In this document: in pieces, positions 1 to 64,000 of the stretch | Layout: every line of letters begins with the position of its first letter | Position numbering within the stretch: position 1 is the stretch's first letter | Assembly (NCBI RefSeq): GCF_003334355.1 | Contig: NZ_QOWP01000012.1 | Direction: 5' to 3' (one strand) | Length of the DNA stretch: 64,000 bases | DNA from: Escherichia coli | GTDB lineage: Bacteria; Pseudomonadota; Gammaproteobacteria; Enterobacterales; Enterobacteriaceae | Position numbers and translations under genes: made by a program | Notes under the pieces: generated by a model | Database searches by the model: none | What the model saw: the letters and a program-made list of their open reading frames with translations, nothing else | What the model was told of the DNA's origin: nothing

Positions 1-95
1 CTAATTTTTCAGGACGTATTGCAACGATCCAGTCTGGTACTTTGATACCGTAAAATCTGGAGCGTCCATCTCATTATCCCTGTAAAACGCGCCCT

Positions 96-117
96 CAGCC
101 CACATCCATGTGGGCTG
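96..117. other. Perfect inverted repeat CAGCCCACAT-cc-ATGTGGGCTG about 210 bp upstream of lysO
   Basis: Read directly: 10-nt arms at 96-105 and 108-117 are exact reverse complements. No clear U-run follows on either strand. Function unknown. Confidence 0.4.
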
Positions 118-329
118 CCCCGGCCTTCAGGGAACGCCTCGGCGATTTTGACGCCACCAACATCGGTGCAGTTTGTAATTAAAGCGCAAGAATATCTTTA
201 AATGAAAACGAATACTCTACTGCTCCTTATGCATAACATTTCCTTTTAATTGCAACTTTACTCGTCCTTCCGCTTTCAGTAGTGTGTCATCGCGCATTTC
301 GACTTCATCTTTGCAAGGACTGGGTTTTC

Positions 330-1229
330 ATGTTTTCTGGGCTGTTAATCATTCTGGTTCCCCTGATTGTGGGTTACCTCATTCCGCTTCGCCAACAAGC
401 TGCGTTAAAAGTTATTAATCAGCTATTAAGCTGGATGGTTTACCTTATTCTCTTTTTTATGGGTATCAGTCTGGCGTTTCTCGATAACCTCGCCAGTAAC
501 CTGTTGGCGATTCTGCATTATTCTGCCGTCAGTATTACCGTTATTTTACTGTGTAATATTGCCGCCCTGATGTGGCTGGAGCGAGGCCTGCCGTGGCGCA
601 ACCACCATCAGCAAGAAAAACTCCCGTCGCGTATTGCGATGGCGCTGGAGTCGCTAAAACTGTGCGGCGTAGTAGTGATTGGTTTTGCCATTGGTCTGAG
701 TGGACTGGCTTTCTTACAACACGCGACCGAAGCCAGTGAATACACGTTAATTTTGCTACTTTTCCTCGTTGGTATTCAGTTGCGCAATAATGGCATGACC
801 TTAAAGCAGATTGTCCTTAATCGCCGGGGAATGATTGTCGCCGTGGTGGTGGTTGTCAGTTCATTAATTGGTGGTTTAATTAACGCCTTTATTCTTGATC
901 TCCCCATCAATACCGCGCTGGCAATGGCCTCCGGTTTCGGCTGGTATTCTCTTTCCGGTATTTTATTGACCGAATCTTTTGGTCCGGTAATCGGGAGTGC
1001 GGCGTTTTTTAATGATCTGGCCCGTGAACTGATTGCTATTATGTTGATCCCTGGGCTGATTCGCCGCAGCCGCTCTACTGCACTGGGCTTATGCGGTGCC
1101 ACATCAATGGATTTCACCCTGCCCGTTCTTCAACGTACTGGCGGGCTGGATATGGTCCCAGCGGCAATTGTTCACGGTTTTATTCTTAGCCTGTTAGTGC
1201 CGATCCTCATCGCCTTTTTCTCTGCGTAA
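330..1229 (+). CDS. lysO: Lysine exporter LysO (YbjE), inner membrane protein
   Basis: ORF 282..1229 trimmed to the ATG at 330, preceded by AAGGA; N-terminus MFSGLLIILVPLIVGY and 299 aa match my memory of YbjE; hydrophobic throughout. Confidence 0.9.
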   Translation: MFSGLLIILVPLIVGYLIPLRQQAALKVINQLLSWMVYLILFFMGISLAFLDNLASNLLAILHYSAVSITVILLCNIAALMWLERGLPWRNHHQQEKLPSRIAMALESLKLCGVVVIGFAIGLSGLAFLQHATEASEYTLILLLFLVGIQLRNNGMTLKQIVLNRRGMIVAVVVVVSSLIGGLINAFILDLPINTALAMASGFGWYSLSGILLTESFGPVIGSAAFFNDLARELIAIMLIPGLIRRSRSTALGLCGATSMDFTLPVLQRTGGLDMVPAAIVHGFILSLLVPILIAFFSA

Positions 1230-1262
1230 TACCTCTCTGGCGGTAGATCCCTGCCGCCAAAA

Positions 1263-1276
1263 TTGCGCTAAATCAA
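1263..1276 (+). promoter_or_regulatory. Candidate FNR box TTGCG-N4-ATCAA upstream of hcp
   Basis: Matches 8 of 10 consensus positions of TTGAT-N4-ATCAA; centred about 100 bp upstream of the hcp start. hcp-hcr is a known FNR-activated anaerobic operon. Confidence 0.4.
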
Positions 1277-1334
1277 TCTCCCTTAAAGTTGCATGAAAAA
1301 TCCCTTTTATCCCCGCGTTAAGCGTCTTAACCTT

Positions 1335-1360
1335 AAACATGTATATTAAATATAACTTTA
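1335..1360 (+). promoter_or_regulatory. Candidate NsrR operator, AT-rich imperfect palindrome in the hcp promoter
   Basis: AACATGTATATTAAATATAACTTT resembles the NsrR inverted-repeat consensus (AAGATGCATTT-N-AAATGCATCTT type); hcp is a known NsrR target. Exact boundaries uncertain. Confidence 0.4.
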
Positions 1361-1372
1361 AAAGGTGTGATC

Positions 1373-3025
1373 ATGTTTTGTGTGCAATGTGAACAAACTA
1401 TCCGTACTCCGGCAGGAAACGGCTGCTCATACGCGCAGGGGATGTGTGGTAAAACGGCGGAAACTTCTGACCTTCAGGATTTACTCATCGCGGCGCTGCA
1501 AGGGCTTTCTGCCTGGGCGGTAAAAGCGCGTGAATACGGCATCATCAACCACGATGTTGACAGCTTCGCGCCACGTGCCTTTTTCTCAACCCTGACCAAC
1601 GTTAACTTCGATTCTCCGCGTATTGTCGGCTACGCTCGTGAAGCGATTGCCCTGCGCGAGGCGCTGAAAGCGCAATGCCTGGCTGTAGATGCCAACGCGC
1701 GCGTCGATAACCCGATGGCTGACCTGCAACTGGTGAGCGACGATCTCGGCGAGCTGCAACGTCAGGCAGCAGAATTTACCCCTAACAAAGATAAAGCGGC
1801 GATTGGCGAAAACATTCTCGGCCTGCGTCTGCTGTGCCTGTATGGCCTGAAAGGTGCGGCGGCCTATATGGAACACGCGCATGTTCTCGGTCAATACGAC
1901 AACGATATTTATGCCCAGTACCATAAAATCATGGCGTGGCTGGGGACCTGGCCTGCCGATATGAACGCGCTTCTTGAGTGTTCAATGGAAATCGGCCAGA
2001 TGAACTTCAAAGTGATGAGCATTCTGGATGCAGGCGAAACCGGTAAATACGGTCACCCGACGCCAACCCAGGTCAACGTCAAAGCGACGGCGGGTAAATG
2101 CATTCTGATTTCCGGTCACGATCTCAAAGATCTCTACAACCTGCTGGAACAGACCGAAGGCACGGGCGTTAATGTCTACACCCACGGCGAAATGCTGCCT
2201 GCGCATGGCTACCCGGAGCTGCGTAAATTCAAGCATCTGGTCGGTAACTACGGCAGCGGCTGGCAGAATCAGCAAGTGGAGTTCGCTCGTTTCCCTGGCC
2301 CCATCGTGATGACCTCGAACTGCATCATCGACCCAACCGTAGGCGCTTATGACGATCGTATCTGGACCCGCAGCATTGTTGGCTGGCCTGGCGTGCGTCA
2401 TCTGGACGGTGATGATTTCTCTGCGGTTATCACCCAGGCGCAACAGATGGCAGGCTTCCCGTACAGCGAAATTCCGCACCTTATCACCGTGGGTTTTGGT
2501 CGCCAGACGCTGCTTGGCGCTGCTGATACGCTGATTGATCTGGTGAGCCGTGAAAAACTGCGTCATATCTTCCTGCTTGGTGGCTGTGACGGCGCACGCG
2601 GCGAGCGCCACTACTTCACCGATTTCGCCACCAGCGTGCCGGATGACTGCCTGATCCTGACCCTCGCCTGTGGTAAATATCGCTTTAACAAACTTGAGTT
2701 TGGCGATATCGAAGGTCTGCCGCGTCTGGTAGATGCAGGTCAATGTAACGATGCTTACTCAGCGATTATTCTGGCTGTCACTCTGGCAGAGAAACTGGGC
2801 TGTGGTGTGAACGATCTGCCGCTGTCGCTGGTGCTCTCCTGGTTTGAACAGAAAGCGATCGTCATTCTGCTGACGCTGCTTTCTCTGGGCGTGAAAAATA
2901 TCGTCACCGGCCCGACTGCACCTGGTTTCCTGACACCAGACCTGCTGGCGGTGCTGAACGAGAAATTCGGCCTGCGTTCTATCACCACTGTTGAAGAAGA
3001 CATGAAGCAACTGTTGAGCGCGTAA
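1373..3025 (+). CDS. hcp: Hybrid-cluster protein (hydroxylamine reductase / NO-stress protein)
   Basis: 550-aa ORF from the ATG at 1373; N-terminus MFCVQCEQT with a Cys-rich cluster-binding motif; followed directly by hcr. Confidence 0.95.
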
Positions 3026-3036
3026 GGAGTTTGTCG

Positions 3037-4005
3037 ATGACGATGCCAACGAATCAATGCCCGTGGCGGATGCAGGTTCATCACATTACGCAAGAAACGC
3101 CGGATGTGTGGACGATTTCCCTGATTTGCCACGATTACTACCCATATCGCGCCGGGCAATATGCACTGGTCAGCGTGCGAAACTCAGCGGAAACGCTGCG
3201 TGCTTACACCATTTCCTCCACGCCAGGCGTGAGTGAATATATCACCCTGACCGTGCGGCGGATTGATGACGGTGTCGGCTCCCAGTGGCTGACGCGCGAT
3301 GTAAAACGCGGTGATTATCTCTGGCTTTCGGACGCGATGGGGGAATTTACCTGCGACGATAAAGCAGAAGATAAATTCCTGTTGCTGGCGGCAGGCTGCG
3401 GCGTCACGCCGATTATGTCGATGCGTCGCTGGCTGGCGAAGAACTGTCCACAGGCCGATGTACAGGTGATCTACAACGTGCGCACGCCGCAGGATGTTAT
3501 TTTCGCCGATGAGTGGCGTAACTATCCGGTAACGCTGGTGGCGGAAAATAACGTTACCGAAGGCTTTATCGCTGGTCGTCTCACTCGCGAACTGCTGACT
3601 CGCGTTCCTGACTTAGCTTCACGTACCGTGATGACCTGCGGCCCGGCTCCGTATATGGATTGGGTAGAGCAGGAAGTGAAAGCGCTCGGCGTGACGCGTT
3701 TCTTTAAAGAGAAATTCTTCACCCCAGTAGCGGAAGCAGCGACCAGCGGTCTGAAATTCACCAAACTGCAACCGGCACGAGAATTTTACGCCCCGGTTGG
3801 CACCACGCTACTGGAGGCGCTGGAAAGCAATAACGTTCCGGTTGTCGCCGCCTGCCGTGCGGGTGTTTGCGGCTGCTGTAAGACAAAAGTGGTTTCCGGT
3901 GAATATACGGTGAGCAGCACAATGACGCTGACCGACGCCGAAATCGCTGAAGGTTACGTACTGGCCTGCTCCTGCCATCCGCAGGGGGATTTGGTTCTCG
4001 CATAA
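3037..4005 (+). CDS. hcr: NADH oxidoreductase for Hcp (FAD and 2Fe-2S ferredoxin-reductase-like)
   Basis: 322 aa from the ATG at 3037 with TAAGGAG 7 nt upstream; C-terminal CRAGVCGCC 2Fe-2S motif; starts 12 nt after the hcp stop. Confidence 0.93.
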   Translation: MTMPTNQCPWRMQVHHITQETPDVWTISLICHDYYPYRAGQYALVSVRNSAETLRAYTISSTPGVSEYITLTVRRIDDGVGSQWLTRDVKRGDYLWLSDAMGEFTCDDKAEDKFLLLAAGCGVTPIMSMRRWLAKNCPQADVQVIYNVRTPQDVIFADEWRNYPVTLVAENNVTEGFIAGRLTRELLTRVPDLASRTVMTCGPAPYMDWVEQEVKALGVTRFFKEKFFTPVAEAATSGLKFTKLQPAREFYAPVGTTLLEALESNNVPVVAACRAGVCGCCKTKVVSGEYTVSSTMTLTDAEIAEGYVLACSCHPQGDLVLA

Positions 4006-4137
4006 TCGCCTTATGCTCGATGATATTCCTTTCATCGGGCTATTTAACCGTTAGTGCCTCCTTTCTCTCCCATCCCTTCCCCCTCCGTCAGATGAACTAA
4101 ACTTGTTACCGTTATCACATTCAGGAGATGGAGAACC

Positions 4138-5856
4138 ATGAAACAAACGGTTGCAGCTTATATCGCCAAAACACTCGAATCGGCAGGGGTGAAACGCATC
4201 TGGGGAGTCACAGGCGACTCTCTGAACGGTCTTAGTGACAGTCTTAATCGCATGGGCACCATCGAGTGGATGTCCACCCGCCACGAAGAAGTGGCGGCCT
4301 TTGCCGCTGGCGCTGAAGCACAACTTAGCGGAGAACTGGCGGTCTGCGCCGGATCGTGCGGCCCCGGCAACCTGCACTTAATCAACGGCCTGTTCGATTG
4401 CCACCGCAATCACGTTCCGGTACTGGCGATTGCCGCTCATATTCCCTCCAGCGAAATTGGCAGCGGCTATTTCCAGGAAACCCACCCACAAGAGCTATTC
4501 CGCGAATGTAGTCACTATTGCGAGCTGGTTTCCAGCCCGGAGCAGATCCCACAAGTACTGGCGATTGCCATGCGCAAAGCGGTGCTTAACCGTGGCGTTT
4601 CGGTTGTCGTGTTACCAGGCGACGTGGCGTTAAAACCTGCGCCAGAAGGGGCAACCATGCACTGGTATCATGCGCCACAACCAGTCGTGACGCCGGAAGA
4701 AGAAGAGTTACGCAAACTGGCGCAACTGCTGCGTTATTCCAGCAATATCGCCCTGATGTGTGGCAGCGGCTGCGCGGGGGCGCATAAAGAGTTAGTTGAG
4801 TTTGCCGGGAAAATTAAAGCGCCTATTGTTCATGCCCTGCGCGGTAAAGAACATGTCGAATACGATAATCCGTATGATGTTGGAATGACCGGGTTAATCG
4901 GCTTCTCGTCAGGTTTCCATACCATGATGAACGCCGACACGTTAGTGCTACTCGGCACGCAATTTCCCTACCGCGCCTTCTACCCGACCGATGCCAAAAT
5001 CATTCAGATTGATATCAACCCAGCCAGCATCGGCGCTCACAGCAAGGTGGATATGGCACTGGTCGGCGATATCAAGTCGACTCTGCGTGCATTGCTTCCA
5101 TTGGTGGAAGAAAAAGCCGATCGCAAGTTTCTGGATAAAGCGCTGGAAGATTACCGCGACGCCCGCAAAGGGCTGGACGATTTAGCTAAACCGAGCGAGA
5201 AAGCCATTCACCCGCAATATCTGGCGCAGCAAATTAGTCATTTTGCCGCCGATGACGCTATTTTCACCTGTGACGTTGGTACGCCAACGGTGTGGGCGGC
5301 ACGTTATCTAAAAATGAACGGCAAGCGTCGCCTGTTAGGTTCGTTTAACCACGGTTCGATGGCTAACGCCATGCCGCAGGCGCTGGGTGCGCAGGCGACA
5401 GAGCCAGAACGTCAGGTGGTCGCCATGTGCGGCGATGGCGGTTTTAGCATGTTGATGGGCGATTTCCTCTCAGTAGTGCAGATGAAACTGCCAGTGAAAA
5501 TTGTCGTCTTTAACAACAGCGTGCTGGGCTTTGTGGCGATGGAGATGAAAGCTGGTGGCTATTTGACTGACGGCACCGAACTACACGACACAAACTTTGC
5601 CCGCATTGCCGAAGCGTGCGGCATTACGGGTATCCGTGTAGAAAAAGCGTCTGAAGTTGATGAAGCCCTGCAACGCGCCTTCTCCATCGACGGTCCGGTG
5701 CTGGTGGATGTGGTGGTCGCCAAAGAAGAGTTAGCCATTCCACCGCAGATCAAACTCGAACAGGCCAAAGGATTTAGCTTGTATATGTTGCGCGCAATCA
5801 TCAGCGGACGCGGCGATGAAGTGATCGAACTGGCGAAAACGAACTGGCTAAGGTAA
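4138..5856 (+). CDS. poxB: Pyruvate oxidase (ubiquinone-dependent, thiamine-diphosphate and FAD enzyme)
   Basis: 572 aa; N-terminus [31 protein letters not shown]; GDG thiamine-diphosphate motif ([10 protein letters not shown]). Confidence 0.95.
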
Positions 5857-5892
5857 AAAGGGTGGCATTTCCCGTCATAATAAGGACATGCC

Positions 5893-6894
5893 ATGATTGA
5901 TTTACGCAGTGATACCGTTACCCGACCGAGCCGCGCCATGCTCGAAGCAATGATGGCCGCCCCGGTTGGGGACGACGTTTACGGAGACGACCCTACCGTT
6001 AATGCTCTGCAGGACTACGCCGCAGAGCTTTCCGGTAAAGAAGCCGCCATTTTTCTGCCGACCGGCACTCAGGCCAACCTGGTCGCTCTGCTCAGTCACT
6101 GCGAACGTGGCGAAGAGTATATTGTCGGTCAGGCCGCGCATAACTATCTGTTTGAAGCCGGTGGCGCAGCGGTGCTGGGCAGTATTCAGCCGCAACCCAT
6201 CGACGCGGCTGCCGACGGCACGCTACCGCTGGATAAAGTGGCGATGAAAATCAAACCCGACGATATCCATTTCGCCCGCACCAAATTACTCAGTCTGGAA
6301 AACACCCACAACGGCAAAGTGCTGCCGCGTGAATACCTGAAAGAAGCATGGGAATTTACCCGCGAGCGCAATCTGGCGCTGCATGTTGACGGTGCGCGCA
6401 TCTTTAATGCCGTGGTGGCTTACGGCTGCGAACTGAAAGAGATCACGCAATATTGTGATTCGTTCACCATTTGCCTGTCGAAAGGTCTTGGGACGCCAGT
6501 CGGTTCATTACTCGTCGGTAATCGTGATTACATTAAACGTGCCATCCGCTGGCGGAAAATGGCCGGTGGCGGGATGCGTCAGTCCGGGATTCTGGCTGCC
6601 GCCGGGATGTATGCCCTGAAAAATAACGTCGCACGGTTGCAGGAAGATCACGACAACGCCGCCTGGATGGCGGAGCAACTGCGTGAAGCAGGCGCGGATG
6701 TGATGCGTCAGGACACTAATATGCTGTTTGTTCGCGTCGGGGAAGAAAATGCTGCCGCGTTAGGCGAATACATGAAAGCGAGAAACGTGCTGATTAACGC
6801 CTCGCCGATTGTCCGCCTGGTGACGCATCTTGACGTCTCGCGCGAACAACTGGCGGAAGTCGCCGCCCACTGGCGCGCATTCCTGGCGCGTTAA
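5893..6894 (+). CDS. ltaE: Low-specificity L-threonine aldolase (PLP-dependent)
   Basis: 333 aa; [14 protein letters not shown]-terminus typical of threonine aldolases. Confidence 0.93.
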
Positions 6895-6904
6895 GGAGAG
6901 AGAC

Positions 6905-8335
6905 GTGCCGCAACGCATTTTAGTTCTCGGTGCCAGTGGCTACATTGGTCAGCATCTGGTGCGCACACTCAGCCAGCAAGGGCATCAGATCCTGGCGGCG
7001 GCACGTCATGTCGACAGGCTTGCAAAGCTGCAACTGGCAAACGTCAGTTGCCATAAAGTCGATCTCAGCTGGCCGGATAACCTTCCGGCCCTGTTGCAGG
7101 ATATCGATACCGTCTATTTTCTGGTGCACAGCATGGGCGAAGGCGGCGATTTTATCGCTCAGGAGCGCCAGGTGGCTCTCAACGTCCGCGATGCGCTACG
7201 TGAAGTATCAGTTAAGCAATTAATCTTTCTCAGTTCGTTGCAGGCCCCGCCACATGAGCAGTCGGATCATCTGCGTGCTCGTCAGGCTACGGCGGACATT
7301 CTTCGTGAAGCGAATGTACCTGTGACCGAACTTCGGGCCGGAATTATCGTTGGCGCAGGTTCAGCGGCGTTCGAAGTCATGCGCGATATGGTCTACAACC
7401 TGCCAGTGTTAACGCCGCCACGCTGGGTACGTTCACGCACCACGCCCATCGCGCTGGAAAACTTGCTGCACTATCTGGTGGCGTTGTTAGATCATCCGGC
7501 CAGCGAACACCGCATCTTCGAAGCCGCCGGACCAGAGGTGCTCAGTTATCAGCAACAGTTTGAACATTTTATGGCGGTGAGCGGTAAGCGCCGCTGGTTG
7601 ATCCCCATCCCCCTCCCCACCCGCTGGATTTCGGTGTGGTTTCTCAATGTGATTACTTCCGTACCGCCCACCACCGCCAGGGCGTTGATTCAGGGGCTGA
7701 AACACGATCTGCTGGCGGATGATACCGCGCTACGTGCACTCATCCCACAACGGCTGATCGCTTTCGATGACGCGGTACGTAGCACGTTGAAAGAGGAGGA
7801 AAAACTGGTCAACTCCAGCGACTGGGGCTACGACGCTCAGGCCTTTGCCCGCTGGCGACCGGAGTACGGTTATTTTGCCAAACAGGCGGGGTTTACCGTT
7901 AAAACGTCCGCCAGCCTTGCTGCTTTATGGCAGGTAGTGAACCAAATCGGCGGTAAAGAGCGTTATTTCTTTGGCAATATTTTGTGGCAGACACGGGTGT
8001 TGATGGACCGCGCGATCGGTCATAAGCTGGCGAAAGGCCGCCCGGAGCGCGAATATTTACAGACTGGCGATGCGGTAGATAGCTGGAAAGTGATTGTCGT
8101 TGAACCGGAAAAACAACTTACGTTGTTATTTGGCATGAAAGCGCCGGGGCTGGGACGACTGTGTTTTAGCCTGGAAGATAAAGGCGACTATCGTACTATC
8201 GATGTCCGCGCTTTCTGGCATCCGCACGGTATGCCGGGGCTGTTTTACTGGTTATTGATGATCCCCGCGCATCTGTTTATTTTTCGCGGAATGGCAAAAC
8301 AAATCGCCAGACTGGCAGAACAAAGCACAGATTAA
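6905..8335 (+). CDS. ybjT: Uncharacterised NAD(P)-binding Rossmann protein with C-terminal domain of unknown function
   Basis: 476 aa from a GTG at 6905 with GGAGAG upstream (longest ORF begins at a TTG at 6830 inside ltaE); VLGASGYIG dinucleotide-binding motif; called by synteny. Confidence 0.85.
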
Positions 8336-8433
8336 TCGACAAAACCTGCGTTATTCTTTCATGTTTCCCATTGCATCATGGGGGAAATCACGGAAGAATG
8401 CGCACGTTATTTTCTCAACAACAGTGGATTGAT

Positions 8434-9447
8434 ATGAAGGTACTGGTTACCGGCGCCACCAGCGGCTTAGGTCGAAACGCGGTAGAGTTTTTATGCCAGA
8501 AAGGCATCAGCGTGCGAGCGACCGGTCGCAACGAGGCAATGGGCAAATTGCTGGAAAAAATGGGCGCAGAGTTTGTTCCGGCGGATCTGACCGAGCTGGT
8601 TTCATCACAAGCTAAAGTGATGCTCGCGGGCATTGATACGCTGTGGCACTGCTCCAGCTTTACCTCACCCTGGGGGACACAACAGGCTTTCGATCTGGCT
8701 AACGTTCGCGCCACTCGCCGCCTGGGTGAATGGGCTGTCGCCTGGGGTGTGCGTAACTTTATTCATATCTCTTCCCCCTCCCTGTACTTCGATTATCACC
8801 ACCATCGCGATATTAAAGAAGATTTTCGCCCTCACCGCTTCGCCAACGAGTTTGCCCGCAGCAAAGCAGCCAGCGAAGAAGTGATCAATATGCTTTCGCA
8901 GGCGAATCCACAAACGCGCTTTACTATTCTGCGCCCACAAAGTCTGTTCGGACCGCACGATAAAGTCTTTATTCCCCGTCTGGCGCATATGATGCACCAC
9001 TACGGCAGTATTCTGTTACCGCATGGCGGCAGTGCGCTGGTCGATATGACCTACTATGAAAATGCCGTGCACGCAATGTGGCTGGCAAGCCAGGAAGCCT
9101 GCGATAAGCTACCTTCCGGGCGTGTGTACAACATCACCAACGGCGAGCATCGCACACTGCGCAGCATCGTGCAGAAGCTGATCGACGAGTTGAATATTGA
9201 CTGTCGTATTCGTTCCGTCCCCTACCCGATGCTGGATATGATCGCCCGCAGCATGGAGCGTTTAGGCCGCAAGTCAGCAAAAGAGCCGCCGCTGACCCAC
9301 TACGGCGTCTCCAAGTTGAATTTTGACTTTACGCTGGATATTACGCGTGCGCAGGAAGAGTTAGGTTATCAGCCGGTCATCACCCTGGATGAAGGTATCG
9401 AGAAAACTGCCGCCTGGCTACGCGACCACGGAAAACTGCCGCGCTAA
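8434..9447 (+). CDS. ybjS: Uncharacterised NAD-dependent epimerase/dehydratase-family protein
   Basis: 337 aa from the ATG at 8434; VTGATSGLG Rossmann motif; called by synteny. Confidence 0.85.
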
Positions 9448-10274
9448 TCCTGCCCGTATTTCTCCAGCAATGCTTCGGCAATCGCCTGAGTTTCTGCATC
9501 CGCTTCGCCGTTATATAACGTCGGGCGGAAATGCATCTGGAATGCCATAATCACGCGCCGCTGCTCGCGCGGTGTCATATCAGGTTTAACGTCATAACCG
9601 TAGCGCGCCAAAAGCTCCAGCAATGACGCGGTATCTACCGGTGTGTGCGGCGCGCGCCCGGCAAGGTAAAAGTTAACCCGCTGCGCATCCGGCCAGGCAC
9701 CAATCCCCTGCTGCGCCAGTTGCTGCCAGGGAAATAATGGCCCCGGATCGTCTTTGCGCTGCGGTGCGATATCCGCATGTGCCACTACGTTTTCCGGCTT
9801 GATGTGATAACGGGCAATAATATCTTTCGCCAGTGGAATAAGCGCCTGAATCTGTGCCGGTTCAAACGGGGCAAAATATTTCACTCCGGCCGATTTTTGC
9901 CAGCCACGGTTTTCCAGCTCAATGCCAATAGAGGTGTCGTTAAGGCGCGTTGCCCCGCGCCAGGCGCTAATCCCCGCATGCCAGGCCAGTTCTTGTTCCG
10001 GCACCAGTTGCCAGATGCGCGGTTTACCGTTGTATCGCGGTGGTACCGCAGGGACCAGATAATGCGAGCTGACCTGCTTATCGGTCAGTGTCGCCAGCGA
10101 GCTATCAAAATCATCTGCGGTGTAGTGGATCACCAGCACTTTAATGCGCGGATACGCCGCCTGCGCCTGGCGTCGGGTATCAAGCTGATATCCCTCTTTC
10201 TCGACAATGCCTTTTTCGCCTGCACACCCTGCCAATAACAGAGCGGCAGCGACCAGCCAGAAGACTCTTCTCAT
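9444..10274 (-). CDS. amiD: N-acetylmuramoyl-L-alanine amidase AmiD, outer-membrane lipoprotein
   Basis: 276 aa; signal peptide with lipobox LLAGC; amidase_2 fold. Its stop overlaps the ybjS stop in the tetranucleotide CTAA. Confidence 0.9.
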
Positions 10275-10594
10275 CGACGCGTTTTCACCGCCGTACCGCT
10301 GACGCTAACCATCAGCATACTGCCGTTTTGCCCGACCGTTTCGTAGTCGATATCAATACCGACGACGGCATCGGCCCCCAGCGCCCGCGCCTGGGAGCCT
10401 AATTCCTCAAAGGCGATCTCCCGTGCTTTACGCAGTTCTTTTTCATACGCACCGGAACGTCCGCCAACGATATCGCGGATACCGGCAAAGAAATCACGGA
10501 AAATATTGGCACCTAAAATCGCTTCGCCGGTCACCACACCGCAATATTCAACGATGGTCTGGCCTTCCAGAGTTGGGGTTGTAGAAAATTGCAT
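10271..10594 (-). CDS. ybjQ: UPF0145-family small protein
   Basis: 107 aa; stop overlaps the amiD start (ATGA), suggesting translational coupling. Confidence 0.85.
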
Positions 10595-10719
10595 GATCGA
10601 TCTCCTTGTTTGCTAAGCCTTCGATCTCAAAAGCATTATCAGACTGATACGCTATTATTGAAAGGATATCATTATTATCGTAGAACGCTTTCAGAGCGAT
10701 CGCTTATAAGGAAATCATT

Positions 10720-11235
10720 ATGCGCTACAGCAAATTGACAATGCTTATCCCCTGCGCACTGCTCCTCAGTGCCTGCACCACAGTCACTCCAGCTTATAAA
10801 GATAACGGCACACGCAGTGGTCCTTGCGTTGAAGGAGGCCCGGATAACGTGGCCCAGCAATTTTATGACTACCGCATTTTGCACCGCAGCAACGACATCA
10901 CCGCCTTGCGCCCTTATCTGAGCGACAAACTGGCGACACTGCTTAGCGATGCCTCCCGGGATAATAACCATCGGGAACTACTGACCAACGATCCATTCTC
11001 CAGTCGAACCACCTTGCCAGACAGCGCCCACGTTGCCAGTGCATCGACTATCCCTAATCGTGATGCCCGTAACATTCCTTTGCGCGTGGATCTTAAACAG
11101 GGTGACCAGGGCTGGCAGGATGAAGTGTTAATGATTCAGGAAGGCCAGTGTTGGGTCATCGACGATGTGCGTTACTTAGGCGGTAGCGTTCATGCCACGG
11201 CGGGTACGCTCCGTCAGTCCATCGAGAATCGCTAA
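10720..11235 (+). CDS. ybjP: Putative lipoprotein YbjP
   Basis: 171 aa; signal peptide with lipobox LLSAC. Confidence 0.85.
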   Translation: MRYSKLTMLIPCALLLSACTTVTPAYKDNGTRSGPCVEGGPDNVAQQFYDYRILHRSNDITALRPYLSDKLATLLSDASRDNNHRELLTNDPFSSRTTLPDSAHVASASTIPNRDARNIPLRVDLKQGDQGWQDEVLMIQEGQCWVIDDVRYLGGSVHATAGTLRQSIENR

Positions 11236-11381
11236 CGCCTTGATCAACCAATAAACCCCGTAAATTGTCCGGCATTTCGTGAGGAATGCCGACATTTATG
11301 CTCGCCGACCACCGCCCCCGTTATTTTGTGCTATGTTTATTGAATAATGCGCTTTGCTTTTAACTTTTAAAGCAGAAATAT

Positions 11382-11395
11382 TGCATAATTATTCT
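11382..11395 (+). promoter_or_regulatory. ARG-box-like sequence TGCATAATTATTCT in the artP promoter region
   Basis: Resembles the TGAAT-N4-ATTCA core of ArgR boxes (8 of 10). artPIQM is known to be arginine-repressed. A second weaker TGAATAATGC lies at 11341-11350. Confidence 0.35.
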
Positions 11396-11452
11396 GTCAA
11401 AGGTACTATCTTCGACCTCAATAGCTATCAGACTGCCAGTATACGAGTGTCA

Positions 11453-12181
11453 ATGAGTATTCAATTAAACGGCATTAATTGCTTCTACGGCGCGCATCAG
11501 GCGCTGTTCGATATCACGCTGGATTGCCCACAGGGCGAAACGCTGGTGTTACTTGGCCCCAGCGGCGCGGGTAAAAGCTCGCTGCTGCGTGTACTCAATC
11601 TGCTTGAGATGCCGCGCTCCGGTACGCTCAACATTGCAGGCAACCATTTCGATTTCACCAAAACACCCTCTGACAAAGCGATTCGCGATTTGCGTCGTAA
11701 CGTTGGCATGGTGTTTCAGCAATACAACCTGTGGCCGCATCTGACCGTGCAGCAAAACCTGATTGAAGCGCCCTGCCGTGTACTGGGGTTGAGTAAAGAT
11801 CAGGCGCTGGCCCGTGCAGAAAAACTGCTGGAACGTCTGCGTCTCAAACCTTATAGCGATCGTTACCCGCTGCATCTTTCTGGTGGTCAGCAGCAGCGTG
11901 TTGCTATTGCCCGTGCGTTGATGATGGAACCGCAGGTACTGCTGTTCGATGAACCGACCGCCGCACTGGACCCGGAAATTACGGCACAAATCGTCAGCAT
12001 CATTCGTGAGCTGGCAGAAACGAATATTACCCAGGTGATCGTCACCCACGAAGTTGAAGTGGCGCGTAAAACCGCCAGCCGAGTGGTGTATATGGAAAAT
12101 GGTCATATCGTAGAACAAGGCGACGCGAGCTGCTTTACCGAGCCGCAAACCGAAGCATTTAAAAACTATCTCTCTCACTAA
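11453..12181 (+). CDS. artP: Arginine ABC transporter ATP-binding protein
   Basis: 242 aa from the ATG at 11453 ([13 protein letters not shown]); Walker [10 protein letters not shown] and signature LSGGQQQRV. Confidence 0.93.
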
Positions 12182-12198
12182 GATTCGGGATAACAACA

Positions 12199-12930
12199 AT
12201 GAAAAAAGTTCTGATTGCCGCGTTAATTGCAGGTTTTAGTCTTTCCGCCACAGCTGCCGAAACCATTCGTTTTGCTACCGAAGCCTCCTATCCTCCGTTT
12301 GAATCGATTGATGCAAACAACCAGATCGTTGGTTTTGACGTCGACCTGGCACAAGCGCTGTGTAAAGAGATTGATGCAACCTGCACTTTCTCTAACCAGG
12401 CGTTTGACAGCCTGATCCCAAGCCTGAAATTCCGTCGCGTAGAAGCCGTGATGGCGGGCATGGATATCACTCCGGAGCGTGAAAAGCAGGTGCTGTTTAC
12501 CACCCCGTACTATGACAACTCTGCCCTGTTTGTGGGTCAGCAAGGCAAATACACCAGTGTTGATCAGCTGAAAGGCAAAAAAGTCGGCGTACAGAACGGG
12601 ACGACACACCAGAAATTCATTATGGATAAGCACCCGGAAATCACTACCGTTCCGTATGACAGCTACCAGAACGCAAAACTGGATCTGCAAAACGGGCGTA
12701 TCGACGGCGTCTTCGGTGACACCGCAGTGGTCACTGAGTGGCTGAAAGATAACCCGAAACTGGCGGCGGTGGGCGACAAAGTGACCGATAAAGATTACTT
12801 CGGCACTGGCCTCGGCATCGCGGTACGTCAGGGCAACACTGAGCTGCAGCAGAAACTCAACACTGCGCTGGAAAAAGTGAAGAAAGATGGCACTTACGAA
12901 ACCATCTACAACAAATGGTTCCAGAAGTAA
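12199..12930 (+). CDS. artI: Arginine ABC transporter periplasmic binding protein
   Basis: 243 aa; signal peptide; clear paralogue of the downstream artJ product. Confidence 0.93.
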   Translation: MKKVLIAALIAGFSLSATAAETIRFATEASYPPFESIDANNQIVGFDVDLAQALCKEIDATCTFSNQAFDSLIPSLKFRRVEAVMAGMDITPEREKQVLFTTPYYDNSALFVGQQGKYTSVDQLKGKKVGVQNGTTHQKFIMDKHPEITTVPYDSYQNAKLDLQNGRIDGVFGDTAVVTEWLKDNPKLAAVGDKVTDKDYFGTGLGIAVRQGNTELQQKLNTALEKVKKDGTYETIYNKWFQK

Positions 12931-12936
12931 TTCCTG

Positions 12937-13653
12937 ATGAATGAATTTTTTCCTTTAGCAAGCGCCGCCGGGATGACCGTCGGCCTTGCCGTTTGTGCAT
13001 TGATTGTCGGGCTGGCGCTGGCGATGTTCTTTGCGGTATGGGAGTCGGCAAAATGGCGTCCTGTCGCGTGGGCAGGTTCAGCGCTGGTAACCATTCTGCG
13101 TGGCCTGCCAGAAATTCTGGTGGTGCTGTTTATCTATTTTGGCTCCTCGCAGCTGCTGCTGACGCTTTCGGATGGCTTCACTATCAATCTTGGGATTGTA
13201 GAGATCCCGGTGCAGATGCAGATTGAAAACTTCGACGTGAGTCCGTTCCTTTGCGGTGTCATCGCTCTGTCGCTGCTTTATGCCGCCTATGCCTCGCAAA
13301 CGCTGCGCGGCGCGTTGAAAGCGGTGCCGATGGGTCAGTGGGAATCCGGCCAGGCGCTGGGGCTGTCGAAATCGGCTATCTTTTTCCGTCTGGTGATGCC
13401 GCAGATGTGGCGTCATGCGCTGCCTGGCCTCGGTAACCAGTGGCTGGTGCTGCTCAAAGATACCGCGCTGGTCAGTTTGATTAGTGTGAATGATTTAATG
13501 CTACAAACCAAAAGCATTGCTACTCGTACCCAGGAACCATTTACCTGGTACATTGTGGCGGCGGCGATTTACCTGGTGATCACCCTGCTCAGTCAGTACA
13601 TTCTCAAACGCATTGACCTGCGCGCGACACGTTTTGAGCGGAGGCCCAGCTAA
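12937..13653 (+). CDS. artQ: Arginine ABC transporter permease
   Basis: 238 aa; polytopic; operon position. Confidence 0.92.
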
Positions 13654-14321
13654 TGTTTGAGTATTTACCCGAACTGATGAAAGGGCTGCACACCAGCCTG
13701 ACGCTAACCGTTGCCTCGCTGATTGTGGCACTGATTCTGGCATTGATTTTTACCATCATCCTGACGCTGAAAACGCCGGTGCTGGTGTGGCTGGTGCGGG
13801 GTTATATCACGCTGTTTACCGGTACGCCGCTGCTGGTGCAGATCTTCCTGATTTATTACGGGCCGGGCCAGTTTCCGACGTTGCAGGAGTATCCGGCACT
13901 GTGGCATTTGCTGTCAGAACCGTGGTTATGTGCGCTGATTGCGTTGTCGCTGAATAGTGCGGCGTATACCACGCAGCTGTTTTACGGTGCAATTCGTGCG
14001 ATCCCGGAAGGTCAGTGGCAGTCCTGTAGCGCCCTGGGAATGAGCAAAAAAGATACGCTGGCGATCCTGCTGCCGTATGCCTTTAAACGCTCGCTCTCTT
14101 CTTATTCCAACGAAGTGGTGCTGGTATTCAAAAGTACCTCTCTGGCATACACCATTACGCTGATGGAAGTGATGGGATACAGCCAGTTGTTGTACGGACG
14201 CACCTACGATGTAATGGTGTTCGGTGCGGCAGGGATTATTTACCTGGTCGTTAACGGCCTGCTGACGCTGATGATGCGTCTGATCGAGCGCAAAGCGCTG
14301 GCATTCGAACGGCGAAATTAA
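13653..14321 (+). CDS. artM: Arginine ABC transporter permease
   Basis: 222 aa; start overlaps the artQ stop by 1 nt (TAATG). Confidence 0.92.
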   Translation: MFEYLPELMKGLHTSLTLTVASLIVALILALIFTIILTLKTPVLVWLVRGYITLFTGTPLLVQIFLIYYGPGQFPTLQEYPALWHLLSEPWLCALIALSLNSAAYTTQLFYGAIRAIPEGQWQSCSALGMSKKDTLAILLPYAFKRSLSSYSNEVVLVFKSTSLAYTITLMEVMGYSQLLYGRTYDVMVFGAAGIIYLVVNGLLTLMMRLIERKALAFERRN

Positions 14322-14344
14322 TGTGGCTGCGTACATTCGCCGGG

Positions 14345-14442
14345 GGGTTTTGTAGGTCTGATAAGACGCGCCAGCGTCGCATCAGACATCAGCACGGTGC
14401 CTGTGCCGGATGCGGCGGGGACGCCTTATCCGGCCTACATAG
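14345..14442. repeat. REP/BIME cluster (two inverted REP units) downstream of artM
   Basis: GTAGGTCTGATAAGACGCGCCAGCGTCGCATCAGAC and GCCGGATGCGGCGGGGACGCCTTATCCGGCCTAC match the enterobacterial REP consensus. Confidence 0.85.
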
Positions 14443-14463
14443 TGCATAAATTCTTATAATGAA

Positions 14464-14497
14464 GACGGACAACCCACTAAGTTGTCCGTCTTTTTTA
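14464..14497 (+). terminator. Intrinsic terminator (10-bp stem GACGGACAAC/GTTGTCCGTC then T6)
   Basis: Perfect stem followed by TTTTTTATTT; lies between the artM BIME and the artJ promoter. Confidence 0.7.
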
Positions 14498-14526
14498 TTT
14501 CATTTAAATTATTTAATCATGTTTAT

Positions 14527-14540
14527 TGCATATAAATTCA
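14527..14540 (+). promoter_or_regulatory. ARG box TGCATATAAATTCA upstream of artJ
   Basis: 9 of 10 match to the TGAAT-N4-ATTCA core, about 75 bp upstream of the artJ ATG; artJ is a known strongly ArgR-repressed gene. Confidence 0.45.
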
Positions 14541-14611
14541 CTTGATGGCATTGTTATCCCATGCCGCAGACACGGCCAAAAATCATAAGATTGACAGACG
14601 GGAGTTCCATC

Positions 14612-15343
14612 ATGAAAAAGTTAGTTCTTGCCGCTTTACTTGCTTCCTTTACTTTCGGTGCTTCTGCCGCAGAGAAAATCAATTTTGGCGTTTCAGCCAC
14701 CTATCCACCCTTTGAATCTATAGGTGCTAATAATGAGATTGTCGGCTTTGATATCGATCTGGCAAAAGCCTTGTGCAAACAAATGCAGGCAGAATGTACT
14801 TTTACTAATCACGCGTTCGACAGCCTGATCCCGTCCCTGAAATTCAGAAAATATGACGCCGTAATCTCCGGTATGGATATCACCCCGGAGCGTAGCAAAC
14901 AGGTATCGTTTACCACGCCCTACTATGAAAACTCAGCCGTCGTGATTGCCAAAAAAGATACCTACAAAACGTTTGCCGATCTGAAAGGCAAACGTATTGG
15001 GATGGAAAACGGTACTACGCACCAGAAATATATTCAGGATCAGCACCCGGAAGTGAAAACTGTCTCTTATGACAGTTATCAGAATGCCTTTATCGATCTG
15101 AAAAATGGTCGTATTGATGGGGTATTTGGTGACACAGCGGTGGTAAACGAATGGCTGAAAACCAATCCACAACTTGGTGTTGCTACTGAGAAAGTGACCG
15201 ATCCGCAATATTTTGGCACCGGCCTGGGCATCGCTGTACGTCCGGATAACAAAGCCCTGCTGGAAAAACTGAATAACGCGCTGGCAGCAATTAAAGCTGA
15301 CGGTACTTATCAAAAAATCAGTGACCAGTGGTTCCCACAGTAA
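14612..15343 (+). CDS. artJ: Arginine-binding periplasmic protein ArtJ
   Basis: 243 aa from the ATG at 14612 (MKKLVLAALLASFTFGASA signal peptide). Confidence 0.93.
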   Translation: MKKLVLAALLASFTFGASAAEKINFGVSATYPPFESIGANNEIVGFDIDLAKALCKQMQAECTFTNHAFDSLIPSLKFRKYDAVISGMDITPERSKQVSFTTPYYENSAVVIAKKDTYKTFADLKGKRIGMENGTTHQKYIQDQHPEVKTVSYDSYQNAFIDLKNGRIDGVFGDTAVVNEWLKTNPQLGVATEKVTDPQYFGTGLGIAVRPDNKALLEKLNNALAAIKADGTYQKISDQWFPQ

Positions 15344-15391
15344 GATTCAGAAAGCCGCAACCGCGGCTTGAGACTGATGACAAAGGTAAAA

Positions 15392-15492
<101 letters not shown>

Positions 15493-15521
15493 TAAACAAC
15501 GCGCACTTTGTCAGCAATCTG

Positions 15522-15546
15522 AAGCCGCACATGCGGCTTTTTTATT
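15522..15546 (+). terminator. Intrinsic terminator for artJ (AAGCCGCA-ca-TGCGGCTT then T-run), overlapping the rlmC stop
   Basis: GC-rich hairpin followed by TTTTTTATT. Confidence 0.6.
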
Positions 15547-16669
15547 GCTTCACCAGCAGCGTCAGCACTTCATAGTGCGCGGTATGCGGGAACATATCGA
15601 AAAGCTGCACCCGTTCAATACGAAACCCAGGCAGTTCGCGGATATCTTTCGCCATAGTTTGGGCGTTACAGCTGGAGTAGATGATAAAACGCGGTGCCAT
15701 CGTTGAGAGATAATCACACAGCGGTTTACCAATGCCGCGGCGCGGCGGGTTAACCAGCACCAGCTCCGGCACATCCCCCTGAGCGGTGGCAAACTGAGTG
15801 GAGTCCAGCGCCTGAAATTGCAAACGCGTTAAGCCCAGTTCAGCGGCTGACTGCTTTGCACAGGCAATGGCCTCTGATGCAATTTCGATCCCGGTTAACT
15901 GCATGTCAGGCGTCGCGCAGTGTAAACCAAAGCCCCCCACACCGCAGAACAGATCCCACATATGTTTAACCGGCAGCTGTCGTACCCAGTCGCGCGCGGT
16001 GGCGTACAACTGGCTGGCGACCGCCGGATTAGTCTGGAAGAAACTTTGCGGACGGATCCACAGCGGTACGTCATTAAAACGCTCCGCCAGTGCCTGTTGT
16101 TCGGTCAGGTAGATCTCCGTCTCCCCTTCCATAATCGCCATATGTACCGGCTGAATATTGACGGTAATAACTTTCAGCTGCGGTAGTTGTTCGTGTAACC
16201 ACGGCAGCGCCTTACGCAGTTGCGCCAGCTTGGTATCAGAACGCAGTACAAAGCGCAGCATCATGCCGCCATCACTCTGGCTTTCAGTCAGCAGAATGTA
16301 TTTCAGTTCGCCACGCTTACGCGCCACGTTATAAGGCGTTAGCCCCGCTCGGGCGATAAACGGTTTTAGCGCCGCAAAAACGGGCGCAAATGAGGCAGGA
16401 TAAAGCGGGCAGTCACAAAGGTCTTCCGGTGTGCCGTCGCGATGCAGCATACCGAGCAGTGGTTTTTCAACGCTACCACTCACCACCATTTTGGCTTTAT
16501 TACGAAACCCTTGTTCCGGGCCTGACACCGGCGCGCACCATTCCACGACCGGAAAATCGGCGAGCAGATTTTTAAGATCGGCGGTTTTAGCGGAGAGTTG
16601 CTCTGGAATCGGCTGCGTTATCCACTGACAGGAACGACAGCGACCCGCGTCGTAAAGTGCGCACTGCAT
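15542..16669 (-). CDS. rlmC: 23S rRNA (uracil747-C5)-methyltransferase RlmC (RumB)
   Basis: 375 aa; N-terminal Cys cluster [14 protein letters not shown]; SAM methyltransferase fold. Confidence 0.92.
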
Positions 16670-16709
16670 ACATTGACCTTCACATCATCAGGGCCGACGA
16701 TTATACACA

Positions 16710-17198
16710 TTATTGCAACTGGAAGAACCGCCGACTGGTCGAGGGAACGAACAGCAGCATCAGGATGAGCATATCCGGCAGCTTCTGCAGCATCAGGCTA
16801 TGGAAGATTTCACGTTTTGATTCACCGGGAATGCTGAACAGCTCCGGATAACCATACCCCAGCGAAGCCGCCCACAAGTAACTTGCGGCGGTGATTTGTG
16901 TCAGCAGATATAGCCAGCGCGCCCAGCGACGCCCTTTCACCAGTGAAAACGCACACCAGATCTCGATAAAAACCAGCACCAGACTGCTTAAAAAGACCAG
17001 CGTTAAGCTCCAGGTTTGTACGCTGCGATGAATGAACTCGCCAATACCGCGCACGCCCAGCGTATTGAAAATCATCAGCACGTCGAGGCCACGGATCATA
17101 ATAATGGCGAGCGCCGCTACCTGCACCAGCGCAGGCACATTCAGGCGAGCATGAGATGAAGATGTTTTCTTAAAAAATCCCAACGTTTCGTCTTCCAT
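16710..17198 (-). CDS. ybjO: Uncharacterised inner membrane protein YbjO
   Basis: 162 aa; several hydrophobic segments. Confidence 0.85.
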   Translation of the reverse strand: MEDETLGFFKKTSSSHARLNVPALVQVAALAIIMIRGLDVLMIFNTLGVRGIGEFIHRSVQTWSLTLVFLSSLVLVFIEIWCAFSLVKGRRWARWLYLLTQITAASYLWAASLGYGYPELFSIPGESKREIFHSLMLQKLPDMLILMLLFVPSTSRRFFQLQ

Positions 17199-17257
17199 GA
17201 AAACAATGCCGCGGCATGCGCGGCATTATGTAGCCAGGTTGGCAAATTTTAGTGTCT

Positions 17258-18103
17258 TCAGCCACGTCTTGCACGCTGGATATCGCGTATCCGCTGTTTT
17301 TCTGCGCGAGCCATCAGATACCAGGCGATAAATCCGACAATTCCGACCGCACCGAGAATTAACGTTGCAAGGGCGTTGATTTCCGGATTCACCCCCATCC
17401 GCACGCTGGAAAAGACCAGCATCGGTAACGTGGTGGCTCCCGGCCCAGAAACAAAGCTGGCGATCACCAGATCATCAAGCGACAAAGTAAAAGCCAGTAA
17501 CCAGCCAGAAATGATCGCGGGCATGATCATCGGTAGCGTAATGACGAAAAATACTTTCAGCGGCGTCGCACCGAGATCCATCGCTGCTTCTTCTATCGAG
17601 CGATCCAGTTCCCGCAATCTTGAAGAAATAACGACCGCCACATAAGCCGTACAAAAAGTGACATGCGCCAGCCAGATGGTGAGCATACCGCGGTCCGCAG
17701 GCCAGCCAATGGCATGAGCAAGCGCGACGAATAATAACAACAGCGACAAGCCCGTGATGACATCTGGCATCACCAGCGGCGCGGTGATCATAAAGGCAAA
17801 ACCATTTGATCCGCGAAACCTGCCAAAACGCACCAGCACCACCGCTGCAATAGTCCCGAGGATCGCCGCCGCCGTTGCCGCACAGGCAGCAATTGTCAGG
17901 CTTAAACCAACCGCACTCATCATCGCGTCATCGCGCAATAACTCACCATACCAGCGCGTTGACCAGCCGGCCCACACCGTCACCAGCTTCGAGCTGTTAA
18001 ACGAATAGATAACCAGCATCAGCATTGGCGCGTAGAGAAAGGTAAAGCCCAGCAGCAAAATCACAATCCGCCAGGGCGAACGAACTACCGGTAAATTATT
18101 CAT
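17258..18103 (-). CDS. potI: Putrescine ABC transporter permease
   Basis: 281 aa from the ATG whose complement is at 18101-18103; start overlaps the potH stop. Confidence 0.92.
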   Translation of the reverse strand: MNNLPVVRSPWRIVILLLGFTFLYAPMLMLVIYSFNSSKLVTVWAGWSTRWYGELLRDDAMMSAVGLSLTIAACAATAAAILGTIAAVVLVRFGRFRGSNGFAFMITAPLVMPDVITGLSLLLLFVALAHAIGWPADRGMLTIWLAHVTFCTAYVAVVISSRLRELDRSIEEAAMDLGATPLKVFFVITLPMIMPAIISGWLLAFTLSLDDLVIASFVSGPGATTLPMLVFSSVRMGVNPEINALATLILGAVGIVGFIAWYLMARAEKQRIRDIQRARRG

Positions 18104-19053
18104 CCGTGTTCTCCCACGCTTTTTTGCTGGTGTTTGTGGAACCACATTATCGGCACAATTAGCAGCAGCAACATGATGATCGCTACCGCCGAGGCCACCG
18201 GCCAGTCGCGGTTATTGAAAAACTCTTGCCATAGCACGCGCCCGATCATGATGCTGTCCGGGCCACCGAGCAGTTCCGGGATCACAAACTCGCCCACAGC
18301 CGGGATAAACACCAGCATCGATCCGGCAATAATCCCACCTTTAGTCAGCGGCACGATCACAGTAAAGAACGTTTTCAGCGGTCGTGCACCGAGATCCAGC
18401 GCTGCTTCCACCAGCGAATAATCAATACGAATCAACGCGGTATAAATCGGCAGTACCATAAACGGCACGTAAGCGTAAACAATGCCGATATAAACGGCCA
18501 GATTGGTATGCAGAATGGTCAGCGGTTGATCGATAACCCCCAGCCACAGCAGAAAATTATTCAGCACACCGTTGTTTTTTAATATTCCCATCCAGGCGTA
18601 GACACGAATCAGAAACGAGGTCCACGACGGCAGGATCACCAGTAGTAATAAGATATTACGGGTCGAAGGCTTACTGTGCGCCACTGCCCACGCCAGCGGA
18701 TAGCCGATCAGTAAACAGCAAAATGTCGAAATCGCAGCCACCTGTAGCGACTGGAGATAAGCATCGAAATAGAGCGGATCGTCGGTCAGTTGCAGGAAAT
18801 TACCGAGATTAAGAGTGATGGACAGTTGCCCGTCAGCCCACTCCATCAGTTCGGTATAAGGCGGAATGGCGCGCGCCATCTCCGCCAGACTTATTTTAAA
18901 GACGATCAGAAATGGCAGCAGAAACAGCAAGATCAACCAGATATATGGCAACGCAATGACCAGTTTGCGCCCATGCTTCATTTGCAGCTGCGACAACCAC
19001 AGCTTAAATCCGCCCGGCGGTTTCGACTGGGCAGCAGGTTCAAGTGTATTCAT
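18100..19053 (-). CDS. potH: Putrescine ABC transporter permease
   Basis: 317 aa; polytopic permease. Confidence 0.92.
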   Translation of the reverse strand: MNTLEPAAQSKPPGGFKLWLSQLQMKHGRKLVIALPYIWLILLFLLPFLIVFKISLAEMARAIPPYTELMEWADGQLSITLNLGNFLQLTDDPLYFDAYLQSLQVAAISTFCCLLIGYPLAWAVAHSKPSTRNILLLLVILPSWTSFLIRVYAWMGILKNNGVLNNFLLWLGVIDQPLTILHTNLAVYIGIVYAYVPFMVLPIYTALIRIDYSLVEAALDLGARPLKTFFTVIVPLTKGGIIAGSMLVFIPAVGEFVIPELLGGPDSIMIGRVLWQEFFNNRDWPVASAVAIIMLLLLIVPIMWFHKHQQKSVGEHG

Positions 19054-19062
19054 CTTTGCTCC

Positions 19063-20196
19063 TTAAACCGTCAGCACCACACAGCTGTCCACTTCCCAGC
19101 ACAAACGCACTTCGTCGCCCCAGGTCGGTAACCCTTTACGATGACGATGGGCGTTTTGTAGCTGGGCGCTAATCATCTGCCCACTTTTCAGACGAACGTG
19201 ATACACCGAAAGATCGCCGAGATAGGCAATATGTATCACCTCCCCCACCGCGAAGTTACAACCATTGGCGGGCGGCTCTTCGCAAAGCATGATTTTTTCC
19301 GGGCGCAGAGCCACATGTACCGGCACGTTATCGACCACCGAGGCATCCGCGTCGACTTTCAGTGGATGCACCAGCCCCGGCGAATCAAGCACCAGGCCAT
19401 CTTCCTGACGCTCTTTGAGTACGCCTTCAAAGACGTTTACCGAGCCAATAAATTCGGCGCTATAGCGGGTAGTCGGATGCTCGTAGATCTCTTCCGGTTC
19501 GCCAATCTGGACAAATTTCCCACGATTCATAATGGCGATGCGCCCCGCCATGGTCATCGCCTCTTCCTGATCGTGAGTAACCATCACGCAGGTCACACCG
19601 ACGCGCTCCAGAATATCCACCACTTCAAGCTGCATCCGGTCACGCAATTTTTTATCCAGCGCGCCCATCGGTTCGTCGAGCAGCAGAAGTTTTGGGCGCT
19701 TGGCAAGGCTTCGGGCCAGCGCCACACGCTGTCTCTGACCGCCGGAAAGCTGATGCGGTTTGCGTTTGGCGAACTCCTGCATGTGCACCAGGCCGAGCAT
19801 CTCATTGACCCGACTGGCAATTTCCGCTTTCGGTAGTTTGTCCTGTTTCAGGCCAAAAGCGATGTTCTGTTCCACGGTCATATGCGGAAACAGCGCGTAA
19901 GACTGAAACATCATATTGATGGGGCGCAGGTAAGGCGGAACCTGTGACAAATCGACGCCATCAAGCATTATCTGTCCGGCAGAAGGTTGTTCGAAACCTG
20001 CCAGCATACGCAGCAGCGTGGACTTGCCACAGCCGGATGCGCCCAGCAGCGCGAAGATTTCACCTTTGTAGATAGTCAGGCTGACATCATCCACCGCATG
20101 TTGACCATCGTAGGATTTGGTGAGGTTGCGGATTTCTAATAGCGGCGTCAACGCCTTACGGGTTTTCGCCTGCGGGCGAGGGATAGCGTCATTCAC
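19063..20196 (-). CDS. potG: Putrescine ABC transporter ATP-binding protein
   Basis: 377 aa from a GTG start (complement of CAC at 20194-20196; longest ORF runs to 20277); Walker A GASGCGKST and signature LSGGQRQRV. Confidence 0.9.
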   Translation of the reverse strand: MNDAIPRPQAKTRKALTPLLEIRNLTKSYDGQHAVDDVSLTIYKGEIFALLGASGCGKSTLLRMLAGFEQPSAGQIMLDGVDLSQVPPYLRPINMMFQSYALFPHMTVEQNIAFGLKQDKLPKAEIASRVNEMLGLVHMQEFAKRKPHQLSGGQRQRVALARSLAKRPKLLLLDEPMGALDKKLRDRMQLEVVDILERVGVTCVMVTHDQEEAMTMAGRIAIMNRGKFVQIGEPEEIYEHPTTRYSAEFIGSVNVFEGVLKERQEDGLVLDSPGLVHPLKVDADASVVDNVPVHVALRPEKIMLCEEPPANGCNFAVGEVIHIAYLGDLSVYHVRLKSGQMISAQLQNAHRHRKGLPTWGDEVRLCWEVDSCVVLTV

Positions 20197-20290
20197 GGCT
20201 GCTCTCCGGCATTGAATGTGTGCAAGCGCACCATGATGGTGCGAATTGCCGGCGTGTGTGGTGCACCCGTCCGGCATCTACGACTGCGGA

Positions 20291-21403
20291 TTATTTTCCG
20301 CTCTTCACTTTGGTCCACGCGCGGGTGCGCACACGGTCGATTTTCGGGTCCTGCACTTTCAGAGTGAACAGCTTCGCACGGACATCCGCAGGCGGATAAA
20401 TACCCGGGTTATCACGAACTTCCGCACTCACCAGCGGCGTGGCTGCTTTATTGGCGTTAGCATAGAACACATGGTCAGAGATATGTGCCACCACATCCGG
20501 ACGCAGCAGGTAATTCAGGAACTGATAGGCTTCGTCTTTATTTTTGGCATCGGCAGGCATGGCGAATACATCAAAGAACGCCATCGCCCCTTCTTTTGGA
20601 ATCGAGAACGAGACATTCACGCCATTCTTCGCTTCCTTCGCGCGGTTTGACGCCTGCCAGACATCACCTGCCCAACCAATCGCCACGCAGATGTCACCAT
20701 TCGCCAGGTCATTAATATATTGAGATGAATGGAAATAACGAATGTTCGGGCGCAGCTTTAACAGCAGATCGGTAGCAGGTCCGGTGTAATCATCCGCTTT
20801 AGTGCTGTTGGGATCTTTGCCGAGATAATTCAGCACGGTAGCAAAAACTTCTTCTGGCGCATCGAGGAAAGAGACACCGCAGCTTTTCAGTTTTTCCAGA
20901 TTTTCAGGCTTGAGGATCAAGTCCCAGCTATCGACGGGCGCGTTTTCGCCCAGCACCGCTTTGACTTTATCGACGTTATAGCCAATCCCGGTCGTCGCCC
21001 ACATATAGGGCATAGCAAATTTATTGTCGGGATCGTGTTTGGCGACCAACTTCAGCAGTTCCGGGTCGAGATTCTTCCACTCCGGCAATTTGCTTTTATC
21101 CAGCGGCTGGAAAACTCCCGCTGTCAGCTGGCGTTCAAGAAAGCTTGCTGACGGCACCACCAGGTCAAAGCCGGTGCTCCCGGCCATTAATTTGCCTTCC
21201 AGTACTTCGTTAGAGTCGAAAACATCGTAGACGACTTTAATACCGGTTTCTTTTTCAAAGTTAGCCACCGTGTCGGGGGCGATATAATCAGACCAGTTAT
21301 AAATGTGGAGTGTTTTTTGTTCAGCCGCGAGCGTGCCGACAGAGACGGCCATCAGAGCACCCGCAACCAGACCCGAAAGCCATTTTTTATTTAAGGCGGT
21401 CAT
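20291..21403 (-). CDS. potF: Putrescine-binding periplasmic protein
   Basis: 370 aa from the ATG (MTALNKKWLSGLVAGALMA signal peptide); longest ORF runs to 21553. Confidence 0.92.
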   Translation of the reverse strand: MTALNKKWLSGLVAGALMAVSVGTLAAEQKTLHIYNWSDYIAPDTVANFEKETGIKVVYDVFDSNEVLEGKLMAGSTGFDLVVPSASFLERQLTAGVFQPLDKSKLPEWKNLDPELLKLVAKHDPDNKFAMPYMWATTGIGYNVDKVKAVLGENAPVDSWDLILKPENLEKLKSCGVSFLDAPEEVFATVLNYLGKDPNSTKADDYTGPATDLLLKLRPNIRYFHSSQYINDLANGDICVAIGWAGDVWQASNRAKEAKNGVNVSFSIPKEGAMAFFDVFAMPADAKNKDEAYQFLNYLLRPDVVAHISDHVFYANANKAATPLVSAEVRDNPGIYPPADVRAKLFTLKVQDPKIDRVRTRAWTKVKSGK

Positions 21404-21753
21404 ATCTCTTTCCTTCTGAAAGTTCGTTAACAAACGAACAAAAGTTGTCACACTGAAAGATATGCAATAAACGTGCATATTTTTTATCGGCGCGGTGTAA
21501 GAAAAGAGAACTCTCTCCCGGCCAGCACTGCTCGCTATATAAAAGCATCGCAAGAATAACTTTAGCCAGGGTTTGAGACTATAGCTCGGATTAAAAAACG
21601 GTATTTAACAAATTTTTATGCGTATTTGCTCTATGTGATAAAGCCAAATCGACACAAGAGAAGTGAAATAATCTTTAAGAAAAGGTTAAAAACAGCAGAT
21701 AATTTTGCAGCGCGCAGCCACTGCACCAGCGACTGCGTGCTCGAAAGGAGTTA

Positions 21754-22230
21754 TCAGTGGAGGAAATAGTTTTCGGTAACGTTGTTTTGCCCTTCATCGT
21801 CAGTCGGTAACAGCAGTTGATGGGCATTAGCTTCAAGAATGACCATCGAAATCTGCTCTTCGCTCTGACGCACGAACCATGCAAACTGCTCATAGGTTAC
21901 GCCCTGCATAACGGATAAAGACTGGCAAACCACCAGCTTTGGCAGATTATCATCCTGCATATCAAGAAATGCTTTCACGGTCAGCGAACTGGCATTGATG
22001 GCAGATAAATCCGCCGCCAGCGGCAATACGGCTGAAGGTCGGACTTCCGCCATGGCAGAAAACAGGATCGTGTTATCGATCAGATCGATTTTGGCATCAA
22101 AGACACCGTCGAAATTCTGCATATGGGGCAGATGCAGAGCCTGACAGTTATCACATTCAAAAAAACTCATCCCCAGGTCATCGAGCCATTGACGCAGCGT
22201 ATCCAGACCAGGAACGACCAGCGATGTCAT
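21754..22230 (-). CDS. ybjN: YbjN, putative sensory-transduction regulator family
   Basis: 158 aa from the ATG (MTSLVVPGLDTLRQWL); last gene of the ybjC-nfsA-rimK-ybjN cluster. Confidence 0.88.
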   Translation of the reverse strand: MTSLVVPGLDTLRQWLDDLGMSFFECDNCQALHLPHMQNFDGVFDAKIDLIDNTILFSAMAEVRPSAVLPLAADLSAINASSLTVKAFLDMQDDNLPKLVVCQSLSVMQGVTYEQFAWFVRQSEEQISMVILEANAHQLLLPTDDEGQNNVTENYFLH

Positions 22231-22317
22231 AATTTTGTACAACCTCTTTCGATAAAAAGACCGGCACAGCTTACGCAAAAAGCGCAGGCAAAACCATGAT
22301 CAGTAATGTGATTGCGA

Positions 22318-23220
22318 CTAACCACCCGTTTTCAGGCAATATTCTGTCGTAGCGTGGCGTTCGATCCAGCGGATCATTTTACCCGCGATGTCGATACCAG
22401 TGGTTTTTTCTATTCCTTCCAGCCCCGGCGACGCATTCACTTCCATCACCAACGGCCCGCGATTAGCACGCAGAATATCCACACCAGCAACGTCCAGCGC
22501 CATCGTTCGCGCGGCTTTTATCGCGATTTCACGCTCCTGTGGTGTGATACTGGCGACGCTTGCCGCGCCGCCACGATGCAAATTGGAACGAAAATCGCCC
22601 TCTTTCGCCCGCCGTTCAATCGCAGCGACCACTTCATCGCCAACAACCAGACAGCGGATATCGCACCCTTGCGCCTCTTTGATATATTCCTGCACCAGAA
22701 TATGCGCGTTCAGACCGCGGAAAGCGTCAATCACGCTTTCCGCCGCCTGACGCGTCTCCGCCAGCACGACGCCAATTCCCTGCGTGCCTTCAACCAACTT
22801 GACCACCAGCGGCGCACCACCGACCATGTCGATTAAATCGCTGGTATCATCCGGCGAATGCGCAATGCCCGTGACAGGCAGGTCGATGCCCTGACGCGCC
22901 AGCAGTTGCATGGAACGCAATTTGTCACGCGCCCGGGCAATGGCGACCGACTCATTGAGCGGATAGCTCCCCAGCATCTCGAACTGGCGCAGTGCCGCCG
23001 TCCCATAAAAGGTAATGGCGGTGCCAATACGCGGGATCACTGCGTCAAAATGGGGTAACTTGCGGCCTTTGTAGTGAATAGAAGACGCCGCAGGATTTAT
23101 GTTCATGTAGCAAGAAAGCGGATCAAGAATTTCAACCAGGTGACCGCGCTGTATAGCGGCTTCACGCAGCCGCTTACACGAATAGAGCGTTCCATCCCGG
23201 GACAATATGGCAATTTTCAC
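22318..23220 (-). CDS. rimK: Ribosomal protein S6 L-glutamate ligase (ATP-grasp)
   Basis: 300 aa; [18 protein letters not shown]; ATP-grasp fold. Confidence 0.93.
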
Positions 23221-23280
23221 CCTGCACCTCTCTGTCAGACCTGGTCAAAAGCCCGCGTATCATACATCGACGTGGCGGTT

Positions 23281-24003
23281 TTAGCGCGTCGCCCAACCCT
23301 GTTTGTGCAAATAATCCAGAATAAATGGGCGGCTTTCTTTAATGATTGTTCGGCGGATATGATCGCTCCAGGTATCCCGGCGATTATTGCTGCCACGGGT
23401 GAGGTAATATTCAGCCAGTTGTTCGTCATACTGCGCCAGTGCGTCTTTATCCAGCGGTTGATAGCTGTTTTCATGCACCAAAATGGAGGACGGTAAACGC
23501 GGCTTAAGATCCGGATTATCCGCAGGCCAGCCAAGGCACAGCCCAAACAGCGGCAGAACATGCTGCGGTAATTTCAGCAGTTTCGTCACCGCTTCAATAT
23601 TATTGCGCAGGCCGCCGATATATACGCCGCCCAATCCCAGCGATTCCGCTGCGATTAATGCATTCTGCGCCATCATTGCCGTATCAACGACACCGAGCAA
23701 CAGTTGTTCCGCCAGGCCGAGCTGAGCATCCGGACAGATCTGTAAATGGCGGTTAAAGTCGGCACAGAACACCCAGAACTCCGCCGCTTGCGCTACGTGT
23801 TTTTGCCCGCCGGTCAGCGTCACCAGTTCTTCACGTAACGCTTTGTCGGTAATGCGAATAATGCTACTGCACTGCAAAAAACTGGAACTGGACGTCGCAC
23901 GGGCGCTGTTAATAATCGCCTCACGCTGCGCTTCGGAAATGGGTTCATCAGTGAAATGGCGAATGGAGCGATGGCCACAAATAAGTTCAATGGTTGGCGT
24001 CAT
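23281..24003 (-). CDS. nfsA: Oxygen-insensitive NADPH nitroreductase NfsA
   Basis: 240 aa; MTPTIELICGHRSIRHFTDEPIS. Confidence 0.93.
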   Translation of the reverse strand: MTPTIELICGHRSIRHFTDEPISEAQREAIINSARATSSSSFLQCSSIIRITDKALREELVTLTGGQKHVAQAAEFWVFCADFNRHLQICPDAQLGLAEQLLLGVVDTAMMAQNALIAAESLGLGGVYIGGLRNNIEAVTKLLKLPQHVLPLFGLCLGWPADNPDLKPRLPSSILVHENSYQPLDKDALAQYDEQLAEYYLTRGSNNRRDTWSDHIRRTIIKESRPFILDYLHKQGWATR

Positions 24004-24274
24004 TATCTTTTTCTCTTTCTGAACGTGAATATTGCGGTGGACGGTTCATCAGCTGTGGGGCAAGACGTTTTGCCACCTGAAGAATAACCACCACCGCAGC
24101 GGGAAGCATGAGCAAAACACCGAGAAAAATCATCAGAATCTGCACTTCTGGCCGAGAAAATGGCTCAGGCAGCGACAGGGAGTCACTTACCGACAGCAGC
24201 GCCACCGCCAGTAGCATCATTCCGATAAATTCCAGTATCAACACGCCTTTAGGCAATTTACCGATCGCGCGCAT
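23987..24274 (-). CDS. ybjC: Small inner-membrane protein YbjC
   Basis: 95 aa; two hydrophobic helices; 3' end overlaps the nfsA start by 17 nt. Confidence 0.85.
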   Translation of the reverse strand: MRAIGKLPKGVLILEFIGMMLLAVALLSVSDSLSLPEPFSRPEVQILMIFLGVLLMLPAAVVVILQVAKRLAPQLMNRPPQYSRSEREKDNDANH

Positions 24275-24433
24275 ACGCTTCCCTCTGCAAAGTGAGCCTT
24301 CAGTCTAAAACTTTTCACTGTATTGTGTTTAACAGTTATAGCTTTTAGCAATTAATGCAACAGGTTAAACCTACTTTCAGCGAATACATTTTAGCGTGAT
24401 CATTACAGGCATAAATCTATGAGGAGAGAAATA

Positions 24434-24691
24434 ATGCAAACCGTTATTTTTGGTCGTCCGGGTTGCCCTTACTGTGTGCGTGCAAAAGATCTGGCTGAGA
24501 AATTGAGCAATGAACACGATGATTTTCAGTATCACTATGTAGATATTCGTGCGGAAGGGATCACTAAAGAAGATCTACAACAAAAGGCAGGTAAACCCGT
24601 AGAAACCGTGCCGCAGATTTTTGTCGATCAGCAACATATCGGCGGCTATACCGATTTTGCTGCATGGGTGAAAGAAAATCTGGACGCCTGA
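24434..24691 (+). CDS. grxA: Glutaredoxin 1
   Basis: 85 aa from the ATG at 24434; CPYC active site (GRPGCPYCVRAK). Confidence 0.93.
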   Translation: MQTVIFGRPGCPYCVRAKDLAEKLSNEHDDFQYHYVDIRAEGITKEDLQQKAGKPVETVPQIFVDQQHIGGYTDFAAWVKENLDA

Positions 24692-24701
24692 TCGTCTGAC
24701 A

Positions 24702-24736
24702 AGCCCTCGCGTTGAGGGCTTTACTGATTTTTTCTG
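24702..24736. terminator. Bidirectional intrinsic terminator between convergent grxA and ybjM
   Basis: Hairpin AGCCCTCGCG-ttg-AGGGCT followed by TTACTGATTTTTT. Confidence 0.55.
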
Positions 24737-25098
24737 TGCTGTGGTTTAAACAAACTACTGATAAATAAGAAACACAGTGCCCCCAGCGCACACCAGAACA
24801 CCGCACTTAATAACCATGCCAGCTCTTGCCAGAATGAGCGCGTCGGTGAAAAAAACAGCCGCATAATGAGCATCGAACAGGGTGCCGCCAGCATTGCGCC
24901 AAACAGAGGTTTCAGGACTTCTCTACGCTGTGAAAAGAAGCTGGCGACTGCTCCAGGAAGAATGAAAAATAGCAAGCCGATTTCAGGATGCCCGGCAGCC
25001 CGAAAAGCGCCTTTCATGTGCGTCGCCAGAAAAAGGCACACCACAATGAAGAGGACAAAACAGCAGATTGCCCCCGCCCAACGTTGTTTATGTTTCAC
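24721..25098 (-). CDS. ybjM: Uncharacterised inner membrane protein YbjM
   Basis: 125 aa; four hydrophobic segments. Confidence 0.85.
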   Translation of the reverse strand: MKHKQRWAGAICCFVLFIVVCLFLATHMKGAFRAAGHPEIGLLFFILPGAVASFFSQRREVLKPLFGAMLAAPCSMLIMRLFFSPTRSFWQELAWLLSAVFWCALGALCFLFISSLFKPQHRKNQ

Positions 25099-25367
25099 TC
25101 GTTCCTCCTGACACTGCGTCTATCGAACACATTTTTCGCCAGTGTGGCGTTCAGTAAGATAAAGCCGCTTCGCATTCCATGCTAATATAGGCCAACGCAA
25201 TTCATATAGCCGTTGATACCTAATGTGATTACACTAGTAAAATATATTGTTACTTTACTATCGTTTAGGTGCGCTGAATGAATCTGCGCCCTGAATTCTG
25301 GTAAAAAACATTATCGTAAATTACCATTTCTTTCAACAGCTTACTAGTAAACAAGAAGTTAGCCTCC

Positions 25368-27053
25368 GTGAATATAAACGTCGCCGAATTGTTAAATGGG
25401 AATTACATTCTGTTATTATTTGTGGTCCTCGCGCTTGGGCTATGTCTCGGAAAGTTACGACTTGGTTCGATCCAACTGGGTAATTCCATTGGCGTTTTAG
25501 TCGTATCGCTGTTATTAGGCCAACAACATTTCAGCATTAACACCGATGCGCTTAATCTTGGCTTTATGCTGTTTATTTTCTGTGTTGGGGTTGAAGCCGG
25601 ACCGAACTTTTTTTCCATTTTTTTTCGCGATGGGAAAAATTACCTAATGTTAGCACTGGTGATGGTTGGCAGTGCGCTGGTGATCGCCTTAGGGTTAGGT
25701 AAGCTGTTTGGCTGGGATATTGGCCTGACGGCCGGTATGTTAGCAGGCTCTATGACGTCGACACCGGTTCTGGTCGGTGCTGGCGATACACTGCGTCATT
25801 CCGGCATGGAAAGCAGGCAGCTCTCACTGGCACTGGATAATCTGAGCCTCGGGTATGCCTTAACCTATTTAATCGGTCTGGTGAGTTTGATTGTTGGTGC
25901 GCGTTACTTGCCGAAATTGCAGCATCAGGACTTACAGACCAGCGCCCAGCAAATCGCCCGCGAACGTGGCCTGGACACTGATGCCAACCGTAAGGTTTAT
26001 TTACCGGTGATCCGCGCCTATCGCGTCGGCCCGGAGCTGGTGGCCTGGACCGACGGCAAAAATCTGCGTGAACTGGGTATTTATCGACAAACCGGCTGCT
26101 ACATTGAACGTATTCGACGTAACGGGATTCTGGCAAATCCAGACGGTGATGCCGTGCTACAAATGGGCGATGAAATAGCGTTGGTAGGCTATCCCGACGC
26201 CCATGCCCGACTCGATCCCAGCTTCCGTAACGGTAAAGAAGTTTTCGATCGTGACCTTCTCGACATGCGTATCGTCACTGAAGAAGTGGTCGTTAAAAAC
26301 CATAACGCTGTAGGTAAACGTCTCGCACAACTGAAGTTGACCGATCACGGTTGCTTCCTTAACCGCGTCATTCGTAGCCAGATTGAGATGCCGATAGATG
26401 ACAACGTCGTGCTTAACAAAGGTGACGTTTTACAAGTCAGCGGTGATGCCCGTCGCGTAAAAACCATCGCCGATCGCATCGGCTTTATCTCGATTCACAG
26501 CCAGGTCACTGACCTGCTGGCATTTTGCGCCTTCTTTGTTATTGGGCTGATGATCGGGATGATCACCTTCCAGTTCAGCACATTCAGTTTCGGCATGGGG
26601 AACGCTGCCGGGTTGTTATTCGCCGGAATTATGCTGGGCTTTATGCGTGCTAACCACCCGACCTTCGGTTACATTCCGCAGGGTGCATTAAGCATGGTGA
26701 AAGAGTTCGGCTTGATGGTGTTTATGGCAGGCGTTGGTCTGAGCGCCGGTAGCGGTATTAATAACGGCCTGGGCGCGATTGGCGGTCAGATGTTGATTGC
26801 CGGATTGATTGTCAGTCTGGTGCCCGTGGTTATCTGTTTCTTGTTCGGTGCTTATGTATTGCGAATGAACCGCGCGCTGTTGTTCGGCGCAATGATGGGC
26901 GCACGTACCTGCGCGCCGGCAATGGAGATCATCAGTGATACAGCTCGCAGTAACATCCCGGCGCTGGGCTATGCGGGCACCTATGCAATCGCCAACGTCC
27001 TGCTGACGCTGGCAGGGACAATCATCGTCATGGTATGGCCAGGATTAGGATAA
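25368..27053 (+). CDS. ybjL: Putative AAE-family transporter YbjL with two TrkA-C (RCK_C) domains
   Basis: 561 aa from an apparent GTG start at 25368; hydrophobic N- and C-terminal halves around a soluble central region. Confidence 0.88.
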
Positions 27054-27165
27054 AACTGAAGTTGCCCTGAAAATGAAATTTTTTTGCACAACCGCAGAAC
27101 TTTTCCGCAGGGCATCAGTCTTAATTAGTGCCACTGCTTTTCTTTGATGTCCCCATTTTGTGGAG

Positions 27166-27209
27166 CCCATCAACCCCGCCATTTCGGTTCAAGGTTGATG
27201 GGTTTTTTG
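27166..27209 (+). terminator. Intrinsic terminator downstream of ybjL
   Basis: CCCATCAACC...GGTTGATGGG 10-bp stem followed by TTTTTTG. Confidence 0.55.
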
Positions 27210-27227
27210 TTATCTAAAATTTATCTA

Positions 27228-27764
27228 CTACCCTGCAACCCTCTCAACCATCCTCAAAATCTCCTCGCGCGATAGCGGCTTACGGTCGGTGACAAAATGC
27301 AGCGTCATCCCCTCAATAAACGCATCAAGCGCGCGGGCGGTTCCGGGTTCAAACCATTGTTCGAGCGTTTGCTGACTGCGCTGCATCCAGTTTTGCATTA
27401 CCGTTTTTAATAGCGGTTTTCGGCTAGCCAGCGCGTAGAGCTGGTACATCAGCTCCATATTATCCGGCGTTGCAACCTGTGAGCTGTAGATCATATCGGT
27501 GATAGCCTGGCATGCGCCTTGAGCATCACTAACATCGCTAAAAAATGCCTGATATTGCCGGGACATAATCTCAGTAAAACTGCTGAACGCCTCCAGCAAC
27601 AACTCATCAATTCCTGAAAAATAGTAGGTCATCGATCCCAACGGTACCCCGGCAAGGGTAGCAATTTTGCGGTGCGTAACAGCATGTATTCCGTAAAGTT
27701 TCACCGCCTCCAGCGTGGCCTGGATAATTTTTTCTCGCCGTTGCGGATCGTTAGCGCGACGCAT
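27228..27764 (-). CDS. rcdA: TetR-family transcriptional regulator RcdA (YbjK)
   Basis: 178 aa from the ATG (complement at 27762-27764) with GAGGA upstream; TetR-type N-terminal helix-turn-helix. Confidence 0.88.
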
Positions 27765-27847
27765 GTCATTTCCTCTGTCTGCAATTGTGTACAAATGTAC
27801 ACAACCTTGCTAATGTTGTCTTCCCTCTTCTTATTTTGACGTGATCT

Positions 27848-29056
27848 ATGACCGTAAATTCTTCACGTAATGCATTGAAACGCCGAACCTGGGCGCTGTT
27901 TATGTTCTTCTTTTTGCCAGGCCTGTTAATGGCGTCCTGGGCAACCCGTACGCCTGCTATCCGCGATATTCTCTCTGTCTCGATCGCTGAAATGGGCGGT
28001 GTTCTCTTTGGTCTGTCGATCGGTTCGATGAGCGGTATTCTCTGCTCGGCGTGGTTAGTGAAACGCTTTGGGACACGTAATGTCATCCTGGTCACGATGT
28101 CCTGCGCATTGATCGGGATGATGATATTAAGTCTGGCACTCTGGCTGACATCGCCCCTGCTCTTTGCCGTTGGTCTCGGCGTCTTTGGGGCAAGTTTTGG
28201 TTCTGCGGAAGTGGCGATAAACGTTGAAGGTGCCGCCGTTGAGCGAGAAATGAATAAAACGGTTTTGCCGATGATGCACGGTTTTTATAGCCTGGGCACG
28301 CTGGCAGGCGCTGGTGTCGGGATGGCACTGACGGCCTTTGGCGTTCCGGCAACGGTGCACATTTTATTGGCGGCGCTGGTAGGTATCGCGCCTATTTATA
28401 TCGCCATTCAGGCAATCCCTGACGGTACGGGCAAAAATGCTGCCGATGGCACCCAGCATGGCGAAAAAGGCGTACCTTTTTATCGCGATATCCAGTTGCT
28501 GCTGATTGGTGTTGTGGTGCTGGCGATGGCCTTTGCCGAAGGTTCTGCCAACGACTGGTTACCCTTATTAATGGTTGACGGTCACGGTTTTAGCCCCACT
28601 TCCGGCTCGCTGATTTATGCCGGTTTTACCCTGGGGATGACCGTTGGACGCTTCACTGGCGGTTGGTTCATCGACCGTTACAGTCGCGTTGCCGTGGTTC
28701 GGGCCAGTGCGCTAATGGGGGCGTTGGGTATTGGGCTGATTATTTTTGTCGATAGCGCCTGGGTCGCTGGGGTGTCTGTTGTACTCTGGGGAATGGGTGC
28801 CTCGCTGGGCTTCCCGCTGACCATTTCTGCCGCCAGCGATACCGGCCCCGATGCACCAACCCGCGTCAGTGTGGTAGCAACGACCGGTTATCTGGCTTTC
28901 CTCGTCGGGCCGCCGCTGCTGGGCTATCTCGGCGAACATTATGGATTACGTAGTGCAATGCTGGTTGTACTGGCGCTGGTTATTCTCGCGGCTATTGTCG
29001 CGAAAGCCGTCGCCAAACCCGATACCAAAACGCAGACGGCGATGGAGAATAGTTGA
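27848..29056 (+). CDS. ybjJ: MFS transporter YbjJ
   Basis: 402 aa; 12 predicted transmembrane segments. Confidence 0.88.
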
Positions 29057-29871
29057 TGAGCATTAAATTAATTGCGGTAGACATGGATGGTACTTTCTTA
29101 AGCGATCAAAAAACCTATAACCGTGAGCGGTTTATGGCTCAGTATCAGCAAATGAAAGCACAAGGCATTCGCTTTGTGGTCGCCAGCGGGAATCAATATT
29201 ATCAGTTGATCTCTTTCTTCCCTGAAATTGCTAATGAAATTGCCTTTGTGGCTGAAAACGGCGGCTGGGTAGTGAGTGAAGGCAAAGATGTTTTTAATGG
29301 CGAGCTGTCGAAGGATGCCTTTACTACTGTCGTGGAACATTTGCTGACGCGCCCGGAAGTGGAAATTATTGCCTGCGGAAAAAATAGCGCCTATACGCTC
29401 AAAAAATATGACGATGCCATGAAAACGGTGGCGGAAATGTATTATCACCGTCTGGAATACGTCGATAACTTTGACAACTTAGAAGATATTTTCTTTAAGT
29501 TTGGCCTGAATCTTTCCGATGAACTGATTCCACAAGTACAAAAAGCATTACATGAGGCCATCGGCGATATTATGGTGCCAGTCCACACCGGCAACGGCAG
29601 CATCGATCTGATTATCCCCGGCGTACATAAAGCCAATGGCCTTCGCCAACTGCAGAAATTATGGGGAATAGACGACAGCGAAGTGGTGGTCTTTGGCGAT
29701 GGCGGTAACGATATTGAGATGCTGCGTCAGGCAGGCTTTAGTTTTGCAATGGAAAATGCCGGCAGCGCGGTCGTCGCAGCGGCAAAATACCGGGCAGGCT
29801 CCAATAACCGTGAAGGCGTACTGGATGTGATCGATAAAGTGCTTAAACACGAAGCGCCATTTGACCAATAA
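29056..29871 (+). CDS. ybjI: HAD-superfamily Cof-like phosphatase YbjI
   Basis: 271 aa; [14 protein letters not shown] with DxDGT HAD motif I; clear paralogue of ybiV at 55262; start overlaps the ybjJ stop. Confidence 0.9.
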   Translation: MSIKLIAVDMDGTFLSDQKTYNRERFMAQYQQMKAQGIRFVVASGNQYYQLISFFPEIANEIAFVAENGGWVVSEGKDVFNGELSKDAFTTVVEHLLTRPEVEIIACGKNSAYTLKKYDDAMKTVAEMYYHRLEYVDNFDNLEDIFFKFGLNLSDELIPQVQKALHEAIGDIMVPVHTGNGSIDLIIPGVHKANGLRQLQKLWGIDDSEVVVFGDGGNDIEMLRQAGFSFAMENAGSAVVAAAKYRAGSNNREGVLDVIDKVLKHEAPFDQ

Positions 29872-29956
29872 AAACGGCAGCACGCCCGGCAACACAATAC
29901 CTGAATGAAGGCTGCATAATTCGCGGAAATTAACCCGCTGCATTATTTCAGGCGAA

Positions 29957-30241
29957 ATGATTATGAAAAATTGTCTACTGTTGGGCGCGCTTTTAATGGG
30001 CTTTACTGGTGTGGCGATGGCGCAAAGTGTCACCGTCGATGTGCCGAGTGGATACAAAGTGGTTGTAGTTCCTGATTCAGTCAGCGTTCCACAAGCGGTC
30101 AGCGTCGCGACTGTGCCGCAAACCGTCTATGTGGCTCCTGCGCCAGCTCCGGCTTACCGCCCGCATCCTTATGCTCGCCATCTTGCCAGCGTAGGTGAAG
30201 GGATGGTTATCGAACACCAGATTGACGACCATCACCATTAA
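29957..30241 (+). CDS. ybjH: Small secreted protein YbjH
   Basis: 94 aa; signal peptide MKNCLLLGALLMGFTGVAMA. Confidence 0.85.
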   Translation: MIMKNCLLLGALLMGFTGVAMAQSVTVDVPSGYKVVVVPDSVSVPQAVSVATVPQTVYVAPAPAPAYRPHPYARHLASVGEGMVIEHQIDDHHH

Positions 30242-30281
30242 TTCGAGAATGCCTGATCGCACAAAGCAGTCAGGCATTTTT

Positions 30282-31514
30282 TTACCCTTCGTGAGAATTT
30301 CCCATCTGTTTATCTTTTAAAAAGATAACCATCAGCGACAGCCACAAAATTCCGTTGACAAGGTTGAAGAGATTAAACTGTCCGTTGCCCCCGTTCAGCC
30401 AGGCATGTTTGCTGATTTCAATACCAACGGTAAAGATCAGCATTTGCAGCATTCCCATCGCCGCAGAAACCGTACCTTTACTCATATCGCTGGCAAACAG
30501 GGTTAATCGCACCAGTCCCGCATTCGCCAGACCAATACCGAAAGCATAAATACTTAACCCGGCAGTCATCCATAAATACGCGTGCGATGAGATAACCGTT
30601 GCCGCAGCAGCGACCAACAGACCAATCATAATCGGCCAGCCGCCCATAATTATCAGCGAACGTACGGTGCGGCGCGAGGTCAGACGCGCTAACAGCAAGT
30701 TACCCGCAATTAACGCCCCGAAAATAGGCACTTGCAGCAAGCCATATTCATAGCTGCTCAACTGCTCGCCGGTAATGATGATAATCGGCGACTGGGCGAT
30801 CCACGCCAGCAATGGCAGGCTAACGAATCCCAGCGCCAGCGCCCCCGCCACAAAGCGGCCGTTCTTCAGCACCAGCTTATAGTCACGACCGAGTTCTTTC
30901 AGTGACAGTTTCTCGCCTATACGCGTGGCGGTTTCAGGCATGGCTCGTTGCAGACCGAAAAAGGAGATCGCTGCCAATGCGGCAAACAAAACAAACATCC
31001 CCTCCCAGGGCAGCACATGGATCCACGCCGCGCCCACCAGCGGACCAAGTAGCGGAGCAATCAGCGCCACGTTCGCCATCAGCGCGGTGATCTTGATACA
31101 AACCGCCTCTTCGAAGGATTCCTGAATTGCGGCGTATCCCACAGCGCCAATGAAACAGAGGCTTATGCCCTGCAAGAAGCGCAACAGGGTGAATTGTTCA
31201 ATGTTTTGCGCCAGCAATATTGCCAGACAGGTGACGATAAACCACACCACTCCCGCCAGCATCACCGGACGGCGACCAATACGATCCGACAGCGGCCCCA
31301 GCAGCCATTGTAAAAACATCCCGCCCGCCAGATACGCGGTCATCGAAGTAGGAACCCAATCAATGCCCGCCTGATATTGTTCCACCACGGCCAACATACC
31401 GGGTTGAATCATATCGTTGCCGATATAGGTTGAAAATTCGTAAAGCACCAGACAGAGAGGGAAAAGTAACGCCTGACGTCCAAGCCTGGCACCGGAAGCT
31501 AATTTATTTTGCAT
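30282..31514 (-). CDS. mdfA: MFS multidrug efflux pump MdfA (Cmr)
   Basis: 410 aa; 12 transmembrane segments; [20 protein letters not shown]. Confidence 0.93.
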
Positions 31515-31798
31515 GCAATTTCTTCGCCAATAATAATCGCGCAGAGTTTAATAAAAGCGCAGCTAACGAGAAAGCGAATTTTGTAGCTGAAACCACGGTT
31601 AAGCACATTCTTACATTATTGCGAGTATAGCTACGCTTTCTTTAAGTTTTATTTAACCTATGCCCGTTACAATCACCCACCGTAAACAGGCCGCTTGAGG
31701 GAAATAAGACGATGCCGCTTTACCCAGTTTAACCTGCACTTTATTCTCAACGACTTGCCTGTATTGGCTCCCTTTTAATCACTTTGCGTCGGGAAGTT

Positions 31799-32395
31799 AT
31801 GCTGGAAAATTTGAATCTCTCTCTATTCTCTCTTATTAACGCGACGCCAGACTCGGCTCCGTGGATGATCTCGTTGGCGATTTTTATTGCTAAAGATTTG
31901 ATTACCGTGGTGCCGTTGCTGGCCGTGGTACTTTGGTTGTGGGGGCTTACAGCACAACGGCAACTGGTGATAAAAATCGCTATCGCGCTGGCGGTCAGCC
32001 TGTTTGTGTCCTGGACGATGGGACATCTTTTTCCGCACGACCGACCCTTTGTCGAAAATATCGGCTATAACTTCCTGCATCATGCGGCGGATGACTCATT
32101 CCCAAGCGATCACGGTACGGTGATTTTCACCTTTGCACTGGCATTTTTATGCTGGCATCGCCTGTGGTCCGGCTCACTTTTAATGGTGCTGGCCGTCGTC
32201 ATTGCCTGGTCGCGCGTTTATCTTGGCGTCCACTGGCCGCTGGATATGCTCGGTGGATTGCTGGCAGGTATGATTGGCTGCCTTAGTGCCCAGATTATCT
32301 GGCAAGCGATGGGGCATAAACTCTATCAACGTCTGCAATCGTGGTATCGCGTCTGTTTTGCATTACCGATCCGCAAAGGCTGGGTGCGTGACTGA
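31799..32395 (+). CDS. ybjG: Undecaprenyl-diphosphate phosphatase (PAP2 family)
   Basis: 198 aa from the ATG at 31799; PAP2 motifs (PSDH, SRVYLGVHWPLD). Confidence 0.9.
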   Translation: MLENLNLSLFSLINATPDSAPWMISLAIFIAKDLITVVPLLAVVLWLWGLTAQRQLVIKIAIALAVSLFVSWTMGHLFPHDRPFVENIGYNFLHHAADDSFPSDHGTVIFTFALAFLCWHRLWSGSLLMVLAVVIAWSRVYLGVHWPLDMLGGLLAGMIGCLSAQIIWQAMGHKLYQRLQSWYRVCFALPIRKGWVRD

Positions 32396-32452
32396 TCTCT
32401 GCTAAAAAGTGTAGTATTGAGCGGCTCGCTTCAATAACTATTCAGAGGGATT

Positions 32453-33211
32453 ATGGAAACACGTCGCGAAGAGCGTATCGGGCAGCTGCTGCAAGAATTA
32501 AAACGCAGCGATAAGTTACATCTTAAAGACGCCGCCGCCCTGCTTGGGGTTTCGGAGATGACGATTCGTCGCGATCTGAACAACCACAGTGCGCCCGTCG
32601 TTTTGCTCGGCGGCTATATTGTTCTGGAACCGCGCAGTGCCAGCCATTACCTGTTAAGCGATCAAAAATCCCGCCTGGTGGAAGAAAAACGCCGGGCGGC
32701 AAAACTGGCTGCGACGCTGGTAGAACCCGATCAGACCCTCTTTTTTGACTGTGGCACCACCACGCCGTGGATTATTGAAGCGATTGATAATGAAATCCCT
32801 TTTACCGCCGTTTGTTATTCGCTAAATACCTTTCTGGCGCTGAAAGAGAAACCCCATTGCCGCGCGTTTCTTTGCGGTGGTGAATTTCACGCCAGCAACG
32901 CCATTTTCAAACCCATCGATTTTCAGCAAACGCTGAATAATTTTTGCCCGGATATCGCTTTCTATTCTGCGGCGGGCGTGCATGTCAGTAAAGGCGCTAC
33001 CTGTTTTAATCTTGAAGAGTTGCCGGTAAAACACTGGGCCATGTCGATGGCGCAAAAGCATGTGCTGGTTGTCGACCACAGTAAATTTGGCAAGGTGCGT
33101 CCGGCGCGCATGGGTGACCTGAAACGCTTTGATATTGTGGTGAGCGATTGTTGCCCGGAAGATGAGTATGTGAAGTACGCGCAGACGCAGCGCATTAAGT
33201 TGATGTATTAA
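32453..33211 (+). CDS. deoR: DeoR transcriptional repressor of the deo operon
   Basis: 252 aa; N-terminal helix-turn-helix and DeoR C-terminal sugar-binding domain. Confidence 0.93.
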   Translation: METRREERIGQLLQELKRSDKLHLKDAAALLGVSEMTIRRDLNNHSAPVVLLGGYIVLEPRSASHYLLSDQKSRLVEEKRRAAKLAATLVEPDQTLFFDCGTTTPWIIEAIDNEIPFTAVCYSLNTFLALKEKPHCRAFLCGGEFHASNAIFKPIDFQQTLNNFCPDIAFYSAAGVHVSKGATCFNLEELPVKHWAMSMAQKHVLVVDHSKFGKVRPARMGDLKRFDIVVSDCCPEDEYVKYAQTQRIKLMY

Positions 33212-33217
33212 TGACGT

Positions 33218-33250
33218 ATAACCGGATGACGTTTCGCGCCATCCGGTTAT
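33218..33250. other. 11-bp-stem inverted repeat between convergent deoR and dacC
   Basis: ATAACCGGATG...CATCCGGTTAT; no clear U-run; possible bidirectional terminator. Confidence 0.4.
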
Positions 33251-33257
33251 CAGAAGA

Positions 33258-34460
33258 TTAAGAGAACCAGCTGCCGAACCACTGATGGAATTTCATCATC
33301 ACGAAATCCCACACCCGACCAAAGAATCCGCCCTCTTCCACATTTTCCATCACGATCAGCGGACGCTGCTCAATGGATTTACCGTTAAGCTGGAAATCAA
33401 TGGTCCCGACAACCTGACCTTTTTTCAGCGGTGCGGTAAGCTGCGGTTCCGTTAACGTATAACTCGCTTTCAGGTTTTTCAGCTGCCCACGCGGTATGGT
33501 CACTGAGCCCGCTTCACCTGCCCCGAGATTCACTTCGCTCTTATCACCAAACCAGACGCGCTGAGTCACAAAGGTGGCATCAGGTTTAATTGGCGTCACG
33601 GTTTCAAAGAAGCGGAAACCCCAGGTCAATAATTTCTCAGACTCATTAAAACGGATACGGTCAGTTTTCGCCCCCAGCACTACGGAGATTAAACGCATAT
33701 CACCCTGGGTAGCCGAAGCAACCAGATTATATCCCGCACCTGCCGTGGTTCCTGTCTTCATGCCATCAACATTCAGATTGCTGCTCCACAGCAGACGGTT
33801 ACGGTTAGGCTGACGAATTTTGTTGAAGGTGAACTCTTTCTCTTTATGAATGGCGTACTCTTCCGGCACATCGTGGATCAATGCTTTACCCAGCAATGCC
33901 ATATCGCGCGCGGTACTGAACTGCCCCGGCGCATCCAGACCGTGCACCGTCTGGAAGGTAGTGTTGGTCAGACCCAGTTTTTTGGCATAACCATTCATCA
34001 AACCAATAAATGACTCCTGGCTCCCGGCAACGTAATCGGCCAGCGCAATACAGGCGTCATTACCGGACTGGATAATCACACCTTTGTTCAAGTCTGCCAC
34101 CGAAACCTGATCGCCCGGTTTGAGGAACATTACCGATGAACCACGCAGTGCCGGATTTCCCGTCGCCCAGGCATCTTTACCGACCGTCACCATATCGGTG
34201 AGTTTAATCTTATCGGCCTTAAGCGCCTGCCCAACCACATAGCTGGTCATGATTTTAGTCAGGCTCGCGGGATCCAGTTTCTCATCCGCGTTGCCTTCTG
34301 CCAGCACTTTACCGCTGGCGTAATCCATTAAAATCCATGCACGCGCATCCACGCTCGGCGCTTCAACGGTTTGTTCCGCCGCGAATGCCGTTGGGGCAAA
34401 AAGGAATAAAAATGCAGAACCCGCTGCAAGACCACGAAGGAGAGAGGAGTATTGCGTCAT
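33258..34460 (-). CDS. dacC: D-alanyl-D-alanine carboxypeptidase PBP6
   Basis: 400 aa from the ATG (complement at 34458-34460); signal peptide; SxxK motif (SLTK). Confidence 0.93.
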
Positions 34461-34706
34461 AAATGCCACCCGAGTATCCATTCAAAAAAAATACGTTATA
34501 TCGCCGTATGATAAGTTCGGTGATTAATAACGCACACACAAACTTAAAGAAACCGTAAGTTGGTAAAGTTTTTAAAGTTTATGCAATATCCTGCCGCTTC
34601 GCTGCTTCTGGTGTCATTTTTTTGCCAGCTGTTGCTTAAAAGTTAACTTTACTTCACCATCGGAGTCCTGTTCAGCCTGTGGCTGCCTGTCGGAAAAGGG
34701 GTGAGT

Positions 34707-35333
34707 ATGATTACGCTGTGGGGTCGGAATAATTCAACTAACGTAAAAAAAGTATTGCTGACGCTCGAAGAACTGGAACTACCTTATGAGCAAATTCTCG
34801 CGGGCCGTGAGTTTGGGATAAATCACGATGCTGATTTTCTGGCGATGAACCCTAACGGGCTGGTGCCGTTGTTGCGTGACGACGAAAGTGATCTCATTCT
34901 TTGGGAATCAAACGCCATTGTCCGCTATCTGGCGGCACAGTACGGGCAAAAACGCCTGTGGATCGACTCACCGGCACGTCGTGCGGAAGCGGAAAAATGG
35001 ATGGACTGGGCAAACCAGACGCTCAGTAATGCTCATCGCGGGATCCTGATGGGATTAGTCAGAACACCACCGGAAGAGCGCGATCAGGCCGCCATTGATG
35101 CCAGTTGCAAAGAGTGCGACGCCCTGTTTGCCCTGCTCGATGCGGAACTGGCAAAAGTAAAATGGTTCTCTGGCGACGAGTTTGGTGTGGGCGATATCGC
35201 TATCGCACCGTTCATCTACAATTTGTTTAACGTTGGCCTGACCTGGACACCGCGTCCAAATCTGCAACGCTGGTATCAGCAACTCACTGAACGCCCCGCA
35301 GTGCGCAAAGTGGTGATGATTCCCGTTAGCTAA
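34707..35333 (+). CDS. gstB: Glutathione S-transferase GstB (YliJ)
   Basis: 208 aa from the ATG at 34707; GST N- and C-domain pattern. Confidence 0.9.
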
Positions 35334-36445
35334 TTGCGTGGGCTAACTTTAAGTAATTCCCCACTGGACTCGTCGGTGAGAACGTATAAATAACCGTCGG
35401 GTCCAGTGCGAACATCACGAATTCGCTGCCCTCTGTCCGTTAAAATACGGCCATCTTCTGTCACTTTGTCGCCGTTGACGCTCATCACAATGACATCTTT
35501 ATCTTTCAGCGCGCCAATAAATAATTTTTGCTGCCACTGGGGGAATTTATCGCTGTTATAGAAGGCCATGCCGCTCACAGCGGGCGAATCTTTCCAGTAA
35601 AAAACAGGTTGCTCGGTCCCGGCGACGATCTCCCCTTTCGCTTCCGGTATCTTAAAGCCTGAATAGTTGATTCCCCAGGTTGCCAGCGGCCAGCCGTAGT
35701 TTTTGCCTTTTTGCGGGATATTAATTTCATCACCACCGCGCGGGCCATGTTCATTCAGCCACAGTGCATTACTCCACGGATTCATCGCCATTCCTTGCGG
35801 ATTACGAATGCCATAAGACCAGATCTCGGCGCGCGCACCGGATTCCTTTATAAAAGGATTATCATCCGGGATTTCGCCCTGGTCGGTCAGACGCACCAGT
35901 TTGCCCTGTAATTTATCCAGATCCTGCGCCGTCGGGCGCTGATTGTTTTCGCCCAGAGCAATAAAAAGATAACCTTTACCGTCGAATACCAGCCGCCCGC
36001 CAAAATGGTTGCCGGTAGACAGTTTTGGCATCTGGCGAAAGACGGTGCGGAAGTCGGTCACTTTTGAGAGATCATCACTTAAGCGGCCATAACCCACAGC
36101 AGTTCCGGCTTTGCCATCATCGCCAACTTCGGAATAACTTAACCAGATGCGGCGAGACTGAGCAAAATCAGGCGCTAAAACCACGTCCAGCAGGCCGCCC
36201 TGCCCGTGCGCCCAAACGTCCGGCACTCCGGAAAGCGGCGCAGATAATCCTTTTCCTGCTTGCCAGTGACGCAACTCGCCGCCGCGCAGAGTGATTAACA
36301 TACCGTGATTATCGGGTAAAAAGGCCAGTGACCAGGGATGGTCGAGTTTGTCTTGCAGTACTTCGACATTTACCGTTGCAGGAGCCGCCCAGAGAGCGGA
36401 AGAAAGACAAATAAGGGGCACAAGGAAAAAGAATGGTCGATGCAT
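35330..36445 (-). CDS. yliI: Soluble aldose sugar dehydrogenase (PQQ-dependent beta-propeller)
   Basis: 371 aa; signal peptide; stop overlaps the gstB stop in CTAA. Confidence 0.9.
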
Positions 36446-36508
36446 AACGCCTCCGGATTGACTCTGGCTTAAAGCGTAGTCAGTGGAGGAGATAACAAAT
36501 TCATTTTT

Positions 36509-36550
36509 ACAAAAACTTAAACATGAAGGGGGAGACGCTTTCTCCCCCTT
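36509..36550 (-). terminator. Intrinsic terminator for bssR
   Basis: AAGGGGGAGA-cgctt-TCTCCCCCTT hairpin immediately after the bssR stop, followed on the minus strand by a T-rich tract. Confidence 0.5.
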
Positions 36551-36555
36551 AGTTT

Positions 36556-36939
36556 TCAGGCCTTCTCAAGCATGGCGTGCTTCTGCAGGCTCTGGATACT
36601 CAGCGTTAAGCTCATCAGACAATTTTCAAGCTTATCGGCGTTGACGGTAATAACAGTCGGGCAATCATGGTGCCCACTCATCAAACATACTGCGGCTGTC
36701 GCTAATGCTTCTTCAGCATGATGAAGAGCACTCCACTCTTCCTGATCCAGATGAAGATTCAACCGCAGCGATTTATCGTGCAGTTCGCGATTCAGTTTAA
36801 AAAAGTTATCTCGTAGATGATTGCTTTCGCTGACGGACATGTATCCTTTTGCCTTCCTCAGTTGCACGTATGCGGCGAGGTCAACGCGTGCGTCGATCAA
36901 CCGGTTCAGCAGATCGATTCGCTGTCTGTCAACGAACAT
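36556..36939 (-). CDS. bssR: Biofilm regulator BssR (YliH)
   Basis: 127 aa from the ATG (MFVDRQRIDLLNRLIDARVDLAAY). Confidence 0.9.
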   Translation of the reverse strand: MFVDRQRIDLLNRLIDARVDLAAYVQLRKAKGYMSVSESNHLRDNFFKLNRELHDKSLRLNLHLDQEEWSALHHAEEALATAAVCLMSGHHDCPTVITVNADKLENCLMSLTLSIQSLQKHAMLEKA

Positions 36940-37151
36940 ACTTCGATCCTCCTCTTTCCAGCCTTGTTGCAATTAAATAGTATGGCTATTTTTTGAGCAA
37001 AATGCTGTCCAGGATCAATTCTTCACGCCGAATTAACAAAATTTACATTTCCTTCGCCTCCACCAGCGAATGAGATTGCGATACAAATTTTATCCAGAAC
37101 TCTGTAGAATCCCTGCCCTGACCTTTCCTGTAACTGAATATTTTTTAAGCT

Positions 37152-38477
37152 ATGAGCAAAGTAACTCCCCAGCCGAAAATCGGCTTTGTTTCCCTTGGCT
37201 GTCCGAAAAACCTTGTTGATTCAGAGCGTATTCTCACCGAACTCCGCACTGAAGGTTATGACGTGGTACCGAGCTATGACGATGCGGACATGGTGATCGT
37301 CAACACCTGCGGCTTTATTGACAGCGCGGTACAAGAATCACTGGAAGCCATTGGTGAAGCGTTGAATGAAAACGGCAAGGTTATTGTGACCGGTTGTCTG
37401 GGGGCAAAAGAAGATCAGATCCGCGAAGTCCACCCGAAAGTGCTGGAAATCACCGGGCCTCATAGCTATGAGCAGGTTCTGGAGCACGTTCATCACTACG
37501 TGCCGAAACCGAAACACAACCCATTCCTGAGCCTGGTGCCAGAACAAGGTGTGAAACTGACGCCGCGTCATTATGCCTATCTGAAAATTTCTGAAGGCTG
37601 TAATCACCGCTGCACCTTCTGCATTATTCCGTCTATGCGCGGCGACCTGGTGAGCCGTCCGATTGGCGAAGTGTTAAGTGAAGCGAAACGTCTGGTAGAT
37701 GCGGGCGTTAAAGAGATTCTGGTGATCTCGCAGGATACTTCCGCCTATGGCGTTGATGTTAAACATCGTACTGGCTTCCACAACGGCGAGCCGGTAAAAA
37801 CCAGCATGGTCAGCCTGTGCGAACAGTTATCGAAACTGGGGATCTGGACACGTCTGCACTACGTTTACCCTTATCCGCATGTGGACGACGTCATCCCACT
37901 GATGGCAGAAGGCAAAATCCTGCCGTATCTGGACATTCCGTTGCAGCACGCCAGCCCGCGCATTCTCAAACTGATGAAGCGTCCGGGTTCTGTAGATCGC
38001 CAACTGGCGCGCATCAAACAGTGGCGCGAAATCTGCCCGGAACTGACCCTACGCTCAACCTTTATTGTCGGCTTCCCTGGCGAGACGGAAGAAGATTTCC
38101 AGATGCTACTCGACTTCCTGAAAGAAGCGCGTCTGGATCGCGTTGGCTGCTTTAAATACAGCCCGGTTGAAGGTGCAGACGCCAATGCCCTGCCTGACCA
38201 GGTTCCGGAAGAAGTGAAAGAAGAACGCTGGAACCGTTTCATGCAGCTGCAGCAGCAGATTTCCGCCGAGCGCCTGCAAGAGAAAGTGGGCCGTGAAATT
38301 CTGGTGATTATCGACGAAGTGGACGAAGAAGGCGCAATTGGTCGCAGCATGGCAGATGCACCGGAAATCGACGGCGCGGTTTATCTCAATGGTGAAACCA
38401 ACGTTAAGCCGGGTGATATCCTGCGTGTGAAAGTCGAGCACGCCGATGAGTACGATTTGTGGGGTAGCCGGGTTTAA
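37152..38477 (+). CDS. rimO: Ribosomal protein S12 methylthiotransferase (radical SAM, MiaB family)
   Basis: 441 aa; radical-SAM CNHRCTFC motif and N-terminal MTTase Cys. Confidence 0.93.
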
Positions 38478-38484
38478 TTAATTC

Positions 38485-38512
38485 AGGCCGGGCAAAATCA
38501 TTTGTCCGGCCT
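38485..38512. other. Inverted repeat AGGCCGG...CCGGCCT between convergent rimO and dgcI
   Basis: Read directly; no U-run; possible bidirectional terminator. Confidence 0.35.
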
Positions 38513-38523
38513 GCGAATAATGA

Positions 38524-39852
38524 TTACTGCCAGCTAATCTGTGCCCTGCCGTTTTTCTTACTCTTATACAGCCGCTCATCCGCCAGCATTTTCAAGCGTT
38601 CGACGGTAGGACATTCATTTGAATGTGCTACACCGATACTGGTACTTAAATTAATGCTTCCCACCTGGAAATGAACGATTTCTTTTAGAATCGATAGCAA
38701 CTCTTCCAGCGTTCCACCCGTATAAATCACCGCAAATTCGTCACCGCCGAAGCGGTAGACTTTACCTTTATCTACCGGGATCTGTGATTTAAGGATTTTC
38801 ACCACTTTCATCAACACTTCATCGCCCAGCAAATGACCGAAGGTGTCGTTAATGTTTTTGAATTTATCGACGTCAAACAGGCACAAATAACCGCCTTTTT
38901 CCGGCAGCGCTTTTAAATCTTCGTCAAAGGATTTTCTGCCCATTGCTTTGGTCAGGTCGTCCAGGAACGCCGAGTTATACATACTGTAGAGTTTTTTGAC
39001 ATCGGCAGCCGAAAAGAAAAGCCCGCCATCCAGTACGCGTTCAAAATGGTTATTAATGATGGCTTCTTTCTCCACAATACCACGATTAATCACTCTGCGT
39101 ACCAGATAGAGGCAACTGGCACCCGATATCACTGCCACCAATGCGGCAAAGAAAATAATCAATGTACAAACCCGCAAATAAACATCTTTTTTATACGCAA
39201 ATACATACAATCCGGTCGGCAAATAGGCGAAGTGCTCCATCGCTTCCGAAACGGTGAAGATGGCGTTTTTAGCATTATATTCATCACCGGTCACCGGTTT
39301 ACCGTTCTTAAATAGAGAGAACATCAGGTTCTCGCTGTCCATCGCCAGCGATTTTGACAGTAAAGAAAAACGCTCCAGACCAAGCAAAAATATCAGACTA
39401 CGATTGTGAGTTACCGGATAGAGGTAATAGACGAAGGTTTTACCGTCAAAAGAGATAAACCCTGTATTTTTGACATGTCGATACTTCACAACCTGCATAA
39501 TATCTGCACAATAATTTTTCTCGAACTCCTTTACCTGAATACATTCGTCACTGGAAATCAGATAAGGACCGACATCGTACAAATAAGAGGGGGAAACCGA
39601 GTCGGCGTAAGCTGTGCGCAAACCAACCAACAGCTGTTCCTCCGTGGGATTTAGCGTGTTGATAAGATCAATTGCCACGCTACGCCGATATTCAGCAATA
39701 TTTGCCACCGCAAAAGCAGTATCAATAACGGACTGTTTCAGGCTATACACCCGTTCCTTTACCATTTGAGTGTAGATCCCGCAGGCAACTGCTGAAATCA
39801 TGATAAAAATCAGCAGACTGACTGTAAGTACGAACTTATTGATTCTGGACAT
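38524..39852 (-). CDS. dgcI: Membrane-anchored diguanylate cyclase (GGDEF)
   Basis: 442 aa; N-terminal transmembrane segment, periplasmic region, second transmembrane segment, then GGDEF domain (RFGGDEF). Confidence 0.9.
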
Positions 39853-39859
39853 ACGTAAA

Positions 39860-42208
39860 CTACTCTTTTACTAATTTTCCACTTTTATCCCAGGCGGAGA
39901 ATGGCATGGGTTTCTGGTACAGATACCCCTGAGCCTGAACACATCCTAATTTAATTAATTCGCGCGCAACGTCTTCGCTCTCTACGCCTTCCGCAATCAC
40001 CGGGATCCGGTTATAGCGTGCCAGATCGAAAATAATGCGCACAATTTTTCCCGCAGTACCGAAAATATCGCCGGTAAATTGCGAGTCCACCTTTATGCTG
40101 TCTGGATTAATTTCATAAAAACGTTTCAGGTTTGACAAACCGGTGCCAAAGTCATCAATCGATATCCGTACCCCTTGTTTACGCAGTTGTTCAATATTGA
40201 GATAAAAATGTTCATTAATTCGCTCGATCACGGTTTCAGTGATCTCAACACAGAGGCTGTTCGCCTTCAGGCCATTTTCTTTCATGATGGTGGTAAAACA
40301 CTCATGAAAGTGCGGTTCGTTTAACTGCCAGGGCGAAACATTAATATGCAGTAAGAAATCATCCTTCAGCGACGCACGCTGACTAAAATGTCTGAATTCA
40401 CCCATTGCCGTTTTAATAATCTGATAACCCAGCTCATTGATAAACCCGATATCTTCAGCAATGGTAATGAACTTCAGCGGTGAAATGATCCCCCGCTCCG
40501 CAGAAACCCAACGGCACAACGCCTCCGCGCCCAGAATGGCGCGGGTGTTAATATCAACGATCGGTTGATAGACGAGGAATAGTTCGCCAATTTCCATTGC
40601 ATGGCGAATATTACGCGCAATCCAGATATTCTCTTCTATTTCGTTGAGTTTCGCGTCATCACAGAAAATAAACTCGGAGAACATATGGTCACGGATACTG
40701 GAAATCGCCAGTTTCAGTTTTTCTGCGTAACTCCAGGCGTTTTCCCCCTGCAAAGGTTCACAAATGGCAGACTTATGGATGCGCAGATTGCGGTAGCCAA
40801 AGCTGCTGTCAAAATCGTTTACCATCGCTATTTTACGGGTAAATGTCTGTACATTTTCCCGACACAGAAGTAAATAGAGATCGGCATTGAATGTCACGAT
40901 ATCGCAGCATTGCGCATATTTCTCGGCAATTCGCTGACACAATTTCCTGACGATTTTATTGCGTTCATCAACACCAAACACCGCTTCCACGGCTTCCAGA
41001 CCACACAGTTTGATGATCCCCACAGCCAGATACTGATTATTGTTGGACTCAATAATCGCCATATTTTTAATAAAACCGCTTTCCTGATCGTAAGAGATCA
41101 GTGAGAGCAATTTATTTGACCGTTCAATTTCGGCATCTTTCATTTCCGCGATCGAATTTTTGATGCTGATAATCTCTTTCGCATCGCCTTCGCGAATTTT
41201 CAGAGCCTCGATCTGATCCGTTGAGTCGGGCAAAAACGCCAGCGTATTAACCAGCTCGGTCATTTCAGAAAATTGCCGACGGAACACACGAGTGGTCATG
41301 AAATATACCACCAGCAACACGATAATAATGAACGCAAACGGTAGATAAAAAAGTTTATCTGATGCGTTCAATAAATTACCGCCAGGATAATAAAAATAGA
41401 TTTCGAACAATGCATTATTTGGCACTGCTGATGTCTTTGCAATATACTCCGTATCGACAGAATCAATAATATTATAATTACCTTCGCTATTATAAATAAT
41501 CAGTTTTTCACGAGCGAGTTGATTCTTGGCAATGATCTCATGACCTTGTTTCAAAAATAGAACTTCATCATTAGCGCTGATTTGATCAAGATACTCGTTC
41601 AGATACCGCCAGTTTAAATCGACATGAATTTTATCTACCGCTAACAAATCGTGATCTTTGCCGTTGATACGTAGCGTAAAAGAGATACATTTTTTACCCG
41701 GACGATCAAAGCAATTGTATGCCGGATTCCAGCTGTTGTTAGAGTCATCTGAAGCCACCGACCACGGTCGTTTCGATGGGTTAAAATCGGCAAAAATAAC
41801 CCGCCCTGACTCGTCGACAAGCGGTCCATTTACTTGTTCCTGATGATAAACAACGATTTTATCATTCGCCCTCCGCGAAAAGAGATAATATTTATTATCA
41901 TCAAGTACCAGTCCCACCGAGTCTAAAAATGGCATCATTTCCATTTTCAGAATCACGGCGCGTTGAATCTCCTCTGTATTTTTTAATAAATACAGTGAGT
42001 CCTTTAATGTCAGGGCCGAACGTTCAATATCTTTAAAGAAATAGCCAACGTTTTTCTGAATAAGTTCAAAGCGGCTATCGGCACGTTTTACCGCGCGTTC
42101 CGATACCAGTTGATAGTTAATGATGAAAAAAAGACCAATAAATGACAGTGCTGCCAATAAAAATAAAATTATCAGCCTTATCTTTATCTTTTCGTATAAA
42201 CTCAGCAT
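39860..42208 (-). CDS. pdeI: Membrane-anchored c-di-GMP phosphodiesterase (EAL)
   Basis: 782 aa from the ATG (complement at 42206-42208); periplasmic sensor region, degenerate GGDEF-like segment, C-terminal EAL domain. Confidence 0.88.
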
Positions 42209-42385
42209 GTTAATACATTTAACAAAATAACTATCTGAACGCTGTGCCGCTGCAAAAATAGTCCCTTGCTGCGGCTTTTTAACCAAATTACCCGATTCTA
42301 CAAAATCAGCAGAAAGTTACAACACTTGCTTAGGGCAATAATTTCCTGTGAGGTGATTACCCTTTCAAGCAATATTCAAACGTAA

Positions 42386-43297
42386 CTATCCTTTAATTTT
42401 CGGATCCAGCGCATCGCGTAAACCATCGCCCAACAAATTGAACGCCAGTACGGTCAGAAAAATAGCCAGGGCCGGAAAAACAGCGACATGCGGCGCGATA
42501 ACCATATCCGCTCGTGCCTCATTGAGCATTGCTCCCCACTCTGGTGTCGGCGGCTGCGCACCGAGGCCGAGAAATGACAGGCTGGCGGCAGAGATAATCG
42601 AGGTGCCAATGCGCATGGTGAAAAACACCACGATAGACGAGACGGTCCCAGGCAAGATATGACGCAATAAAATGGTCATATCGCTGGCACCAATACTGCG
42701 TGCTGACTCAATAAAGGTTTGCTGTTTCAACACCAGCGTGTTGCCGCGCACCAGTCGGGCAAACGCGGGGATGGAAAAAATGGCGACTGCGATAATCACG
42801 TTAGCAATGCCGCTTCCCAACACCGCAACAACAGCGATCGCCAGTAAAATACCCGGGAAGGCAAACAGCACATCGCAAATGCGCATGATCAGCCGATCCC
42901 ACCAGCCTTCATAATATCCAGCCAACAAGCCCAGCAACGTCCCGATCGCCGCACCGATAAACACGGCAAACACGCCCGCCGCCAGCGAGATTTGCGCACC
43001 AACCAGGACACGGCTGAAAATGTCGCGCCCCAGTGAATCGACGCCAAACCAGTGCTGCAAAGAAGGTCCGTTATTCAGGTTGTCATAATCAAAATAATTT
43101 TCGGCGTCATAGGGAGCGATCCAGCGTGCAAAAATGGCCACCACAATCAATAAAATAACGAATAATGCGGCGGTCATCGCCATATGCTGACGGCGAAATC
43201 GTCGCCAGAATTCATGCCACGGTGTACGCACCTGGTCAGGTTTGACCAGTGGCATGGCGTTTAACACCGCCTGACGTCGCCAGTTAAATAGTCGCAT
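42386..43297 (-). CDS. gsiD: Glutathione ABC transporter permease
   Basis: 303 aa; DppC/OppC-type permease. Confidence 0.92.
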
Positions 43298-43299
43298 CC

Positions 43300-44220
43300 T
43301 TACTTGTACCTGATAGCCGGGTTAATGGCGGCGTAAAGCACATCCACCACTAAGTTGATAAGAATAAATTCCAGCGAGAAAAGCAGAATTTCCGCCTGAA
43401 TCACCGGGTAATCGCGCATTTCTACGGAGTCAACGAGTAAGCGTCCAAGTCCGGGCCAGTTGAAAACTTTCTCCACCACGATAGATCCACCGAGCAAAAA
43501 GCCAAACTGTAAGCCCATCATGGTCACTACCGGGATCATCGCGTTGCGTAGCCCGTGTTTGAGGACAACCCAGGTTTCGCTCACCCCTTTCGCCCTCGCG
43601 GTACGCATATAATCTTCGCTTAAAACGTCGACAAATGACGCACGGGTAAAGCGCGCCATCACGGCGGCCACTGCCGCGCCGAGCGTCAGGGAGGGTAAAA
43701 TGTAGTGCTGCCAACTGTCTGCTCCCACAGTAGGCAGCCAGCCCAGTTCAACGGAGAATACCTGAATTAAAAGCATCCCCAGAGCAAATGCCGGAAACGA
43801 GATCCCCGACACCGCAATGGTCATACTCAATCGATCCGGCCAACGATTACGCCAGACGGCGGCGATAATTCCCGCCGCCATACCAAATATCACCGCCCAG
43901 ACCATACTGGTTATGGTCAGCCACAGCGTTGGCATAAAGCGGCTGGCAATCTCATCGGCAACCGGACGACGCGACACCATCGACAGGCCAAAATCCCCCT
44001 GCACAGCATTGCTGATATAGTGCCAGAACTGGTGATACAGCGGCTGATCCAACCCCAGCTGCTGACGCACCAGTTCTATAACCTGCGCATCAGCTTCGGG
44101 CCCGGCAATCAATCGCGCCGGATCGCCGGGCAGCATATGGACAAATAAAAACACCAGCACCGAGACGATAAACAGCGTCGGAATCAACCCCAGCAAGCGT
44201 TTGATAACGTAATTAAGCAT
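43300..44220 (-). CDS. gsiC: Glutathione ABC transporter permease
   Basis: 306 aa; DppB/OppB-type permease. Confidence 0.92.
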
Positions 44221-44237
44221 TCCACTCCCTGCGTTGC

Positions 44238-45776
44238 TTATTGCAAATCCGCGTCTTCAAAGCTAAAGCCGGTGTCTGGCATGATCCAAAAACCGGTCAG
44301 GTTTTTACTGTGTGCCGACACCAGTTTTTCTACCACCAGCGGGATCCACGGCGACTCTTGCCAGATGATATCCTGCGCCGCCTTATATAAGCGGGTCTTT
44401 TCCGCCGGATCATTAGTTTTCAGTGCCTGAGCCAGGAAGTCATCCACCTGTTTATTGCTGTAAAACGCGGTATTAAACAGCGTCGGTGGCCAGTTCTGCG
44501 AGGCAAACAGCGGCGATAGTGCCCAGTCCGCTTCGCCGGTTGAAGCCGACCAGCCAGTGTAGAACATCCGCACGCCGCTCTCTTTTTGCCCTTTACCTTC
44601 AACTTCTGCCGCCCGCTGTCCGGCATCCATCGCAGTCACCTGGGCTTTAATCCCGACCTGCGCTAACTGCTGCTGGGTAAATTGCAGCACTTTCTGCGCG
44701 GTGCTGTGGTTATGTGACGACCACAGCGTGGTACTGAAACCGTTGGGATATCCCGCCTCTTTCAGTAATTCGCGCGCTTTCACTGGATCGTAAGGCCACG
44801 GTTTATAACTTTGCGCGTAGGCGATACTTGGCGGTACCACACCAGTAGCTGGCGTTGCATAGCCCGCAAAGGCAACTTTCACCAGCGCCGGACGGTTAAT
44901 GGCGTAATTCAGCGCCTCACGGACCTTCGGGTTATCGAACGGCTTTTGCGTCACGTTCATACTGATATAACGCTGCATAATTGACGGACTGGCCATCAAC
45001 TCGATATTTTTGTTTTTCTCCAGCAGTGTGGCCTGCTCGTAAGGAATGGGGAAAGCAAACTGCGCTTCACCGGTTTGCAGCATTGCCGCGCGGGTGTTGT
45101 TATCCGCCACCGGACGCCAGGTTATGCTGTCCAGTTTGGGCAATCCTGGCTGCCAGTAACCCGCGAATTTTTTCACCTTCACAAAATCGGTCTGATTCCA
45201 GGTATCCAGTTCATACGGTCCGGTTCCCACCGGATAAAAACCAATCTCCTTGCCATATTTTTCCAGCGCTGGCGGTGAAATCATCGCGGTCGCCGGATGG
45301 GCAAGAATATTAATAAACGCTGAGAACGGCTGTTTGAGGGTAATCTTTACCGTTGTCGGATCGATCGCTTCCGTTTTAGCAATATTCTTATACAGGTTAT
45401 AGCGTTTAAGATGATTCGCCGGATCGCTGGCCCGGTCCAGATTCGCTTTCACCGCCGCGGCGTTGAAATCGGTGCCATCCTGGAATTTAATGCCTTCCCG
45501 CAATTTCACGGTGTAAGTAATGCCGTCATCGGAAACGGTATAACTCTCCGCCAGCACGTTTTTCAGTTTCATCTCTTTATCCAGACCGAACAGCCCCTGG
45601 TAAAACGATTTCGCTACGGCCTGAGATAACGTGTCATTTGCGTCATACGGATCGAGCGTGGTGAAATTCGATCCTACCGCCACCACCACATCTTTGGCAG
45701 CGAATGCACAAGATGCCATCAACGCTGTCGCAATGCCCAGCGCCACTAACCCACTACGGTGTACAGCTCTTGCCAT
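44238..45776 (-). CDS. gsiB: Glutathione-binding periplasmic protein
   Basis: 512 aa from the ATG (complement at 45774-45776; [26 protein letters not shown]); longest ORF runs to 46043 into gsiA. Confidence 0.92.
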
Positions 45777-45795
45777 TTTATTCTCCGCCTGAATG

Positions 45796-47667
45796 TTATC
45801 TACGCATGAATGCGTATTCTGATTGTGGTTGTGCGACGTAATGCCCCGGCCCGACGCATTGCAACGAGACGGCTGCCACCTCTTCGCCACGCAGATGAAT
45901 ATTGCTGGGAAGATCGTCCGACAGCAGTACACGCTGCGGTCGTTGTCGGGACGGTTCAGCGACCGGAACTGCCGCCAGTAATTTACGCGTATAAGGATGC
46001 TGCGGGTTTTCGAAGACCGCGCGCCGTGGACCAATTTCAACAATTTGCCCGAGATACATCACCGCCACACGATGACTAATCCGCTCTACCACGGCCATAT
46101 CGTGGGAGATAAACAGATACGCAATGCCGAAATCACGCTGGAGATCGAGCAACAAGTTGATAATCTGCCCGCGAATAGAAACATCCAGCGCCGAAACGGC
46201 TTCGTCGGCAATGATCACTTTTGGATTCAATGCCAACGCGCGAGCAATGCAGATGCGCTGGCGCTGACCGCCGGAAAACTCATGCGGGTAACGCCAGGCA
46301 TGTTCAGGTAACAGGCCCACGCGCTCCAGCAACCACGCAACGCGTGCAGCCGCGTCTTTACCTGGCAATAAACCGTGTACACGCAGCGGTTCGATAATCG
46401 AATCACCGATGGTCTGACGTGGGTCCAGCGAAGCGTAAGGGTCCTGAAAAATAAACTGAATATCCCGGCGCAATGCCTGAAGTTTGCCGGGTGACAAGGT
46501 ATCGATTCTCTGACCGTTAAAGATAATTTCGCCGCCCTGCGATTCGACCAGGCGCAGCAACGCCCGCCCGGTAGTGGATTTACCGCTGCCAGACTCGCCC
46601 ACCAGCGATAGCGTTTCGCCAGGCCAGAGATCAAAACTGACTTTCTCAACGGCATGCACTTCCCGCGTTACGCGATTCAACAAACCGCTGCGCAAAGGGA
46701 AACGGGTGACAAGATTACGCACTCGTAAAACAGGTTCGCCATCCACCACCGTTTTCTGCTCGATGGGGGGGGCCTGTTTCGCTGGATGTTCAAGCGATAT
46801 CAACGGGAAACGTCGGGGATAATCTAACCCTTTCATCGCACCAAGTTGCGGAACAGCAGCTAACAGCGCACGGGTGTAAGGATGTTGCGGTGCATGAAAA
46901 ATCTGTTCGACGGTACCCGTTTCCACCGCCTCGCCCTGATACATCACCAGTACCCGATCGGCAATCTCTGCCACCACGCCCATATCGTGAGTGATAAAGA
47001 TAACGCCCATCGACATCTCTTTTTGCAATACTTTGATTAATTGCAGGATCTGCGCCTGAATAGTGACATCCAGCGCGGTGGTTGGCTCATCGGCAATCAG
47101 CACCGCCGGGCGGCATGACAGCGCCATCGCAATCATCACTCGCTGGCGCATCCCGCCAGAGAGTTGATGCGGATAACGTGAAAGAATGGTTTGTGCCTCA
47201 GGAATGCGTACCTGATCCAGCATCCGCTTCGCCTCGACCATCGCTTCTTCACGACTGGCGTTCTGATGCAGACGAATTGATTCGGCAATCTGTTCACCCA
47301 CAGTAAATACCGGGTTCAGCGATGTCATCGGCTCCTGAAATATCATCGCCATATCCGCACCGCGAACATGGCGCATTTGTGCAGCGTTCTGCTCGCTAAG
47401 TTCAATCACTTCGCGACTGCGCCGCTGCAACAGCATTTTATCGCACTGTACTAAACCGCCCGCCTGTTCCAACAGGCGCATCAATGCCAACGCAGTCACT
47501 GACTTACCGGAGCCGGATTCGCCAACAATTGCCAGCGTCTCACCGCGTTGCAGACTAAAAGAGAGATTGCGGACCGCAGCTATTTTCTGCTGGTCCTGCA
47601 TAAAGGCAATATTCAGATTTTCAACCGCCAGCACATTACCGGCATCAAGTTCATCACTGTGTGGCAA
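45796..47667 (-). CDS. gsiA: Glutathione ABC transporter ATP-binding protein (two fused ATPase domains)
   Basis: 623 aa from an apparent TTG start (complement of CAA at 47665-47667); two Walker A (GESGSGKS) and two LSGG signature motifs. Confidence 0.88.
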
Positions 47668-48619
47668 CGGTGTCCCCTTTTTCACGGTAGATACCGGTGA
47701 TTGGCGTATCGCCTGCGTAGCCCCAGGCGCGATACATTCCTTCGGTGTTAAACGGTAGCGCGACATTCCCTTCATGGTCGATAGCGATTAAGCCACCGCT
47801 ACCGCCAAGCGCAGGGAGTTTTTCCATTACTACCCGCTCGCAGGCTTCCGCGAGACTTAATCCGCCGTAATCCATTAACGCGGCGATGTCATATGCCGCC
47901 AGCGCGCGGATGAAGACTTCGCCCGTGCCGGTACAAGAAACCGCCACACTGGCGTTATTGGCGTAGCATCCGGCACCCACTAAGGGACTATCGCCAACTC
48001 GTCCGGGTAATTTATTGGTCATTCCGCCTGTGGACGTGGCTGCCGCCAAATTGCCGTCTAAATCCAACGCCACGGCCCCCACGGTGCCCATTTTCTGTTT
48101 TTCATCCAGTGGCGCACCGCTATGGTCGAGGACGGTTGCCCCTTCCTTGCGCGCTGCCAGTAGTTGTTCATAACGCAAAGGCGTGGAGAAAATCTCCGGC
48201 GAGACGCGCTCCATGCCACGAGCAAACGCAAAATTTTCTGCCCCTTCGCCAATCATCATCACATGCGGGCTTTGCTCCATCACCAGCCGGGCGGCAAGAA
48301 CCGGATTACGCAGATGACTAACGCCCGCCACCGCACCGGCTTTCAGGGTGTTACCATCCATCACACAGGCGTCCAGTTCATGGGTTTCATCACGCGTAAA
48401 GACAGCGCCAATTCCGGCGTTAAACAGTGGACACTCTTCCAGCAGACGCACCGCTTCCGTCACCACATCCAGCGCACTTTCGCCCGCTTCCAGCATTTTC
48501 TGCCCGGTTTCAACAATGGCAGACAACGCCTCAATGTAGCGTAATTCCTGTTGCAGACTCATCTGCGCGCGGCTAATTGCACCTGCGCCACCATGAATTG
48601 CAATGACTGCTTTGCCCAT
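47654..48619 (-). CDS. iaaA: Isoaspartyl dipeptidase / L-asparaginase-like Ntn hydrolase
   Basis: 321 aa; autoprocessing GT motif (GTVGAVALD); 3' end overlaps the gsiA start by 14 nt. Confidence 0.92.
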
Positions 48620-48822
48620 AGTATTCGTCCATTAAGGGTGGCTCGCCACTTTTGCTATAAATATCAGAATTTTTATGAATTACTCATTCAATTTTTGAAT
48701 ATAGAAAGATGGATATGGCATGTAAAGGCAGGAGCCAACGCTACGCCCGAGGTGGCATACAGTCTGTGGCGTTTTTCTGACATAATAGGCAAATTCGATT
48801 TTGCCTCCGCAGGAGTGTTTTC

Positions 48823-50058
48823 ATGGAATTTACCACCGGATTGATGTCGCTCGACACCGCGCTTAATGAGATGCTTTCTCGCGTTACCCCATTGACCACC
48901 CAGGAAACGCTGCCACTGGTACAGTGTTTTGGTCGTATTCTGGCGAGCGATGTCGTTTCGCCGCTTGATGTTCCGGGGTTTGACAACTCCGCAATGGACG
49001 GCTACGCGGTGCGTTTAGCCGATATTGCCTCCGGGCAACCGCTGCCCGTTGCCGGTAAATCCTTTGCCGGTCAGCCATACCATGGTGAATGGCCTGCGGG
49101 CACCTGCATTCGTATTATGACCGGTGCGCCGGTGCCGGAAGGCTGCGAAGCGGTGGTGATGCAGGAGCAGACTGAACAAACGGACAATGGCGTGCGTTTT
49201 ACTGCTGAAGTGCGTAGCGGGCAAAATATTCGCCGTCGCGGTGAAGATATCTCTGCAGGTGCGGTTGTTTTCCCGGCGGGAACTCGCCTGACTACCGCTG
49301 AACTGCCAGTGATTGCTTCACTGGGGATTGCCGAAGTTCCGGTGATTCGTAAAGTGCGTGTAGCGCTTTTTTCTACCGGTGATGAACTCCAGTTGCCCGG
49401 TCAGCCACTGGGCGATGGCCAAATCTACGATACCAACCGTCTCGCCGTACACCTGATGTTAGAACAGCTGGGTTGCGAGGTAATCAACTTAGGGATTATC
49501 CGCGACGATCCCCATGCCCTGCGCGCCGCATTTATTGAAGCCGACAGCCAGGCGGATGTAGTGATCAGTTCCGGCGGTGTTTCAGTGGGTGAAGCGGATT
49601 ACACCAAAACGATTCTTGAAGAGCTGGGGGAGATCGCCTTCTGGAAGCTGGCGATTAAACCAGGTAAACCGTTCGCGTTCGGTAAACTCAGCAATAGCTG
49701 GTTCTGCGGCCTGCCGGGCAACCCGGTTTCAGCGACGCTGACCTTCTATCAACTGGTACAGCCTTTGCTGGCAAAACTAAGCGGCAACACCGCCAGCGGC
49801 CTGCCCGCGCGCCAGCGCGTACGCACAGCGTCCCGCCTGAAAAAAACGCCAGGACGTCTTGATTTCCAGCGCGGCGTGCTGCACCGCAACGCCGATGGCG
49901 AACTGGAAGTGACGACCACCGGACATCAGGGCTCACATATATTCAGCTCCTTTAGCCTCGGCAACTGCTTTATCGTACTGGAACGCGATCGCGGCAATGT
50001 GGAAGTGGGCGAATGGGTGGAAGTAGAACCGTTTAACGCGTTGTTCGGAGGCCTGTAA
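48823..50058 (+). CDS. moeA: Molybdopterin molybdenumtransferase
   Basis: 411 aa; [18 protein letters not shown]. Confidence 0.93.
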
Positions 50059-50807
50059 TGGCGGAACTCAGCGATCAGGAGATGCTGCGCTACAACCGGC
50101 AAATCATTCTGCGCGGTTTTGATTTTGACGGTCAGGAGGCGCTAAAAGATTCTCGTGTGCTGGTAGTCGGCCTCGGTGGACTCGGCTGCGCAGCTTCGCA
50201 GTATCTGGCAAGCGCCGGTGTCGGCAACCTGACGCTGCTCGACTTCGACTCGGTTTCGCTCTCGAATCTGCAACGCCAGACGCTGCACAGTGATGCCACG
50301 GTCGGGCAACCGAAGGTGGAATCCGCCCGTGACGCCCTGGCGCGGATCAATCCACATATCGCGATTACGCCAGTCAATGCACTGCTGGATGACGCAGAAC
50401 TTGCAGCATTGATTGCTGAACACGATCTGGTGCTCGACTGTACGGATAACGTTGCGGTACGTAATCAACTGAACGCAGGCTGTTTTGCCGCGAAGGTGCC
50501 GCTGGTTTCCGGCGCGGCAATTCGTATGGAAGGGCAAATCACGGTCTTCACTTATCAGGACGGCGAACCGTGCTATCGCTGCCTTAGCCGTTTGTTTGGC
50601 GAGAACGCATTAACCTGCGTAGAAGCAGGCGTGATGGCACCGTTGATCGGCGTAATTGGTTCGTTGCAGGCAATGGAAGCGATCAAACTGCTGGCAGGTT
50701 ATGGCAAACCGGCCAGCGGGAAAATCGTCATGTACGATGCGATGACCTGTCAGTTTCGCGAAATGAAACTGATGCGCAATCCGGGGTGTGAGGTGTGCGG
50801 GCAGTAA
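50058..50807 (+). CDS. moeB: Molybdopterin-synthase adenylyltransferase (ThiF/MoeB family)
   Basis: 249 aa; GLGGLGC nucleotide motif and CxxC pairs; start overlaps the moeA stop (TAATG). Confidence 0.93.
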   Translation: MAELSDQEMLRYNRQIILRGFDFDGQEALKDSRVLVVGLGGLGCAASQYLASAGVGNLTLLDFDSVSLSNLQRQTLHSDATVGQPKVESARDALARINPHIAITPVNALLDDAELAALIAEHDLVLDCTDNVAVRNQLNAGCFAAKVPLVSGAAIRMEGQITVFTYQDGEPCYRCLSRLFGENALTCVEAGVMAPLIGVIGSLQAMEAIKLLAGYGKPASGKIVMYDAMTCQFREMKLMRNPGCEVCGQ

Positions 50808-50817
50808 TTGCCACCTC

Positions 50818-50900
50818 CAGGCCTGATAAGACGCGACAAGCGTCGCATCAGGCATTTGCTCCAGACGCCAGATGCGGCGTGAACGCCTTATCTGGCCTAC
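50818..50900. repeat. REP/BIME cluster between convergent moeB and fsaA
   Basis: GCCTGATAAGACGCGACAAGCGTCGCATCAGGC and CAGATGCGGCGTGAACGCCTTATCTGGCCTAC. Confidence 0.85.
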
Positions 50901-50985
50901 GGTTCGGGCACAGATTTCCAAGCGCGGCAGGCATCGGTGCACTCCGCCACGTCATCAGCAATTTATGAGGATGCAGAACGTCCGG

Positions 50986-51648
50986 TTAAATCGACGTTCT
51001 GCCAAACGCTCCCTGCCAGTCCTGCTCAAACTTCGCCACAGCGGCTTCCACCGCCGGATAGCTAATCATCTGTTGTGCCACATCCAGTGGCAGAGTAATT
51101 GATTCACATCCTGCCAGTAAGCAGTCCAGCGCCTGACGCGGGGTTTTGAAACTCGCTGCCAGCACTTTCGCCTGCGGCGCATGCATTTTCAATAACTGGT
51201 GTAAGTCGGTCACAGTCTGAATGCCGCTACCGCCCTGAGCATCAATACGATTAACGTAAGGCGCAACATATTCCGCACCTGCCAGCGCCGACAGCAGCCC
51301 TTGTGCTGCGCCATATACCGCGGTTCCCAGCGTTGGAATCCCTTCCGCTTTTAACATCTTAATAGCTGCCAGCCCCTCGGCGGTCACCGGAACTTTCACC
51401 ACGATATCCGCAATAATAGAACGCAATTTACGTGCGTCATTCACCATCCCTTCAGCAGTGGTAGCCATTACCTGGGCAAACAGACGCCCCTGACCGCCCA
51501 TCGCTTCATGAAGTTGCGGAAGCACAACATCCAGCGGTTTTTTACCCGCGGCGATAATGCTTGGGTTAGTGGTCACACCCGCCAGCGGAAAAATACGTGA
51601 CAGCGCCTTCACCGCAACAACGTCTGAAGTATCCAGATACAGTTCCAT
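50986..51648 (-). CDS. fsaA: Fructose-6-phosphate aldolase 1
   Basis: 220 aa from the ATG ([30 protein letters not shown]); transaldolase-like fold. Confidence 0.92.
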
Positions 51649-51778
51649 AACCATCCTCAAAATGTACTTTTTGTCTGAATGTAGACTATCACGGGAAAAC
51701 TCTCTGAACAGTTGACGCACATCAATCTAACTTTCATTCGAAAGTATTTTAATGCTTGAACGAAATAGAGAGGCAACT

Positions 51779-52678
51779 ATGATTTTCAATATTCAGCGCT
51801 ACTCGACCCATGATGGCCCCGGTATCCGCACGGTCGTATTTCTTAAAGGCTGTTCGCTGGGCTGCCGCTGGTGTCAGAACCCGGAAAGCCGCGCCCGCAC
51901 GCAGGATCTGCTGTATGACGCACGACTGTGTCTGGAAGGCTGCGAGCTGTGCGCTAAGGCCGCGCCGGAAGTGATTGAGCGCGCGCTGAATGGTTTGCTT
52001 ATTCATCGGGAAAAGTTAACCCCGGAGCATCTGACGGCGTTAACCGACTGCTGTCCGACACAGGCATTAACCGTGTGTGGTGAAGTGAAAAGCGTTGAGG
52101 AGATCATGACGACCGTTCTGCGCGATAAACCGTTTTACGATCGCAGCGGCGGCGGTTTAACGCTTTCGGGTGGTGAGCCCTTTATGCAGCCGGAAATGGC
52201 GATGGCGCTACTGCAAGCCAGCCACGAGGCAGGCATTCATACTGCGGTAGAAACCTGTCTGCATGTGCCGTGGAAATATATCGCCCCTTCTCTGCCCTAT
52301 ATCGATCTGTTTCTTGCCGATTTAAAACACGTTGCCGACGCGCCGTTTAAACAGTGGACCGACGGTAACGCCGCCAGAGTGCTGGATAACCTGAAAAAAC
52401 TCGCCGCAGCGGGCAAAAAAATCATTATCCGCGTGCCGCTGATTCAGGGCTTTAATGCCGACGAAACCTCTGTAAAAGCCATTACCGATTTTGCCGCCGA
52501 CGAGCTGCACGTTGGCGAAATTCATTTTCTGCCCTACCACACGCTGGGCATCAACAAATATCACTTACTTAATCTGCCCTATGACGCCCCGGAAAAACCG
52601 CTTGATGCGCCAGAACTGCTCGACTTTGCCCAGCAGTATGCCTGCCAGAAAGGGTTAACCGCGACCTTACGAGGATAA
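51779..52678 (+). CDS. ybiY: Glycyl-radical-enzyme activating enzyme (radical SAM)
   Basis: 299 aa from the ATG at 51779; CxxxCxxC radical-SAM motif ([10 protein letters not shown]) and a ferredoxin-like Cys-rich insert. Confidence 0.9.
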
Positions 52679-52683
52679 CAACC

Positions 52684-55116
52684 ATGACCACACTGAAACT
52701 GGACACGCTCAGCGACCGCATTAAAGCGCACAAAAATGCGCTGGTGCATATTGTGAAACCGCCAGTCTGTACCGAGCGCGCGCAGCACTATACCGAGATG
52801 TATCAACAACATCTCGATAAGCCGATCCCGGTACGTCGCGCGCTGGCACTGGCGCATCACCTGGCGAATCGCACCATCTGGATCAAACACGATGAGTTGA
52901 TCATTGGCAACCAGGCAAGCGAAGTTCGCGCCGCGCCGATCTTCCCGGAATATACTGTCTCGTGGATCGAAAAAGAGATTGATGATCTGGCAGATCGTCC
53001 CGGTGCTGGCTTTGCGGTGAGCGAAGAGAACAAACGCGTTCTGCATGAAGTGTGCCCGTGGTGGCGCGGTCAGACCGTACAGGATCGCTGCTACGGCATG
53101 TTTACCGATGAGCAAAAAGGTCTGCTGGCGACCGGAATCATTAAAGCGGAAGGCAATATGACCTCCGGCGATGCGCACCTGGCGGTGAATTTCCCGCTGC
53201 TGCTGGAAAAAGGGCTTGATGGTCTGCGCGAGAAAGTAGCGGAACGTCGCTCGCGCATCAACCTGACGGTGCTGGAAGATTTACACGGTGAGCAATTCCT
53301 GAAAGCGATTGATATCGTGCTGGTGGCAGTCAGTGAACACATTGAACGTTTCGCTGCCCTGGCGCGTGAAATGGCCGCGACCGAAACCCGCGAAAGCCGT
53401 CGCGATGAACTGCTGGCGATGGCAGAAAACTGCGATCTTATCGCCCACCAGCCGCCGCAGACTTTCTGGCAGGCGCTGCAACTGTGTTACTTCATCCAGT
53501 TGATTTTGCAGATCGAATCTAACGGTCACTCAGTATCGTTTGGTCGTATGGACCAGTATCTCTACCCGTACTATCGCCGCGACGTTGAACTCAACCAGAC
53601 GCTGGATCGCGAACACGCCATCGAGATGCTGCATAGCTGCTGGCTGAAACTGCTGGAAGTGAACAAGATCCGCTCCGGCTCACACTCAAAAGCCTCTGCG
53701 GGAAGTCCGCTGTATCAGAACGTCACTATTGGCGGGCAAAATCTGGTTGATGGTCAACCAATGGACGCGGTGAATCCACTCTCTTACGCGATCCTCGAAT
53801 CCTGCGGTCGCCTGCGTTCCACTCAGCCTAACCTCAGCGTGCGTTACCATGCAGGAATGAGCAACGATTTCCTCGACGCCTGCGTACAGGTGATCCGTTG
53901 CGGCTTCGGGATGCCGGCGTTCAACAACGACGAAATCGTGATCCCGGAATTTATTAAACTCGGTATTGAACCGCAGGACGCTTATGACTACGCAGCGATT
54001 GGTTGTATAGAAACCGCCGTCGGTGGCAAATGGGGCTATCGCTGTACCGGCATGAGCTTTATCAACTTCGCCCGCGTGATGCTGGCGGCGCTGGAAGGCG
54101 GGCATGATGCCACCAGCGGCAAAGTGTTCCTGCCACAAGAAAAAGCGTTGTCGGCAGGTAACTTCAACAACTTCGATGAAGTGATGGACGCGTGGGATAC
54201 GCAAATCCGTTACTACACCCGCAAATCAATCGAAATCGAATATGTCGTCGACACCATGCTGGAAGAGAACGTGCACGATATTCTCTGCTCGGCGCTGGTG
54301 GATGACTGTATTGAGCGAGCGAAAAGTATCAAGCAAGGCGGCGCGAAATATGACTGGGTTTCTGGCCTGCAGGTCGGCATTGCCAACCTCGGCAACAGCC
54401 TGGCGGCAGTGAAGAAACTGGTGTTTGAACAAGGTGCGATTGGTCAGCAACAGCTTGCTGCCGCACTGGCAGATGACTTCGACGGCCTGACTCACGAGCA
54501 GCTGCGTCAGCGGCTGATTAACGGTGCGCCGAAGTACGGCAACGACGATGATACTGTCGATACGCTGCTGGCTCGCGCTTATCAGACCTATATCGACGAA
54601 CTGAAACAGTACCATAATCCGCGCTACGGTCGTGGTCCGGTTGGCGGCAACTATTACGCGGGTACGTCATCAATCTCCGCTAACGTACCGTTTGGCGCGC
54701 AGACTATGGCAACACCGGACGGGCGTAAAGCCCACACCCCGCTGGCAGAAGGCGCAAGCCCGGCCTCCGGTACTGACCATCTTGGCCCTACTGCGGTCAT
54801 TGGCTCAGTGGGTAAACTGCCTACGGCAGCGATTCTCGGCGGCGTGTTGCTCAACCAGAAACTGAATCCGGCAACGCTGGAGAACGAATCTGACAAGCAG
54901 AAACTGATGATCCTGCTGCGTACCTTCTTTGAAGTGCATAAAGGCTGGCATATTCAGTACAACATCGTTTCCCGCGAAACGCTGCTGGATGCGAAAAAAC
55001 ATCCCGATCAGTATCGCGATCTGGTAGTGCGTGTCGCGGGCTATTCCGCGTTCTTCACCGCGCTCTCTCCAGACGCTCAGGACGATATCATCGCCCGTAC
55101 TGAACATATGCTGTAA
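52684..55116 (+). CDS. ybiW: Pyruvate-formate-lyase-like glycyl radical enzyme, substrate unassigned
   Basis: 810 aa; C-terminal glycyl-radical signature VVRVAGYSAFF; starts 6 nt after ybiY. Confidence 0.9.
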   Translation: MTTLKLDTLSDRIKAHKNALVHIVKPPVCTERAQHYTEMYQQHLDKPIPVRRALALAHHLANRTIWIKHDELIIGNQASEVRAAPIFPEYTVSWIEKEIDDLADRPGAGFAVSEENKRVLHEVCPWWRGQTVQDRCYGMFTDEQKGLLATGIIKAEGNMTSGDAHLAVNFPLLLEKGLDGLREKVAERRSRINLTVLEDLHGEQFLKAIDIVLVAVSEHIERFAALAREMAATETRESRRDELLAMAENCDLIAHQPPQTFWQALQLCYFIQLILQIESNGHSVSFGRMDQYLYPYYRRDVELNQTLDREHAIEMLHSCWLKLLEVNKIRSGSHSKASAGSPLYQNVTIGGQNLVDGQPMDAVNPLSYAILESCGRLRSTQPNLSVRYHAGMSNDFLDACVQVIRCGFGMPAFNNDEIVIPEFIKLGIEPQDAYDYAAIGCIETAVGGKWGYRCTGMSFINFARVMLAALEGGHDATSGKVFLPQEKALSAGNFNNFDEVMDAWDTQIRYYTRKSIEIEYVVDTMLEENVHDILCSALVDDCIERAKSIKQGGAKYDWVSGLQVGIANLGNSLAAVKKLVFEQGAIGQQQLAAALADDFDGLTHEQLRQRLINGAPKYGNDDDTVDTLLARAYQTYIDELKQYHNPRYGRGPVGGNYYAGTSSISANVPFGAQTMATPDGRKAHTPLAEGASPASGTDHLGPTAVIGSVGKLPTAAILGGVLLNQKLNPATLENESDKQKLMILLRTFFEVHKGWHIQYNIVSRETLLDAKKHPDQYRDLVVRVAGYSAFFTALSPDAQDDIIARTEHML

Positions 55117-55261
55117 TCTCCTCGGCCCGGCGGCGTCGTCGCCGGGCTAAATCATTCACATCATCAATTTCATCCTTACTTTCATTCGAAATATAATTTG
55201 TGCTCTGCGTCACATTGTTATTACACTGTTACGGTTTCATTTTCGAGCCAGGAGCACACCT

Positions 55262-56077
55262 ATGAGCGTAAAAGTTATCGTCACAGACATGGACGGTACT
55301 TTTCTTAACGACGCCAAAACGTACAACCAACCACGTTTTATGGCGCAATATCAGGAACTGAAAAAGCGCGGCATTAAGTTCGTTGTTGCCAGCGGTAATC
55401 AGTATTACCAGCTTATTTCATTCTTTCCTGAGCTAAAGGATGAGATCTCTTTTGTCGCGGAAAACGGCGCACTGGTTTACGAACATGGCAAGCAGTTGTT
55501 CCACGGCGAACTAACCCGACATGAATCGCGGATTGTTATTGGCGAGTTGCTAAAAGATAAGCAACTCAATTTTGTCGCCTGCGGTCTGCAAAGTGCATAT
55601 GTCAGCGAAAATGCCCCCGAAGCATTTGTCGCACTGATGGCAAAACACTACCATCGCCTGAAACCTGTAAAAGATTATCAGGAGATTGACGACGTACTGT
55701 TCAAGTTTTCGCTCAACCTGCCGGATGAACAAATCCCGTTAGTGATCGACAAACTGCACGTAGCGCTCGATGGCATTATGAAACCCGTTACCAGTGGTTT
55801 TGGCTTTATCGACCTGATTATTCCCGGTCTACATAAAGCAAACGGTATTTCGCGGTTACTGAAACGCTGGGATCTGTCACCGCAAAATGTGGTAGCGATT
55901 GGCGACAGCGGTAACGATGCGGAGATGCTGAAAATGGCGCGTTATTCCTTTGCGATGGGCAATGCTGCGGAAAACATTAAACAAATCGCCCGTTACGCTA
56001 CCGATGATAATAATCATGAAGGCGCGCTGAATGTGATTCAGGCGGTGCTGGATAACACATCCCCTTTTAACAGCTGA
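55262..56077 (+). CDS. ybiV: HAD-superfamily Cof-like sugar phosphatase
   Basis: 271 aa; [14 protein letters not shown]; strongly similar to ybjI at 29056. Confidence 0.9.
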
Positions 56078-56228
56078 CCTCTCTACCGGAGCCGTGCGCT
56101 CCGGTTTTCCCTTCTTTTTACATCCTGTACATCACATCAAATCATTAAACTTGCATTAACTTATTTATAACTTATATTGTCACATGCAAATCAGAATGGT
56201 TTCGAATGAAAGTTAATGAGAGGTGGTT

Positions 56229-57494
56229 ATGGCTTCTACTTTTACCAGCGACACATTGCCTGCCGATCACAAAGCAGCTATCCGTCAGATGAAGCACGCG
56301 CTGCGGGCGCAGCTTGGCGACGTCCAGCAGATCTTTAATCAGCTAAGCGATGACATTGCCACGCGAGTGGCTGAAATCAACGCACTCAAAGCACAGGGCG
56401 ATGCCGTCTGGCCGGTGCTGTCTTATGCCGATATCAAAGCAGGTCATGTTACTGCAGAGCAGCGCGAACAGATTAAACGTCGCGGTTGTGCGGTGATAAA
56501 AGGCCATTTCCCCCGCGAACAAGCGCTAGGCTGGGATCAGTCGATGCTGGACTATCTGGACCGCAACCGCTTTGACGAGGTCTACAAAGGCCCCGGCGAT
56601 AATTTCTTCGGGACGCTCAGCGCTTCACGTCCCGAGATTTACCCCATCTACTGGTCGCAGGCGCAAATGCAGGCCCGCCAGAGTGAAGAAATGGCGAATG
56701 CGCAGTCGTTTCTCAATCGTCTGTGGACATTTGAAAGTGATGGAAAGCAATGGTTTAACCCGGATGTGAGCGTCATCTACCCTGACCGTATCCGCCGCCG
56801 TCCGCCCGGAACGACCTCCAAAGGTCTTGGAGCGCATACCGACTCCGGGGCACTGGAACGCTGGCTGCTTCCAGCGTATCAGCGCGTTTTCGCCAACGTC
56901 TTTAATGGCAATCTGGCGCAATATGATCCCTGGCATGCGGCACATCGTACGGAAGTTGAAGAGTACACGGTGGACAACACCACCAAATGTTCCGTGTTTC
57001 GGACATTCCAGGGCTGGACAGCGCTCTCTGATATGCTGCCTGGTCAGGGGCTGCTGCACGTCGTGCCCATTCCTGAAGCTATGGCGTACGTACTGTTACG
57101 TCCGCTGCTTGATGATGTGCCGGAGGATGAACTGTGCGGCGTAGCGCCCGGAAGAGTATTGCCGGTATCAGAGCAATGGCATCCACTGTTGATTGAGGCG
57201 TTAACCAGCATTCCAAAACTCGAAGCCGGAGACTCCGTCTGGTGGCACTGCGACGTCATCCATTCCGTTGCCCCCGTTGAAAATCAACAAGGTTGGGGCA
57301 ACGTGATGTACATTCCTGCGGCACCGATGTGCGAGAAAAATCTTGCCTACGCGCACAAGGTGAAGGCCGCACTGGAAAAAGGCGCATCGCCGGGCGACTT
57401 CCCGCGCGAGGACTATGAAACAAACTGGGAAGGACGCTTTACGCTTGCCGACCTCAACATTCACGGTAAGCGAGCGTTGGGCATGGATGTTTGA
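56229..57494 (+). CDS. ybiU: Uncharacterised DUF1479-family protein
   Basis: 421 aa from the ATG at 56229 (longest ORF begins at a GTG at 56223). Confidence 0.85.
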   Translation: MASTFTSDTLPADHKAAIRQMKHALRAQLGDVQQIFNQLSDDIATRVAEINALKAQGDAVWPVLSYADIKAGHVTAEQREQIKRRGCAVIKGHFPREQALGWDQSMLDYLDRNRFDEVYKGPGDNFFGTLSASRPEIYPIYWSQAQMQARQSEEMANAQSFLNRLWTFESDGKQWFNPDVSVIYPDRIRRRPPGTTSKGLGAHTDSGALERWLLPAYQRVFANVFNGNLAQYDPWHAAHRTEVEEYTVDNTTKCSVFRTFQGWTALSDMLPGQGLLHVVPIPEAMAYVLLRPLLDDVPEDELCGVAPGRVLPVSEQWHPLLIEALTSIPKLEAGDSVWWHCDVIHSVAPVENQQGWGNVMYIPAAPMCEKNLAYAHKVKAALEKGASPGDFPREDYETNWEGRFTLADLNIHGKRALGMDV

Positions 57495-57572
57495 GAATTA
57501 ATGGAAGTGAATTGATGTGGGATTAAGAAAATCGATTCGACGTTACTCAGATTGCTGACAAATGCGCTTTGT

Positions 57573-57676
57573 TAATGCCTGATGCGGCGTTAACGCCTTA
57601 TCCGGCCTACAAAGTCCTGCAGATTCAATATATTGCAGGTACTGCGTAGGCCTGATAAGCGTAGCGCATCAGGCTA
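57573..57676. repeat. REP/BIME cluster between ybiU and ybiT
   Basis: GCCTGATGCGGCGTTAACGCCTTATCCGGCCTAC and GTAGGCCTGATAAGCGTAGCGCATCAGGC, with an internal CCTGCA...TGCAGG hairpin. Confidence 0.85.
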
Positions 57677-57734
57677 TTTTGCATTTGTCATCAGCCGCCG
57701 TCACCCCGACAGTATCGGGGTGACGGATAATCAC

Positions 57735-59327
57735 TTACTCGATCCCTTTACTACGCAGGTAATCTTCGTAATTACCGCTAAAGTCGATCACGCGTTCCGG
57801 GGTGATTTCCAGAATGCGGGTCGCCAGGGAGCTTACGAACTCACGGTCGTGTGAAACAAAGATCAGCGTGCCCTGATACAGTTCCAGTGCCATGTTCAGC
57901 GACTCAATGGATTCCATATCCAGGTGGTTGGTCGGTTCGTCCATGATCAGAATGTTCGGCTTCTGCATCATTAACTTACCAAACAGCATCCGCCCTTTTT
58001 CCCCACCGGAAAGCACTTTAGCTGGCTTTTTGATGTCGTCCTGGCTGAACAGCAAACGACCGAGAATACTGCGTACCGCCTGCTCGTCATCGCCTTCCTG
58101 CTTCCACTGGCTCATCCATTCGAACACGGTCAGATCATTTTCAAACTCATATTCGTGGTCCTGAGCATAGTAACCAATGCGCGCGTTCTCAGACCATTTT
58201 ACGGTGCCGCTGTCCGGTTGCAGATCGCCCACCAGCGTTTTCAGCAGCGTTGATTTACCGACGCCGTTGGTACCCAGTACCGCCAGTTTTTCACCCACTT
58301 CCAGCAGCAGGTTGAGATTTTTAAACAGCGGACCGTTATCAAACCCTTTGGTCAGACCTTCCACTTCCAGCGCGTTACGGAACAGTTTCTTATCCTGTTC
58401 AAAACGGATGAACGGGTTCTGACGGCTGGAGGCTTTCACCTCTTCCAGTTTGATTTTATCAATCTGGCGCGCGCGCGAAGTTGCCTGGCGAGATTTCGAG
58501 GCGTTGGCGCTAAAGCGGCTAACGAAAGATTGCAACTCAGCAATCTGCGCTTTCTTCTTGGCGTTATCGGCCAGCAGACGTTCACGCGCCTGGGTCGCCG
58601 CCGTCATGTACTCATCGTAGTTACCCGGATAAACGCGCAGCTCGCCGTAATCCAGATCCGCCATGTGGGTACAGACCATGTTAAGGAAGTGACGGTCGTG
58701 CGAGATGATGATCATGGTGCTGTCACGCTCGTTCAGCACCTGTTCCAGCCAGCGAATGGTGTCGATGTCGAGGTTGTTGGTCGGTTCGTCGAGCAGGAGA
58801 ATATCCGGATCAGCAAACAGCGCCTGCGCCAGAAGCACACGCAGCTTCCAGCCAGGAGCAACTTCACTCATCGGGCCGTAGTGCTGTTCCACTGGAATTC
58901 CCACGCCAAGCAACAGTTCACCGGCGCGAGCTTCCGCAGAGTAACCGTCCATTTCGCCGTATTTAACTTCCAGATCGGCCACTTTATAGCCGTCTTCTTC
59001 ACTCATTTCCGGCAAAGCATAGATGCGGTCGCGCTCCTGCTTCACTTCCCACAACTCTTTATGCCCCATGATCACCGTATCCAGCACAGTGAACTCTTCA
59101 AAGGCAAACTGATCCTGACGCAGTTTACCAATGCGCTCGTTGGGATCGAGGGAAACGTTACCCAGCGTCGGCTCAAGGTCGCCGCCGAGGATCTTCATAA
59201 AGGTGGATTTACCACTACCGTTCGCGCCAATCAGGCCGTAACGGTTGCCGCCGCCAAATTTGACGGAAATGTTTTCAAACAACGGCTTACTGCCGAACTG
59301 CATGGTGACGTTACTGGAAACTAACAC
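57735..59327 (-). CDS. ybiT: ABC-F family ATPase (two ATP-binding cassettes, no transmembrane domain)
   Basis: 530 aa; two Walker A motifs ([18 protein letters not shown]) and two LSGGE signatures. Confidence 0.9.
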
Positions 59328-59545
59328 AGGCGTATCCTGAAAAGAGATATGACAAACCGCGCATTATGCCATAAGTCTGAAAGAAGATCCTGCTCCTCGC
59401 TTAAGGTCTACACTCAAGCCAAAGGCAAAAAATGTGATTTCGTACACATCTGATTTCACTGTGAGCTGGAATGAACTTATAATGCGCTTCCAATACTCTA
59501 ATATTCTCAACCCAATGGCCTGCCAGGCACAAAATCTCGCTTAAC

Positions 59546-60466
59546 ATGAATATGAAATTGAAAACATTATTCGCAGCGGCCTTCGCTGTTGTCGGCTTTT
59601 GCAGTACCGCCTCTGCGGTAACTTATCCTCTGCCAACCGACGGGAGTCGCCTGGTTGGTCAGAATCAGGTGATCACCATTCCTGAAGGTAACACTCAGCC
59701 GCTGGAGTATTTTGCCGCCGAGTACCAGATGGGGCTTTCCAATATGATGGAAGCGAACCCGGGTGTGGATACCTTCCTGCCGAAAGGCGGTACTGTACTG
59801 AACATTCCGCAGCAGCTGATCCTGCCGGATACCGTTCATGAAGGCATCGTCATTAACAGTGCTGAGATGCGTCTTTATTACTATCCGAAAGGGACCAACA
59901 CCGTTATCGTGCTGCCGATCGGCATTGGTCAGTTAGGCAAAGATACGCCTATCAACTGGACCACCAAAGTTGAGCGTAAAAAAGCAGGCCCGACCTGGAC
60001 GCCGACCGCCAAAATGCACGCAGAGTACCGCGCTGCGGGCGAACCGCTTCCGGCTGTCGTTCCGGCAGGTCCGGATAACCCGATGGGGCTGTATGCACTC
60101 TATATCGGTCGCCTGTATGCTATCCATGGCACCAACGCCAACTTCGGTATCGGCCTGCGTGTAAGTCATGGTTGTGTGCGTCTGCGTAACGAAGACATCA
60201 AATTCCTGTTCGAGAAAGTACCGGTCGGTACCCGCGTACAGTTTATTGATGAGCCGGTAAAAGCGACCACCGAGCCAGACGGCAGCCGTTATATTGAAGT
60301 CCATAACCCGCTGTCTACCACCGAAGCCCAGTTTGAAGGTCAGGAAATTGTGCCAATTACCCTGACGAAGAGCGTGCAGACAGTGACCGGTCAGCCAGAT
60401 GTTGACCAGGTTGTTCTTGATGAAGCGATTAAAAACCGCTCCGGGATGCCGGTTCGTCTGAATTAA
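59546..60466 (+). CDS. ldtB: L,D-transpeptidase (Lpp-peptidoglycan linking, YkuD domain)
   Basis: 306 aa; signal peptide; catalytic SHGCVRL motif. Confidence 0.92.
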
Positions 60467-60483
60467 TCTTCAAAACTTAAAGC

Positions 60484-60514
60484 AAAAGGCGGACTCATAA
60501 TCCGCCTTTTTTAT
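60484..60514. terminator. Bidirectional intrinsic terminator between convergent ldtB and ybiR
   Basis: AAAAGGCGGA-ctcataa-TCCGCCTTTT: A-run, stem, T-run symmetric on both strands. Confidence 0.7.
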
Positions 60515-60524
60515 TTGCCAGACC

Positions 60525-61643
60525 CTAGTTGGCCGGGAGTATAACTAACAAAACATATCCCACCAACGCCGCCCACAACAGCATCGGTATTGAATAGAGA
60601 TGGAAACGCCACCAGATGCGGCGATCGTTCGCCATACGTAGCGCAATCAAATTTGCCAGCGATCCGGGTAATAACCCAAAGCCACCTACGTTTACCGCCC
60701 ATACCAGTAATAAAGACGGCGGCACATAGTTCAGCAACAATATGGTACTCGGCACGTTACTGATCACCTGCGATAAACCGATTGCCGTTAACCATAACCC
60801 GGGTTCAGATAGATGACTCACGTTACCCAACACGCCTTGCAACGCTGGAAGCTGGGTCAGTAAATGGACGTCGATAAACATCGCCATAAACACCAGCAGC
60901 AGCGTCCAGTCCACACTGAGCACCACGCGACGTGCCAGCAGCGCAAAGCCTGCCGCCACAATCACCAGTCCCCACAGCTCTTGTTTGAACTCCAGCGCCG
61001 TCAGAAAGACGATATACAGCCCCAGACAACTCCACACCAGCCGCGGTTTCCACTCCGGTGTTTGCACCCCCGTATGGTATTGCAGCGCCTTTCCAGGGAA
61101 ACAACACCAGCACAGGAGCAGGAGCGTCAGCATCATTGCGCCAGCCAGCGGTGCCATTTGGGCAATAAATCCGGCAAACGAAAGACCAGAACGTCCCCAG
61201 ATAAGAATATTTTGCGGGTTGCCAATTGGCGTCAGTAGCGAACCAGCGTTGACTGCCAGCGCCTCAAAAATAATCAGCCGATTAACCGGGATCTCACACA
61301 GTCTTTTTAGCGTGATAGTCAGCGGAACAACAATAAACAGCGCGACATCGTTGGTCAGAAAGGTAGAAAGCAGCGCCGCCGCCAGCACCATAAACATCGC
61401 CAGCCGACGCTCCGTAGCAAAGCGGCGCACCATTTTGCGCCCCAGCACATCAAAATAACCGCTTAACTCCACACCTTTGGTCAGCAGCATCAGGCCGCTT
61501 AAGGTGATGATGGTGTGCCAGTCGATAGCAGCAGGCCAGGATTTCGGTGCAAAGGGCACGAAAAAGCTTAATCCGATACCAACAAGAATTAATAACTGAA
61601 AAAAACGATCGCCTTGCAGCGTGCGTAAAAAAGGCAGACTCAT
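60525..61643 (-). CDS. ybiR: Putative anion permease (ArsB/NhaD superfamily)
   Basis: 372 aa; polytopic; start overlaps the mntR stop (ATGA). Confidence 0.88.
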
Positions 61644-62107
61644 TTGGCACCGTGTTTCTGGGTAAACAAACGAAAAGCGTCGAGCGTCTCTTCACTAACA
61701 TGGTGCTCCATGCCTTCCGCGTCGCGACGGGCGATTTCCGGACTGACGCCCAACACCAACAAGAAATTTTCGACTATCTGATGTCGCTCGCGGCTTTCCT
61801 GCGCCAGCTTCTCTCCTTCTGCCGTTAAAAACACGCCACGCCAGGGGATCATTTCAATCAGCCCCATGGTTGCCAGCCGCTTAAGCATTTTAGCCACCGT
61901 CGGTTGCGAAACTCCCAGACGAGCAGCCATGTCCACCTGACGAGCTTCCCCCACTTCCCTGATCAAGTCAGAAATCAGCTCAACGTAATCATCAATAAGC
62001 TCGCGCCGATGCGCCTCTCTGACCTGGCGGAACCCTTCAACGTGCTCTTCCACGTTCACTAACTGCGTCACTTTTTTTGCTGTTGGCGTACCTGCGCGAC
62101 GACTCAT
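61640..62107 (-). CDS. mntR: Manganese-responsive DtxR-family repressor
   Basis: 155 aa; [28 protein letters not shown]. Confidence 0.92.
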
Positions 62108-62216
62108 TGTGCTTCCTCATTATGGTGACGCATACATAGCGTTCTCATTTCGTGCGCACATTGTAAACCAGAGTTGCGAAGGTACAAAAAATTAACGTTT
62201 TAGCAATAGCTATATA

Positions 62217-62234
62217 ATATAGCCTGTGCTATAT
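62217..62234. promoter_or_regulatory. Candidate MntR operator ATATAGC-ctgt-GCTATAT in the mntS promoter
   Basis: Perfect 7-nt inverted arms with a 4-nt spacer about 60 bp upstream of mntS; resembles the MntR box half-site ATAGC. mntS is a known MntR-repressed gene. Confidence 0.5.
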
Positions 62235-62292
62235 CTGTATGTAATGCAATCATCCCTCAAGGATCGACGGGATTAGCAAGTCAGGAGGTCTT

Positions 62293-62421
62293 ATGAATGA
62301 GTTCAAGAGGTGTATGCGCGTGTTTAGTCATTCTCCCTTTAAAGTACGGTTAATGCTGCTCTCTATGTTGTGCGATATGGTCAACAACAAACCGCAGCAA
62401 GATAAACCTTCCGATAAATAG
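62293..62421 (+). CDS. mntS: Small manganese-homeostasis protein MntS (RybA locus)
   Basis: 42-aa ORF MNEFKRCMRVFSHSPFKVRLMLLSMLCDMVNNKPQQDKPSDK read directly; AGGAGG 5 nt upstream of the ATG; below the length cut-off of the supplied ORF track. Confidence 0.8.
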   Translation: MNEFKRCMRVFSHSPFKVRLMLLSMLCDMVNNKPQQDKPSDK

Positions 62422-62692
62422 CGGCGTCGCGGTACGCCGCTTCACTCCTGCTTTCATGCAGGCATAACGCGTTTTGGTCTGAAAAACCCCACTTTTTGTC
62501 GGATTTGCAATCCCCTTCGCAAAAGATTTGTTCGTCAGTAGTTGACCTGAACGGCGGCTCGCTCTATCTTCTTGCAGCCCTGCGTATATTGCGGCTCGCG
62601 GATGCGGACCCCTTTCCACTCTTCACGCACTCTTGCAGGTATTGACCCTTGACGCCAGGGTAAGCACATGGCGTTTGTTACGATAGTGGCAT

Positions 62693-64000
62693 ATGAATTT
62701 AACCCTCAAAGAATCGCTTGTTACCCGTAGCCGGGTATTTAGCCCGTGGACTGCGTTCTACTTTTTACAGTCGCTATTAATTAACCTCGGCTTAGGTTAC
62801 CCCTTCAGTTTGCTCTACACCGCTGCGTTTACGGCTATTTTGCTTTTGCTATGGCGAACATTGCCTCGCGTACAAAAAGTTCTGGTCGGTGTCAGTTCGC
62901 TGGTGGCGGCTTGTTATTTCCCTTTTGCTCAGGCCTACGGCGCGCCTAATTTCAATACATTGCTGGCATTGCACTCCACCAATATGGAAGAGTCGACCGA
63001 AATCCTGACGATTTTTCCGTGGTACAGCTACCTGGTCGGCTTATTTATTTTTGCGCTCGGCGTAATAGCAATCAGGCGAAAAAAAGAGAATGAAAAAGCG
63101 CGCTGGAATACCTTCGACAGCCTGTGTCTGGTATTCAGTGTGGCGACATTTTTTGTTGCTCCCGTGCAAAACCTGGCCTGGGGTGGCGTATTTAAACTGA
63201 AAGATACTGGCTATCCGGTATTTCGTTTTGCTAAGGATGTCATCGTCAATAATAACGAGGTGATTGAAGAGCAAGAACGGATGGCAAAACTTTCCGGAAT
63301 GAAAGATACCTGGACGGTCACTGCCGTTAAGCCGAAGTATCAGACCTATGTGGTGGTGATCGGTGAAAGCGCGCGTCGCGATGCCCTCGGTGCCTTTGGC
63401 GGTCACTGGGACAATACCCCGTTTGCCAGCAGCGTTAACGGTTTGATATTTGCTGACTACATTGCCGCCAGTGGCTCCACGCAGAAATCGCTTGGCTTAA
63501 CGCTCAATCGCGTTGTCGATGGCAAACCACAGTTTCAGGATAACTTTGTCACCCTGGCAAATCGCGCGGGCTTCCAGACCTGGTGGTTTTCCAACCAGGG
63601 TCAAATCGGCGAATACGATACCGCTATCGCCAGCATCGCCAAACGAGCAGATGAAGTGTACTTCCTGAAAGAAGGTAATTTTGAAGCAGATAAAAACACC
63701 AAAGACGAAGCGTTACTGGATATGACCGCTCAAGTGCTGGCGCAAGAGCACTCGCAACCGCAGCTGATTGTTCTACATCTGATGGGCTCACATCCGCAGG
63801 CCTGCGACAGGACACAAGGAAAATACGAAACCTTTGTGCAATCGAAAGAAACGTCGTGCTATCTCTATACCATGACGCAAACGGACGATTTACTGCGCAA
63901 GCTGTACGATCAGTTACGCAACAGCGGCAGCAGCTTCTCGCTGGTTTACTTTTCTGACCACGGTCTGGCCTTTAAAGAGCGCGGTAAAGACGTGCAATAC
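62693..64000 (+). CDS. opgE: Phosphoethanolamine transferase for periplasmic glucans (partial, 3' end beyond window)
   Basis: Open frame from the ATG at 62693 to the window end (436 codons, no stop); MNLTLKESLVTRSRVFSPW; N-terminal transmembrane helices then sulfatase-like domain. Confidence 0.85.
   Translation, partial: MNLTLKESLVTRSRVFSPWTAFYFLQSLLINLGLGYPFSLLYTAAFTAILLLLWRTLPRVQKVLVGVSSLVAACYFPFAQAYGAPNFNTLLALHSTNMEESTEILTIFPWYSYLVGLFIFALGVIAIRRKKENEKARWNTFDSLCLVFSVATFFVAPVQNLAWGGVFKLKDTGYPVFRFAKDVIVNNNEVIEEQERMAKLSGMKDTWTVTAVKPKYQTYVVVIGESARRDALGAFGGHWDNTPFASSVNGLIFADYIAASGSTQKSLGLTLNRVVDGKPQFQDNFVTLANRAGFQTWWFSNQGQIGEYDTAIASIAKRADEVYFLKEGNFEADKNTKDEALLDMTAQVLAQEHSQPQLIVLHLMGSHPQACDRTQGKYETFVQSKETSCYLYTMTQTDDLLRKLYDQLRNSGSSFSLVYFSDHGLAFKERGKDVQY

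Follow-up and report, generated by a model that had tools for sequence, protein, structure and literature searches.

Two old Cof-type HAD phosphatase paralogs, ybjI and ybiV, in separate conserved contexts of the Escherichia coli chromosome

Two genes for phosphatases of the Cof-type HAD-IIB subfamily, ybjI and ybiV (supH), lie about 26.2 kb apart on the same strand of the window, the stretch of 64,000 nt of Escherichia coli DNA analyzed here, which is ordinary E. coli chromosome (Table 1). A first-pass annotation of this DNA had called two open reading frames, quoted the N-terminal peptides of their products, and named both genes. The frames are present as called, the peptides match them exactly, and the names are those carried by the matching E. 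coli RefSeq loci (100% DNA identity for ybjI and 99.9% for ybiV). RefSeq gives the product of the DNA-identical ybjI locus as 5-amino-6-(5-phospho-D-ribitylamino)uracil phosphatase and that of ybiV as "sugar-phosphatase YbiV"; YbjI is a known E. coli enzyme, and the ybiV of the window is one strain's allele of the gene already described for E. coli YbiV (SupH), with no difference of substance. The neighbors of the two genes differ, as had been described: ybjI adjoins the MFS transporter gene ybjJ, and ybiV adjoins the glycyl-radical genes ybiY-ybiW. No third copy or fragment was detected in the window, where the next tblastn match had an E value above 1.

Table 1. Genes and sequence features around ybjI and ybiV, in window coordinates.
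Feature	Coordinates	Strand	Basis or remark
rcdA (ybjK), TetR-type regulator, divergent from ybjJ	27228..27764	-	annotation from ATCC 8739 and K-12
RcdA box, palindrome TTGTGTACAAATGTACACAA, in the rcdA-ybjJ spacer	27785..27804		exact match; 0 expected by chance
ybjJ, MFS transporter	27848..29056	+	ORF; annotation
ybjI, Cof-type HAD-IIB, 271 aa	29056..29871	+	ORF; TIGR00099; Pfam Hydrolase_3; RefSeq
fsaA, fructose-6-phosphate aldolase, divergent from ybiY	50986..51648	-	NF009296, 450 bits; annotation
14-mer ACTTTCATTCGAAA, copy 1, putative YciT operator	51730..51743	+	exact match; 49 nt upstream of ybiY
ybiY, glycyl-radical enzyme activase	51779..52678	+	TIGR02494, 370 bits; annotation
ybiW, glycyl radical enzyme	52684..55116	+	TIGR01774, 1411 bits
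GC-rich hairpin without a T-run (weak or no terminator)	55125..55147	+	right after the ybiW stop
14-mer ACTTTCATTCGAAA, copy 2	55178..55191	+	exact match; 84 nt upstream of ybiV
CRP-like palindrome TGTGCTCTGCGTCACA, upstream of ybiV	55199..55214		block conserved across genera
ybiV (supH), sugar phosphatase, Cof-type HAD-IIB, 271 aa	55262..56077	+	ORF; TIGR00099; PDB match
Terminator-like hairpin with a T-run	56085..56105	+	right after the ybiV stop
14-mer ACTTTCATTCGAAA, copy 3, inverted	56200..56213	-	exact match; ~29 nt upstream of ybiU
ybiU, DUF1479 protein, downstream of ybiV	56229..57494	+	annotation

Aligned over their full length, YbjI and YbiV are identical at 140 of 270 positions (52%), with 68% positives and no gaps (BLASTP, E 2e-102). 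Identity is highest in the N-terminal core (70% over residues 1–80) and lower in the C-terminal core (47%) and in the cap (42% over residues 81–190). The first 57 residues had been described as nearly identical in the first-pass annotation; the similarity there is strong, but 44 of 57 residues (77%) is less than that wording implied. The same annotation had named identity confined to the HAD core as the finding that would speak against paralogy, and the ungapped alignment through the cap shows the opposite. YbjI and YbiV are true full-length paralogs, with a likeness that extends well past the HAD core they have in common. Both this paralogy and the in vitro activities of the two enzymes were already known.

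Comparison with solved structures places the two proteins close to one another. All 271 residues of YbiV match its entries in the PDB (1RLM, 1RLO, 1RLT, and 2HF2; E ~5e-180). No structure has been solved for YbjI itself; its best solved relative is YbiV (1RLM; E 2.6e-87), to which residues 1–270 align ungapped, the cap included. The structure of YidA (1RKQ), in comparison, matches the window proteins only at E ~1e-11 to 1e-13 (7e-14 as the next E. coli Cof-type match of YbjI). By E value, YbjI and YbiV are each closer to the other than to any further E. coli Cof-type protein with a solved structure, and the margin exceeds 70 orders of magnitude. Cof, YidA, YigL, YbhA, and YedP of E. coli resemble the pair in belonging to the TIGR00099 subfamily and in carrying four motifs and a C2-type cap, but are far more distant from YbjI and YbiV than these two are from each other.

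Membership of the Cof-type HAD-IIB subfamily is supported by scores above the TIGR00099 cutoff of 137 bits (193.4 bits for YbjI and 221.3 for YbiV) and by matches of both proteins to Pfam PF08282 Hydrolase_3 (E ~1e-54). At the level of equivalogs, both proteins fall below the cutoffs. The model for YcsE-related riboflavin metabolism phosphatases (NF045966, cutoff 220 bits) scores 98.1 bits for YbjI and 109.9 for YbiV, and that for YidA-type sugar-phosphatases (NF007806, cutoff 273 bits) scores 87.4 and 80.4, respectively; across the YidA, YigL, YbhA-type, and Cof models the window proteins reach 43–87 bits against cutoffs of 273–386. YbjI, whose RefSeq product name is that of a riboflavin-pathway enzyme, is therefore well short of the riboflavin equivalog (98 versus 220 bits). 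Motif I (DxDGT) reads D9-M10-D11-G12-T13 in both proteins, and D9, M10, D11, and G12 are conserved at 95% or more across both ortholog clades. S44 (motif II), K192 (motif III), and G214-D215-x-x-N218-D219 (motif IV) are likewise kept in both proteins and both clades, and the 81 positions that the two clades conserve in common include every motif residue. Both enzymes are thereby predicted to keep the Mg2+-dependent aspartyl-phosphatase machinery, with Asp9 as nucleophile, Asp11 as acid/base, and Ser44, Lys192, and Asp215/Asn218/Asp219. A C2-type alpha/beta cap between motifs II and III is supported for YbiV by its full-length match to the crystallized protein 1RLM and is predicted for YbjI from its alignment to the same structure.

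Orthologs of both genes are widespread. We found at least 34 YbiV-type and at least 33 YbjI-type loci, representing ~15 or more genera of Enterobacteriaceae, and among the loci listed both copies often lie on one contig, ~20–28 kb apart. Both are under strong purifying selection, with dN/dS of 0.02–0.10. In neighbor-joining trees (200–300 bootstraps), the two ortholog clades received bootstrap values of 1.0 and 0.995, and proteins from Mangrovibacter, Shimwellia, and Entomohabitans grouped with YbiV (bootstrap 1.0). Judged from this distribution, the ancestor of a large number of enterobacterial genera already carried the two as separate copies, each in its present context. The neighbors of outgroup homologs in Mangrovibacter, Shimwellia, Pantoea, Yersinia, Rouxiella, Listeria, and Bacillus had nothing in common with either E. 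coli context.

Positions specific to one clade were sought among 35 YbiV-type and 34 YbjI-type sequences. Twenty positions, including 70/71, 81, 109, 115, 118, 129, and 182, are fixed differently between the clades, eight of them in the N-terminal core, five in the C-terminal core, and seven in the cap, which is therefore not enriched (7 of 110 cap positions versus 13 of 161 core positions). Accordingly, sequence alone gives no proof of a switch in substrate. The first-pass annotation had hinted at divergence of substrate and had pointed to the cap as the place to look for it; a divergence of role gains support from the separate conserved regulation and the published activities of the two enzymes, but not from the cap.

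The context of ybjI is that of a repressed two-gene operon. The stop codon of ybjJ overlaps the ATG of ybjI by 1 nt (TGATG), and among the 33 YbjI-type loci listed, ybjJ lies upstream of ybjI in all, with an overlap of -1, -4, or -11 nt in 30. The regulator gene rcdA adjoins ybjJ in 30 of these 33 loci, and 30 have an RcdA box ~65 nt before the ybjJ start, the loci without a box being those that also lack rcdA; no RcdA box occurs in the YbiV-type loci listed. In this arrangement, ybjI is translationally coupled to ybjJ, and the pair reads as a ybjJI operon. The upstream box and the 1-nt stop/start overlap place ybjI of the window in the RcdA-repressed ybjJI operon, whose repression by RcdA has been described with a footprinted box and with Northern and reporter data (PMC3535384). 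YbjI has been reported, along with YigB, to dephosphorylate ArPP and FMN, and single deletion of ybjI causes no riboflavin auxotrophy (PMC7017516).

A different set of genes accompanies ybiV. The ybiY-ybiW pair adjoins ybiV in 33 of the 34 YbiV-type loci listed, standing immediately upstream and on the same strand in 32, and ybiU follows ybiV in most of them. In the gap between ybiW and ybiV no terminator-like site was called, and scans for consensus promoters and terminators gave nothing decisive. YbiW has been reported to cleave 1,5-anhydroglucitol-6-phosphate (AG6P), according to PMC12441222, which cites Ma et al. 2024. In the literature, YbiV has been used as a promiscuous sugar-6-phosphate phosphatase. 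In the literature searched, no paper tied YbiV to anhydroglucitol, and none described an assay of the enzyme on AG6P.

The genes around ybiV also share a short sequence. The 14-mer ACTTTCATTCGAAA occurs upstream of ybiY, ybiV, and ybiU, and its spacing is conserved: among the YbiV-type loci listed, it lies 49–52 nt upstream of ybiY wherever ybiY is present, 79–84 nt upstream of ybiV in 32 of 34, and 25–30 nt upstream of ybiU in each of the 29 with a same-strand ybiU. The box follows the genes in a rearranged locus of Salmonella diarizonae, where a copy is kept beside ybiU, and Superficieibacter, which is without the radical enzyme, is also without the box. In E. coli ATCC 8739 the ybiV-proximal box is degraded, with three mismatches. 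No match to the 14-mer was found in 444 kb of YbjI-type loci.

This 14-mer most likely serves the repressor YciT as its operator. Two sources describe binding of YciT to the ybiY promoter (PMC8464067; bioRxiv 10.1101/2025.05.13.653802, the latter as a repressor). According to PMC8464067, deletion of yciT de-represses ybiY, ybiU, ybiW, and ybiV, with a log2 change of 2.2 (~4.6-fold) for ybiV versus more than 100-fold for ybiY and ybiU. The two published YciT ChIP-exo peaks are 4415 nt apart, nearer to the 4470 nt that separate the boxes of ybiY and ybiU than to the 3448 nt between those of ybiY and ybiV. Because the box is common to the upstream regions of ybiY, ybiV, and ybiU, we propose that ybiV belongs to a YciT-repressed regulon. 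A second input may come from CRP, given the CRP-like palindrome TGTGCTCTGCGTCACA upstream of ybiV, a gene listed as a Genomic-SELEX target of CRP (PMC3105977).

We consider it probable that the ancient Cof-type HAD-IIB paralogs ybjI and ybiV are set apart by their wiring more than by their chemistry, the one in a ybjJI module under RcdA and the other encoding a relief phosphatase in the YciT regulon. The present analysis demonstrates the paralogy and its great age, the intact motifs, the purifying selection, and the conservation of synteny and regulatory boxes. What the enzymes do in vitro, their repression by RcdA and YciT, and the chemistry of YbiW are drawn from published work, and we infer the physiological substrate of each enzyme in its own operon. 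On the ybjI side, the gene is translated as the second of the ybjJ-ybjI operon, which RcdA represses and an RcdA box precedes, and an ArPP/FMN phosphatase made together with the MFS exporter YbjJ suggests a module that dephosphorylates and then exports. On the other side, ybiV stands at the end of an fsaA/ybiY-ybiW/ybiV/ybiU cluster, with its own upstream CRP-like site and 14-bp box. The YciT regulon would catabolize 1,5-anhydroglucitol-6-phosphate via YbiW and the aldolase FsaA, and YbiV is most likely a broad sugar-phosphate relief valve, which would stop the build-up of AG6P and 1-deoxyfructose-6-P when the oxygen-sensitive YbiW lags.

Two known systems offer analogies, and only analogies. 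In SgrS-YigL sugar-phosphate stress relief, the logic is the one proposed here for YbiV, with a phosphatase clearing a toxic, non-metabolizable, or backed-up sugar phosphate. In mammalian G6PT/G6PC3 repair, G6PC3 acts on 1,5-anhydroglucitol-6-phosphate, the metabolite that YbiW consumes (PMC12441222), although G6PC3 is a membrane phosphatase unrelated to YbiV. More tentatively, and with considerable doubt, the roles can be made specific. Rather than a generic sugar phosphatase, YbiV might be the dedicated safety valve of a radical "anhydroglycolysis," a bacterial functional analogue of G6PC3 that dephosphorylates AG6P or 1-deoxyfructose-6-phosphate when YbiW is inactive. YciT, acting at three copies of one 14-bp operator, would repress it along with ybiYW, fsaA, and ybiU, and CRP would activate it. 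In parallel, YbjJ-YbjI might be a coupled dephosphorylate-and-export module whose substrate is a phosphate ester, either flavin-related or xenobiotic.

It is unlikely, on the evidence above, that ybjI and ybiV are instead functionally redundant, promiscuous housekeeping phosphatases whose neighbors are a historical accident. Such a view can draw on the substantially overlapping substrate ranges of E. coli Cof-like phosphatases (PMC3040653), on the promiscuity reported for both enzymes in vitro, and on the prototrophy of the ybjI single mutant noted above, and it agrees with the even spread of clade-specific residues between cap and core and with NCBIfam models that place both proteins at subfamily level only. 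However, neighbors of merely historical origin sit poorly with contexts, regulatory boxes, and a ybjJ/ybjI overlap that are conserved over ~15 or more genera, with the strong purifying selection on both genes, and with a 14-mer that tracks its genes through a rearrangement in Salmonella diarizonae and that Superficieibacter has lost together with the radical enzyme.

One of the two copies might be a xenolog that was acquired horizontally, perhaps from a Firmicute-like donor, and later fixed, with no duplication inside the enterobacterial lineage; we regard this as rather improbable. Homologs from the Firmicutes Listeria, Bacillus, and Breznakia are 42–53% identical to each paralog, much the same as the identity between the paralogs themselves (44–53%). 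A clade of all Enterobacterales homologs received a bootstrap of only ~0.2–0.31, and one exclusive to YbiV and YbjI received 0.0. Both ybjI and ybiV also have a GC content of 46–47%, versus 51% for the window. Nonetheless, the neighbor-joining tree puts all Enterobacterales together, with the Firmicutes outside; the GC content is equal in the two paralogs, and neither stands out as foreign when set beside its partner; and mobility genes are absent beside either copy in the window.

A recent segmental or tandem duplication in this region, or homogenization by gene conversion, is suggested by the shared strand and length, the 26-kb spacing, and the 77% identity of the first 57 residues but can be dismissed, given a DNA identity of 57% (71% in the N-terminal part, 39% at third codon positions), a saturated dS that is not computable, a longest exact DNA run of 11 nt, different flanking genes without flanking homology, copies that are separate in many genera, and identical-codon use at conserved residues that does not differ between the N-terminus (0.52) and the rest (0.47). 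Since codon sharing is so similar in both parts, the likeness of the N-termini comes from shared constraint rather than from gene conversion. The intra-window duplication of the first-pass annotation accordingly stands as paralogy, but not as a recent or local event.

As first stated, the observation of two paralogous phosphatases in this window is correct but ordinary and of minor importance: both genes are named and biochemically characterized, YbiV has been crystallized, and the literature already groups the two in one E. coli family of Cof-like phosphatases. They make a clean textbook case of old paralogs kept apart by regulation and operon context and not by an obvious change of the active site. 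More useful as a lead is the wiring of ybiV into the recently deorphanized anhydroglucitol glycyl-radical cluster, as indicated by the identical 14-bp box, the conserved CRP-like site, and a synteny that holds across at least 15 genera. The lead offers a concrete, cheap hypothesis for what the physiological substrate of the "promiscuous" phosphatase YbiV may be.

The two Cof-type HAD-IIB phosphatase genes, ybjI and ybiV, were confirmed at the coordinates given in the first-pass annotation, with the N-terminal peptides exactly as quoted there, and the pairwise alignment it proposed is ungapped over the full length of the products (140/270 identical residues, or 52%, with 68% positives; BLASTP E 2e-102). 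The N-termini, described as nearly identical, are strongly similar but not nearly identical (77% over the first 57 residues), and identity drops to 42% across the cap (residues 81-190), with 47% for the C-terminal core. The four HAD motifs (D9-x-D11-G-T, S44, K192 and G214-D215-x-x-N218-D219) are the same in both proteins and are kept throughout both ortholog groups. Crystal structures 1RLM/1RLO/1RLT/2HF2 are those of the window ybiV product (E about 5e-180); YbjI itself is without a solved structure, its best solved relative being YbiV (E 2.6e-87), and the match of either protein to YidA is far weaker (E about 1e-11 to 1e-13). Because YbjI and YbiV are so much closer to each other than to other structure-solved Cof-type enzymes of E. 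coli, the paralogy proposed in the first-pass annotation extends past the shared HAD core, and full-length identity is high enough to sustain it. Both proteins are assigned to Pfam Hydrolase_3 and exceed the curated cutoff of TIGR00099 (193 bits for YbjI and 221 for YbiV, cutoff 137), and neither reaches the equivalog models for YcsE-related proteins, YidA, YigL, Cof or pyridoxal phosphatase (43-110 bits, cutoffs 220-386). RefSeq names them 5-amino-6-(5-phospho-D-ribitylamino)uracil phosphatase (ybjI) and sugar-phosphatase YbiV. No third copy or fragment was found in the window, and both genes have a GC content of 46-47% against 51.4% for the window.

Positions of ybjI, ybiV and associated features in the window
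Feature	Position	Strand	Remarks
RcdA box, palindrome TTGTGTACAAATGTACACAA	27785-27804		rcdA-ybjJ spacer
ybjJ	27848-29056		MFS transporter; TGA overlaps ybjI ATG by one base
ybjI ORF	29056-29871	+	271 aa
ybjH	29957-30241		small, secreted-looking; downstream of ybjI
REP/BIME element	50836-50938		103 nt; moeB-fsaA spacer
14-mer ACTTTCATTCGAAA	51730-51743	+	49 nt upstream of ybiY
14-mer ACTTTCATTCGAAA	55178-55191	+	in ybiW-ybiV spacer, before ybiV
CRP-like palindrome TGTGCTCTGCGTCACA	55199-55214		beside 14-mer, upstream of ybiV; conserved across genera
ybiV ORF	55262-56077	+	271 aa
14-mer ACTTTCATTCGAAA, inverted	56200-56213	-	about 29 nt upstream of ybiU

In DNA sequence, the two genes are only 57% identical (39% at third codon positions), the longest stretch they have in common is 11 nt, and dS is saturated and not computable. 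Gene conversion as the source of the similar N-termini was ruled out, since codon sharing at identical residues is 52% in the N-terminus and 47% elsewhere, so that N-terminal conservation reflects constraint. Among 80 loci listed from a set of at least 80, obtained by scanning a collection of species-representative genomes once and classed by tblastn, 34 were YbiV-type (identity to the window protein 75-98%), 33 YbjI-type (64-97%) and 13 more distant homologs. Both copies lie 20-28 kb apart on one contig, an E. coli-like spacing, in many genera among these loci (Escherichia, Citrobacter, Salmonella, Enterobacter, Lelliottia, Klebsiella, Kluyvera, Pluralibacter, Pseudocitrobacter, Trabulsiella and Superficieibacter). 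Neighbour-joining bootstrap values for the two clades were 1.0 and 0.995, and proteins of Mangrovibacter, Shimwellia and Entomohabitans grouped with the YbiV lineage (1.0). Together, the locus classes and trees place the YbiV/YbjI split no later than the origin of the family Enterobacteriaceae. An exclusive YbiV plus YbjI clade was never recovered in these trees (0.0), a grouping of all Enterobacterales without the Firmicute homologs, which are 42-53% identical to either paralog, was weak (0.2-0.3), and the split may stem from either internal duplication or an old acquisition. The neighbours of two distant homologs, assigned by eye, hint at a sugar-phosphate ancestry of the lineage: in Bacillus glycinifermentans (locus L073, 5420-6748) a family-4 6-phospho-glucosidase-like gene and an RpiR-like regulator, and in Rouxiella aceris (locus L072, 4372-6551) ascorbate-type PTS components. 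Purifying selection acts on both genes (dN/dS 0.02-0.10), with amino-acid change in YbjI about 1.4-2.2 times that of YbiV for the same genome pairs, most clearly in the cap, where mean conservation within clades is 0.72 for YbjI and 0.87 for YbiV.

As first noted, ybjI stands beside an MFS transporter gene, ybjJ, which is directly upstream and overlapping. This order recurs in all 33 YbjI-type loci listed, with an overlap of 1, 4 or 11 nt in 30 of them; a divergent TetR-type gene, rcdA, is present in 30/33, and mdfA is downstream in most. The palindrome, found about 65 nt upstream of ybjJ in 30/33, is missing from exactly the three loci without rcdA (L047, L065 and L075) and has zero occurrences in the YbiV-type loci listed. 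Shimada et al. footprinted this palindrome as the RcdA box and showed that RcdA represses the ybjJI operon (PMC3535384); ionic-liquid tolerance via the pump YbjJ has been associated with rcdA loss (PMC5691611). YbjI, with YigB, is reported to dephosphorylate the riboflavin precursor ArPP and FMN, single deletions not being auxotrophic (PMC7017516). The translational coupling of exporter and phosphatase suggests to us a dephosphorylate-and-export module. Among the loci listed, ybjH was detected only in Escherichia and Citrobacter and not in other genera with ybjJ-ybjI.

The placement of ybiV beside a glycyl-radical cluster also held: ybiV comes after ybiY, an activase gene, and ybiW, a glycyl radical enzyme gene, with fsaA divergent on the upstream side and ybiU downstream. 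ybiY-ybiW are immediately upstream on the same strand in 32/34 YbiV-type loci listed. The 145-nt ybiW-ybiV spacer holds a GC hairpin lacking a T-run, with no terminator called there, and a terminator-like site lies 3' of ybiV. The three 14-mer copies are identical, with no further match in the window at up to two mismatches. At the same tolerance, boxes occur at -49 to -52 of ybiY, -79 to -84 of ybiV and -25 to -30 of ybiU in almost all loci listed from other genera, a fixed-distance conservation spanning about 15 or more genera, whereas 444 kb of YbjI-type loci gave no hit. In Salmonella enterica subsp. diarizonae (locus L010, 5477-11265), where the order is rearranged to ybiU (-), ybiV (+), ybiW (-), ybiY (-), the 14-mer still adjoins each of ybiU, ybiV and ybiY. 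YbiV-lineage proteins of Superficieibacter electus (L023), Entomohabitans, Mangrovibacter and Shimwellia (L035-L038), 58-78% identical, have no ybiYW, ybiU or 14-mer nearby, and the link to the radical-enzyme cluster is thus not universal in the lineage.

The 14-mer triplet is probably the operator of YciT, and published data are consistent with this; the motif was not found written out in the YciT literature searched. ChIP-exo located YciT in this cluster, and yciT deletion raises expression (log2) of ybiY by 7.7, ybiU by 7.0, ybiW by about 3 and ybiV by 2.2 (PMC8464067); reporter and mass spectrometry work identified YciT as a repressor that binds over the ybiY promoter, which is active anaerobically (bioRxiv 10.1101/2025.05.13.653802). 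The ChIP-exo peak spacing of 4415 nt is closer to that of the ybiY and ybiU boxes (4470 nt) than of the ybiY and ybiV boxes (3448 nt), and YciT binding at the copy nearest ybiV is therefore putative, proposed because that copy is identical in sequence and conserved. The conserved CRP-like palindrome suggests a separate, CRP-dependent promoter for ybiV within the cluster, and ybiV is among the Genomic-SELEX targets of CRP (PMC3105977).

The window belongs to the core chromosome of E. coli and, between lysO and opgE, is collinear with that of K-12 MG1655 (~99% identity) except for the REP/BIME insertion. DNA around ybjI is present in 5423/5426 and that around ybiV in 5426/5426 complete E. coli genomes; at least 80% of 54800-56500 is covered in only 4229/5426. 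The REP/BIME element is an ordinary insertion polymorphism: K-12 MG1655 and ATCC 8739 lack it, and 1143/5426 genomes carry it at full length. ATCC 8739 (locus L001) carries ~1 kb of unrelated DNA, encoding a hypothetical protein and a DUF6960 protein, in place of ybiU (window 56056-57726), with which the third 14-mer copy goes, and its ybiV-proximal box is degraded to ATTTTAATCCGAAA (3 mismatches; ybiW-ybiV spacer, L001 30858-30998). Its fsaA-ybiV segment (window 50939-56055) is only 96.4% identical to the window, compared with 98.5-99.8% in the flanks, which points to a divergent allele or recombination patch. Between rimO and dgcI, this strain also has a RelE/ParE toxin-antitoxin pair (L001 13374-14369), missing from the window (38483-38524) and K-12, and a prophage integrase and CI repressor adjoining rcdA, where the window has ybjL. 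In the E. albertii locus, on a contig that stops around the ybiU position, ybiU was not detected.

The different neighbours had been read as a hint of substrate divergence. Against this, the cap-residue comparison found no enrichment in the cap among 20 clade-specific positions, and in vitro promiscuity and absent single-mutant phenotypes have been reported (PMC3040653, PMC7017516). We favor regulatory partition: the two enzymes share HAD chemistry, and the evidence indicates that they were divided between two regulons long ago, both arrangements being maintained. YbjI, active on flavin-pathway phosphates, is produced along with an exporter under RcdA. YbiV, a broad sugar-phosphate phosphatase used on psicose-6-P and mannose-6-P and screened on tagatose-6-P, would be expressed alongside an anaerobic pathway with unusual sugar-phosphate intermediates; according to a passage of PMC12441222 citing Ma et al. 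2024, YbiW cleaves 1,5-anhydroglucitol-6-phosphate (AG6P) to 1-deoxyfructose-6-phosphate. No YbiV assay on anhydro-sugar phosphates was found in the literature searched. The most economical role for YbiV would be relief of sugar-phosphate build-up, a parallel to mammalian G6PC3, which hydrolyses AG6P, the compound cleaved by YbiW.

The paralogy is correct and ordinary: the genes, family, YbiV structure, in vitro activities and joint listing as Cof-like paralogs (PMC3040653) were already known. Results here demonstrate the ancient age of the duplication and add a regulatory partition (RcdA box versus triple 14-mer box and CRP-like site) that at least 15 genera have kept, together with a testable physiological hypothesis for YbiV.

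Follow-up and report, generated by a model that had tools for sequence, protein, structure and literature searches.

The segment analysed here lies in a 64-kb stretch of Escherichia coli DNA (hereafter, the window) and consists of two consecutive minus-strand genes predicted to encode a membrane c-di-GMP phosphodiesterase of 782 amino acids, pdeI (yliE; 39860..42208), and a membrane diguanylate cyclase of 442 amino acids, dgcI (yliF; 38524..39852). Both assignments combine the list of open reading frames and the RefSeq annotation with domain searches, which detected CHASE9 and EAL domains in PdeI (Pfam) and GAPES2 and GGDEF domains in DgcI (Pfam; NCBIfam TIGR00254 for the latter); the pdeI frame is open over 39860..42286 on the minus strand, and the ATG at 42208 yields the 782-residue RefSeq protein. 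A 7-nt spacer (39853..39859, minus strand, TTTACGT) separates the stop codon of pdeI from the start of dgcI, and a weak Shine-Dalgarno-like AAGAG sits within the final pdeI codons. The presumed promoter and leader of pdeI occupy the AT-rich interval that follows the gsiD stop and precedes the first codon of pdeI (42209..42385, minus strand, 37% GC), and a GC-rich hairpin, folded with RNAfold, lies between the convergent rimO and dgcI genes (38484..38513). The whole Escherichia-specific segment, from the rimO stop to the gsiD stop (38478..42385), is 3,908 bp long.

Compared over 4.9 kb, the DNA is 100% identical to the chromosome of E. coli EC5 and 99.0% identical to that of NEB10-beta, a K-12 derivative, and the locus is 99–100% identical in many E. 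coli chromosomes; a match is present in every one of the 5,426 complete genomes of the species, and in 5,382 it spans 80% or more of the 4.9-kb query. The identification of this segment as the named pair pdeI–dgcI (yliE–yliF), made earlier by a sequence-only reading of the same DNA, is correct but not new, as the gene names and the Pfam sensor families have already been published; compared with PdeI (YliE) and DgcI (YliF) of E. coli K-12, these are the same genes, and only the strain differs, the window being non-K-12. These names belong to the 2016 systematic nomenclature of GGDEF and EAL proteins. The anatomy proposed by that reading is upheld as well: Pfam and hydropathy analysis identify one GGDEF and one EAL protein, each with two transmembrane segments that enclose periplasmic sequence (about 200 residues in DgcI and 255 in PdeI), and the minus-strand genes are separated by the 7 nt that had been counted.

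In DgcI, a periplasmic GAPES2 sensor with an invariant Cys104/Cys115 pair (aa 26–229, E 2e-143; 39166..39777, minus strand) is followed by a GGDEF catalytic domain (aa 295–437, E 1.6e-24; 38542..38970, minus strand) that was delimited by Pfam, alignments with DosC and DgcZ, and motif positions. This domain scores 90.8 bits against the TIGR00254 GGDEF model (cut-off 37.4) and matches 49 PDB GGDEF chains at E <= 1e-3. Its A-site RFGGDEF (aa 367–373) and the motifs FDVDKFK (326) and NDTFGH (335) are intact, and the catalytic motifs are invariant across all four paralogue clades. In both the alignment and the motif check, DgcI has VDKG instead of the RxxD inhibitory site, five residues before GGDEF; RxxD is a common feature of GGDEF cyclases, not a defining one. 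The orthologue from strain CFT073 has likewise been scored KNDHDRGGDEF, with a non-consensus I-site (PMC3484386). We predict that DgcI is a canonical GGDEF cyclase of the inner membrane and that it is active. The S. flexneri protein has been reported to make c-di-GMP, the cyclase WspR complements a yliF deletion in CFT073 (PMC3484386), and deletion phenotypes have been reported for both CFT073 and S. flexneri. In K-12, DgcI was undetectable under standard conditions, its reporter expression was very low, if any, and the protein was toxic when overproduced (PMC5635695).

In PdeI, the EAL catalytic domain (aa 532–767, Pfam E 1.8e-68; 39908..40615, minus strand), delimited by Pfam, PDB alignments and motif positions, has a top PDB match with an E-value of 8.6e-44 and a complete set of motifs (EALCR 562, NVSP 622, EITE 655, DDFGTG 685, KVD 705, EGVE 740, QGY 759). 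The catalytic motifs are kept in all paralogue clades, and every EAL catalytic position of PdeI has been scored as consensus (PMC3484386), features expected of the canonical EAL phosphodiesterase of the inner membrane that we predict PdeI to be. Published evidence for the activity is indirect: overexpression of pdeI blocks c-di-GMP-dependent infection by phage N4 (efficiency of plating < 8e-8), as does that of six other phosphodiesterases (PMC7553319), and strains lacking pdeH become more motile through suppressor mutations in pdeI. At the level of motifs, the opposing activities that the sequence-only reading attributed to the two proteins are borne out, all catalytic motifs being intact in both.

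That reading omitted a PdeI domain of about 160 residues located between the second transmembrane segment and EAL. This middle cytoplasmic domain (aa 370–525; 40634..41101, minus strand), which contains G412, has been called a degenerate GGDEF domain in the literature on structural grounds (PMC11651652; bioRxiv 10.1101/2025.05.09.653004). Searched alone, it gave zero matches in Pfam, PDB profiles and NCBIfam, and its hhalign comparisons with GGDEF were not significant (E 0.25 and 0.051); in this non-significant register, FNADLY falls on FGGDEF and VFGVDE on TFGHxxGDE. The full-length NCBIfam models of GepA and DosP align through the domain, the DosP model covering residues 388–770. At the position of GG[DE]EF, PdeI and its paralogues contain FNADLY, FNSNTY, LSSDLY, INKNKY, ISDKIF or LSPYKY; there is no Asp at the metal-binding positions, which vary within the family. 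The domain is under purifying selection (dN/dS 0.076 against E. albertii) and is devoid of every catalytic motif of diguanylate cyclases; direct synthesis of c-di-GMP by it is therefore unlikely.

The periplasmic sensor of PdeI (aa 33–285; 41354..42112, minus strand) was modelled with AF2 (pLDDT 87.2, pTM 0.83). The model has a long N-terminal helix, two PAS-like alpha/beta modules and high similarity to solved dCache domains, so that a double-Cache fold is confidently predicted. In profile searches, the Pfam CHASE9 match (aa 35–150, E 2e-62) spans just the membrane-distal part of the sensor and is the only one reported, the dCache_1 model gives no match even at E <= 10, and a PDB search with the sensor family profile returned a sole match, 7k5n, at E 0.93. 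In dCache_1AA sensors, amino acids are recognised through the motif YxxxxRxWY...Y[x27-34]D (Y121, R126, W128, Y144, D173; PMC8915833). Mapped by sequence pattern and the weak 7k5n alignment, not by structural superposition, PdeI F142-x4-R147-x-W149...Y164...D197 fits this motif at R, W, Y and D, with 14 residues from W to Y (13–17 allowed) and 32 from Y to D (27–34 allowed), and is conserved in most clades. The first Tyr is replaced by Phe in chromosomal PdeI proteins and is present in the plasmid clades; the position of Tyr129 is Ser in chromosomal PdeI. Compared with the dCache_1 small-molecule sensors of the AA and AM groups (PctA, McpU, PctD, CqsR), PdeI is thus filed apart as CHASE9, differs at these two Tyr positions, and has an additional conserved Cys166/Cys174 pair. 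The ligand is probably a small amine- or carboxylate-bearing molecule. The structural prediction that the sequence-only reading had proposed for both periplasmic domains succeeded for PdeI but not for DgcI, the model of which is unreliable (pLDDT 50.8) and does not establish a fold; for neither domain has a ligand been described, consistent with the earlier view of the signals.

The AT-richness that had been noticed by eye is real. The GC content of 38524–42208 is 42.36%, far from the 51.99% of the rest of the window, and no other stretch of this length in the window is lower (mean 0.522, sd 0.0175, minimum 0.482); for the whole segment, 38478..42385, the value is 42.2% against 51.9% in the flanks. 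When the 51 ORFs that reach 150 aa are ranked by GC content, pdeI (0.418, z -4.2) and dgcI (0.435, z -3.5) come last, with GC1, GC2 and GC3 each at least 2.2 sd low (GC3, 2.3–3.3 sd), and residues F/L/I/M/N/K/Y make up 0.44–0.45 of the two proteins against a mean of 0.355. The skew thus involves bases and amino acids. Codon adaptation, calculated with the other genes of the window as reference, did not single out either gene (CAI z -1.07, rank 9 of 51, for dgcI; z -0.51, rank 18 of 51, for pdeI). The neighbouring membrane-protein genes gsiC and gsiD have a normal GC content.

Comparison of rimO loci supports the older horizontal acquisition that had been suggested from composition. The pair is present between rimO and gsiD in E. 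coli, E. albertii and E. fergusonii, the last of which shows the same synteny; the rimO–gsiD spacer of E. coli measures 3,908 bp and that of E. albertii 4,621 bp, and the GC content is 0.39–0.42 in the three species against 0.50–0.53 in the flanks. The sample of seven loci from six genera outside Escherichia (Salmonella not included) lacks the pair: the spacer measures 41–104 bp in Citrobacter werkmanii, Mangrovibacter and two Enterobacter-like strains (four loci, three genera), and three further genera contain other cargo or none. A AGGCCGGG...CCGGCCT hairpin, similar to that at 38484..38513 (-23.0 kcal/mol on the plus strand and -20.2 on the minus strand by RNAfold), occupies the 57-bp spacer of Citrobacter, and the element in E. 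coli is probably an ancestral bidirectional rimO/gsiD terminator or a REP-like element. At the segment, we found no flanking direct or inverted repeats, integrase or transposase, or tRNA target, and homologue searches revealed no donor; the case for horizontal origin therefore rests on composition and phyletic pattern, which support an old, genus-level acquisition at or before the base of Escherichia.

Beyond Escherichia and its plasmids, relatives of either sensor half are essentially absent. In a word-seeded search of 5.8e9 clusters, the hits with a named source came from Escherichia or Shigella only; an exhaustive phmmer search of 1.84e9 representative proteins yielded 55 hits, which, apart from a few at 23–32% identity, were pieces of the query protein itself; and in AFDB similarity falls sharply beyond the Escherichia family. 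The plasmid records with YliE/YliF-like pairs are, all but one, from Escherichia. In these paralogous pairs, the N-terminal sensor regions searched are only 24–34% identical, the EAL gene precedes the GGDEF gene as on the chromosome, the two either overlapping by 11 nt or lying 62 nt apart, and the GC content is lower still (0.33–0.35). Both chromosomal genes are under purifying selection, with dN/dS against E. albertii of 0.049 for dgcI and 0.056 for pdeI, and 0.04–0.08 in every domain.

The single operon postulated by the sequence-only reading is well supported, and we infer co-transcription from several lines of evidence: scans of the 7-nt gap, in themselves uninformative, gave neither a promoter nor a terminator signal that exceeded chance, the gene order is shared by E. 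fergusonii with a 9-nt gap, the plasmid paralogues retain this order, and the mRNAs of pdeI and dgcI rise together at 37 C in CFT073. Between gsiD and pdeI there is no convincing terminator and one weak sigma-70-like site (42322–42295), not above chance; about 250 bp upstream of pdeI served as the native promoter in a recent study (eLife 2024, PMC11651652), in which pdeI expression was heterogeneous and biofilm-associated. Taken together, these data suggest that a two-gene cassette was inserted where rimO and gsiD, two convergent genes, had been separated by a short spacer. Transcribed first, pdeI would be followed after 7 nt by dgcI, so that the two proteins would be co-produced at a low level, and more so at 37 C. 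The double-Cache sensor of PdeI would control the EAL phosphodiesterase through the second transmembrane segment, the linker and the non-catalytic GGDEF-like middle domain, and the different periplasmic sensor of DgcI, GAPES2, would control a GGDEF cyclase devoid of the product-inhibition site. The result would be a push-pull module in which two periplasmic inputs set a (probably local) c-di-GMP pool; the physical or functional coupling of the two proteins and the target of the module are, like the ligand class, what we infer. As a whole, we consider this explanation quite likely.

The origin and relevance of the cassette could be seen differently. The low GC might reflect local mutation bias or the amino acid requirements of membrane sensors in an ancestral pair that was lost in other genera, an idea compatible with the ordinary synonymous codon adaptation, with a skew that lies partly in GC1, GC2 and amino acid composition, and with the lack of mobility genes and flanking repeats. 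We find it extremely improbable, as GC3 is also low, gsiC and gsiD encode membrane proteins at normal GC, the plasmid paralogues are even more AT-rich, and the sensor homologues are confined, in essence, to Escherichia and its plasmids; moreover, the pair is absent from all six sampled genera with adjacent rimO and gsiD, four of the seven loci retaining just the short hairpin-bearing spacer, so that a single gain is a more parsimonious explanation than several separate losses without trace. Nor does it appear other than very improbable that the pair is a silenced, cryptic and functionally irrelevant relic that is just tolerated. The near-absence of DgcI and its reporter activity in K-12 could be read this way, as could the truncated alleles often met in databases (one cluster of 399-aa DgcI proteins alone comprises 1,305 sequences), the IS1 insertions or deletions at the locus in some E. 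coli strains, and the 5' frameshift in pdeI of the E. albertii type-strain draft; against this stand a dN/dS close to 0.05 in all domains since E. coli and E. albertii diverged, retention of the locus in 5,382 of 5,426 genomes, the deletion phenotypes in CFT073 and S. flexneri, and the heterogeneous expression in biofilms and induction at 37 C.

The activity of PdeI is where the published data conflict. It has been claimed that PdeI acts in vivo as a c-di-GMP synthase via its divergent GGDEF domain, which would turn the pair into two cyclases: a positive correlation links PdeI-BFP to the signal of a c-di-GMP reporter, HPLC-MS/MS shows an 11-fold rise in c-di-GMP on expression of pBAD::pdeI, and G412S, in the middle domain, abolishes the rise (PMC11651652). 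We regard this as quite improbable, given a middle domain that GGDEF profiles do not recognise and in which the motif and metal-binding Asp are missing, the complete EAL catalytic site, and the phage N4 and motility phenotypes; the study, furthermore, left the downstream partner dgcI out of consideration. A tentative possibility, to which we give modest weight, is that PdeI mainly regulates DgcI, its GGDEF-like domain binding and activating or gating the cyclase, with net synthesis or degradation dictated by the signals at the two periplasmic domains; the contradiction between the reports would then disappear. The pdeI-then-dgcI pairing is strictly kept in three very diverged cassettes, the non-catalytic middle domain is under purifying selection, and DgcI, lacking the I-site and toxic when overproduced, would need another brake. 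GGDEF cyclases act as dimers, which makes a pseudo-GGDEF partner a plausible regulator. G412S in the middle domain indeed switches the phenotype (PMC11651652), but DgcI was toxic from the higher-copy two-hybrid vector and hence was not assayed both ways in the interactome (PMC5635695), and a protein undetectable in K-12 is a doubtful source of an 11-fold rise. A degenerate GGDEF domain in GGDEF-EAL proteins usually regulates its own EAL domain, and that is the simpler reading.

We know of no input signal for most of the membrane-bound c-di-GMP enzymes of E. coli. This species has 12 cyclases and 13 phosphodiesterases, and PdeI in particular has been tied to persister-rich biofilm subpopulations through the claimed synthase activity (PMC11651652), for which the sequence offers no support. 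The classification of the locus is unchanged, an ordinary and already annotated one; what is added here is the genus-specific acquisition, the predicted canonical small-molecule-binding double-Cache pocket in PdeI, and the co-travelling of phosphodiesterase and cyclase genes in diverged copies. A distinctly doubtful joint reading would go further, with CHASE9 being an unrecognised, highly diverged member of the universal dCache_1 class of amino acid and amine sensors, by which PdeI would read a periplasmic amino acid or a related gut metabolite, PdeI–DgcI an obligate, co-inherited module of two sensors in which the pseudo-GGDEF domain gates DgcI, and cellulose synthase the ancestral wiring, of which the plasmids would still show the arrangement. 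If true, it would reconcile the degradation of c-di-GMP by PdeI with its reported rise and would assign a class of ligands to an enzyme that is among the last in the c-di-GMP network of E. coli to lack a known signal.

The pair has counterparts among known systems. The YliE/YliF-like pairs by the bcsA2-4 cellulose synthase clusters (bioRxiv 10.1101/2025.05.09.653004) have the same architectures and the same gene order; they reside on plasmids of the IncHI1B or IncFIB type, in many cases with bcsA-bcsB about 0.8 kb downstream, whereas the chromosomal pair has no exopolysaccharide genes alongside. DosC homologues also accompany the plasmid bcs clusters (bioRxiv 10.1101/2025.05.09.653004). The dosC-dosP (dgcO-pdeO) operon likewise consists of adjacent co-oriented cyclase and phosphodiesterase genes with opposing activities, the phosphodiesterase being a GGDEF-EAL protein with a non-catalytic GGDEF domain. 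DosC and DosP are cytoplasmic haem/O2 sensors and the cyclase gene comes first, whereas PdeI and DgcI are both anchored in the membrane, with periplasmic domains as sensors, and the phosphodiesterase gene leads.

The two genes considered here lie in a stretch of E. coli chromosome and are a named, annotated pair, dgcI (formerly yliF) and pdeI (formerly yliE), placed by RefSeq in the order rimO, dgcI, pdeI, gsiD. A 4.9-kb query for the locus matches strain EC5 with 100% identity and has matches in every one of 5,426 complete E. coli genomes, with a coverage of 80% or more in 5,382. In the list of open reading frames, dgcI (38524..39852, minus strand, 442 aa) and pdeI (minus strand, from an ATG at 42208 to its end at 39860, 782 aa) are separated by exactly the 7 nt that had been read by eye. 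A longer pdeI frame from a TTG at 42286 (808 aa) was rejected, as RefSeq places the start at ATG 42208, the extension is not conserved and the upstream region in E. fergusonii is just 130 nt. Pfam assigns DgcI a GAPES2 sensor (aa 26–229, E = 2e-143) and a GGDEF domain (aa 295–437), and PdeI a CHASE9 sensor (aa 35–150, E = 2e-62) and an EAL domain (aa 532–767); the large periplasmic regions proposed from the sequence alone are borne out by hydropathy profiles that contain two membrane segments in each protein, flanking ~200 residues in DgcI and ~255 in PdeI. Both the locus and the Pfam families to which its sensors belong were already known, and the finding is classed as such; earlier work has also noted that the locus is restricted to Escherichia, that CHASE9 is of the dCache type and that paralogues exist on plasmids (bioRxiv 10.1101/2025.05.09.653004). 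What may be new are the explicit empty-site evidence between rimO and gsiD, the near-complete amino-acid-binding motif in PdeI, the conserved periplasmic cysteine pairs and the argument from sequence against a reported synthase activity of PdeI, all of them refinements of a known locus and of modest interest overall.

The sequence-only reading had described the pair as AT-rich, and computation bears this out, with a GC content of 42.4% as against 52.0% for the remainder of the window. No other stretch of this length in the 64 kb is as low (outside the pair, mean 0.522, standard deviation 0.0175, minimum 0.482), dgcI and pdeI have the two lowest GC values of 51 open reading frames (z = -3.5 and -4.2, respectively), and all three codon positions are depressed. 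Codon adaptation, which had been suggested as a further check, turned out to be unremarkable against the background of the window's remaining genes (z = -1.07 for dgcI and -0.51 for pdeI) and was dropped as a signal of foreign origin in favor of base composition and the empty site. Since codon adaptation is usual while GC is low, the skew is one of base and amino acid composition; the fraction of F, L, I, M, N, K and Y residues is 0.44–0.45 in the pair versus 0.355. Milder low-GC patches or genes occur at 14561–15343, 29056–29871, 55262–56077, 330–1229 and ~24000–26000 (GC 0.45–0.48, compared to a gene mean of 0.528), none of them down to the level of dgcI or pdeI.

The rimO loci of other genomes, seven of them from outside Escherichia, were retrieved and their neighbors mapped. 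The convergent rimO and gsiD genes are separated by 57 bp in Citrobacter werkmanii, by 42 and 41 bp in Enterobacter sp. Bisph1 and BIGb0383, and by 104 bp in Mangrovibacter; the spacers of Erwinia psidii (499 bp) and Enterobacter sp. Ag1 (880 bp) are longer and also free of the pair, and that of Superficieibacter (3,046 bp) holds unrelated cargo of normal GC. The pair is present in the spacers of E. coli (3,908 bp) and E. albertii (4,621 bp), and E. fergusonii has the identical order, gsiABCD-pdeI-(9 nt)-dgcI-rimO-bssR. In all three Escherichia species the GC content is 0.39–0.42. Next to rimO in E. coli, a GC-rich hairpin (38484–38513, -23 kcal/mol) is similar to the one occupying the Citrobacter spacer, which places the cassette between the gsiD stop codon and an old, shared terminator. 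The 3' flank of rimO has the appearance of a hot spot for repeated insertion, the cargo differing between genomes. Neither flanking repeats nor mobility genes nor other signatures of mobile elements were found at the cassette borders, and no Rfam family was detected in the 36–44 kb region of the window. Among side observations, the rimO-proximal spot of E. albertii NBRC 107761 (locus L005, 2016–2720) carries a ~230-aa HEAT-repeat-like frame that matches NCBIfam PRK09687 ('putative lyase') with E = 2e-34, below the cut-off, and a frame resembling it by eye lies in the 3-kb spacer of Superficieibacter electus (L006, 12652–13341); the Ag1 spacer (L010, 11427–12167), a further instance of differing cargo at this site, contains a 246-aa frame whose N-terminus resembles a signal peptide and whose C-terminal ...YTF resembles that of outer membrane proteins.

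Among the source-named matches in 5.8 billion clusters, the N-terminal parts searched (530 aa for PdeI, 290 aa for DgcI) are confined to Escherichia and Shigella. When 1.84 billion representatives were searched exhaustively with HMMER, 55 matches emerged, nearly all fragments of the same protein, with a few at 23–32% identity; in the AlphaFold database (AFDB), similarity drops sharply beyond the Escherichia family, and no donor can be named from these homology searches. The empty sites, the low GC in three Escherichia species and the restriction of homologues to the genus support the older horizontal acquisition that had been proposed by eye, the simplest reading of the loci sampled being that the pair was gained once, long ago, at or before the base of Escherichia. 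The sole labels outside Escherichia in the CHASE9 family are two AFDB entries (A0A921FY77 and A0A5V0LE90), namely a 777-aa protein assigned to 'Sporosarcina psychrophila' with 26% identity and a fragment from Salmonella enterica with 23%, and one Salmonella plasmid record; the two entries resemble the plasmid paralogues and could carry a wrong species label or derive from plasmids.

Plasmid copies of both sensor halves were detected by tblastn at 24–34% identity (68 and 98 plasmid records), in Escherichia for all records except one. On p2017.02.03CC_1 the EAL and GGDEF genes share an 11-nt overlap and are located 0.8 kb upstream of bcsA-bcsB, a link of plasmid pairs with cellulose clusters that has been described (bioRxiv 10.1101/2025.05.09.653004), and pTB402 carries a third, yet more diverged pair, 62 nt apart and flanked by IS elements. 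The plasmid cassettes have a GC content of 33–35%. The order of phosphodiesterase gene followed by cyclase gene has been kept in three lineages despite divergence to ~24–34% identity, which is our strongest argument that PdeI and DgcI work together. The PdeI paralogue of pTB402 (L003, 6503–8851) contains ~11 'INS' tripeptide repeats (SINSINSINS...) within its periplasmic sensor, and its clade has lost the R-x-W and Tyr residues of the sensor pocket.

In comparison with E. albertii, the dN/dS values of dgcI (0.049) and pdeI (0.056) fall inside the range of the flanking genes (0.002–0.08), and every domain of the pair lies between 0.04 and 0.08; in absolute terms the pair evolves faster than its neighbors, with 69% (PdeI) and 78% (DgcI) identity to E. 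fergusonii compared to 98% for RimO. Some strains have IS1 insertions or deletions at the locus, among them an ST131 strain with an IS1 element within pdeI and HCP30S3_I2, in which 24% of the 4.9-kb query is matched and an IS1A element occupies the site. Shortened alleles are common in databases (protein clusters P0015, P0017 and P0005), although some may be assembly artefacts; they include a 399-aa DgcI ending in ...EIVHFGGEH, in which the C-terminal ~45 residues of the GGDEF domain are missing (1,305 member sequences), as well as a DgcI of 299 aa and a PdeI of 445 aa whose last residues are FNADLY (667 members). In the E. albertii type-strain draft (L005, ~6330–6400), a T-run at the 5' end of pdeI has 7 T where 8 would be needed for an intact frame such as that of other E. 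albertii sequences (P0002, 201 members); this frameshift puts TM1 out of frame and may be due to a sequencing error, to decay into a pseudogene or to phase variation.

The active site of DgcI is canonical, with RFGGDEF at 367–373 and FDVDKFK and NDTFGH upstream, and VDKG stands in place of the RxxD product-inhibition site, a reading of the motifs with which the residue table for the CFT073 orthologue concurs (PMC3484386). No relative of this GGDEF domain exceeds ~40% identity outside Escherichia. Prediction of the periplasmic structures, another suggested check, was confident for PdeI but poor for the DgcI sensor (pLDDT 50.8), for which only four diverse sequences exist; Cys104 and Cys115 in this sensor are invariant, and hhalign detected no similarity between the two periplasmic domains (E = 0.65). 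In K-12 the DgcI protein is undetectable, and it is toxic on overproduction (PMC5635695). Both mRNAs are higher at 37 °C in CFT073; BolA raises both. Promoter and terminator scans of 38300–42700 were uninformative (12 and 6 sites versus 9.1 and 4.4 expected), and as no convincing terminator follows gsiD, transcripts of the glutathione-import operon could read through into the cassette. An RpoN (sigma-54) peak between yliE and yliF ('yliE > yliF') is listed in a gSELEX study; across the window, matches to the sigma-54 pattern show no enrichment (293 versus 343 expected) and nothing can be claimed from them. One such site, AGGGACTATTTTTGCA (42251–42266, minus strand), has two mismatches to the consensus TGGCAC-N5-TTGCW and lies 43–58 nt upstream of the pdeI start. 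H-NS silencing is put forward as a hypothesis only, a literature search having given no direct link between H-NS and yliE.

PdeI contains a further ~160-aa domain (aa 370–525), located after TM2 and before the EAL domain, that the sequence-only reading had overlooked and that two papers call a divergent GGDEF (PMC11651652; bioRxiv 10.1101/2025.05.09.653004). In isolation it gave no GGDEF match in Pfam (8 members), with a PDB profile or in NCBIfam (5 members), and hhalign comparisons to 4-sequence and 81-sequence GGDEF profiles did not reach significance (E = 0.25 and 0.051). In each of these two comparisons FNADLY is paired with FGGDEF and VFGVDE with TFGHxxGDE, and alignments to the full-length NCBIfam models GepA and DosP run through the domain. 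Because the GG[DE]EF position is replaced across the family by NADLY, NSNTY, SADLY, SSDLY, NKNKY, SDKIF or SPYKY, the domain, which is under purifying selection (dN/dS 0.076), cannot be a conventional cyclase active site, whatever its ancestry. All catalytic and metal-binding motifs of the EAL domain are present (EALCR 562, NVSP 622, EITE 655, DDFGTG 685, KVD 705, EGVE 740 and QGY 759), and the CFT073 table agrees on the catalytic residues (PMC3484386).

These features suggest a mechanism in which a single transcript, starting upstream of pdeI, would yield both PdeI, a putative ligand-gated EAL phosphodiesterase, and DgcI, a cyclase presumably gated differently and without feedback inhibition. 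Phosphodiesterase activity of PdeI in vivo is supported by the block to phage N4, which requires c-di-GMP and whose EOP falls to < 8e-8 on overexpression of pdeI, as with six other phosphodiesterases (PMC7553319); suppressor mutations in pdeI also increase motility of a pdeH-deleted strain. In an eLife report, by contrast, overexpressed PdeI led to an 11-fold increase in c-di-GMP, which was lost with G412S (PMC11651652). Given the motifs of PdeI, direct synthesis cannot easily explain this increase. The G412S substitution reportedly comes from Reinders et al. 2016. The pseudo-GGDEF domain of PdeI might rather activate or gate DgcI or another cyclase, an explanation that we consider unlikely; dgcI, 7 nt downstream of pdeI, was not considered in that report (PMC11651652).

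The AlphaFold2 model of PdeI sensor residues 33–287, built from an 11-sequence alignment, is confident (pLDDT 87.2, pTM 0.83), agrees with the YliE models in AFDB (TM 0.95–0.96) and implies that Pfam CHASE9 describes just the membrane-distal portion of a dCache domain, the same description being given, as CHASE9-xCache, in a 2025 preprint (bioRxiv 10.1101/2025.05.09.653004). The Cys166/Cys174 pair is conserved throughout the family. The sole PDB sequence touched by the PdeI-family profile, the dCache cyclase 7k5n, is not a significant hit (E = 0.93), with RPW set opposite RPWY. Compared to the amino-acid-binding motif of dCache_1, YxxxxRxWY...Y[x27-34]D (PMC8915833), PdeI has F142-x4-R147-x-W149-S150...Y164...D197, with all spacings within those allowed. 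The R, W and Y positions are conserved in all clades except one, and that of D197 is D or E in each clade that covers it. As a lead rather than a demonstration, this likeness to dCache_1 points to the class of ligand that PdeI may bind.

Follow-up and report, generated by a model that had tools for sequence, protein, structure and literature searches.

What does the glycyl-radical enzyme YbiW act on, and do the sugar-phosphate genes on either side of it serve the same pathway? These are the questions raised by positions 50986-57494 of the window, the whole 64,000-nucleotide stretch of Escherichia coli DNA that was analysed. This segment holds five genes, fsaA on the minus strand followed by ybiY, ybiW, ybiV and ybiU on the plus strand (Table 1). 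An earlier note on this DNA had described them as a cryptic system at a known locus, not a new insertion, and all the genes and motifs that it named were present where it had placed them. Positions 50000-58500 matched E. coli PSS-12 at 100% identity, and of 5426 complete E. coli genomes 5384 carry at least 80% of this stretch. The K-12 pair YbiY/YbiW (b0824/b0823) occupies the same locus, with the same gene order and with all three intergenic regions identical to those of the window; among the proteins, the only changes were E184K in YbiW and L73R and D201E in FsaA, and YbiY was unchanged. There is no difference of substance between the two YbiY/YbiW pairs, and the locus is a core E. coli system that is already known and is no insertion.

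Table 1. Features of the fsaA-ybiYW-ybiV-ybiU region, with positions counted from the first nucleotide of the window.
Feature	Position	Strand	Description or basis
fsaA, fructose-6-phosphate aldolase, 220 aa	50986-51648	-	NF009296, Lys85; divergent from ybiY
FNR-like box TTGACGCACATCAA	51712-51725	+	9/10 matches to TTGAT-N4-ATCAA
Operator O1 ACTTTCATTCGAAA, candidate YciT site	51730-51743	+	36-49 nt upstream of ybiY ATG
Putative -10 hexamer TTTAAT of ybiYW promoter	51748-51753	+	conserved block TAATTTAAT
ybiY, radical-SAM activase of YbiW, 299 aa	51779-52678	+	TIGR02494, motifs
ybiW, glycyl-radical enzyme, 810 aa	52684-55116	+	TIGR01774, motifs, PDB match
GC-rich hairpin GCCCGGCG-loop-CGCCGGGC, no T-run	55126-55148	+	sequence reading
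Operator O2 ACTTTCATTCGAAA, candidate	55178-55191	+	71-84 nt upstream of ybiV ATG
CRP-like box TGTGCTCTGCGTCACA	55199-55214	+	1 mismatch; beside O2
ybiV, Cof-type HAD-IIB sugar phosphatase, 271 aa	55262-56077	+	TIGR00099, DxD
Intrinsic-terminator-like hairpin + T-run	56085-56105	+	terminator scan; directly 3' of ybiV
Operator O3 ACTTTCATTCGAAA, candidate	56200-56213	-	16-29 nt upstream of ybiU ATG
ybiU, Gig2-like/DUF1479 protein, 421 aa	56229-57494	+	Pfam PF07350 (formerly DUF1479, now Gig2-like)

The ybiY stop codon ends at 52678 and the ybiW ATG begins at 52684, with 5 nt between them, and the two genes were adjacent in all 80 loci compared. A GC-rich hairpin directly behind the ybiW stop codon (55126-55148), which the terminator scan did not report, may mark the end of the ybiYW transcript. 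YbiY carries a CX3CX2C motif near its N-terminus (C25-S-L-G-C29-R-W-C32) and a Cys-rich insert that looks ferredoxin-like (C51, C55, C58, C91, C92, C100), and it scored 370.2 bits against the NCBIfam model of glycyl-radical enzyme activases, TIGR02494 (cut-off 174.35). In YbiW, the glycyl-radical loop RVAGYSA spans residues 783-789, with Gly786, and additionally matches the GrcA-type glycyl radical domain; the score against TIGR01774 (NCBIfam, PFL2/glycerol-dehydratase-type enzymes) was 1410.9 bits (cut-off 678.2). These motifs and scores bear out the enzyme and activase pair as it had been read before. YbiW also matched over its full length, with 4 substitutions, the crystallised E. coli YbiW (8id7, 8yjn); a third structure, 8yjo, is PflD. 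The molecule names in the PDB go no further than 'probable dehydratase'. YbiW/YbiY share their glycyl-radical fold and activation chemistry with PflB/PflA, but PflA is without the ferredoxin-like insert, and TIGR02493 matches residues 101-278 of YbiY only.

The substrate of YbiW, which the earlier note held to be not firmly assigned, has been reported. According to a 2025 review (PMC12441222), Ma et al. (J Am Chem Soc 146:26187, 2024) described the conversion of 1,5-anhydroglucitol-6-phosphate to 1-deoxyfructose-6-phosphate by YbiW, and the conversions carried out by YbiW and PflD are reported to permit anaerobic growth on 1,5-anhydroglucitol. That statement is therefore outdated, whereas the suggestion that the genes serve anaerobic sugar-phosphate metabolism proved right, the reported substrate being a sugar phosphate and not a compound unrelated to sugars. 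By this published assignment, YbiW would be a 1,5-anhydroglucitol-6-phosphate C-O lyase. The view that the substrate is still unassigned, with the sugar-phosphate neighbours as a mere hint, could appeal to the generic RefSeq product names ('glycyl radical protein', 'putative pyruvate formate lyase'), to NCBIfam, which holds the subfamily model TIGR01774 and no equivalog model for YbiW, and to a 2026 preprint that still gives ybiYW 'no functional annotation'. We consider this view very improbable, given that the biochemical, structural and growth-based assignment of 2024 is cited by independent reviews and that PDB entries exist for both YbiW and PflD. The pair YbiW/YbiY has thus ceased to be an orphan, while the RefSeq names and NCBIfam lag behind.

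Older annotations would instead make YbiW an isoenzyme of pyruvate formate-lyase (PFL) or ketoacid formate-lyase, as in the K-12 record, and a close homologue (PDB 6xs4) is labelled formate C-acetyltransferase. It is hardly conceivable that this is correct, because the YbiW score of 165 bits falls far short of the cut-off of the PFL equivalog TIGR01255 (994), and because PflB structures were matched weakly (E 3e-44). The active site of PFL is an adjacent Cys-Cys pair. In the comparison of active sites proposed in the earlier note, YbiW had no such pair, but a single Cys with a Glu two residues on (G-C441-I-E443), and these residues align with C433 and E435 of the B12-independent glycerol dehydratase (GDH) of Clostridium butyricum (1r8w), a member of the same subfamily TIGR01774 with about 40% identity. 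Both enzymes carry RVAGYSA, Cys-x-Glu, an ESNGHS segment and, in YbiW, a His aligned to GDH His164; they differ in the pocket near GDH Asp447, which reads W-H-D-S in GDH and Y-R-C-T-G-M in YbiW. Other 1,2-eliminating glycyl-radical enzymes grouped with YbiW are propanediol dehydratase, choline TMA-lyase and hydroxyproline dehydratase. Whereas GDH-type enzymes remove water or an amine, YbiW is reported to act on a cyclic sugar phosphate, the ring ether of which is opened.

Taken as a whole, the region is very probably a regulon for the anaerobic catabolism of 1,5-anhydroglucitol under the control of the unlinked DeoR-type repressor YciT. Published work has 1,5-anhydroglucitol-6-phosphate supplied by a phosphotransferase system; no phosphotransferase gene was found near ybiYW in any locus examined. 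By analogy with characterised glycyl-radical activases, YbiY would use S-adenosylmethionine to turn Gly786 of YbiW into the glycyl radical, and YbiW, following the published assignment, would cleave a C-O bond of the pyranose by radical chemistry, which opens the ring and yields 1-deoxyfructose-6-phosphate. FsaA scored 453 bits against NF009296 (FSA; cut-off 306) and 282 bits against TIGR00875 (cut-off 246), its mechanical open reading frame reaching upstream to a GTG at 51720. It has Lys85, known from the FSA structure as the Schiff-base lysine. About 62 of the 80 loci have the gene beside ybiY, among them nearly all of those outside the moeB-ybiT context. Ma et al. are said to have shown that FsaA cleaves 1-deoxyfructose-6-phosphate to glyceraldehyde-3-phosphate and hydroxyacetone, and that GldA reduces the hydroxyacetone to 1,2-propanediol. 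Such a cleavage is consistent with the known acceptance of hydroxyacetone by FsaA, an enzyme whose in vivo role had earlier been called enigmatic (PMC7767278).

PflD, of the PflD/PflC pair, is a paralogous eliminase-type glycyl-radical enzyme of YbiW (E 1.7e-145; PDB 8yjo). The pflD and pflC genes sit among frw phosphotransferase genes, unlike ybiYW, which have no phosphotransferase gene beside them. PMC12441222 gives 1,5-anhydromannitol-6-phosphate, the C2 epimer of the YbiW substrate, as the substrate of PflD, and the same product, 1-deoxyfructose-6-phosphate.

Deletion of yciT was reported to increase expression of ybiY, ybiU, ybiW, ybiV and fsaA by 7.7, 7.0, 3.5, 2.2 and 1.8 log2 units, respectively (PMC8464067 supplement), and ChIP-exo gave peaks of YciT at ybiY and ybiV (PMC8464067). 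The genes fsaA, ybiV and ybiU are thus de-repressed together with ybiYW, as the earlier interpretation required; the term 'cryptic' applies to them only as tight repression under laboratory conditions and not otherwise. YciT was also pulled down on ybiY promoter DNA, where the footprint of RNA polymerase and the YciT site overlap (bioRxiv 10.1101/2025.05.13.653802). The deletion and promoter-occupancy data come from K-12, with its identical intergenic DNA. YciT motifs reported in the literature are palindromic. The 14-mer ACTTTCATTCGAAA, an inverted repeat CTTTC-N4-GAAAG, occurs in three exact copies in the 64-kb window, all upstream of ybiY, ybiV and ybiU, and in none of the shuffled sequences. 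Over 80 Enterobacterales loci, 185 of the 188 matches stood upstream of one of these genes; the 14-mer was present before ybiY in 78 of 80 loci, and a match was found before ybiV in 52 of 55 and before ybiU in 52 of 53, the relocated ybiU of Mangrovibacter included. The consensus across loci is itself palindromic. Between the 14-mers and the coordinates of the ChIP-exo peaks there is a distance of about 100-165 bp, and a similar offset of about 100 bp was seen by the Reg-Seq authors (bioRxiv 10.1101/2025.05.13.653802). In the mechanism that we propose, YciT would bind one copy of the repeat before each of the three genes, the ybiY operator would also serve the divergent fsaA, and a sugar phosphate of the pathway would be the inducer that releases YciT.

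Profile scores of YciT placed its own model first, followed by AgaR, GlpR and SrlR, which are sugar-phosphate repressors. Like these and DeoR, YciT is a member of the DeoR family that represses catabolic genes, with a short palindromic candidate operator repeated at several promoters; those repressors are found with their operons, whereas in E. coli about 480 kb separate yciT from its targets. In 14 species, however, a YciT orthologue (57-81% identity) adjoins fsaA-ybiYW or ybiU. In six of these species the gene has the flanks of yciT in K-12, with rnb on one side and yciH, pyrF, lapB, lapA and pgpB on the other, and the linkage is kept in Serratia, Buttiauxella and other genera.

The ybiYW promoter was reported to be active only under anaerobic conditions and to carry an activator footprint that directly precedes the YciT site, a footprint for which the Reg-Seq motif scan gave no candidate activator (bioRxiv 10.1101/2025.05.13.653802). 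The centre of the FNR-like box of Table 1 lies 41.5 nt before a putative start near 51760, and in 62 of the 80 species a box with at most one mismatch precedes ybiY; the count of FNR-like patterns in the whole window was not above chance. Block TAATTTAAT, with the putative -10 hexamer, was conserved in an alignment of 80 upstream regions, and its spacing from the box would fit a class II promoter. FNR at TTGAC-N4-ATCAA (-41.5) would activate ybiYW anaerobically, with the operator between box and -10. Upstream of ybiV, the CRP-like box was conserved in 41 of 55 loci, the count of CRP-like patterns in the whole window again being not above chance. From the position and conservation of the two boxes, we infer a putative link of the ybiYW promoter to FNR and of the ybiV promoter to CRP.

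It might be argued that ybiV and ybiU are unrelated genes that lie downstream of ybiYW by chance. Each has its own promoter region, with a terminator-like hairpin between them. Moreover, about 25 of 80 loci, roughly a third, have fsaA-ybiYW without ybiV and ybiU, and ybiU is missing from E. albertii and E. whittamii. Nevertheless, we judge a chance arrangement improbable, since the common 14-mer precedes both genes in nearly all loci that have them, both are de-repressed by yciT deletion, ybiU by 7 log2 units (PMC8464067), and ybiU adjoins a yciT orthologue in Rouxiella and Mangrovibacter, the moved gene of Mangrovibacter having kept its candidate operator. Both are true members of the YciT regulon with candidate operators of their own; their absence from about a third of the fsaA-ybiYW loci implies that the core pathway can do without them. 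YbiV has the DxD motif D9-M-D11 (residues 9-11) and scored 221 bits against TIGR00099 (Cof; cut-off 137). Its most likely role would be the dephosphorylation of surplus 1,5-anhydroglucitol-6-phosphate.

YbiU is predicted to adopt a double-stranded beta-helix fold of the kind seen in PhyH-type Fe(II)/2-oxoglutarate oxygenases, and H203-T-D205 together with H340/H345, candidate residues of the H-x-D/E...H metal-binding triad, was at least 90% conserved in 40 sequences with identities down to 27%. It shares just 11-16% identity with the sugar-acting PhyH-type oxygenases (the orthoester synthases EvdO1, EvdO2, AviO1 and HygX, and KanJ), from which it differs by a long N-terminal helical extension and by its separate Gig2-like family PF07350. 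A predicted fold of an oxygen-requiring kind is placed inside the regulon of an oxygen-sensitive enzyme. YbiU could be the oxygen-dependent arm of the YciT regulon, a predicted Fe(II)/2-oxoglutarate oxygenase whose substrate would be 1,5-anhydroglucitol-6-phosphate or an anhydro- or deoxy-sugar phosphate closely related to it, a reading that we put forward tentatively and hold to be rather unlikely; one possible reaction would be hydroxylation at C1, beside the ring oxygen, giving glucose-6-phosphate directly. The ybiU promoter, which has the candidate operator and no FNR-like box, fits such an arm, as does the linkage to yciT that ybiU keeps in Rouxiella and Mangrovibacter. Among distant Gig2-like genes, members of sugar-transport and sugar-catabolic clusters were found. 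In the yciT-deletion RNA-seq, from cultures described as agitated, ybiU was the top-expressed de-repressed gene (baseMean 6488, compared with 23 for ybiY; PMC8464067). Our search of the literature found no biochemical report of 2-oxoglutarate/O2-dependent YbiU turnover.

What is new here is the 14-mer at three promoters, the FNR-like box, the yciT linkage and the predicted oxygenase-type fold of YbiU. 1,5-Anhydroglucitol is a dietary sugar analogue and a clinical glycaemic marker, and the neutropenia seen in G6PC3 deficiency and in GSD-Ib has its 6-phosphate as the toxic metabolite (PMC12441222); because of this toxicity, gut bacterial routes that consume 1,5-anhydroglucitol are of medical interest. 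A probiotic approach would need an aerobic enzyme that metabolises 1,5-anhydroglucitol (PMC12441222). Further points of interest are the possible correspondence of YbiV to the human phosphatase that acts on 1,5-anhydroglucitol-6-phosphate, the metabolite to which YciT responds, and the possible identity of FNR with the activator behind the Reg-Seq footprint. The main question left at the locus is the function of YbiU, an oxygen-requiring predicted fold beside an oxygen-sensitive radical enzyme. If the oxygenase reading were true, a single repressor would govern both an aerobic enzyme of E. coli, YbiU, and an anaerobic one, YbiW, for one substrate, and YbiV would be the phosphatase that serves as a relief valve.

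All elements that the earlier note had described at this locus, a radical-SAM activase and a glycyl-radical enzyme flanked by fsaA, ybiV and ybiU, were borne out by the ORF list and by RefSeq gene calls for an E. coli of identical sequence (gene coordinates in the table). YbiY contains C25-x3-C29-x2-C32 and six more cysteines within the ferredoxin-like insert, and YbiW contains RVAGYSA (Gly786) together with G-C441-I-E443. Curated NCBIfam cut-offs were cleared by all four annotatable proteins, and YbiU belongs to Pfam PF07350 (Gig2-like, formerly DUF1479). Mechanically called ORFs were too long for both divergent genes (51720-51752), that of fsaA reaching a GTG at 51720 (244 aa vs. 220 annotated). 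A 308-aa form of ybiY from an old annotation (ATG at 51752) was dropped for the 299-aa form, as this ATG lies within a conserved -10-like block. Since the long ORFs of fsaA and ybiY run into this block and a conserved operator, the shorter annotated forms are supported. Among 5426 complete genomes of E. coli, 5384 contain the 8.5-kb stretch over 80% or more of its length. Compared to K-12, the only protein differences are YbiW E184K and FsaA L73R/D201E, and all three intergenic regions are identical, so that experiments performed in K-12 are directly applicable here. REP-derived elements flank the locus on both sides, with a wider REP-like stretch at about 57560-57720, and account for the many hits obtained with the 8.5-kb query (median of 20 per E. 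coli genome).

Features of the ybiYW locus and its flanks (window coordinates)
Feature	Coordinates	Strand	Size or score	Remark
naRNA4 (Rfam)	50820-50897	-	79.6 bits	between moeB and fsaA
fsaA	50986-51648	-	220 aa	
14-mer copy O1	51730-51743	+		intergenic, just upstream of ybiY
ybiY	51779-52678	+	299 aa	
ybiW	52684-55116	+	810 aa	
14-mer copy O2	55178-55191	+		intergenic, just upstream of ybiV
CRP-like box	55199-55214			adjoins ybiV operator; kept in 41 of 55 loci
ybiV	55262-56077	+	271 aa	
14-mer copy O3	56200-56213	-		intergenic, 16-29 nt before ybiU ATG
ybiU	56229-57494	+	421 aa	
ES036 (Rfam)	57611-57653	+	41.6 bits	between ybiU and ybiT

The view that the substrate of YbiW is not firmly assigned turned out to be outdated, as cleavage of 1,5-anhydroglucitol-6-phosphate is reported in those passages of a review that cite Ma et al. 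2024 (PMC12441222). According to these passages, 1,5-anhydroglucitol and 1,5-anhydromannitol are phosphorylated by a phosphotransferase system, YbiW cleaves 1,5-anhydroglucitol-6-phosphate and PflD 1,5-anhydromannitol-6-phosphate, both yielding 1-deoxyfructose-6-phosphate, and growth on 1,5-anhydroglucitol then becomes possible for E. coli and many gut bacteria under strict anaerobiosis (PMC12441222). PDB structures are available for YbiW (8id7, 8yjn), PflD (8yjo) and a close homologue (6xs4). The crystallised YbiW differs from the protein of the window by E114A, E115A and K117A, which look like surface-entropy-reduction mutations, and at residue 184 has Glu, as in K-12, where the window protein has Lys. 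1-Deoxyfructose-6-phosphate is reportedly split by FsaA or FsaB into glyceraldehyde-3-phosphate and hydroxyacetone, the latter being reportedly reduced to 1,2-propanediol by GldA. Such an aldolase reaction is consistent with the use of hydroxyacetone by FsaA, which has been known for long, and also with the physiological role of FsaA, earlier termed 'enigmatic' (PMC7767278). An identity of YbiW as pyruvate formate-lyase was rejected, as its score of 165 bits is far below the 994 required by the PFL equivalog model; the alignment of C433/E435 of the B12-independent glycerol dehydratase with the Cys-x-Glu motif of YbiW also counts against it. YbiV is a Cof-type sugar phosphatase, and the most economical guess, by analogy to human G6PC3, is that it may relieve a build-up of 1,5-anhydroglucitol-6-phosphate. 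No conserved phosphotransferase system or other transporter was found beside ybiYW in 20 non-syntenic loci.

Co-regulation of fsaA, ybiV and ybiU with ybiYW, on which the sugar-related reading of the locus partly hung, is documented by published data on the DeoR-type repressor YciT, for which Gao et al. 2021 (PMC8464067) obtained ChIP-exo peaks at ybiY/fsaA and at ybiV, and de-repression in a yciT deletion with log2 changes of +7.7 (ybiY), +7.0 (ybiU), +3.5 (ybiW), +2.2 (ybiV) and +1.8 (fsaA). In a Reg-Seq preprint (bioRxiv 10.1101/2025.05.13.653802), the ybiYW promoter was active in anaerobic growth only, YciT was recovered on its DNA by mass spectrometry with a site over the RNA polymerase footprint, and an activator footprint was seen slightly further upstream, for which the authors' own motif scan gave no candidate.

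The exact 14-mer ACTTTCATTCGAAA is present in three copies in the 64-kb window (O1, O2 and O3) and in none of the shuffled sequences; O3, before ybiU, is preceded by a conserved AT-rich block that resembles a promoter. When 1.57 Mb from 80 loci of different Enterobacterales species (YbiW 85-99% identical) were scanned with up to two mismatches, 185 of the 188 matches preceded ybiY (78 of 80 loci), ybiV (52 of 55) or ybiU (52 of 53) by no more than 150 nt. The consensus, aaCTTTCATTCGAAAGt, is an inverted repeat, CTTTC-N4-GAAAG, which agrees with the YciT motif, stated in the literature to be palindromic, and we propose the 14-mer as a candidate YciT operator. Once the offset from NC_000913.2 to.3 is applied, the peaks that Gao et al. 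obtained by ChIP-exo (858455-858488 and 862873-862900) lie about 100-165 bp from the 14-mers, within the coding regions of ybiV (3' end) and fsaA (5' end); a similar disagreement of about 100 bp was noted by the Reg-Seq authors (bioRxiv 10.1101/2025.05.13.653802). In profile scores YciT matched its own model first and then AgaR, GlpR and SrlR best, a kinship that points to a sugar phosphate of the pathway as its likely inducer.

Upstream of ybiY, the sequence TTGACGCACATCAA (51712-51725), 18 bp upstream of the O1 centre, has 9 of the 10 bases of the FNR consensus, and such a box, with no more than one mismatch allowed, precedes ybiY in 62 of the 80 species; the operator is followed by a -10-like block, TAATTTAAT. 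If TTTAAT (51748-51753) served as the -10 element, transcription would start near 51760, which would place the FNR box at -41.5, a class II position, and the operator between this box and the -10. Such a geometry would explain the activity restricted to anaerobiosis, the repression by YciT and the upstream activator footprint, and we predict that the FNR-like box is the anaerobic activator site of ybiYW. Over the whole window, FNR and CRP consensus counts were not above chance, so that this box and the CRP-like one owe their credibility to conservation and position only. As to promoters, a generic scan for sigma-70 sites and terminators gave no useful signal (5 found vs. 5.9 expected).

Adjacency of ybiY and ybiW was observed in all 80 loci, and fsaA was divergent from them in about 62, including nearly all those outside the moeB-ybiT context, which identifies fsaA-ybiYW as the portable core; ybiV-ybiU come next in the Escherichia, Citrobacter, Enterobacter, Klebsiella and Kosakonia type of context. 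In about 12 species, ybiYW, ybiV and ybiU occupy the moeB-ybiT interval and fsaA is absent from the locus; these include L012 (Salmonella enterica subsp. diarizonae, in which ybiV is inverted), L025, L031, L032, L034 and L038 (Klebsiella/Raoultella). If the pathway works there, the aldolase would be encoded elsewhere, e.g. by an fsaB-like gene. A YciT orthologue (57-81% identical) directly adjoins fsaA-ybiYW or ybiU in 14 species, from genera such as Serratia, Buttiauxella, Atlantibacter, Brenneria, Pantoea, Rouxiella and Mangrovibacter, and in six of these loci the flanks, rnb and, at the opposite end, yciH-pyrF-lapB-lapA-pgpB, are those of yciT in K-12. In K-12 itself (L083, 1339000-1348000), yciT stands alone among rnb, pdeR, yciZ, osmB, yciH, pyrF and lapAB, and in E. 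coli about 480 kb separate it from its targets. Comparison with L071, L072, L074, L077, L078 and L080 showed that, in Serratia, Buttiauxella and 'Enterobacter pulveris', yciT has fsaA-ybiY-ybiW as its immediate neighbours in the interval from rnb to yciH-pyrF-lapB. These shared flanks suggest that yciT and its targets probably once formed a single locus, which was separated in the Escherichia lineage.

Literature searches retrieved no functional study of YbiU or DUF1479, and a 2012 gap-filling proposal that YbiU makes dTMP was dismissed because its basis was a BLAST E-value of 1.6. A first AlphaFold model on a shallow 14-sequence alignment was discarded (pLDDT 54); that built on 40 sequences, from a search of 1.84 billion representatives, was confident (pLDDT 92). 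Across the family, conservation reaches 90% or more at H203-x-D205 and at H340/H345. A profile search of the PDB returned DUF1479 structures only, and the relationship to oxygenases is visible at fold level only. By far the most abundant de-repressed transcript in the yciT deletion was ybiU (baseMean 6488 vs. 23 for ybiY), in cultures described as grown with agitation (PMC8464067), and its promoter has the operator without an FNR-like box. Distant Gig2-like genes are found in sugar ABC-transporter, dehydrogenase, dihydroxyacetone-kinase and Entner-Doudoroff-type clusters. That YbiU might handle the same or a related anhydro-sugar phosphate under oxygen is a speculative and rather improbable reading.

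Two metagenome contigs (L087:4458-16223 and L086:194-5079) carry Gig2-like/DUF1479 genes about 40% identical to YbiU. One cluster comprises an ABC sugar transporter, an epimerase-type dehydrogenase, a Dak1/Dak2 dihydroxyacetone kinase, a gluconolactonase-like protein, an ILVD/EDD dehydratase and a KDPG-type aldolase, and the other an ABC transporter and two short-chain dehydrogenases; neither cluster contains a glycyl-radical enzyme. Within Escherichia, ybiU is unusually variable (L003:13546-14799, L006:12417-13670, L004:13388-14468, L005:6633-6840). In one E. coli strain and Escherichia sp. E1V33, YbiU is 82-84% identical at the protein level vs. 94-99% for its neighbours, and two mismatches are seen in the ybiU operator. 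Instead of ybiU, nothing but REP-like sequence is present in E. albertii, and an AT-rich insert of about 1.1 kb with small unrelated ORFs in E. whittamii.

Collectively, what the earlier note had observed stands and its interpretation is supported in part. The system was already known from its enzymology (2024), its control by YciT (2021) and its anaerobic promoter (2025-26), and the additions made here are modest refinements: a triplicated conserved operator, candidate FNR and CRP boxes, an ancestral linkage of yciT to its targets, and a predicted oxygenase fold of YbiU. Only one feature is not truly accounted for by the known system, namely that a protein with a fold predicted to require oxygen shares a regulon with an oxygen-sensitive radical enzyme. 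The overall interest is low to moderate, and only the question of YbiU could surprise a specialist.

Follow-up and report, generated by a model that had tools for sequence, protein, structure and literature searches.

MntS/RybA of Escherichia coli K-12 (b4705/b4416) was reportedly studied by Waters, Sandoval and Storz in 2011. Translation of the protein and its manganese- and MntR-dependent repression have been reported (PMC4361602; PMC9806134; bioRxiv 10.1101/2020.05.26.116038), and translation of Salmonella MntS was validated with a SPA tag and Ribo-seq (bioRxiv 10.1101/2020.05.26.116038). MntS binds and inhibits MntP (bioRxiv 10.1101/2023.06.02.543501). Phenotypes of MntS overproduction require the protein and not the RNA, and Hfq is dispensable for them (PMC4361602).

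The window analysed here is a 64,000-nucleotide stretch of E. coli DNA, 100% identical to E. coli K-12 over the mntR–mntS–opgE region. Taken whole, the evidence is best explained if the locus is mntR–mntS(RybA)–opgE of K-12, and we regard this as very probable. Its annotated parts are as follows.

61640–62107, minus strand: mntR coding sequence (ORF list, NCBIfam NF008273, RefSeq).
62226–62565, plus strand: rybA non-coding RNA (b4416), 340 nt, enclosing mntS (NC_000913.3 feature table, 852725..853064).
62283–62288, plus strand: Shine–Dalgarno sequence AGGAGG, 4 nt before the mntS ATG, containing the GGA at 62284–62286.
62293–62421, plus strand: mntS coding sequence, 42 amino acids (ORF list, NF033226, RefSeq).
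62693–64000, plus strand, continuing past the window end: opgE coding sequence, phosphoethanolamine transferase for periplasmic glucans (RefSeq; PMC3818809).

The original prediction had described a 42-codon ORF with a strong Shine–Dalgarno sequence, divergent from mntR, and had named both genes. Each of these points was borne out by the ORF list and the positions above; both genes are in RefSeq, and in profile searches both products scored well above the cut-offs (96 bits against 36, E = 6e-28, for NCBIfam small_MntS NF033226; 269 bits against 153 for the MntR equivalog NF008273). The mntR product is named in RefSeq and NCBIfam as a Mn2+-sensing regulator of the DtxR family, and its stop codon shares 4 nt with the start of ybiR (60525–61643). 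Membership of the MntS family is indicated by a length within about 40–45 residues together with the N-terminal motif MNEFKRC...FSHSPFKVRL, and by the divergent mntR neighbour with an MntR-type box in the shared intergenic region. Over 21 diverse homologues, 18 columns were invariant, including H13, S14, P15 and F16. All 120 listed homologues carried PF26599 (precomputed), and the named ones were all from Enterobacteriaceae. Variable sites fell at codon positions 1, 2 and 3 in 17, 10 and 30 cases, out of 36 each, which is a coding pattern of substitution. The Shine–Dalgarno sequence was near-invariant in 59 orthologues.

Gene order was equally stable. mntR lay 180–189 bp upstream of mntS in 73 of the 74 loci with a measurable distance, the exception being L032 (432 bp); this count leaves out L009 and L023, with a prophage between the genes, and L026, where the upstream flank is too short for mntR. 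mntS and opgE were adjacent in 80/80 orthologous loci, with a gap of 254–289 nt in the 77 that could be measured. Going by annotation and published work, the 42-residue MntS is made under manganese scarcity and inhibits the MntP exporter. The identification of mntS is thus correct, yet the gene is already known and well studied; finding it adds nothing biologically new, since a textbook small-protein gene has been identified again. It does illustrate reasonably well how a functional gene can be lost below the 60-amino-acid floor of an ORF track. The sole uncharted portion of the locus is the strongly conserved promoter and leader ahead of opgE.

Between the two divergent genes lie the following promoter and operator elements.

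62153–62187, minus strand: mntR promoter (transcription start site, TSS, at 62153; −10 TACAAT at 62160–62165; −35 TTGTAC at 62182–62187; hexamers read from the sequence).
62198–62215, unstranded: predicted MntR box 1, TTTTAGC-AATA-GCTATAT, one mismatch to ATAGC-N4-GCTAT.
62213–62243, plus strand: mntS/RybA core promoter (TATAAT at 62213–62218, which fits the RefSeq 5′ end at 62226; extended −10 TGcTATATC at 62227–62235, which fits the TSS at 62243; hexamers read from the sequence).
62217–62234, unstranded: predicted MntR box 2, ATATAGC-CTGT-GCTATAT, a perfect inverted repeat with arms 62217–62223 and 62228–62234 and a 4-nt spacer.

The perfect ATATAGC-N4-GCTATAT palindrome that had been noted upstream of mntS was located at 62217–62234 and, judged from its sequence, is a putative MntR-type box. 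Box 1, which adjoins it, had been missed at first reading. In K-12, the core ATAGC-N4-GCTAT was matched without mismatch by mntS box 2, by mntH and by one mntP box, and with one mismatch by mntS box 1 and the other mntP box, both of which are TTAGC variants. The box 2 18-mer was identical in 66/79 loci and its half-sites were kept in 79/79; box 1 half-sites were kept in most of the 79, with a perfect ATAGC-N4-GCTAT in many genera. Repeat rarity counts for little here, as the window holds 10 perfect 7-N4-7 repeats (about 3.7 in shuffles) and 1.8 chance occurrences of ATAGCNNNNGCTAT with at most one mismatch are expected. Box 2 is significant because it matches the mntH and mntP boxes, overlaps the promoter and has its half-sites in every locus.

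Repression of PmntS depends on manganese and MntR (PMC9806134; PMC4361602). The two adjacent boxes overlap the mntS promoter, and RNA polymerase would be blocked once Mn2+-MntR occupied them, a model that draws on box positions and conservation with the published repression behind it. The TGTGCTATATCTGTATGTAAT stretch of the mntS promoter was invariant across genera, and the block ACAAAAAATTAACG in the mntR promoter was conserved across genera. In supplement 2 of Kim 2012 (PMC3415461), the mntS TSS stands at 852270 (U00096.2), window position 62243, with 1402 reads, and the mntR TSS, converted to window coordinates, at 62153 with 24 reads. The recorded RybA 5′ ends differ (62226 in RefSeq, 62243 by TSS-seq); the Cappable-seq and SMRT-Cappable-seq supplements held zero entries at the mntS–opgE locus. 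A P2-like prophage family, found in E. coli and Citrobacter, uses the MntR operator as its attachment site, with integration at the position matching 62212. It is a prophage that separates mntR from mntS in L009 and L023, and a P2-like prophage in the operator could alter mntS control in lysogens.

Two-site CsrA targets carry one GGA in a hairpin loop and a second about 10–60 nt away, near the Shine–Dalgarno sequence. The mntS 5′ UTR has both.

62253–62271, plus strand: 5′ UTR hairpin (stem 62253–62258 with 62266–62271; loop AAGGAUC at 62259–62265, with a conserved A-N-GGA).

Across the alignment, 91% of cells were paired and 4/6 pairs had compensatory changes, a score reached in 0/500 shuffles. 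One GGA lies in the loop (62261–62263) and the other in the Shine–Dalgarno sequence (62284–62286). In the published CLIP-seq table, the hairpin falls within CsrA peak_81, and the entry for the mntS peak is ‘No’ in each of its three Yes/No columns (PMC5694010 supplement 3). Covariation, sequence and the published CLIP-seq together identify the hairpin A-N-GGA and the Shine–Dalgarno GGA as a two-site CsrA target. The hairpin explains the CsrA peak, for which no follow-up was found in the literature searched.

At the other end of mntS, the transcript meets a strong hairpin.

62420–62441, plus strand: mntS terminator-like hairpin, AGCGGCGU-CGCGGU-ACGCCGCU (inverted repeat, fold, Term-seq end at 62445).
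62447–62462, plus strand: second, Escherichia-specific hairpin, CCUGC/GCAGG, followed by a 3′ end at 62474 in CGUUUU, before its last U (fold, Term-seq).

The original prediction was right that a GC-rich hairpin exists and 9 nt off in placing it at 62429–62450. AGCGGCGT and ACGCCGCT pair without mismatch over 8 bp around a loop of 6 nt, the hairpin overlaps the TAG stop codon (62419–62421), and only 3 perfect 8-N6-8 repeats occur in the window, against 0.8 expected. The 20-nt hairpin sequence, loop included, was identical in 5/5 Escherichia and 54/72 other loci, and the GCGGCG/CGCCGC stem was present in 77/78. Published Term-seq places a 3′ end at 852845 (window 62445), 4 nt past the hairpin (PMC7815308 supplement 1). 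Outside Escherichia, the tail averaged 6.3 T per 10 nt (TTCATTTTTC, 72 loci) versus 3.6 in Escherichia; the E. coli tail UUCACUCCUG has TTCACTCCTG in place of the T-tract TTCATTTTTC and so lacks a U-run, which is why a simple terminator scan of E. coli returned 0 terminators. From the Term-seq end and the comparative data, the E. coli hairpin works like a terminator or a 3′-end-protecting hairpin and is not a canonical terminator.

Further 3′ ends lie beyond it. One, at 852816 (window 62474), was recorded in 2/3 listed growth conditions (PMC7815308 supplement 1); it lies 12 nt beyond the second hairpin and may therefore be a processing product, and the region 62447–62474 has no conservation in other genera. 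A Rho-termination region peaks at 852560 (window 62730; score 6.19, p = 5e-42), a coarse position, since flanking coverage on both sides goes into the score, and bicyclomycin raised coverage downstream of it six-fold (PMC7815308 supplement 2). Seven RybA species share a common 5′ end and range in length from 205 to about 400 nt (PMC4361602). We suggest that the GC hairpin over the stop codon would act as an intrinsic terminator to give the RNA of about 205 nt, that decay of the U-tract in Escherichia would let some transcripts continue to 62474 and further, and that Rho would finally halt the long ones ahead of opgE or shortly after its start, as the published bicyclomycin effect implies. Such a sequence of U-tract decay, read-through and Rho stop would explain the RybA ladder.

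The distance of about 240 bp from hairpin to opgE had been given closely enough (62442–62692, 251 nt to the opgE ATG), while the suggestion of structured RNA within it fared poorly. Fold energies of three stretches were ordinary relative to shuffles (z = −1.15, −0.54 and +0.81), with nothing beyond composition; an Rfam 15 scan of 61900–62900 at E up to 10 returned only chance-level matches to eukaryotic snoRNA, miRNA and lncRNA families; and there was essentially no covariation. An 89-amino-acid antisense ORF at 62350–62619 was rejected by inspection, as indel lengths in this interval do not keep to multiples of three from genus to genus. Part of the stretch belongs to the long isoform of RybA, annotated as far as 62565, and the 340-nt span of that annotation is one reason to ask whether RybA is also a base-pairing or protein-titrating regulatory RNA with its functional module in a structured 3′ part (62422–62565). 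Gerstle 2012, as summarised in PMC11878033, describes RybA as Hfq-independent and peroxide-induced, with proposed repression of aroF/aroL through TyrR under peroxide stress; PMC4361602 does not exclude an sRNA role in other contexts, and the terminator hairpin is unusually invariant down to its loop. Against such a role, the overproduction phenotypes need the protein and not Hfq (PMC4361602), fold energies in the 3′ part are ordinary, and 62442–62485 sits at background identity (about 0.53) and is wholly different between genera. In most genera, moreover, a proper terminator directly after the mntS stop means that a long 3′ part would not be made. We consider a regulatory RNA module there quite improbable. 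The conserved part of the downstream stretch looks like a promoter and leader belonging to opgE rather than an appendage of mntS.

62504–62523, unstranded: TTTGC-N10-GCAAA, an inverted repeat with its centre about 63 bp ahead of the predicted opgE start.
62542–62570, plus strand: predicted sigma-70-type opgE promoter, TTGACC-17-TATCTT (promoter scan, 9/12 matches).
62577–62692, plus strand: predicted opgE leader, about 115–116 nt in E. coli, containing a 41-nt block at 62635–62675 (GCAGGTATTGACCCTTGACGCCAGGGTAAGCACATGGCGTT).
62668–62730, plus strand: upstream ORF (uORF), 20 codons in Escherichia, starting at an invariant AUG in the leader block (ORF list).

Over 79 loci, the predicted promoter kept TTGACC in 71, the 17-nt spacer in all and TATCTT in 78. 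Kim 2012 recorded no TSS reads at this promoter and only sites of 3–4 reads at 62668 and 62455; for the Klebsiella orthologue of opgE, no TSS appeared in the part of that dataset searched. By inspection, the TTTGC/GCAAA arms upstream were conserved across genera with no co-variation, and the repeat may be a regulator site. No fit was found by eye, around 62486–62680, to sigma-54, sigma-32 or sigma-E promoter shapes or to Pho, CpxR, CRP or PurR-like boxes, and no motif of the opgE control region recurred ahead of opgC, opgG, opgB or opgD, where matches were limited to chance ones of 7–8 nt. The 41-nt block had a median identity to E. coli of 0.90 in 30 distant loci, against 0.41 at 4-fold degenerate sites, which points to purifying selection on the opgE leader. 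It was at least 99% identical in 5399/5422 E. coli genomes, without annotation; a search of the 5422 genomes for a paralogue found one copy per genome and none besides. The uORF ended 3–12 nt before the opgE ATG in 55/79 loci, mostly after 4–5 codons, and its peptide begins MA(F). A conserved leader peptide was rejected, because length, frame and the sequence after MAF vary among loci; so was an N-terminal extension of OpgE in E. coli, because of the in-frame TAG at 62684–62686.

On conservation, then, the last 150 nt or so before opgE would be its own promoter and leader. What the leader does could be read in several ways. One is that the 41-nt block is a new cis-regulatory RNA, a small pseudoknot or alternative hairpin pair with a mini-uORF, which would set the amount of transcription and translation that passes the Rho-sensitive opgE start. 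Its identity far above neutral, the invariant leader AUG preceded by AGGG, the mini-uORF ending just ahead of an opgE that itself has no good Shine–Dalgarno sequence, and the Rho-dependent stop at 62730 would all suit a gated start, and a 2023 review lists OpgE regulation as unknown. The possible helices ACCCU/AGGGU and ACGCC/GGCGU were paired in 95% of cells, with one A-U to C-G swap in 10–11 sequences; yet in the model of 15 pairs, a pseudoknot plus a long-range helix, only pair 145–161 makes that swap, and most pairs never vary and so carry no information on structure. RNAalifold on 62 leaders gave one invariant hairpin with 0/11 pairs compensatory, the folding energy of the leader did not beat that of shuffles (z = +0.81), and the leader matched no Rfam family even at E = 10. 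Neither the uORF peptide nor its length or frame is conserved, and conservation of the block could reflect the DNA site of a protein. We therefore hold a cis-regulatory RNA to be unlikely.

Another reading dispenses with an opgE promoter that is normally active: transcripts reading through from the manganese-repressed mntS promoter would supply opgE expression in a leaky mntS–opgE operon, coupling periplasmic-glucan decoration to manganese status. The constant adjacency and narrow gap of the two genes fit this, as do the mntS TSS being the only strong one of the region in Kim 2012, the missing U-tract in E. coli, RybA species that reach about 400 nt and the bicyclomycin effect. However, a well-spaced, invariant promoter stands between mntS and opgE in 79/79 loci, a good intrinsic terminator follows mntS in most genera, read-through is blocked by Rho when cells are untreated, and the only MntR targets we found named in the literature are mntH, mntS and mntP. 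We think read-through as the normal source of opgE expression highly unlikely. Returning to opgE's own promoter and leader, the fullest proposal is that 62504–62692 (about 190 nt) might be an undescribed, genus-spanning opgE control region made up of an upstream inverted repeat, the invariant promoter and a leader whose 41-nt block, perhaps forming a pseudoknot and carrying a mini-uORF, would gate Rho-dependent termination at the gene start; as a combined claim it is unlikely. A bolder version, in which read-through from the mntS promoter feeds this gate, would, if true, link manganese status to periplasmic-glucan modification. With no described regulation of opgE, upstream conservation far above neutral and a published Rho-sensitive stop adjacent, the region is a concrete, testable starting point.

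Set beside known systems, the mntS operator resembles that of mntP in K-12, which likewise carries a pair of boxes, including the TTAGC variant seen in mntS box 1. The centres of the mntS boxes are separated by 19 bp and the boxes lie over the core promoter, which fits repression, whereas the mntP boxes are 40 bp apart and upstream, and activation is reported in the literature. With two-site CsrA targets, mntS shares an A-N-GGA in a covarying loop, a second GGA 23 nt downstream in the Shine–Dalgarno sequence and a CLIP-seq peak over both; it differs in that no CsrA regulatory effect on mntS was found in the CLIP-seq dataset or the literature searched. The 3′ region is like that of leaky intrinsic terminators backed by Rho, with a GC hairpin, a 3′ end 4 nt on, further ends and, about 290 nt on, a stop sensitive to bicyclomycin, but the E. 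coli mntS hairpin has almost no U-tract and may act by termination or as an exonuclease block. The closest system is MntS/RybA of K-12 itself (Martin et al. 2015; Wright et al. 2023), which the locus matches base for base, with the same 42-residue protein (WP_001001761.1), the same divergent mntR, the same manganese and MntR control and no difference. What is added to the known K-12 mntS is comparative detail only: two boxes, covariation in the 5′ UTR hairpin and a terminator U-tract that has decayed in Escherichia.

Window positions 62050-62750 are 100% identical to K-12. Of 5426 complete E. coli genomes, 5422 contain the region, and their RefSeq features under the match are mntR, mntS and opgE. 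The mntS gene, its operator and the RybA RNA that contains the gene are already known and annotated. The genes below follow the K-12 feature tables, and rybA is 852725..853064 in NC_000913.3; genome positions (g) were converted to window positions (w) with g = 915290 - w, verified with a Term-seq entry described as '24 nt into mntS'.

Annotated features of the mntS region
60525-61643, - strand, ybiR
61640-62107, - strand, mntR
62226-62565, ncRNA rybA (b4416)
62293-62421, + strand, mntS
from 62693, + strand, opgE

The original prediction was right on gene, operator and RNA, imprecise in its hairpin position and unsupported in proposing a structured RNA. The 42-codon ORF lies where described (62293-62421), with the strong Shine-Dalgarno sequence claimed for it (AGGAGG, 62283-62288) and with mntR divergent on the opposite strand. 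Against NCBIfam small_MntS (cut-off 36) its 42-aa product reaches 96 bits; the protein of the neighbouring gene reaches 269 bits with the MntR equivalog model (cut-off 153). All 120 MntS homologues listed by a protein search carry Pfam PF26599, and those among them with a named source come from Enterobacteriaceae without exception. Variable sites at codon positions 1, 2 and 3 of mntS number 17, 10 and 30, the distribution that marks a translated gene. In published work, tags and Ribo-seq demonstrated translation of Salmonella MntS (bioRxiv 10.1101/2020.05.26.116038), manganese phenotypes were caused by the protein and not the RNA (PMC4361602), MntS bound and inhibited MntP (bioRxiv 10.1101/2023.06.02.543501), and its origin was traced to a SitA signal peptide. 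The start of ybiR and the stop of mntR share 4 nt (ATGA, 61640-61643), an overlap that points to translational coupling within an mntR-ybiR operon.

The GC-rich hairpin predicted downstream of mntS (AGCGGCGT/ACGCCGCT) exists, although 9 nt upstream of where it had been placed: it occupies 62420-62441 and overlaps the TAG stop codon. Evidence is against the structured RNA proposed beyond it: fold energies are ordinary for 62226-62474 (z = -1.15), 62415-62565 (z = -0.54) and 62576-62710 (z = +0.81), an Rfam scan of the region gave no match, and between genera 62442-62485 is at the background level of identity. Published Term-seq data (PMC7815308 supp. 1) give a 3' end at 62445, 4 nt beyond the hairpin, and another at 62474, downstream of a second hairpin (62447-62462) present in Escherichia only. 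The GCGGCG/CGCCGC stem was detected in 77 of 78 loci, and all 20 nt of the hairpin sequence are shared by 5/5 Escherichia and 54/72 other sequences. Directly after it, loci outside Escherichia carry TTCATTTTTC (6.3 T in 10 nt) and Escherichia carries TTCACTCCTG (3.6 T in 10 nt); because this T-poor sequence replaces the T-rich tail of other genera, a terminator scan of the E. coli sequence detected none after mntS. The hairpin is near-invariant including its loop, though adjacent non-coding DNA has diverged freely between genera; such invariance is unusual for a terminator and may point to a partner that recognises the sequence. The other two perfect 8-N6-8 inverted repeats in the window are at 96-117 and 41974-41995.

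Further downstream, a published Rho-termination region peaks at 62730 (score 6.19, p = 5e-42), and bicyclomycin raised coverage beyond it from 85 to 534 (PMC7815308). The RNA between the Term-seq 3' ends and this region is rich in C over G. Seven RybA species, from 205 nt up to about 400 nt, have been published (PMC4361602), a ladder that a leaky hairpin followed by Rho would generate.

The conserved region upstream of opgE most probably serves to control opgE itself. In all 77 measurable loci, mntS and opgE are 254-289 nt apart. A predicted promoter, TTGACC-17-TATCTT at 62542-62570, is near-invariant (spacer of 17 in 79/79 loci, -10 TATCTT in 78/79); the TSS-seq study (PMC3415461) reports no reads for it, a 2023 review gives OpgE regulation as unknown, and the paper in which opgE was named is silent on its promoter. 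Upstream of this promoter, at about 63 bp from the predicted opgE start, stands an inverted repeat, TTTGC-N10-GCAAA (62504-62523); it is conserved, flanked by A- and T-tracts, and not known to match any transcription-factor motif. No motif common to this region and other opg genes was found.

The predicted leader (95-121 nt) includes a 41-nt block, 62635-62675, with a median identity of 0.90 in 30 distant loci versus 0.41 at opgE fourfold degenerate sites; neutral sites of the compared genera are saturated at 41%, against about 90% for the block. It is single-copy and unannotated, shows at least 99% identity across 5399 of 5422 E. coli genomes, and has neither an Rfam match nor a paralogue. 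A small pseudoknot can be drawn for it (ACCCU/AGGGU and ACGCC/GGCGU), with covariation at one pair only. Within the block lies an invariant AUG with AGGG ahead of it. The uORF starting there (62668) stops 3-12 nt upstream of the opgE AUG in 55/79 loci, mostly after 4-5 codons, with no conservation of peptide, length or frame across the 79 loci; in Escherichia, a 1-nt insertion takes it to 20 codons, reaching 62730. Its stop there (62728-62730) falls at the published Rho peak, a match that may be coincidence. Overall, the opgE leader offers a modest lead.

In the mntS 5' UTR, comparative evidence supports a 6-bp hairpin (62253-62258 with 62266-62271): 91% of cells are paired, 4 of 6 pairs show compensatory changes, and no shuffle or slid register came near its score. 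A-N-GGA is retained in its loop, and the Shine-Dalgarno sequence contains a second GGA 23 nt downstream, an arrangement typical of CsrA targets. A published CsrA CLIP-seq peak (peak_81) spans exactly 62225-62347 (log2 enrichment 1.93, 5.8e-12; PMC5694010 supp. 3). The hairpin and both GGA elements (62253-62288) lie inside it, and our literature search found no paper discussing or following up this peak on mntS. A strong Term-seq 3' end in one growth condition, at 62317, 24 nt inside the ORF (PMC7815308 supp. 1), may stem from premature termination, from processing or from ribosome-protected decay.

The palindrome claimed upstream of mntS, ATATAGC-CTGT-GCTATAT, is indeed perfect (62217-62234, box 2). 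By itself it proves nothing, because such repeats are not rare: the window holds ten perfect 7-N4-7 repeats versus 3.7 expected, and 1.8 chance occurrences of a relaxed box pattern are expected. One base away lies an overlooked second box, TTTTAGC-AATA-GCTATAT (62198-62215, box 1). Across 79 orthologous loci, from Escherichia to Kosakonia, the half-sites of box 2 are retained in all 79 and the identical 18-mer in 66; box 1 is retained in most, with a perfect ATAGC-N4-GCTAT in many genera.

RefSeq puts the rybA 5' end at 62226, compatible with TATAAT at 62213-62218. TSS-seq gave 1402 reads at 62243 (PMC3415461), a start compatible with an invariant extended -10, TGcTATATC (62227-62235); RNA from there to 62445 would be 203 nt, near the published 205 nt (PMC4361602). 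Under either start both boxes cover the core promoter, in keeping with published PmntS fusions whose repression depended on Mn and MntR (PMC9806134). A conserved upstream block, ACAAAAAATTAACG, forms part of the promoter of the divergent mntR, where the TSS lies at 62153 (PMC3415461).

Among 5426 complete E. coli genomes, 30 have the mntR-mntS region split by a prophage, whose integrase, CI and CII genes adjoin mntS. The prophage is P2-like and sits inside the MntR operator (window 62198-62240; 2400-2530 in fetched locus L088, about 1290-2440 in the prophage loci L009 and L023). In split loci, identity to the window restarts at about 62212; therefore box 2 is retained and box 1 swapped, a degenerate prophage-borne copy, AGATAGTTGATGCTTTAT, standing in its place. 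Two Citrobacter genomes carry the same integrase (97% identity) at the same site, and no close relative was found among 50,697 phage records.

Compared with known MntR targets, the ATAGC-N4-GCTAT core is identical to the site upstream of K-12 mntH, aaaacATAGCCTTTGCTATgtttc. Two further sites that it matches, TTAGCCAAAGCTAT and ATAGCTTAGGCTAT, are both upstream of mntP.
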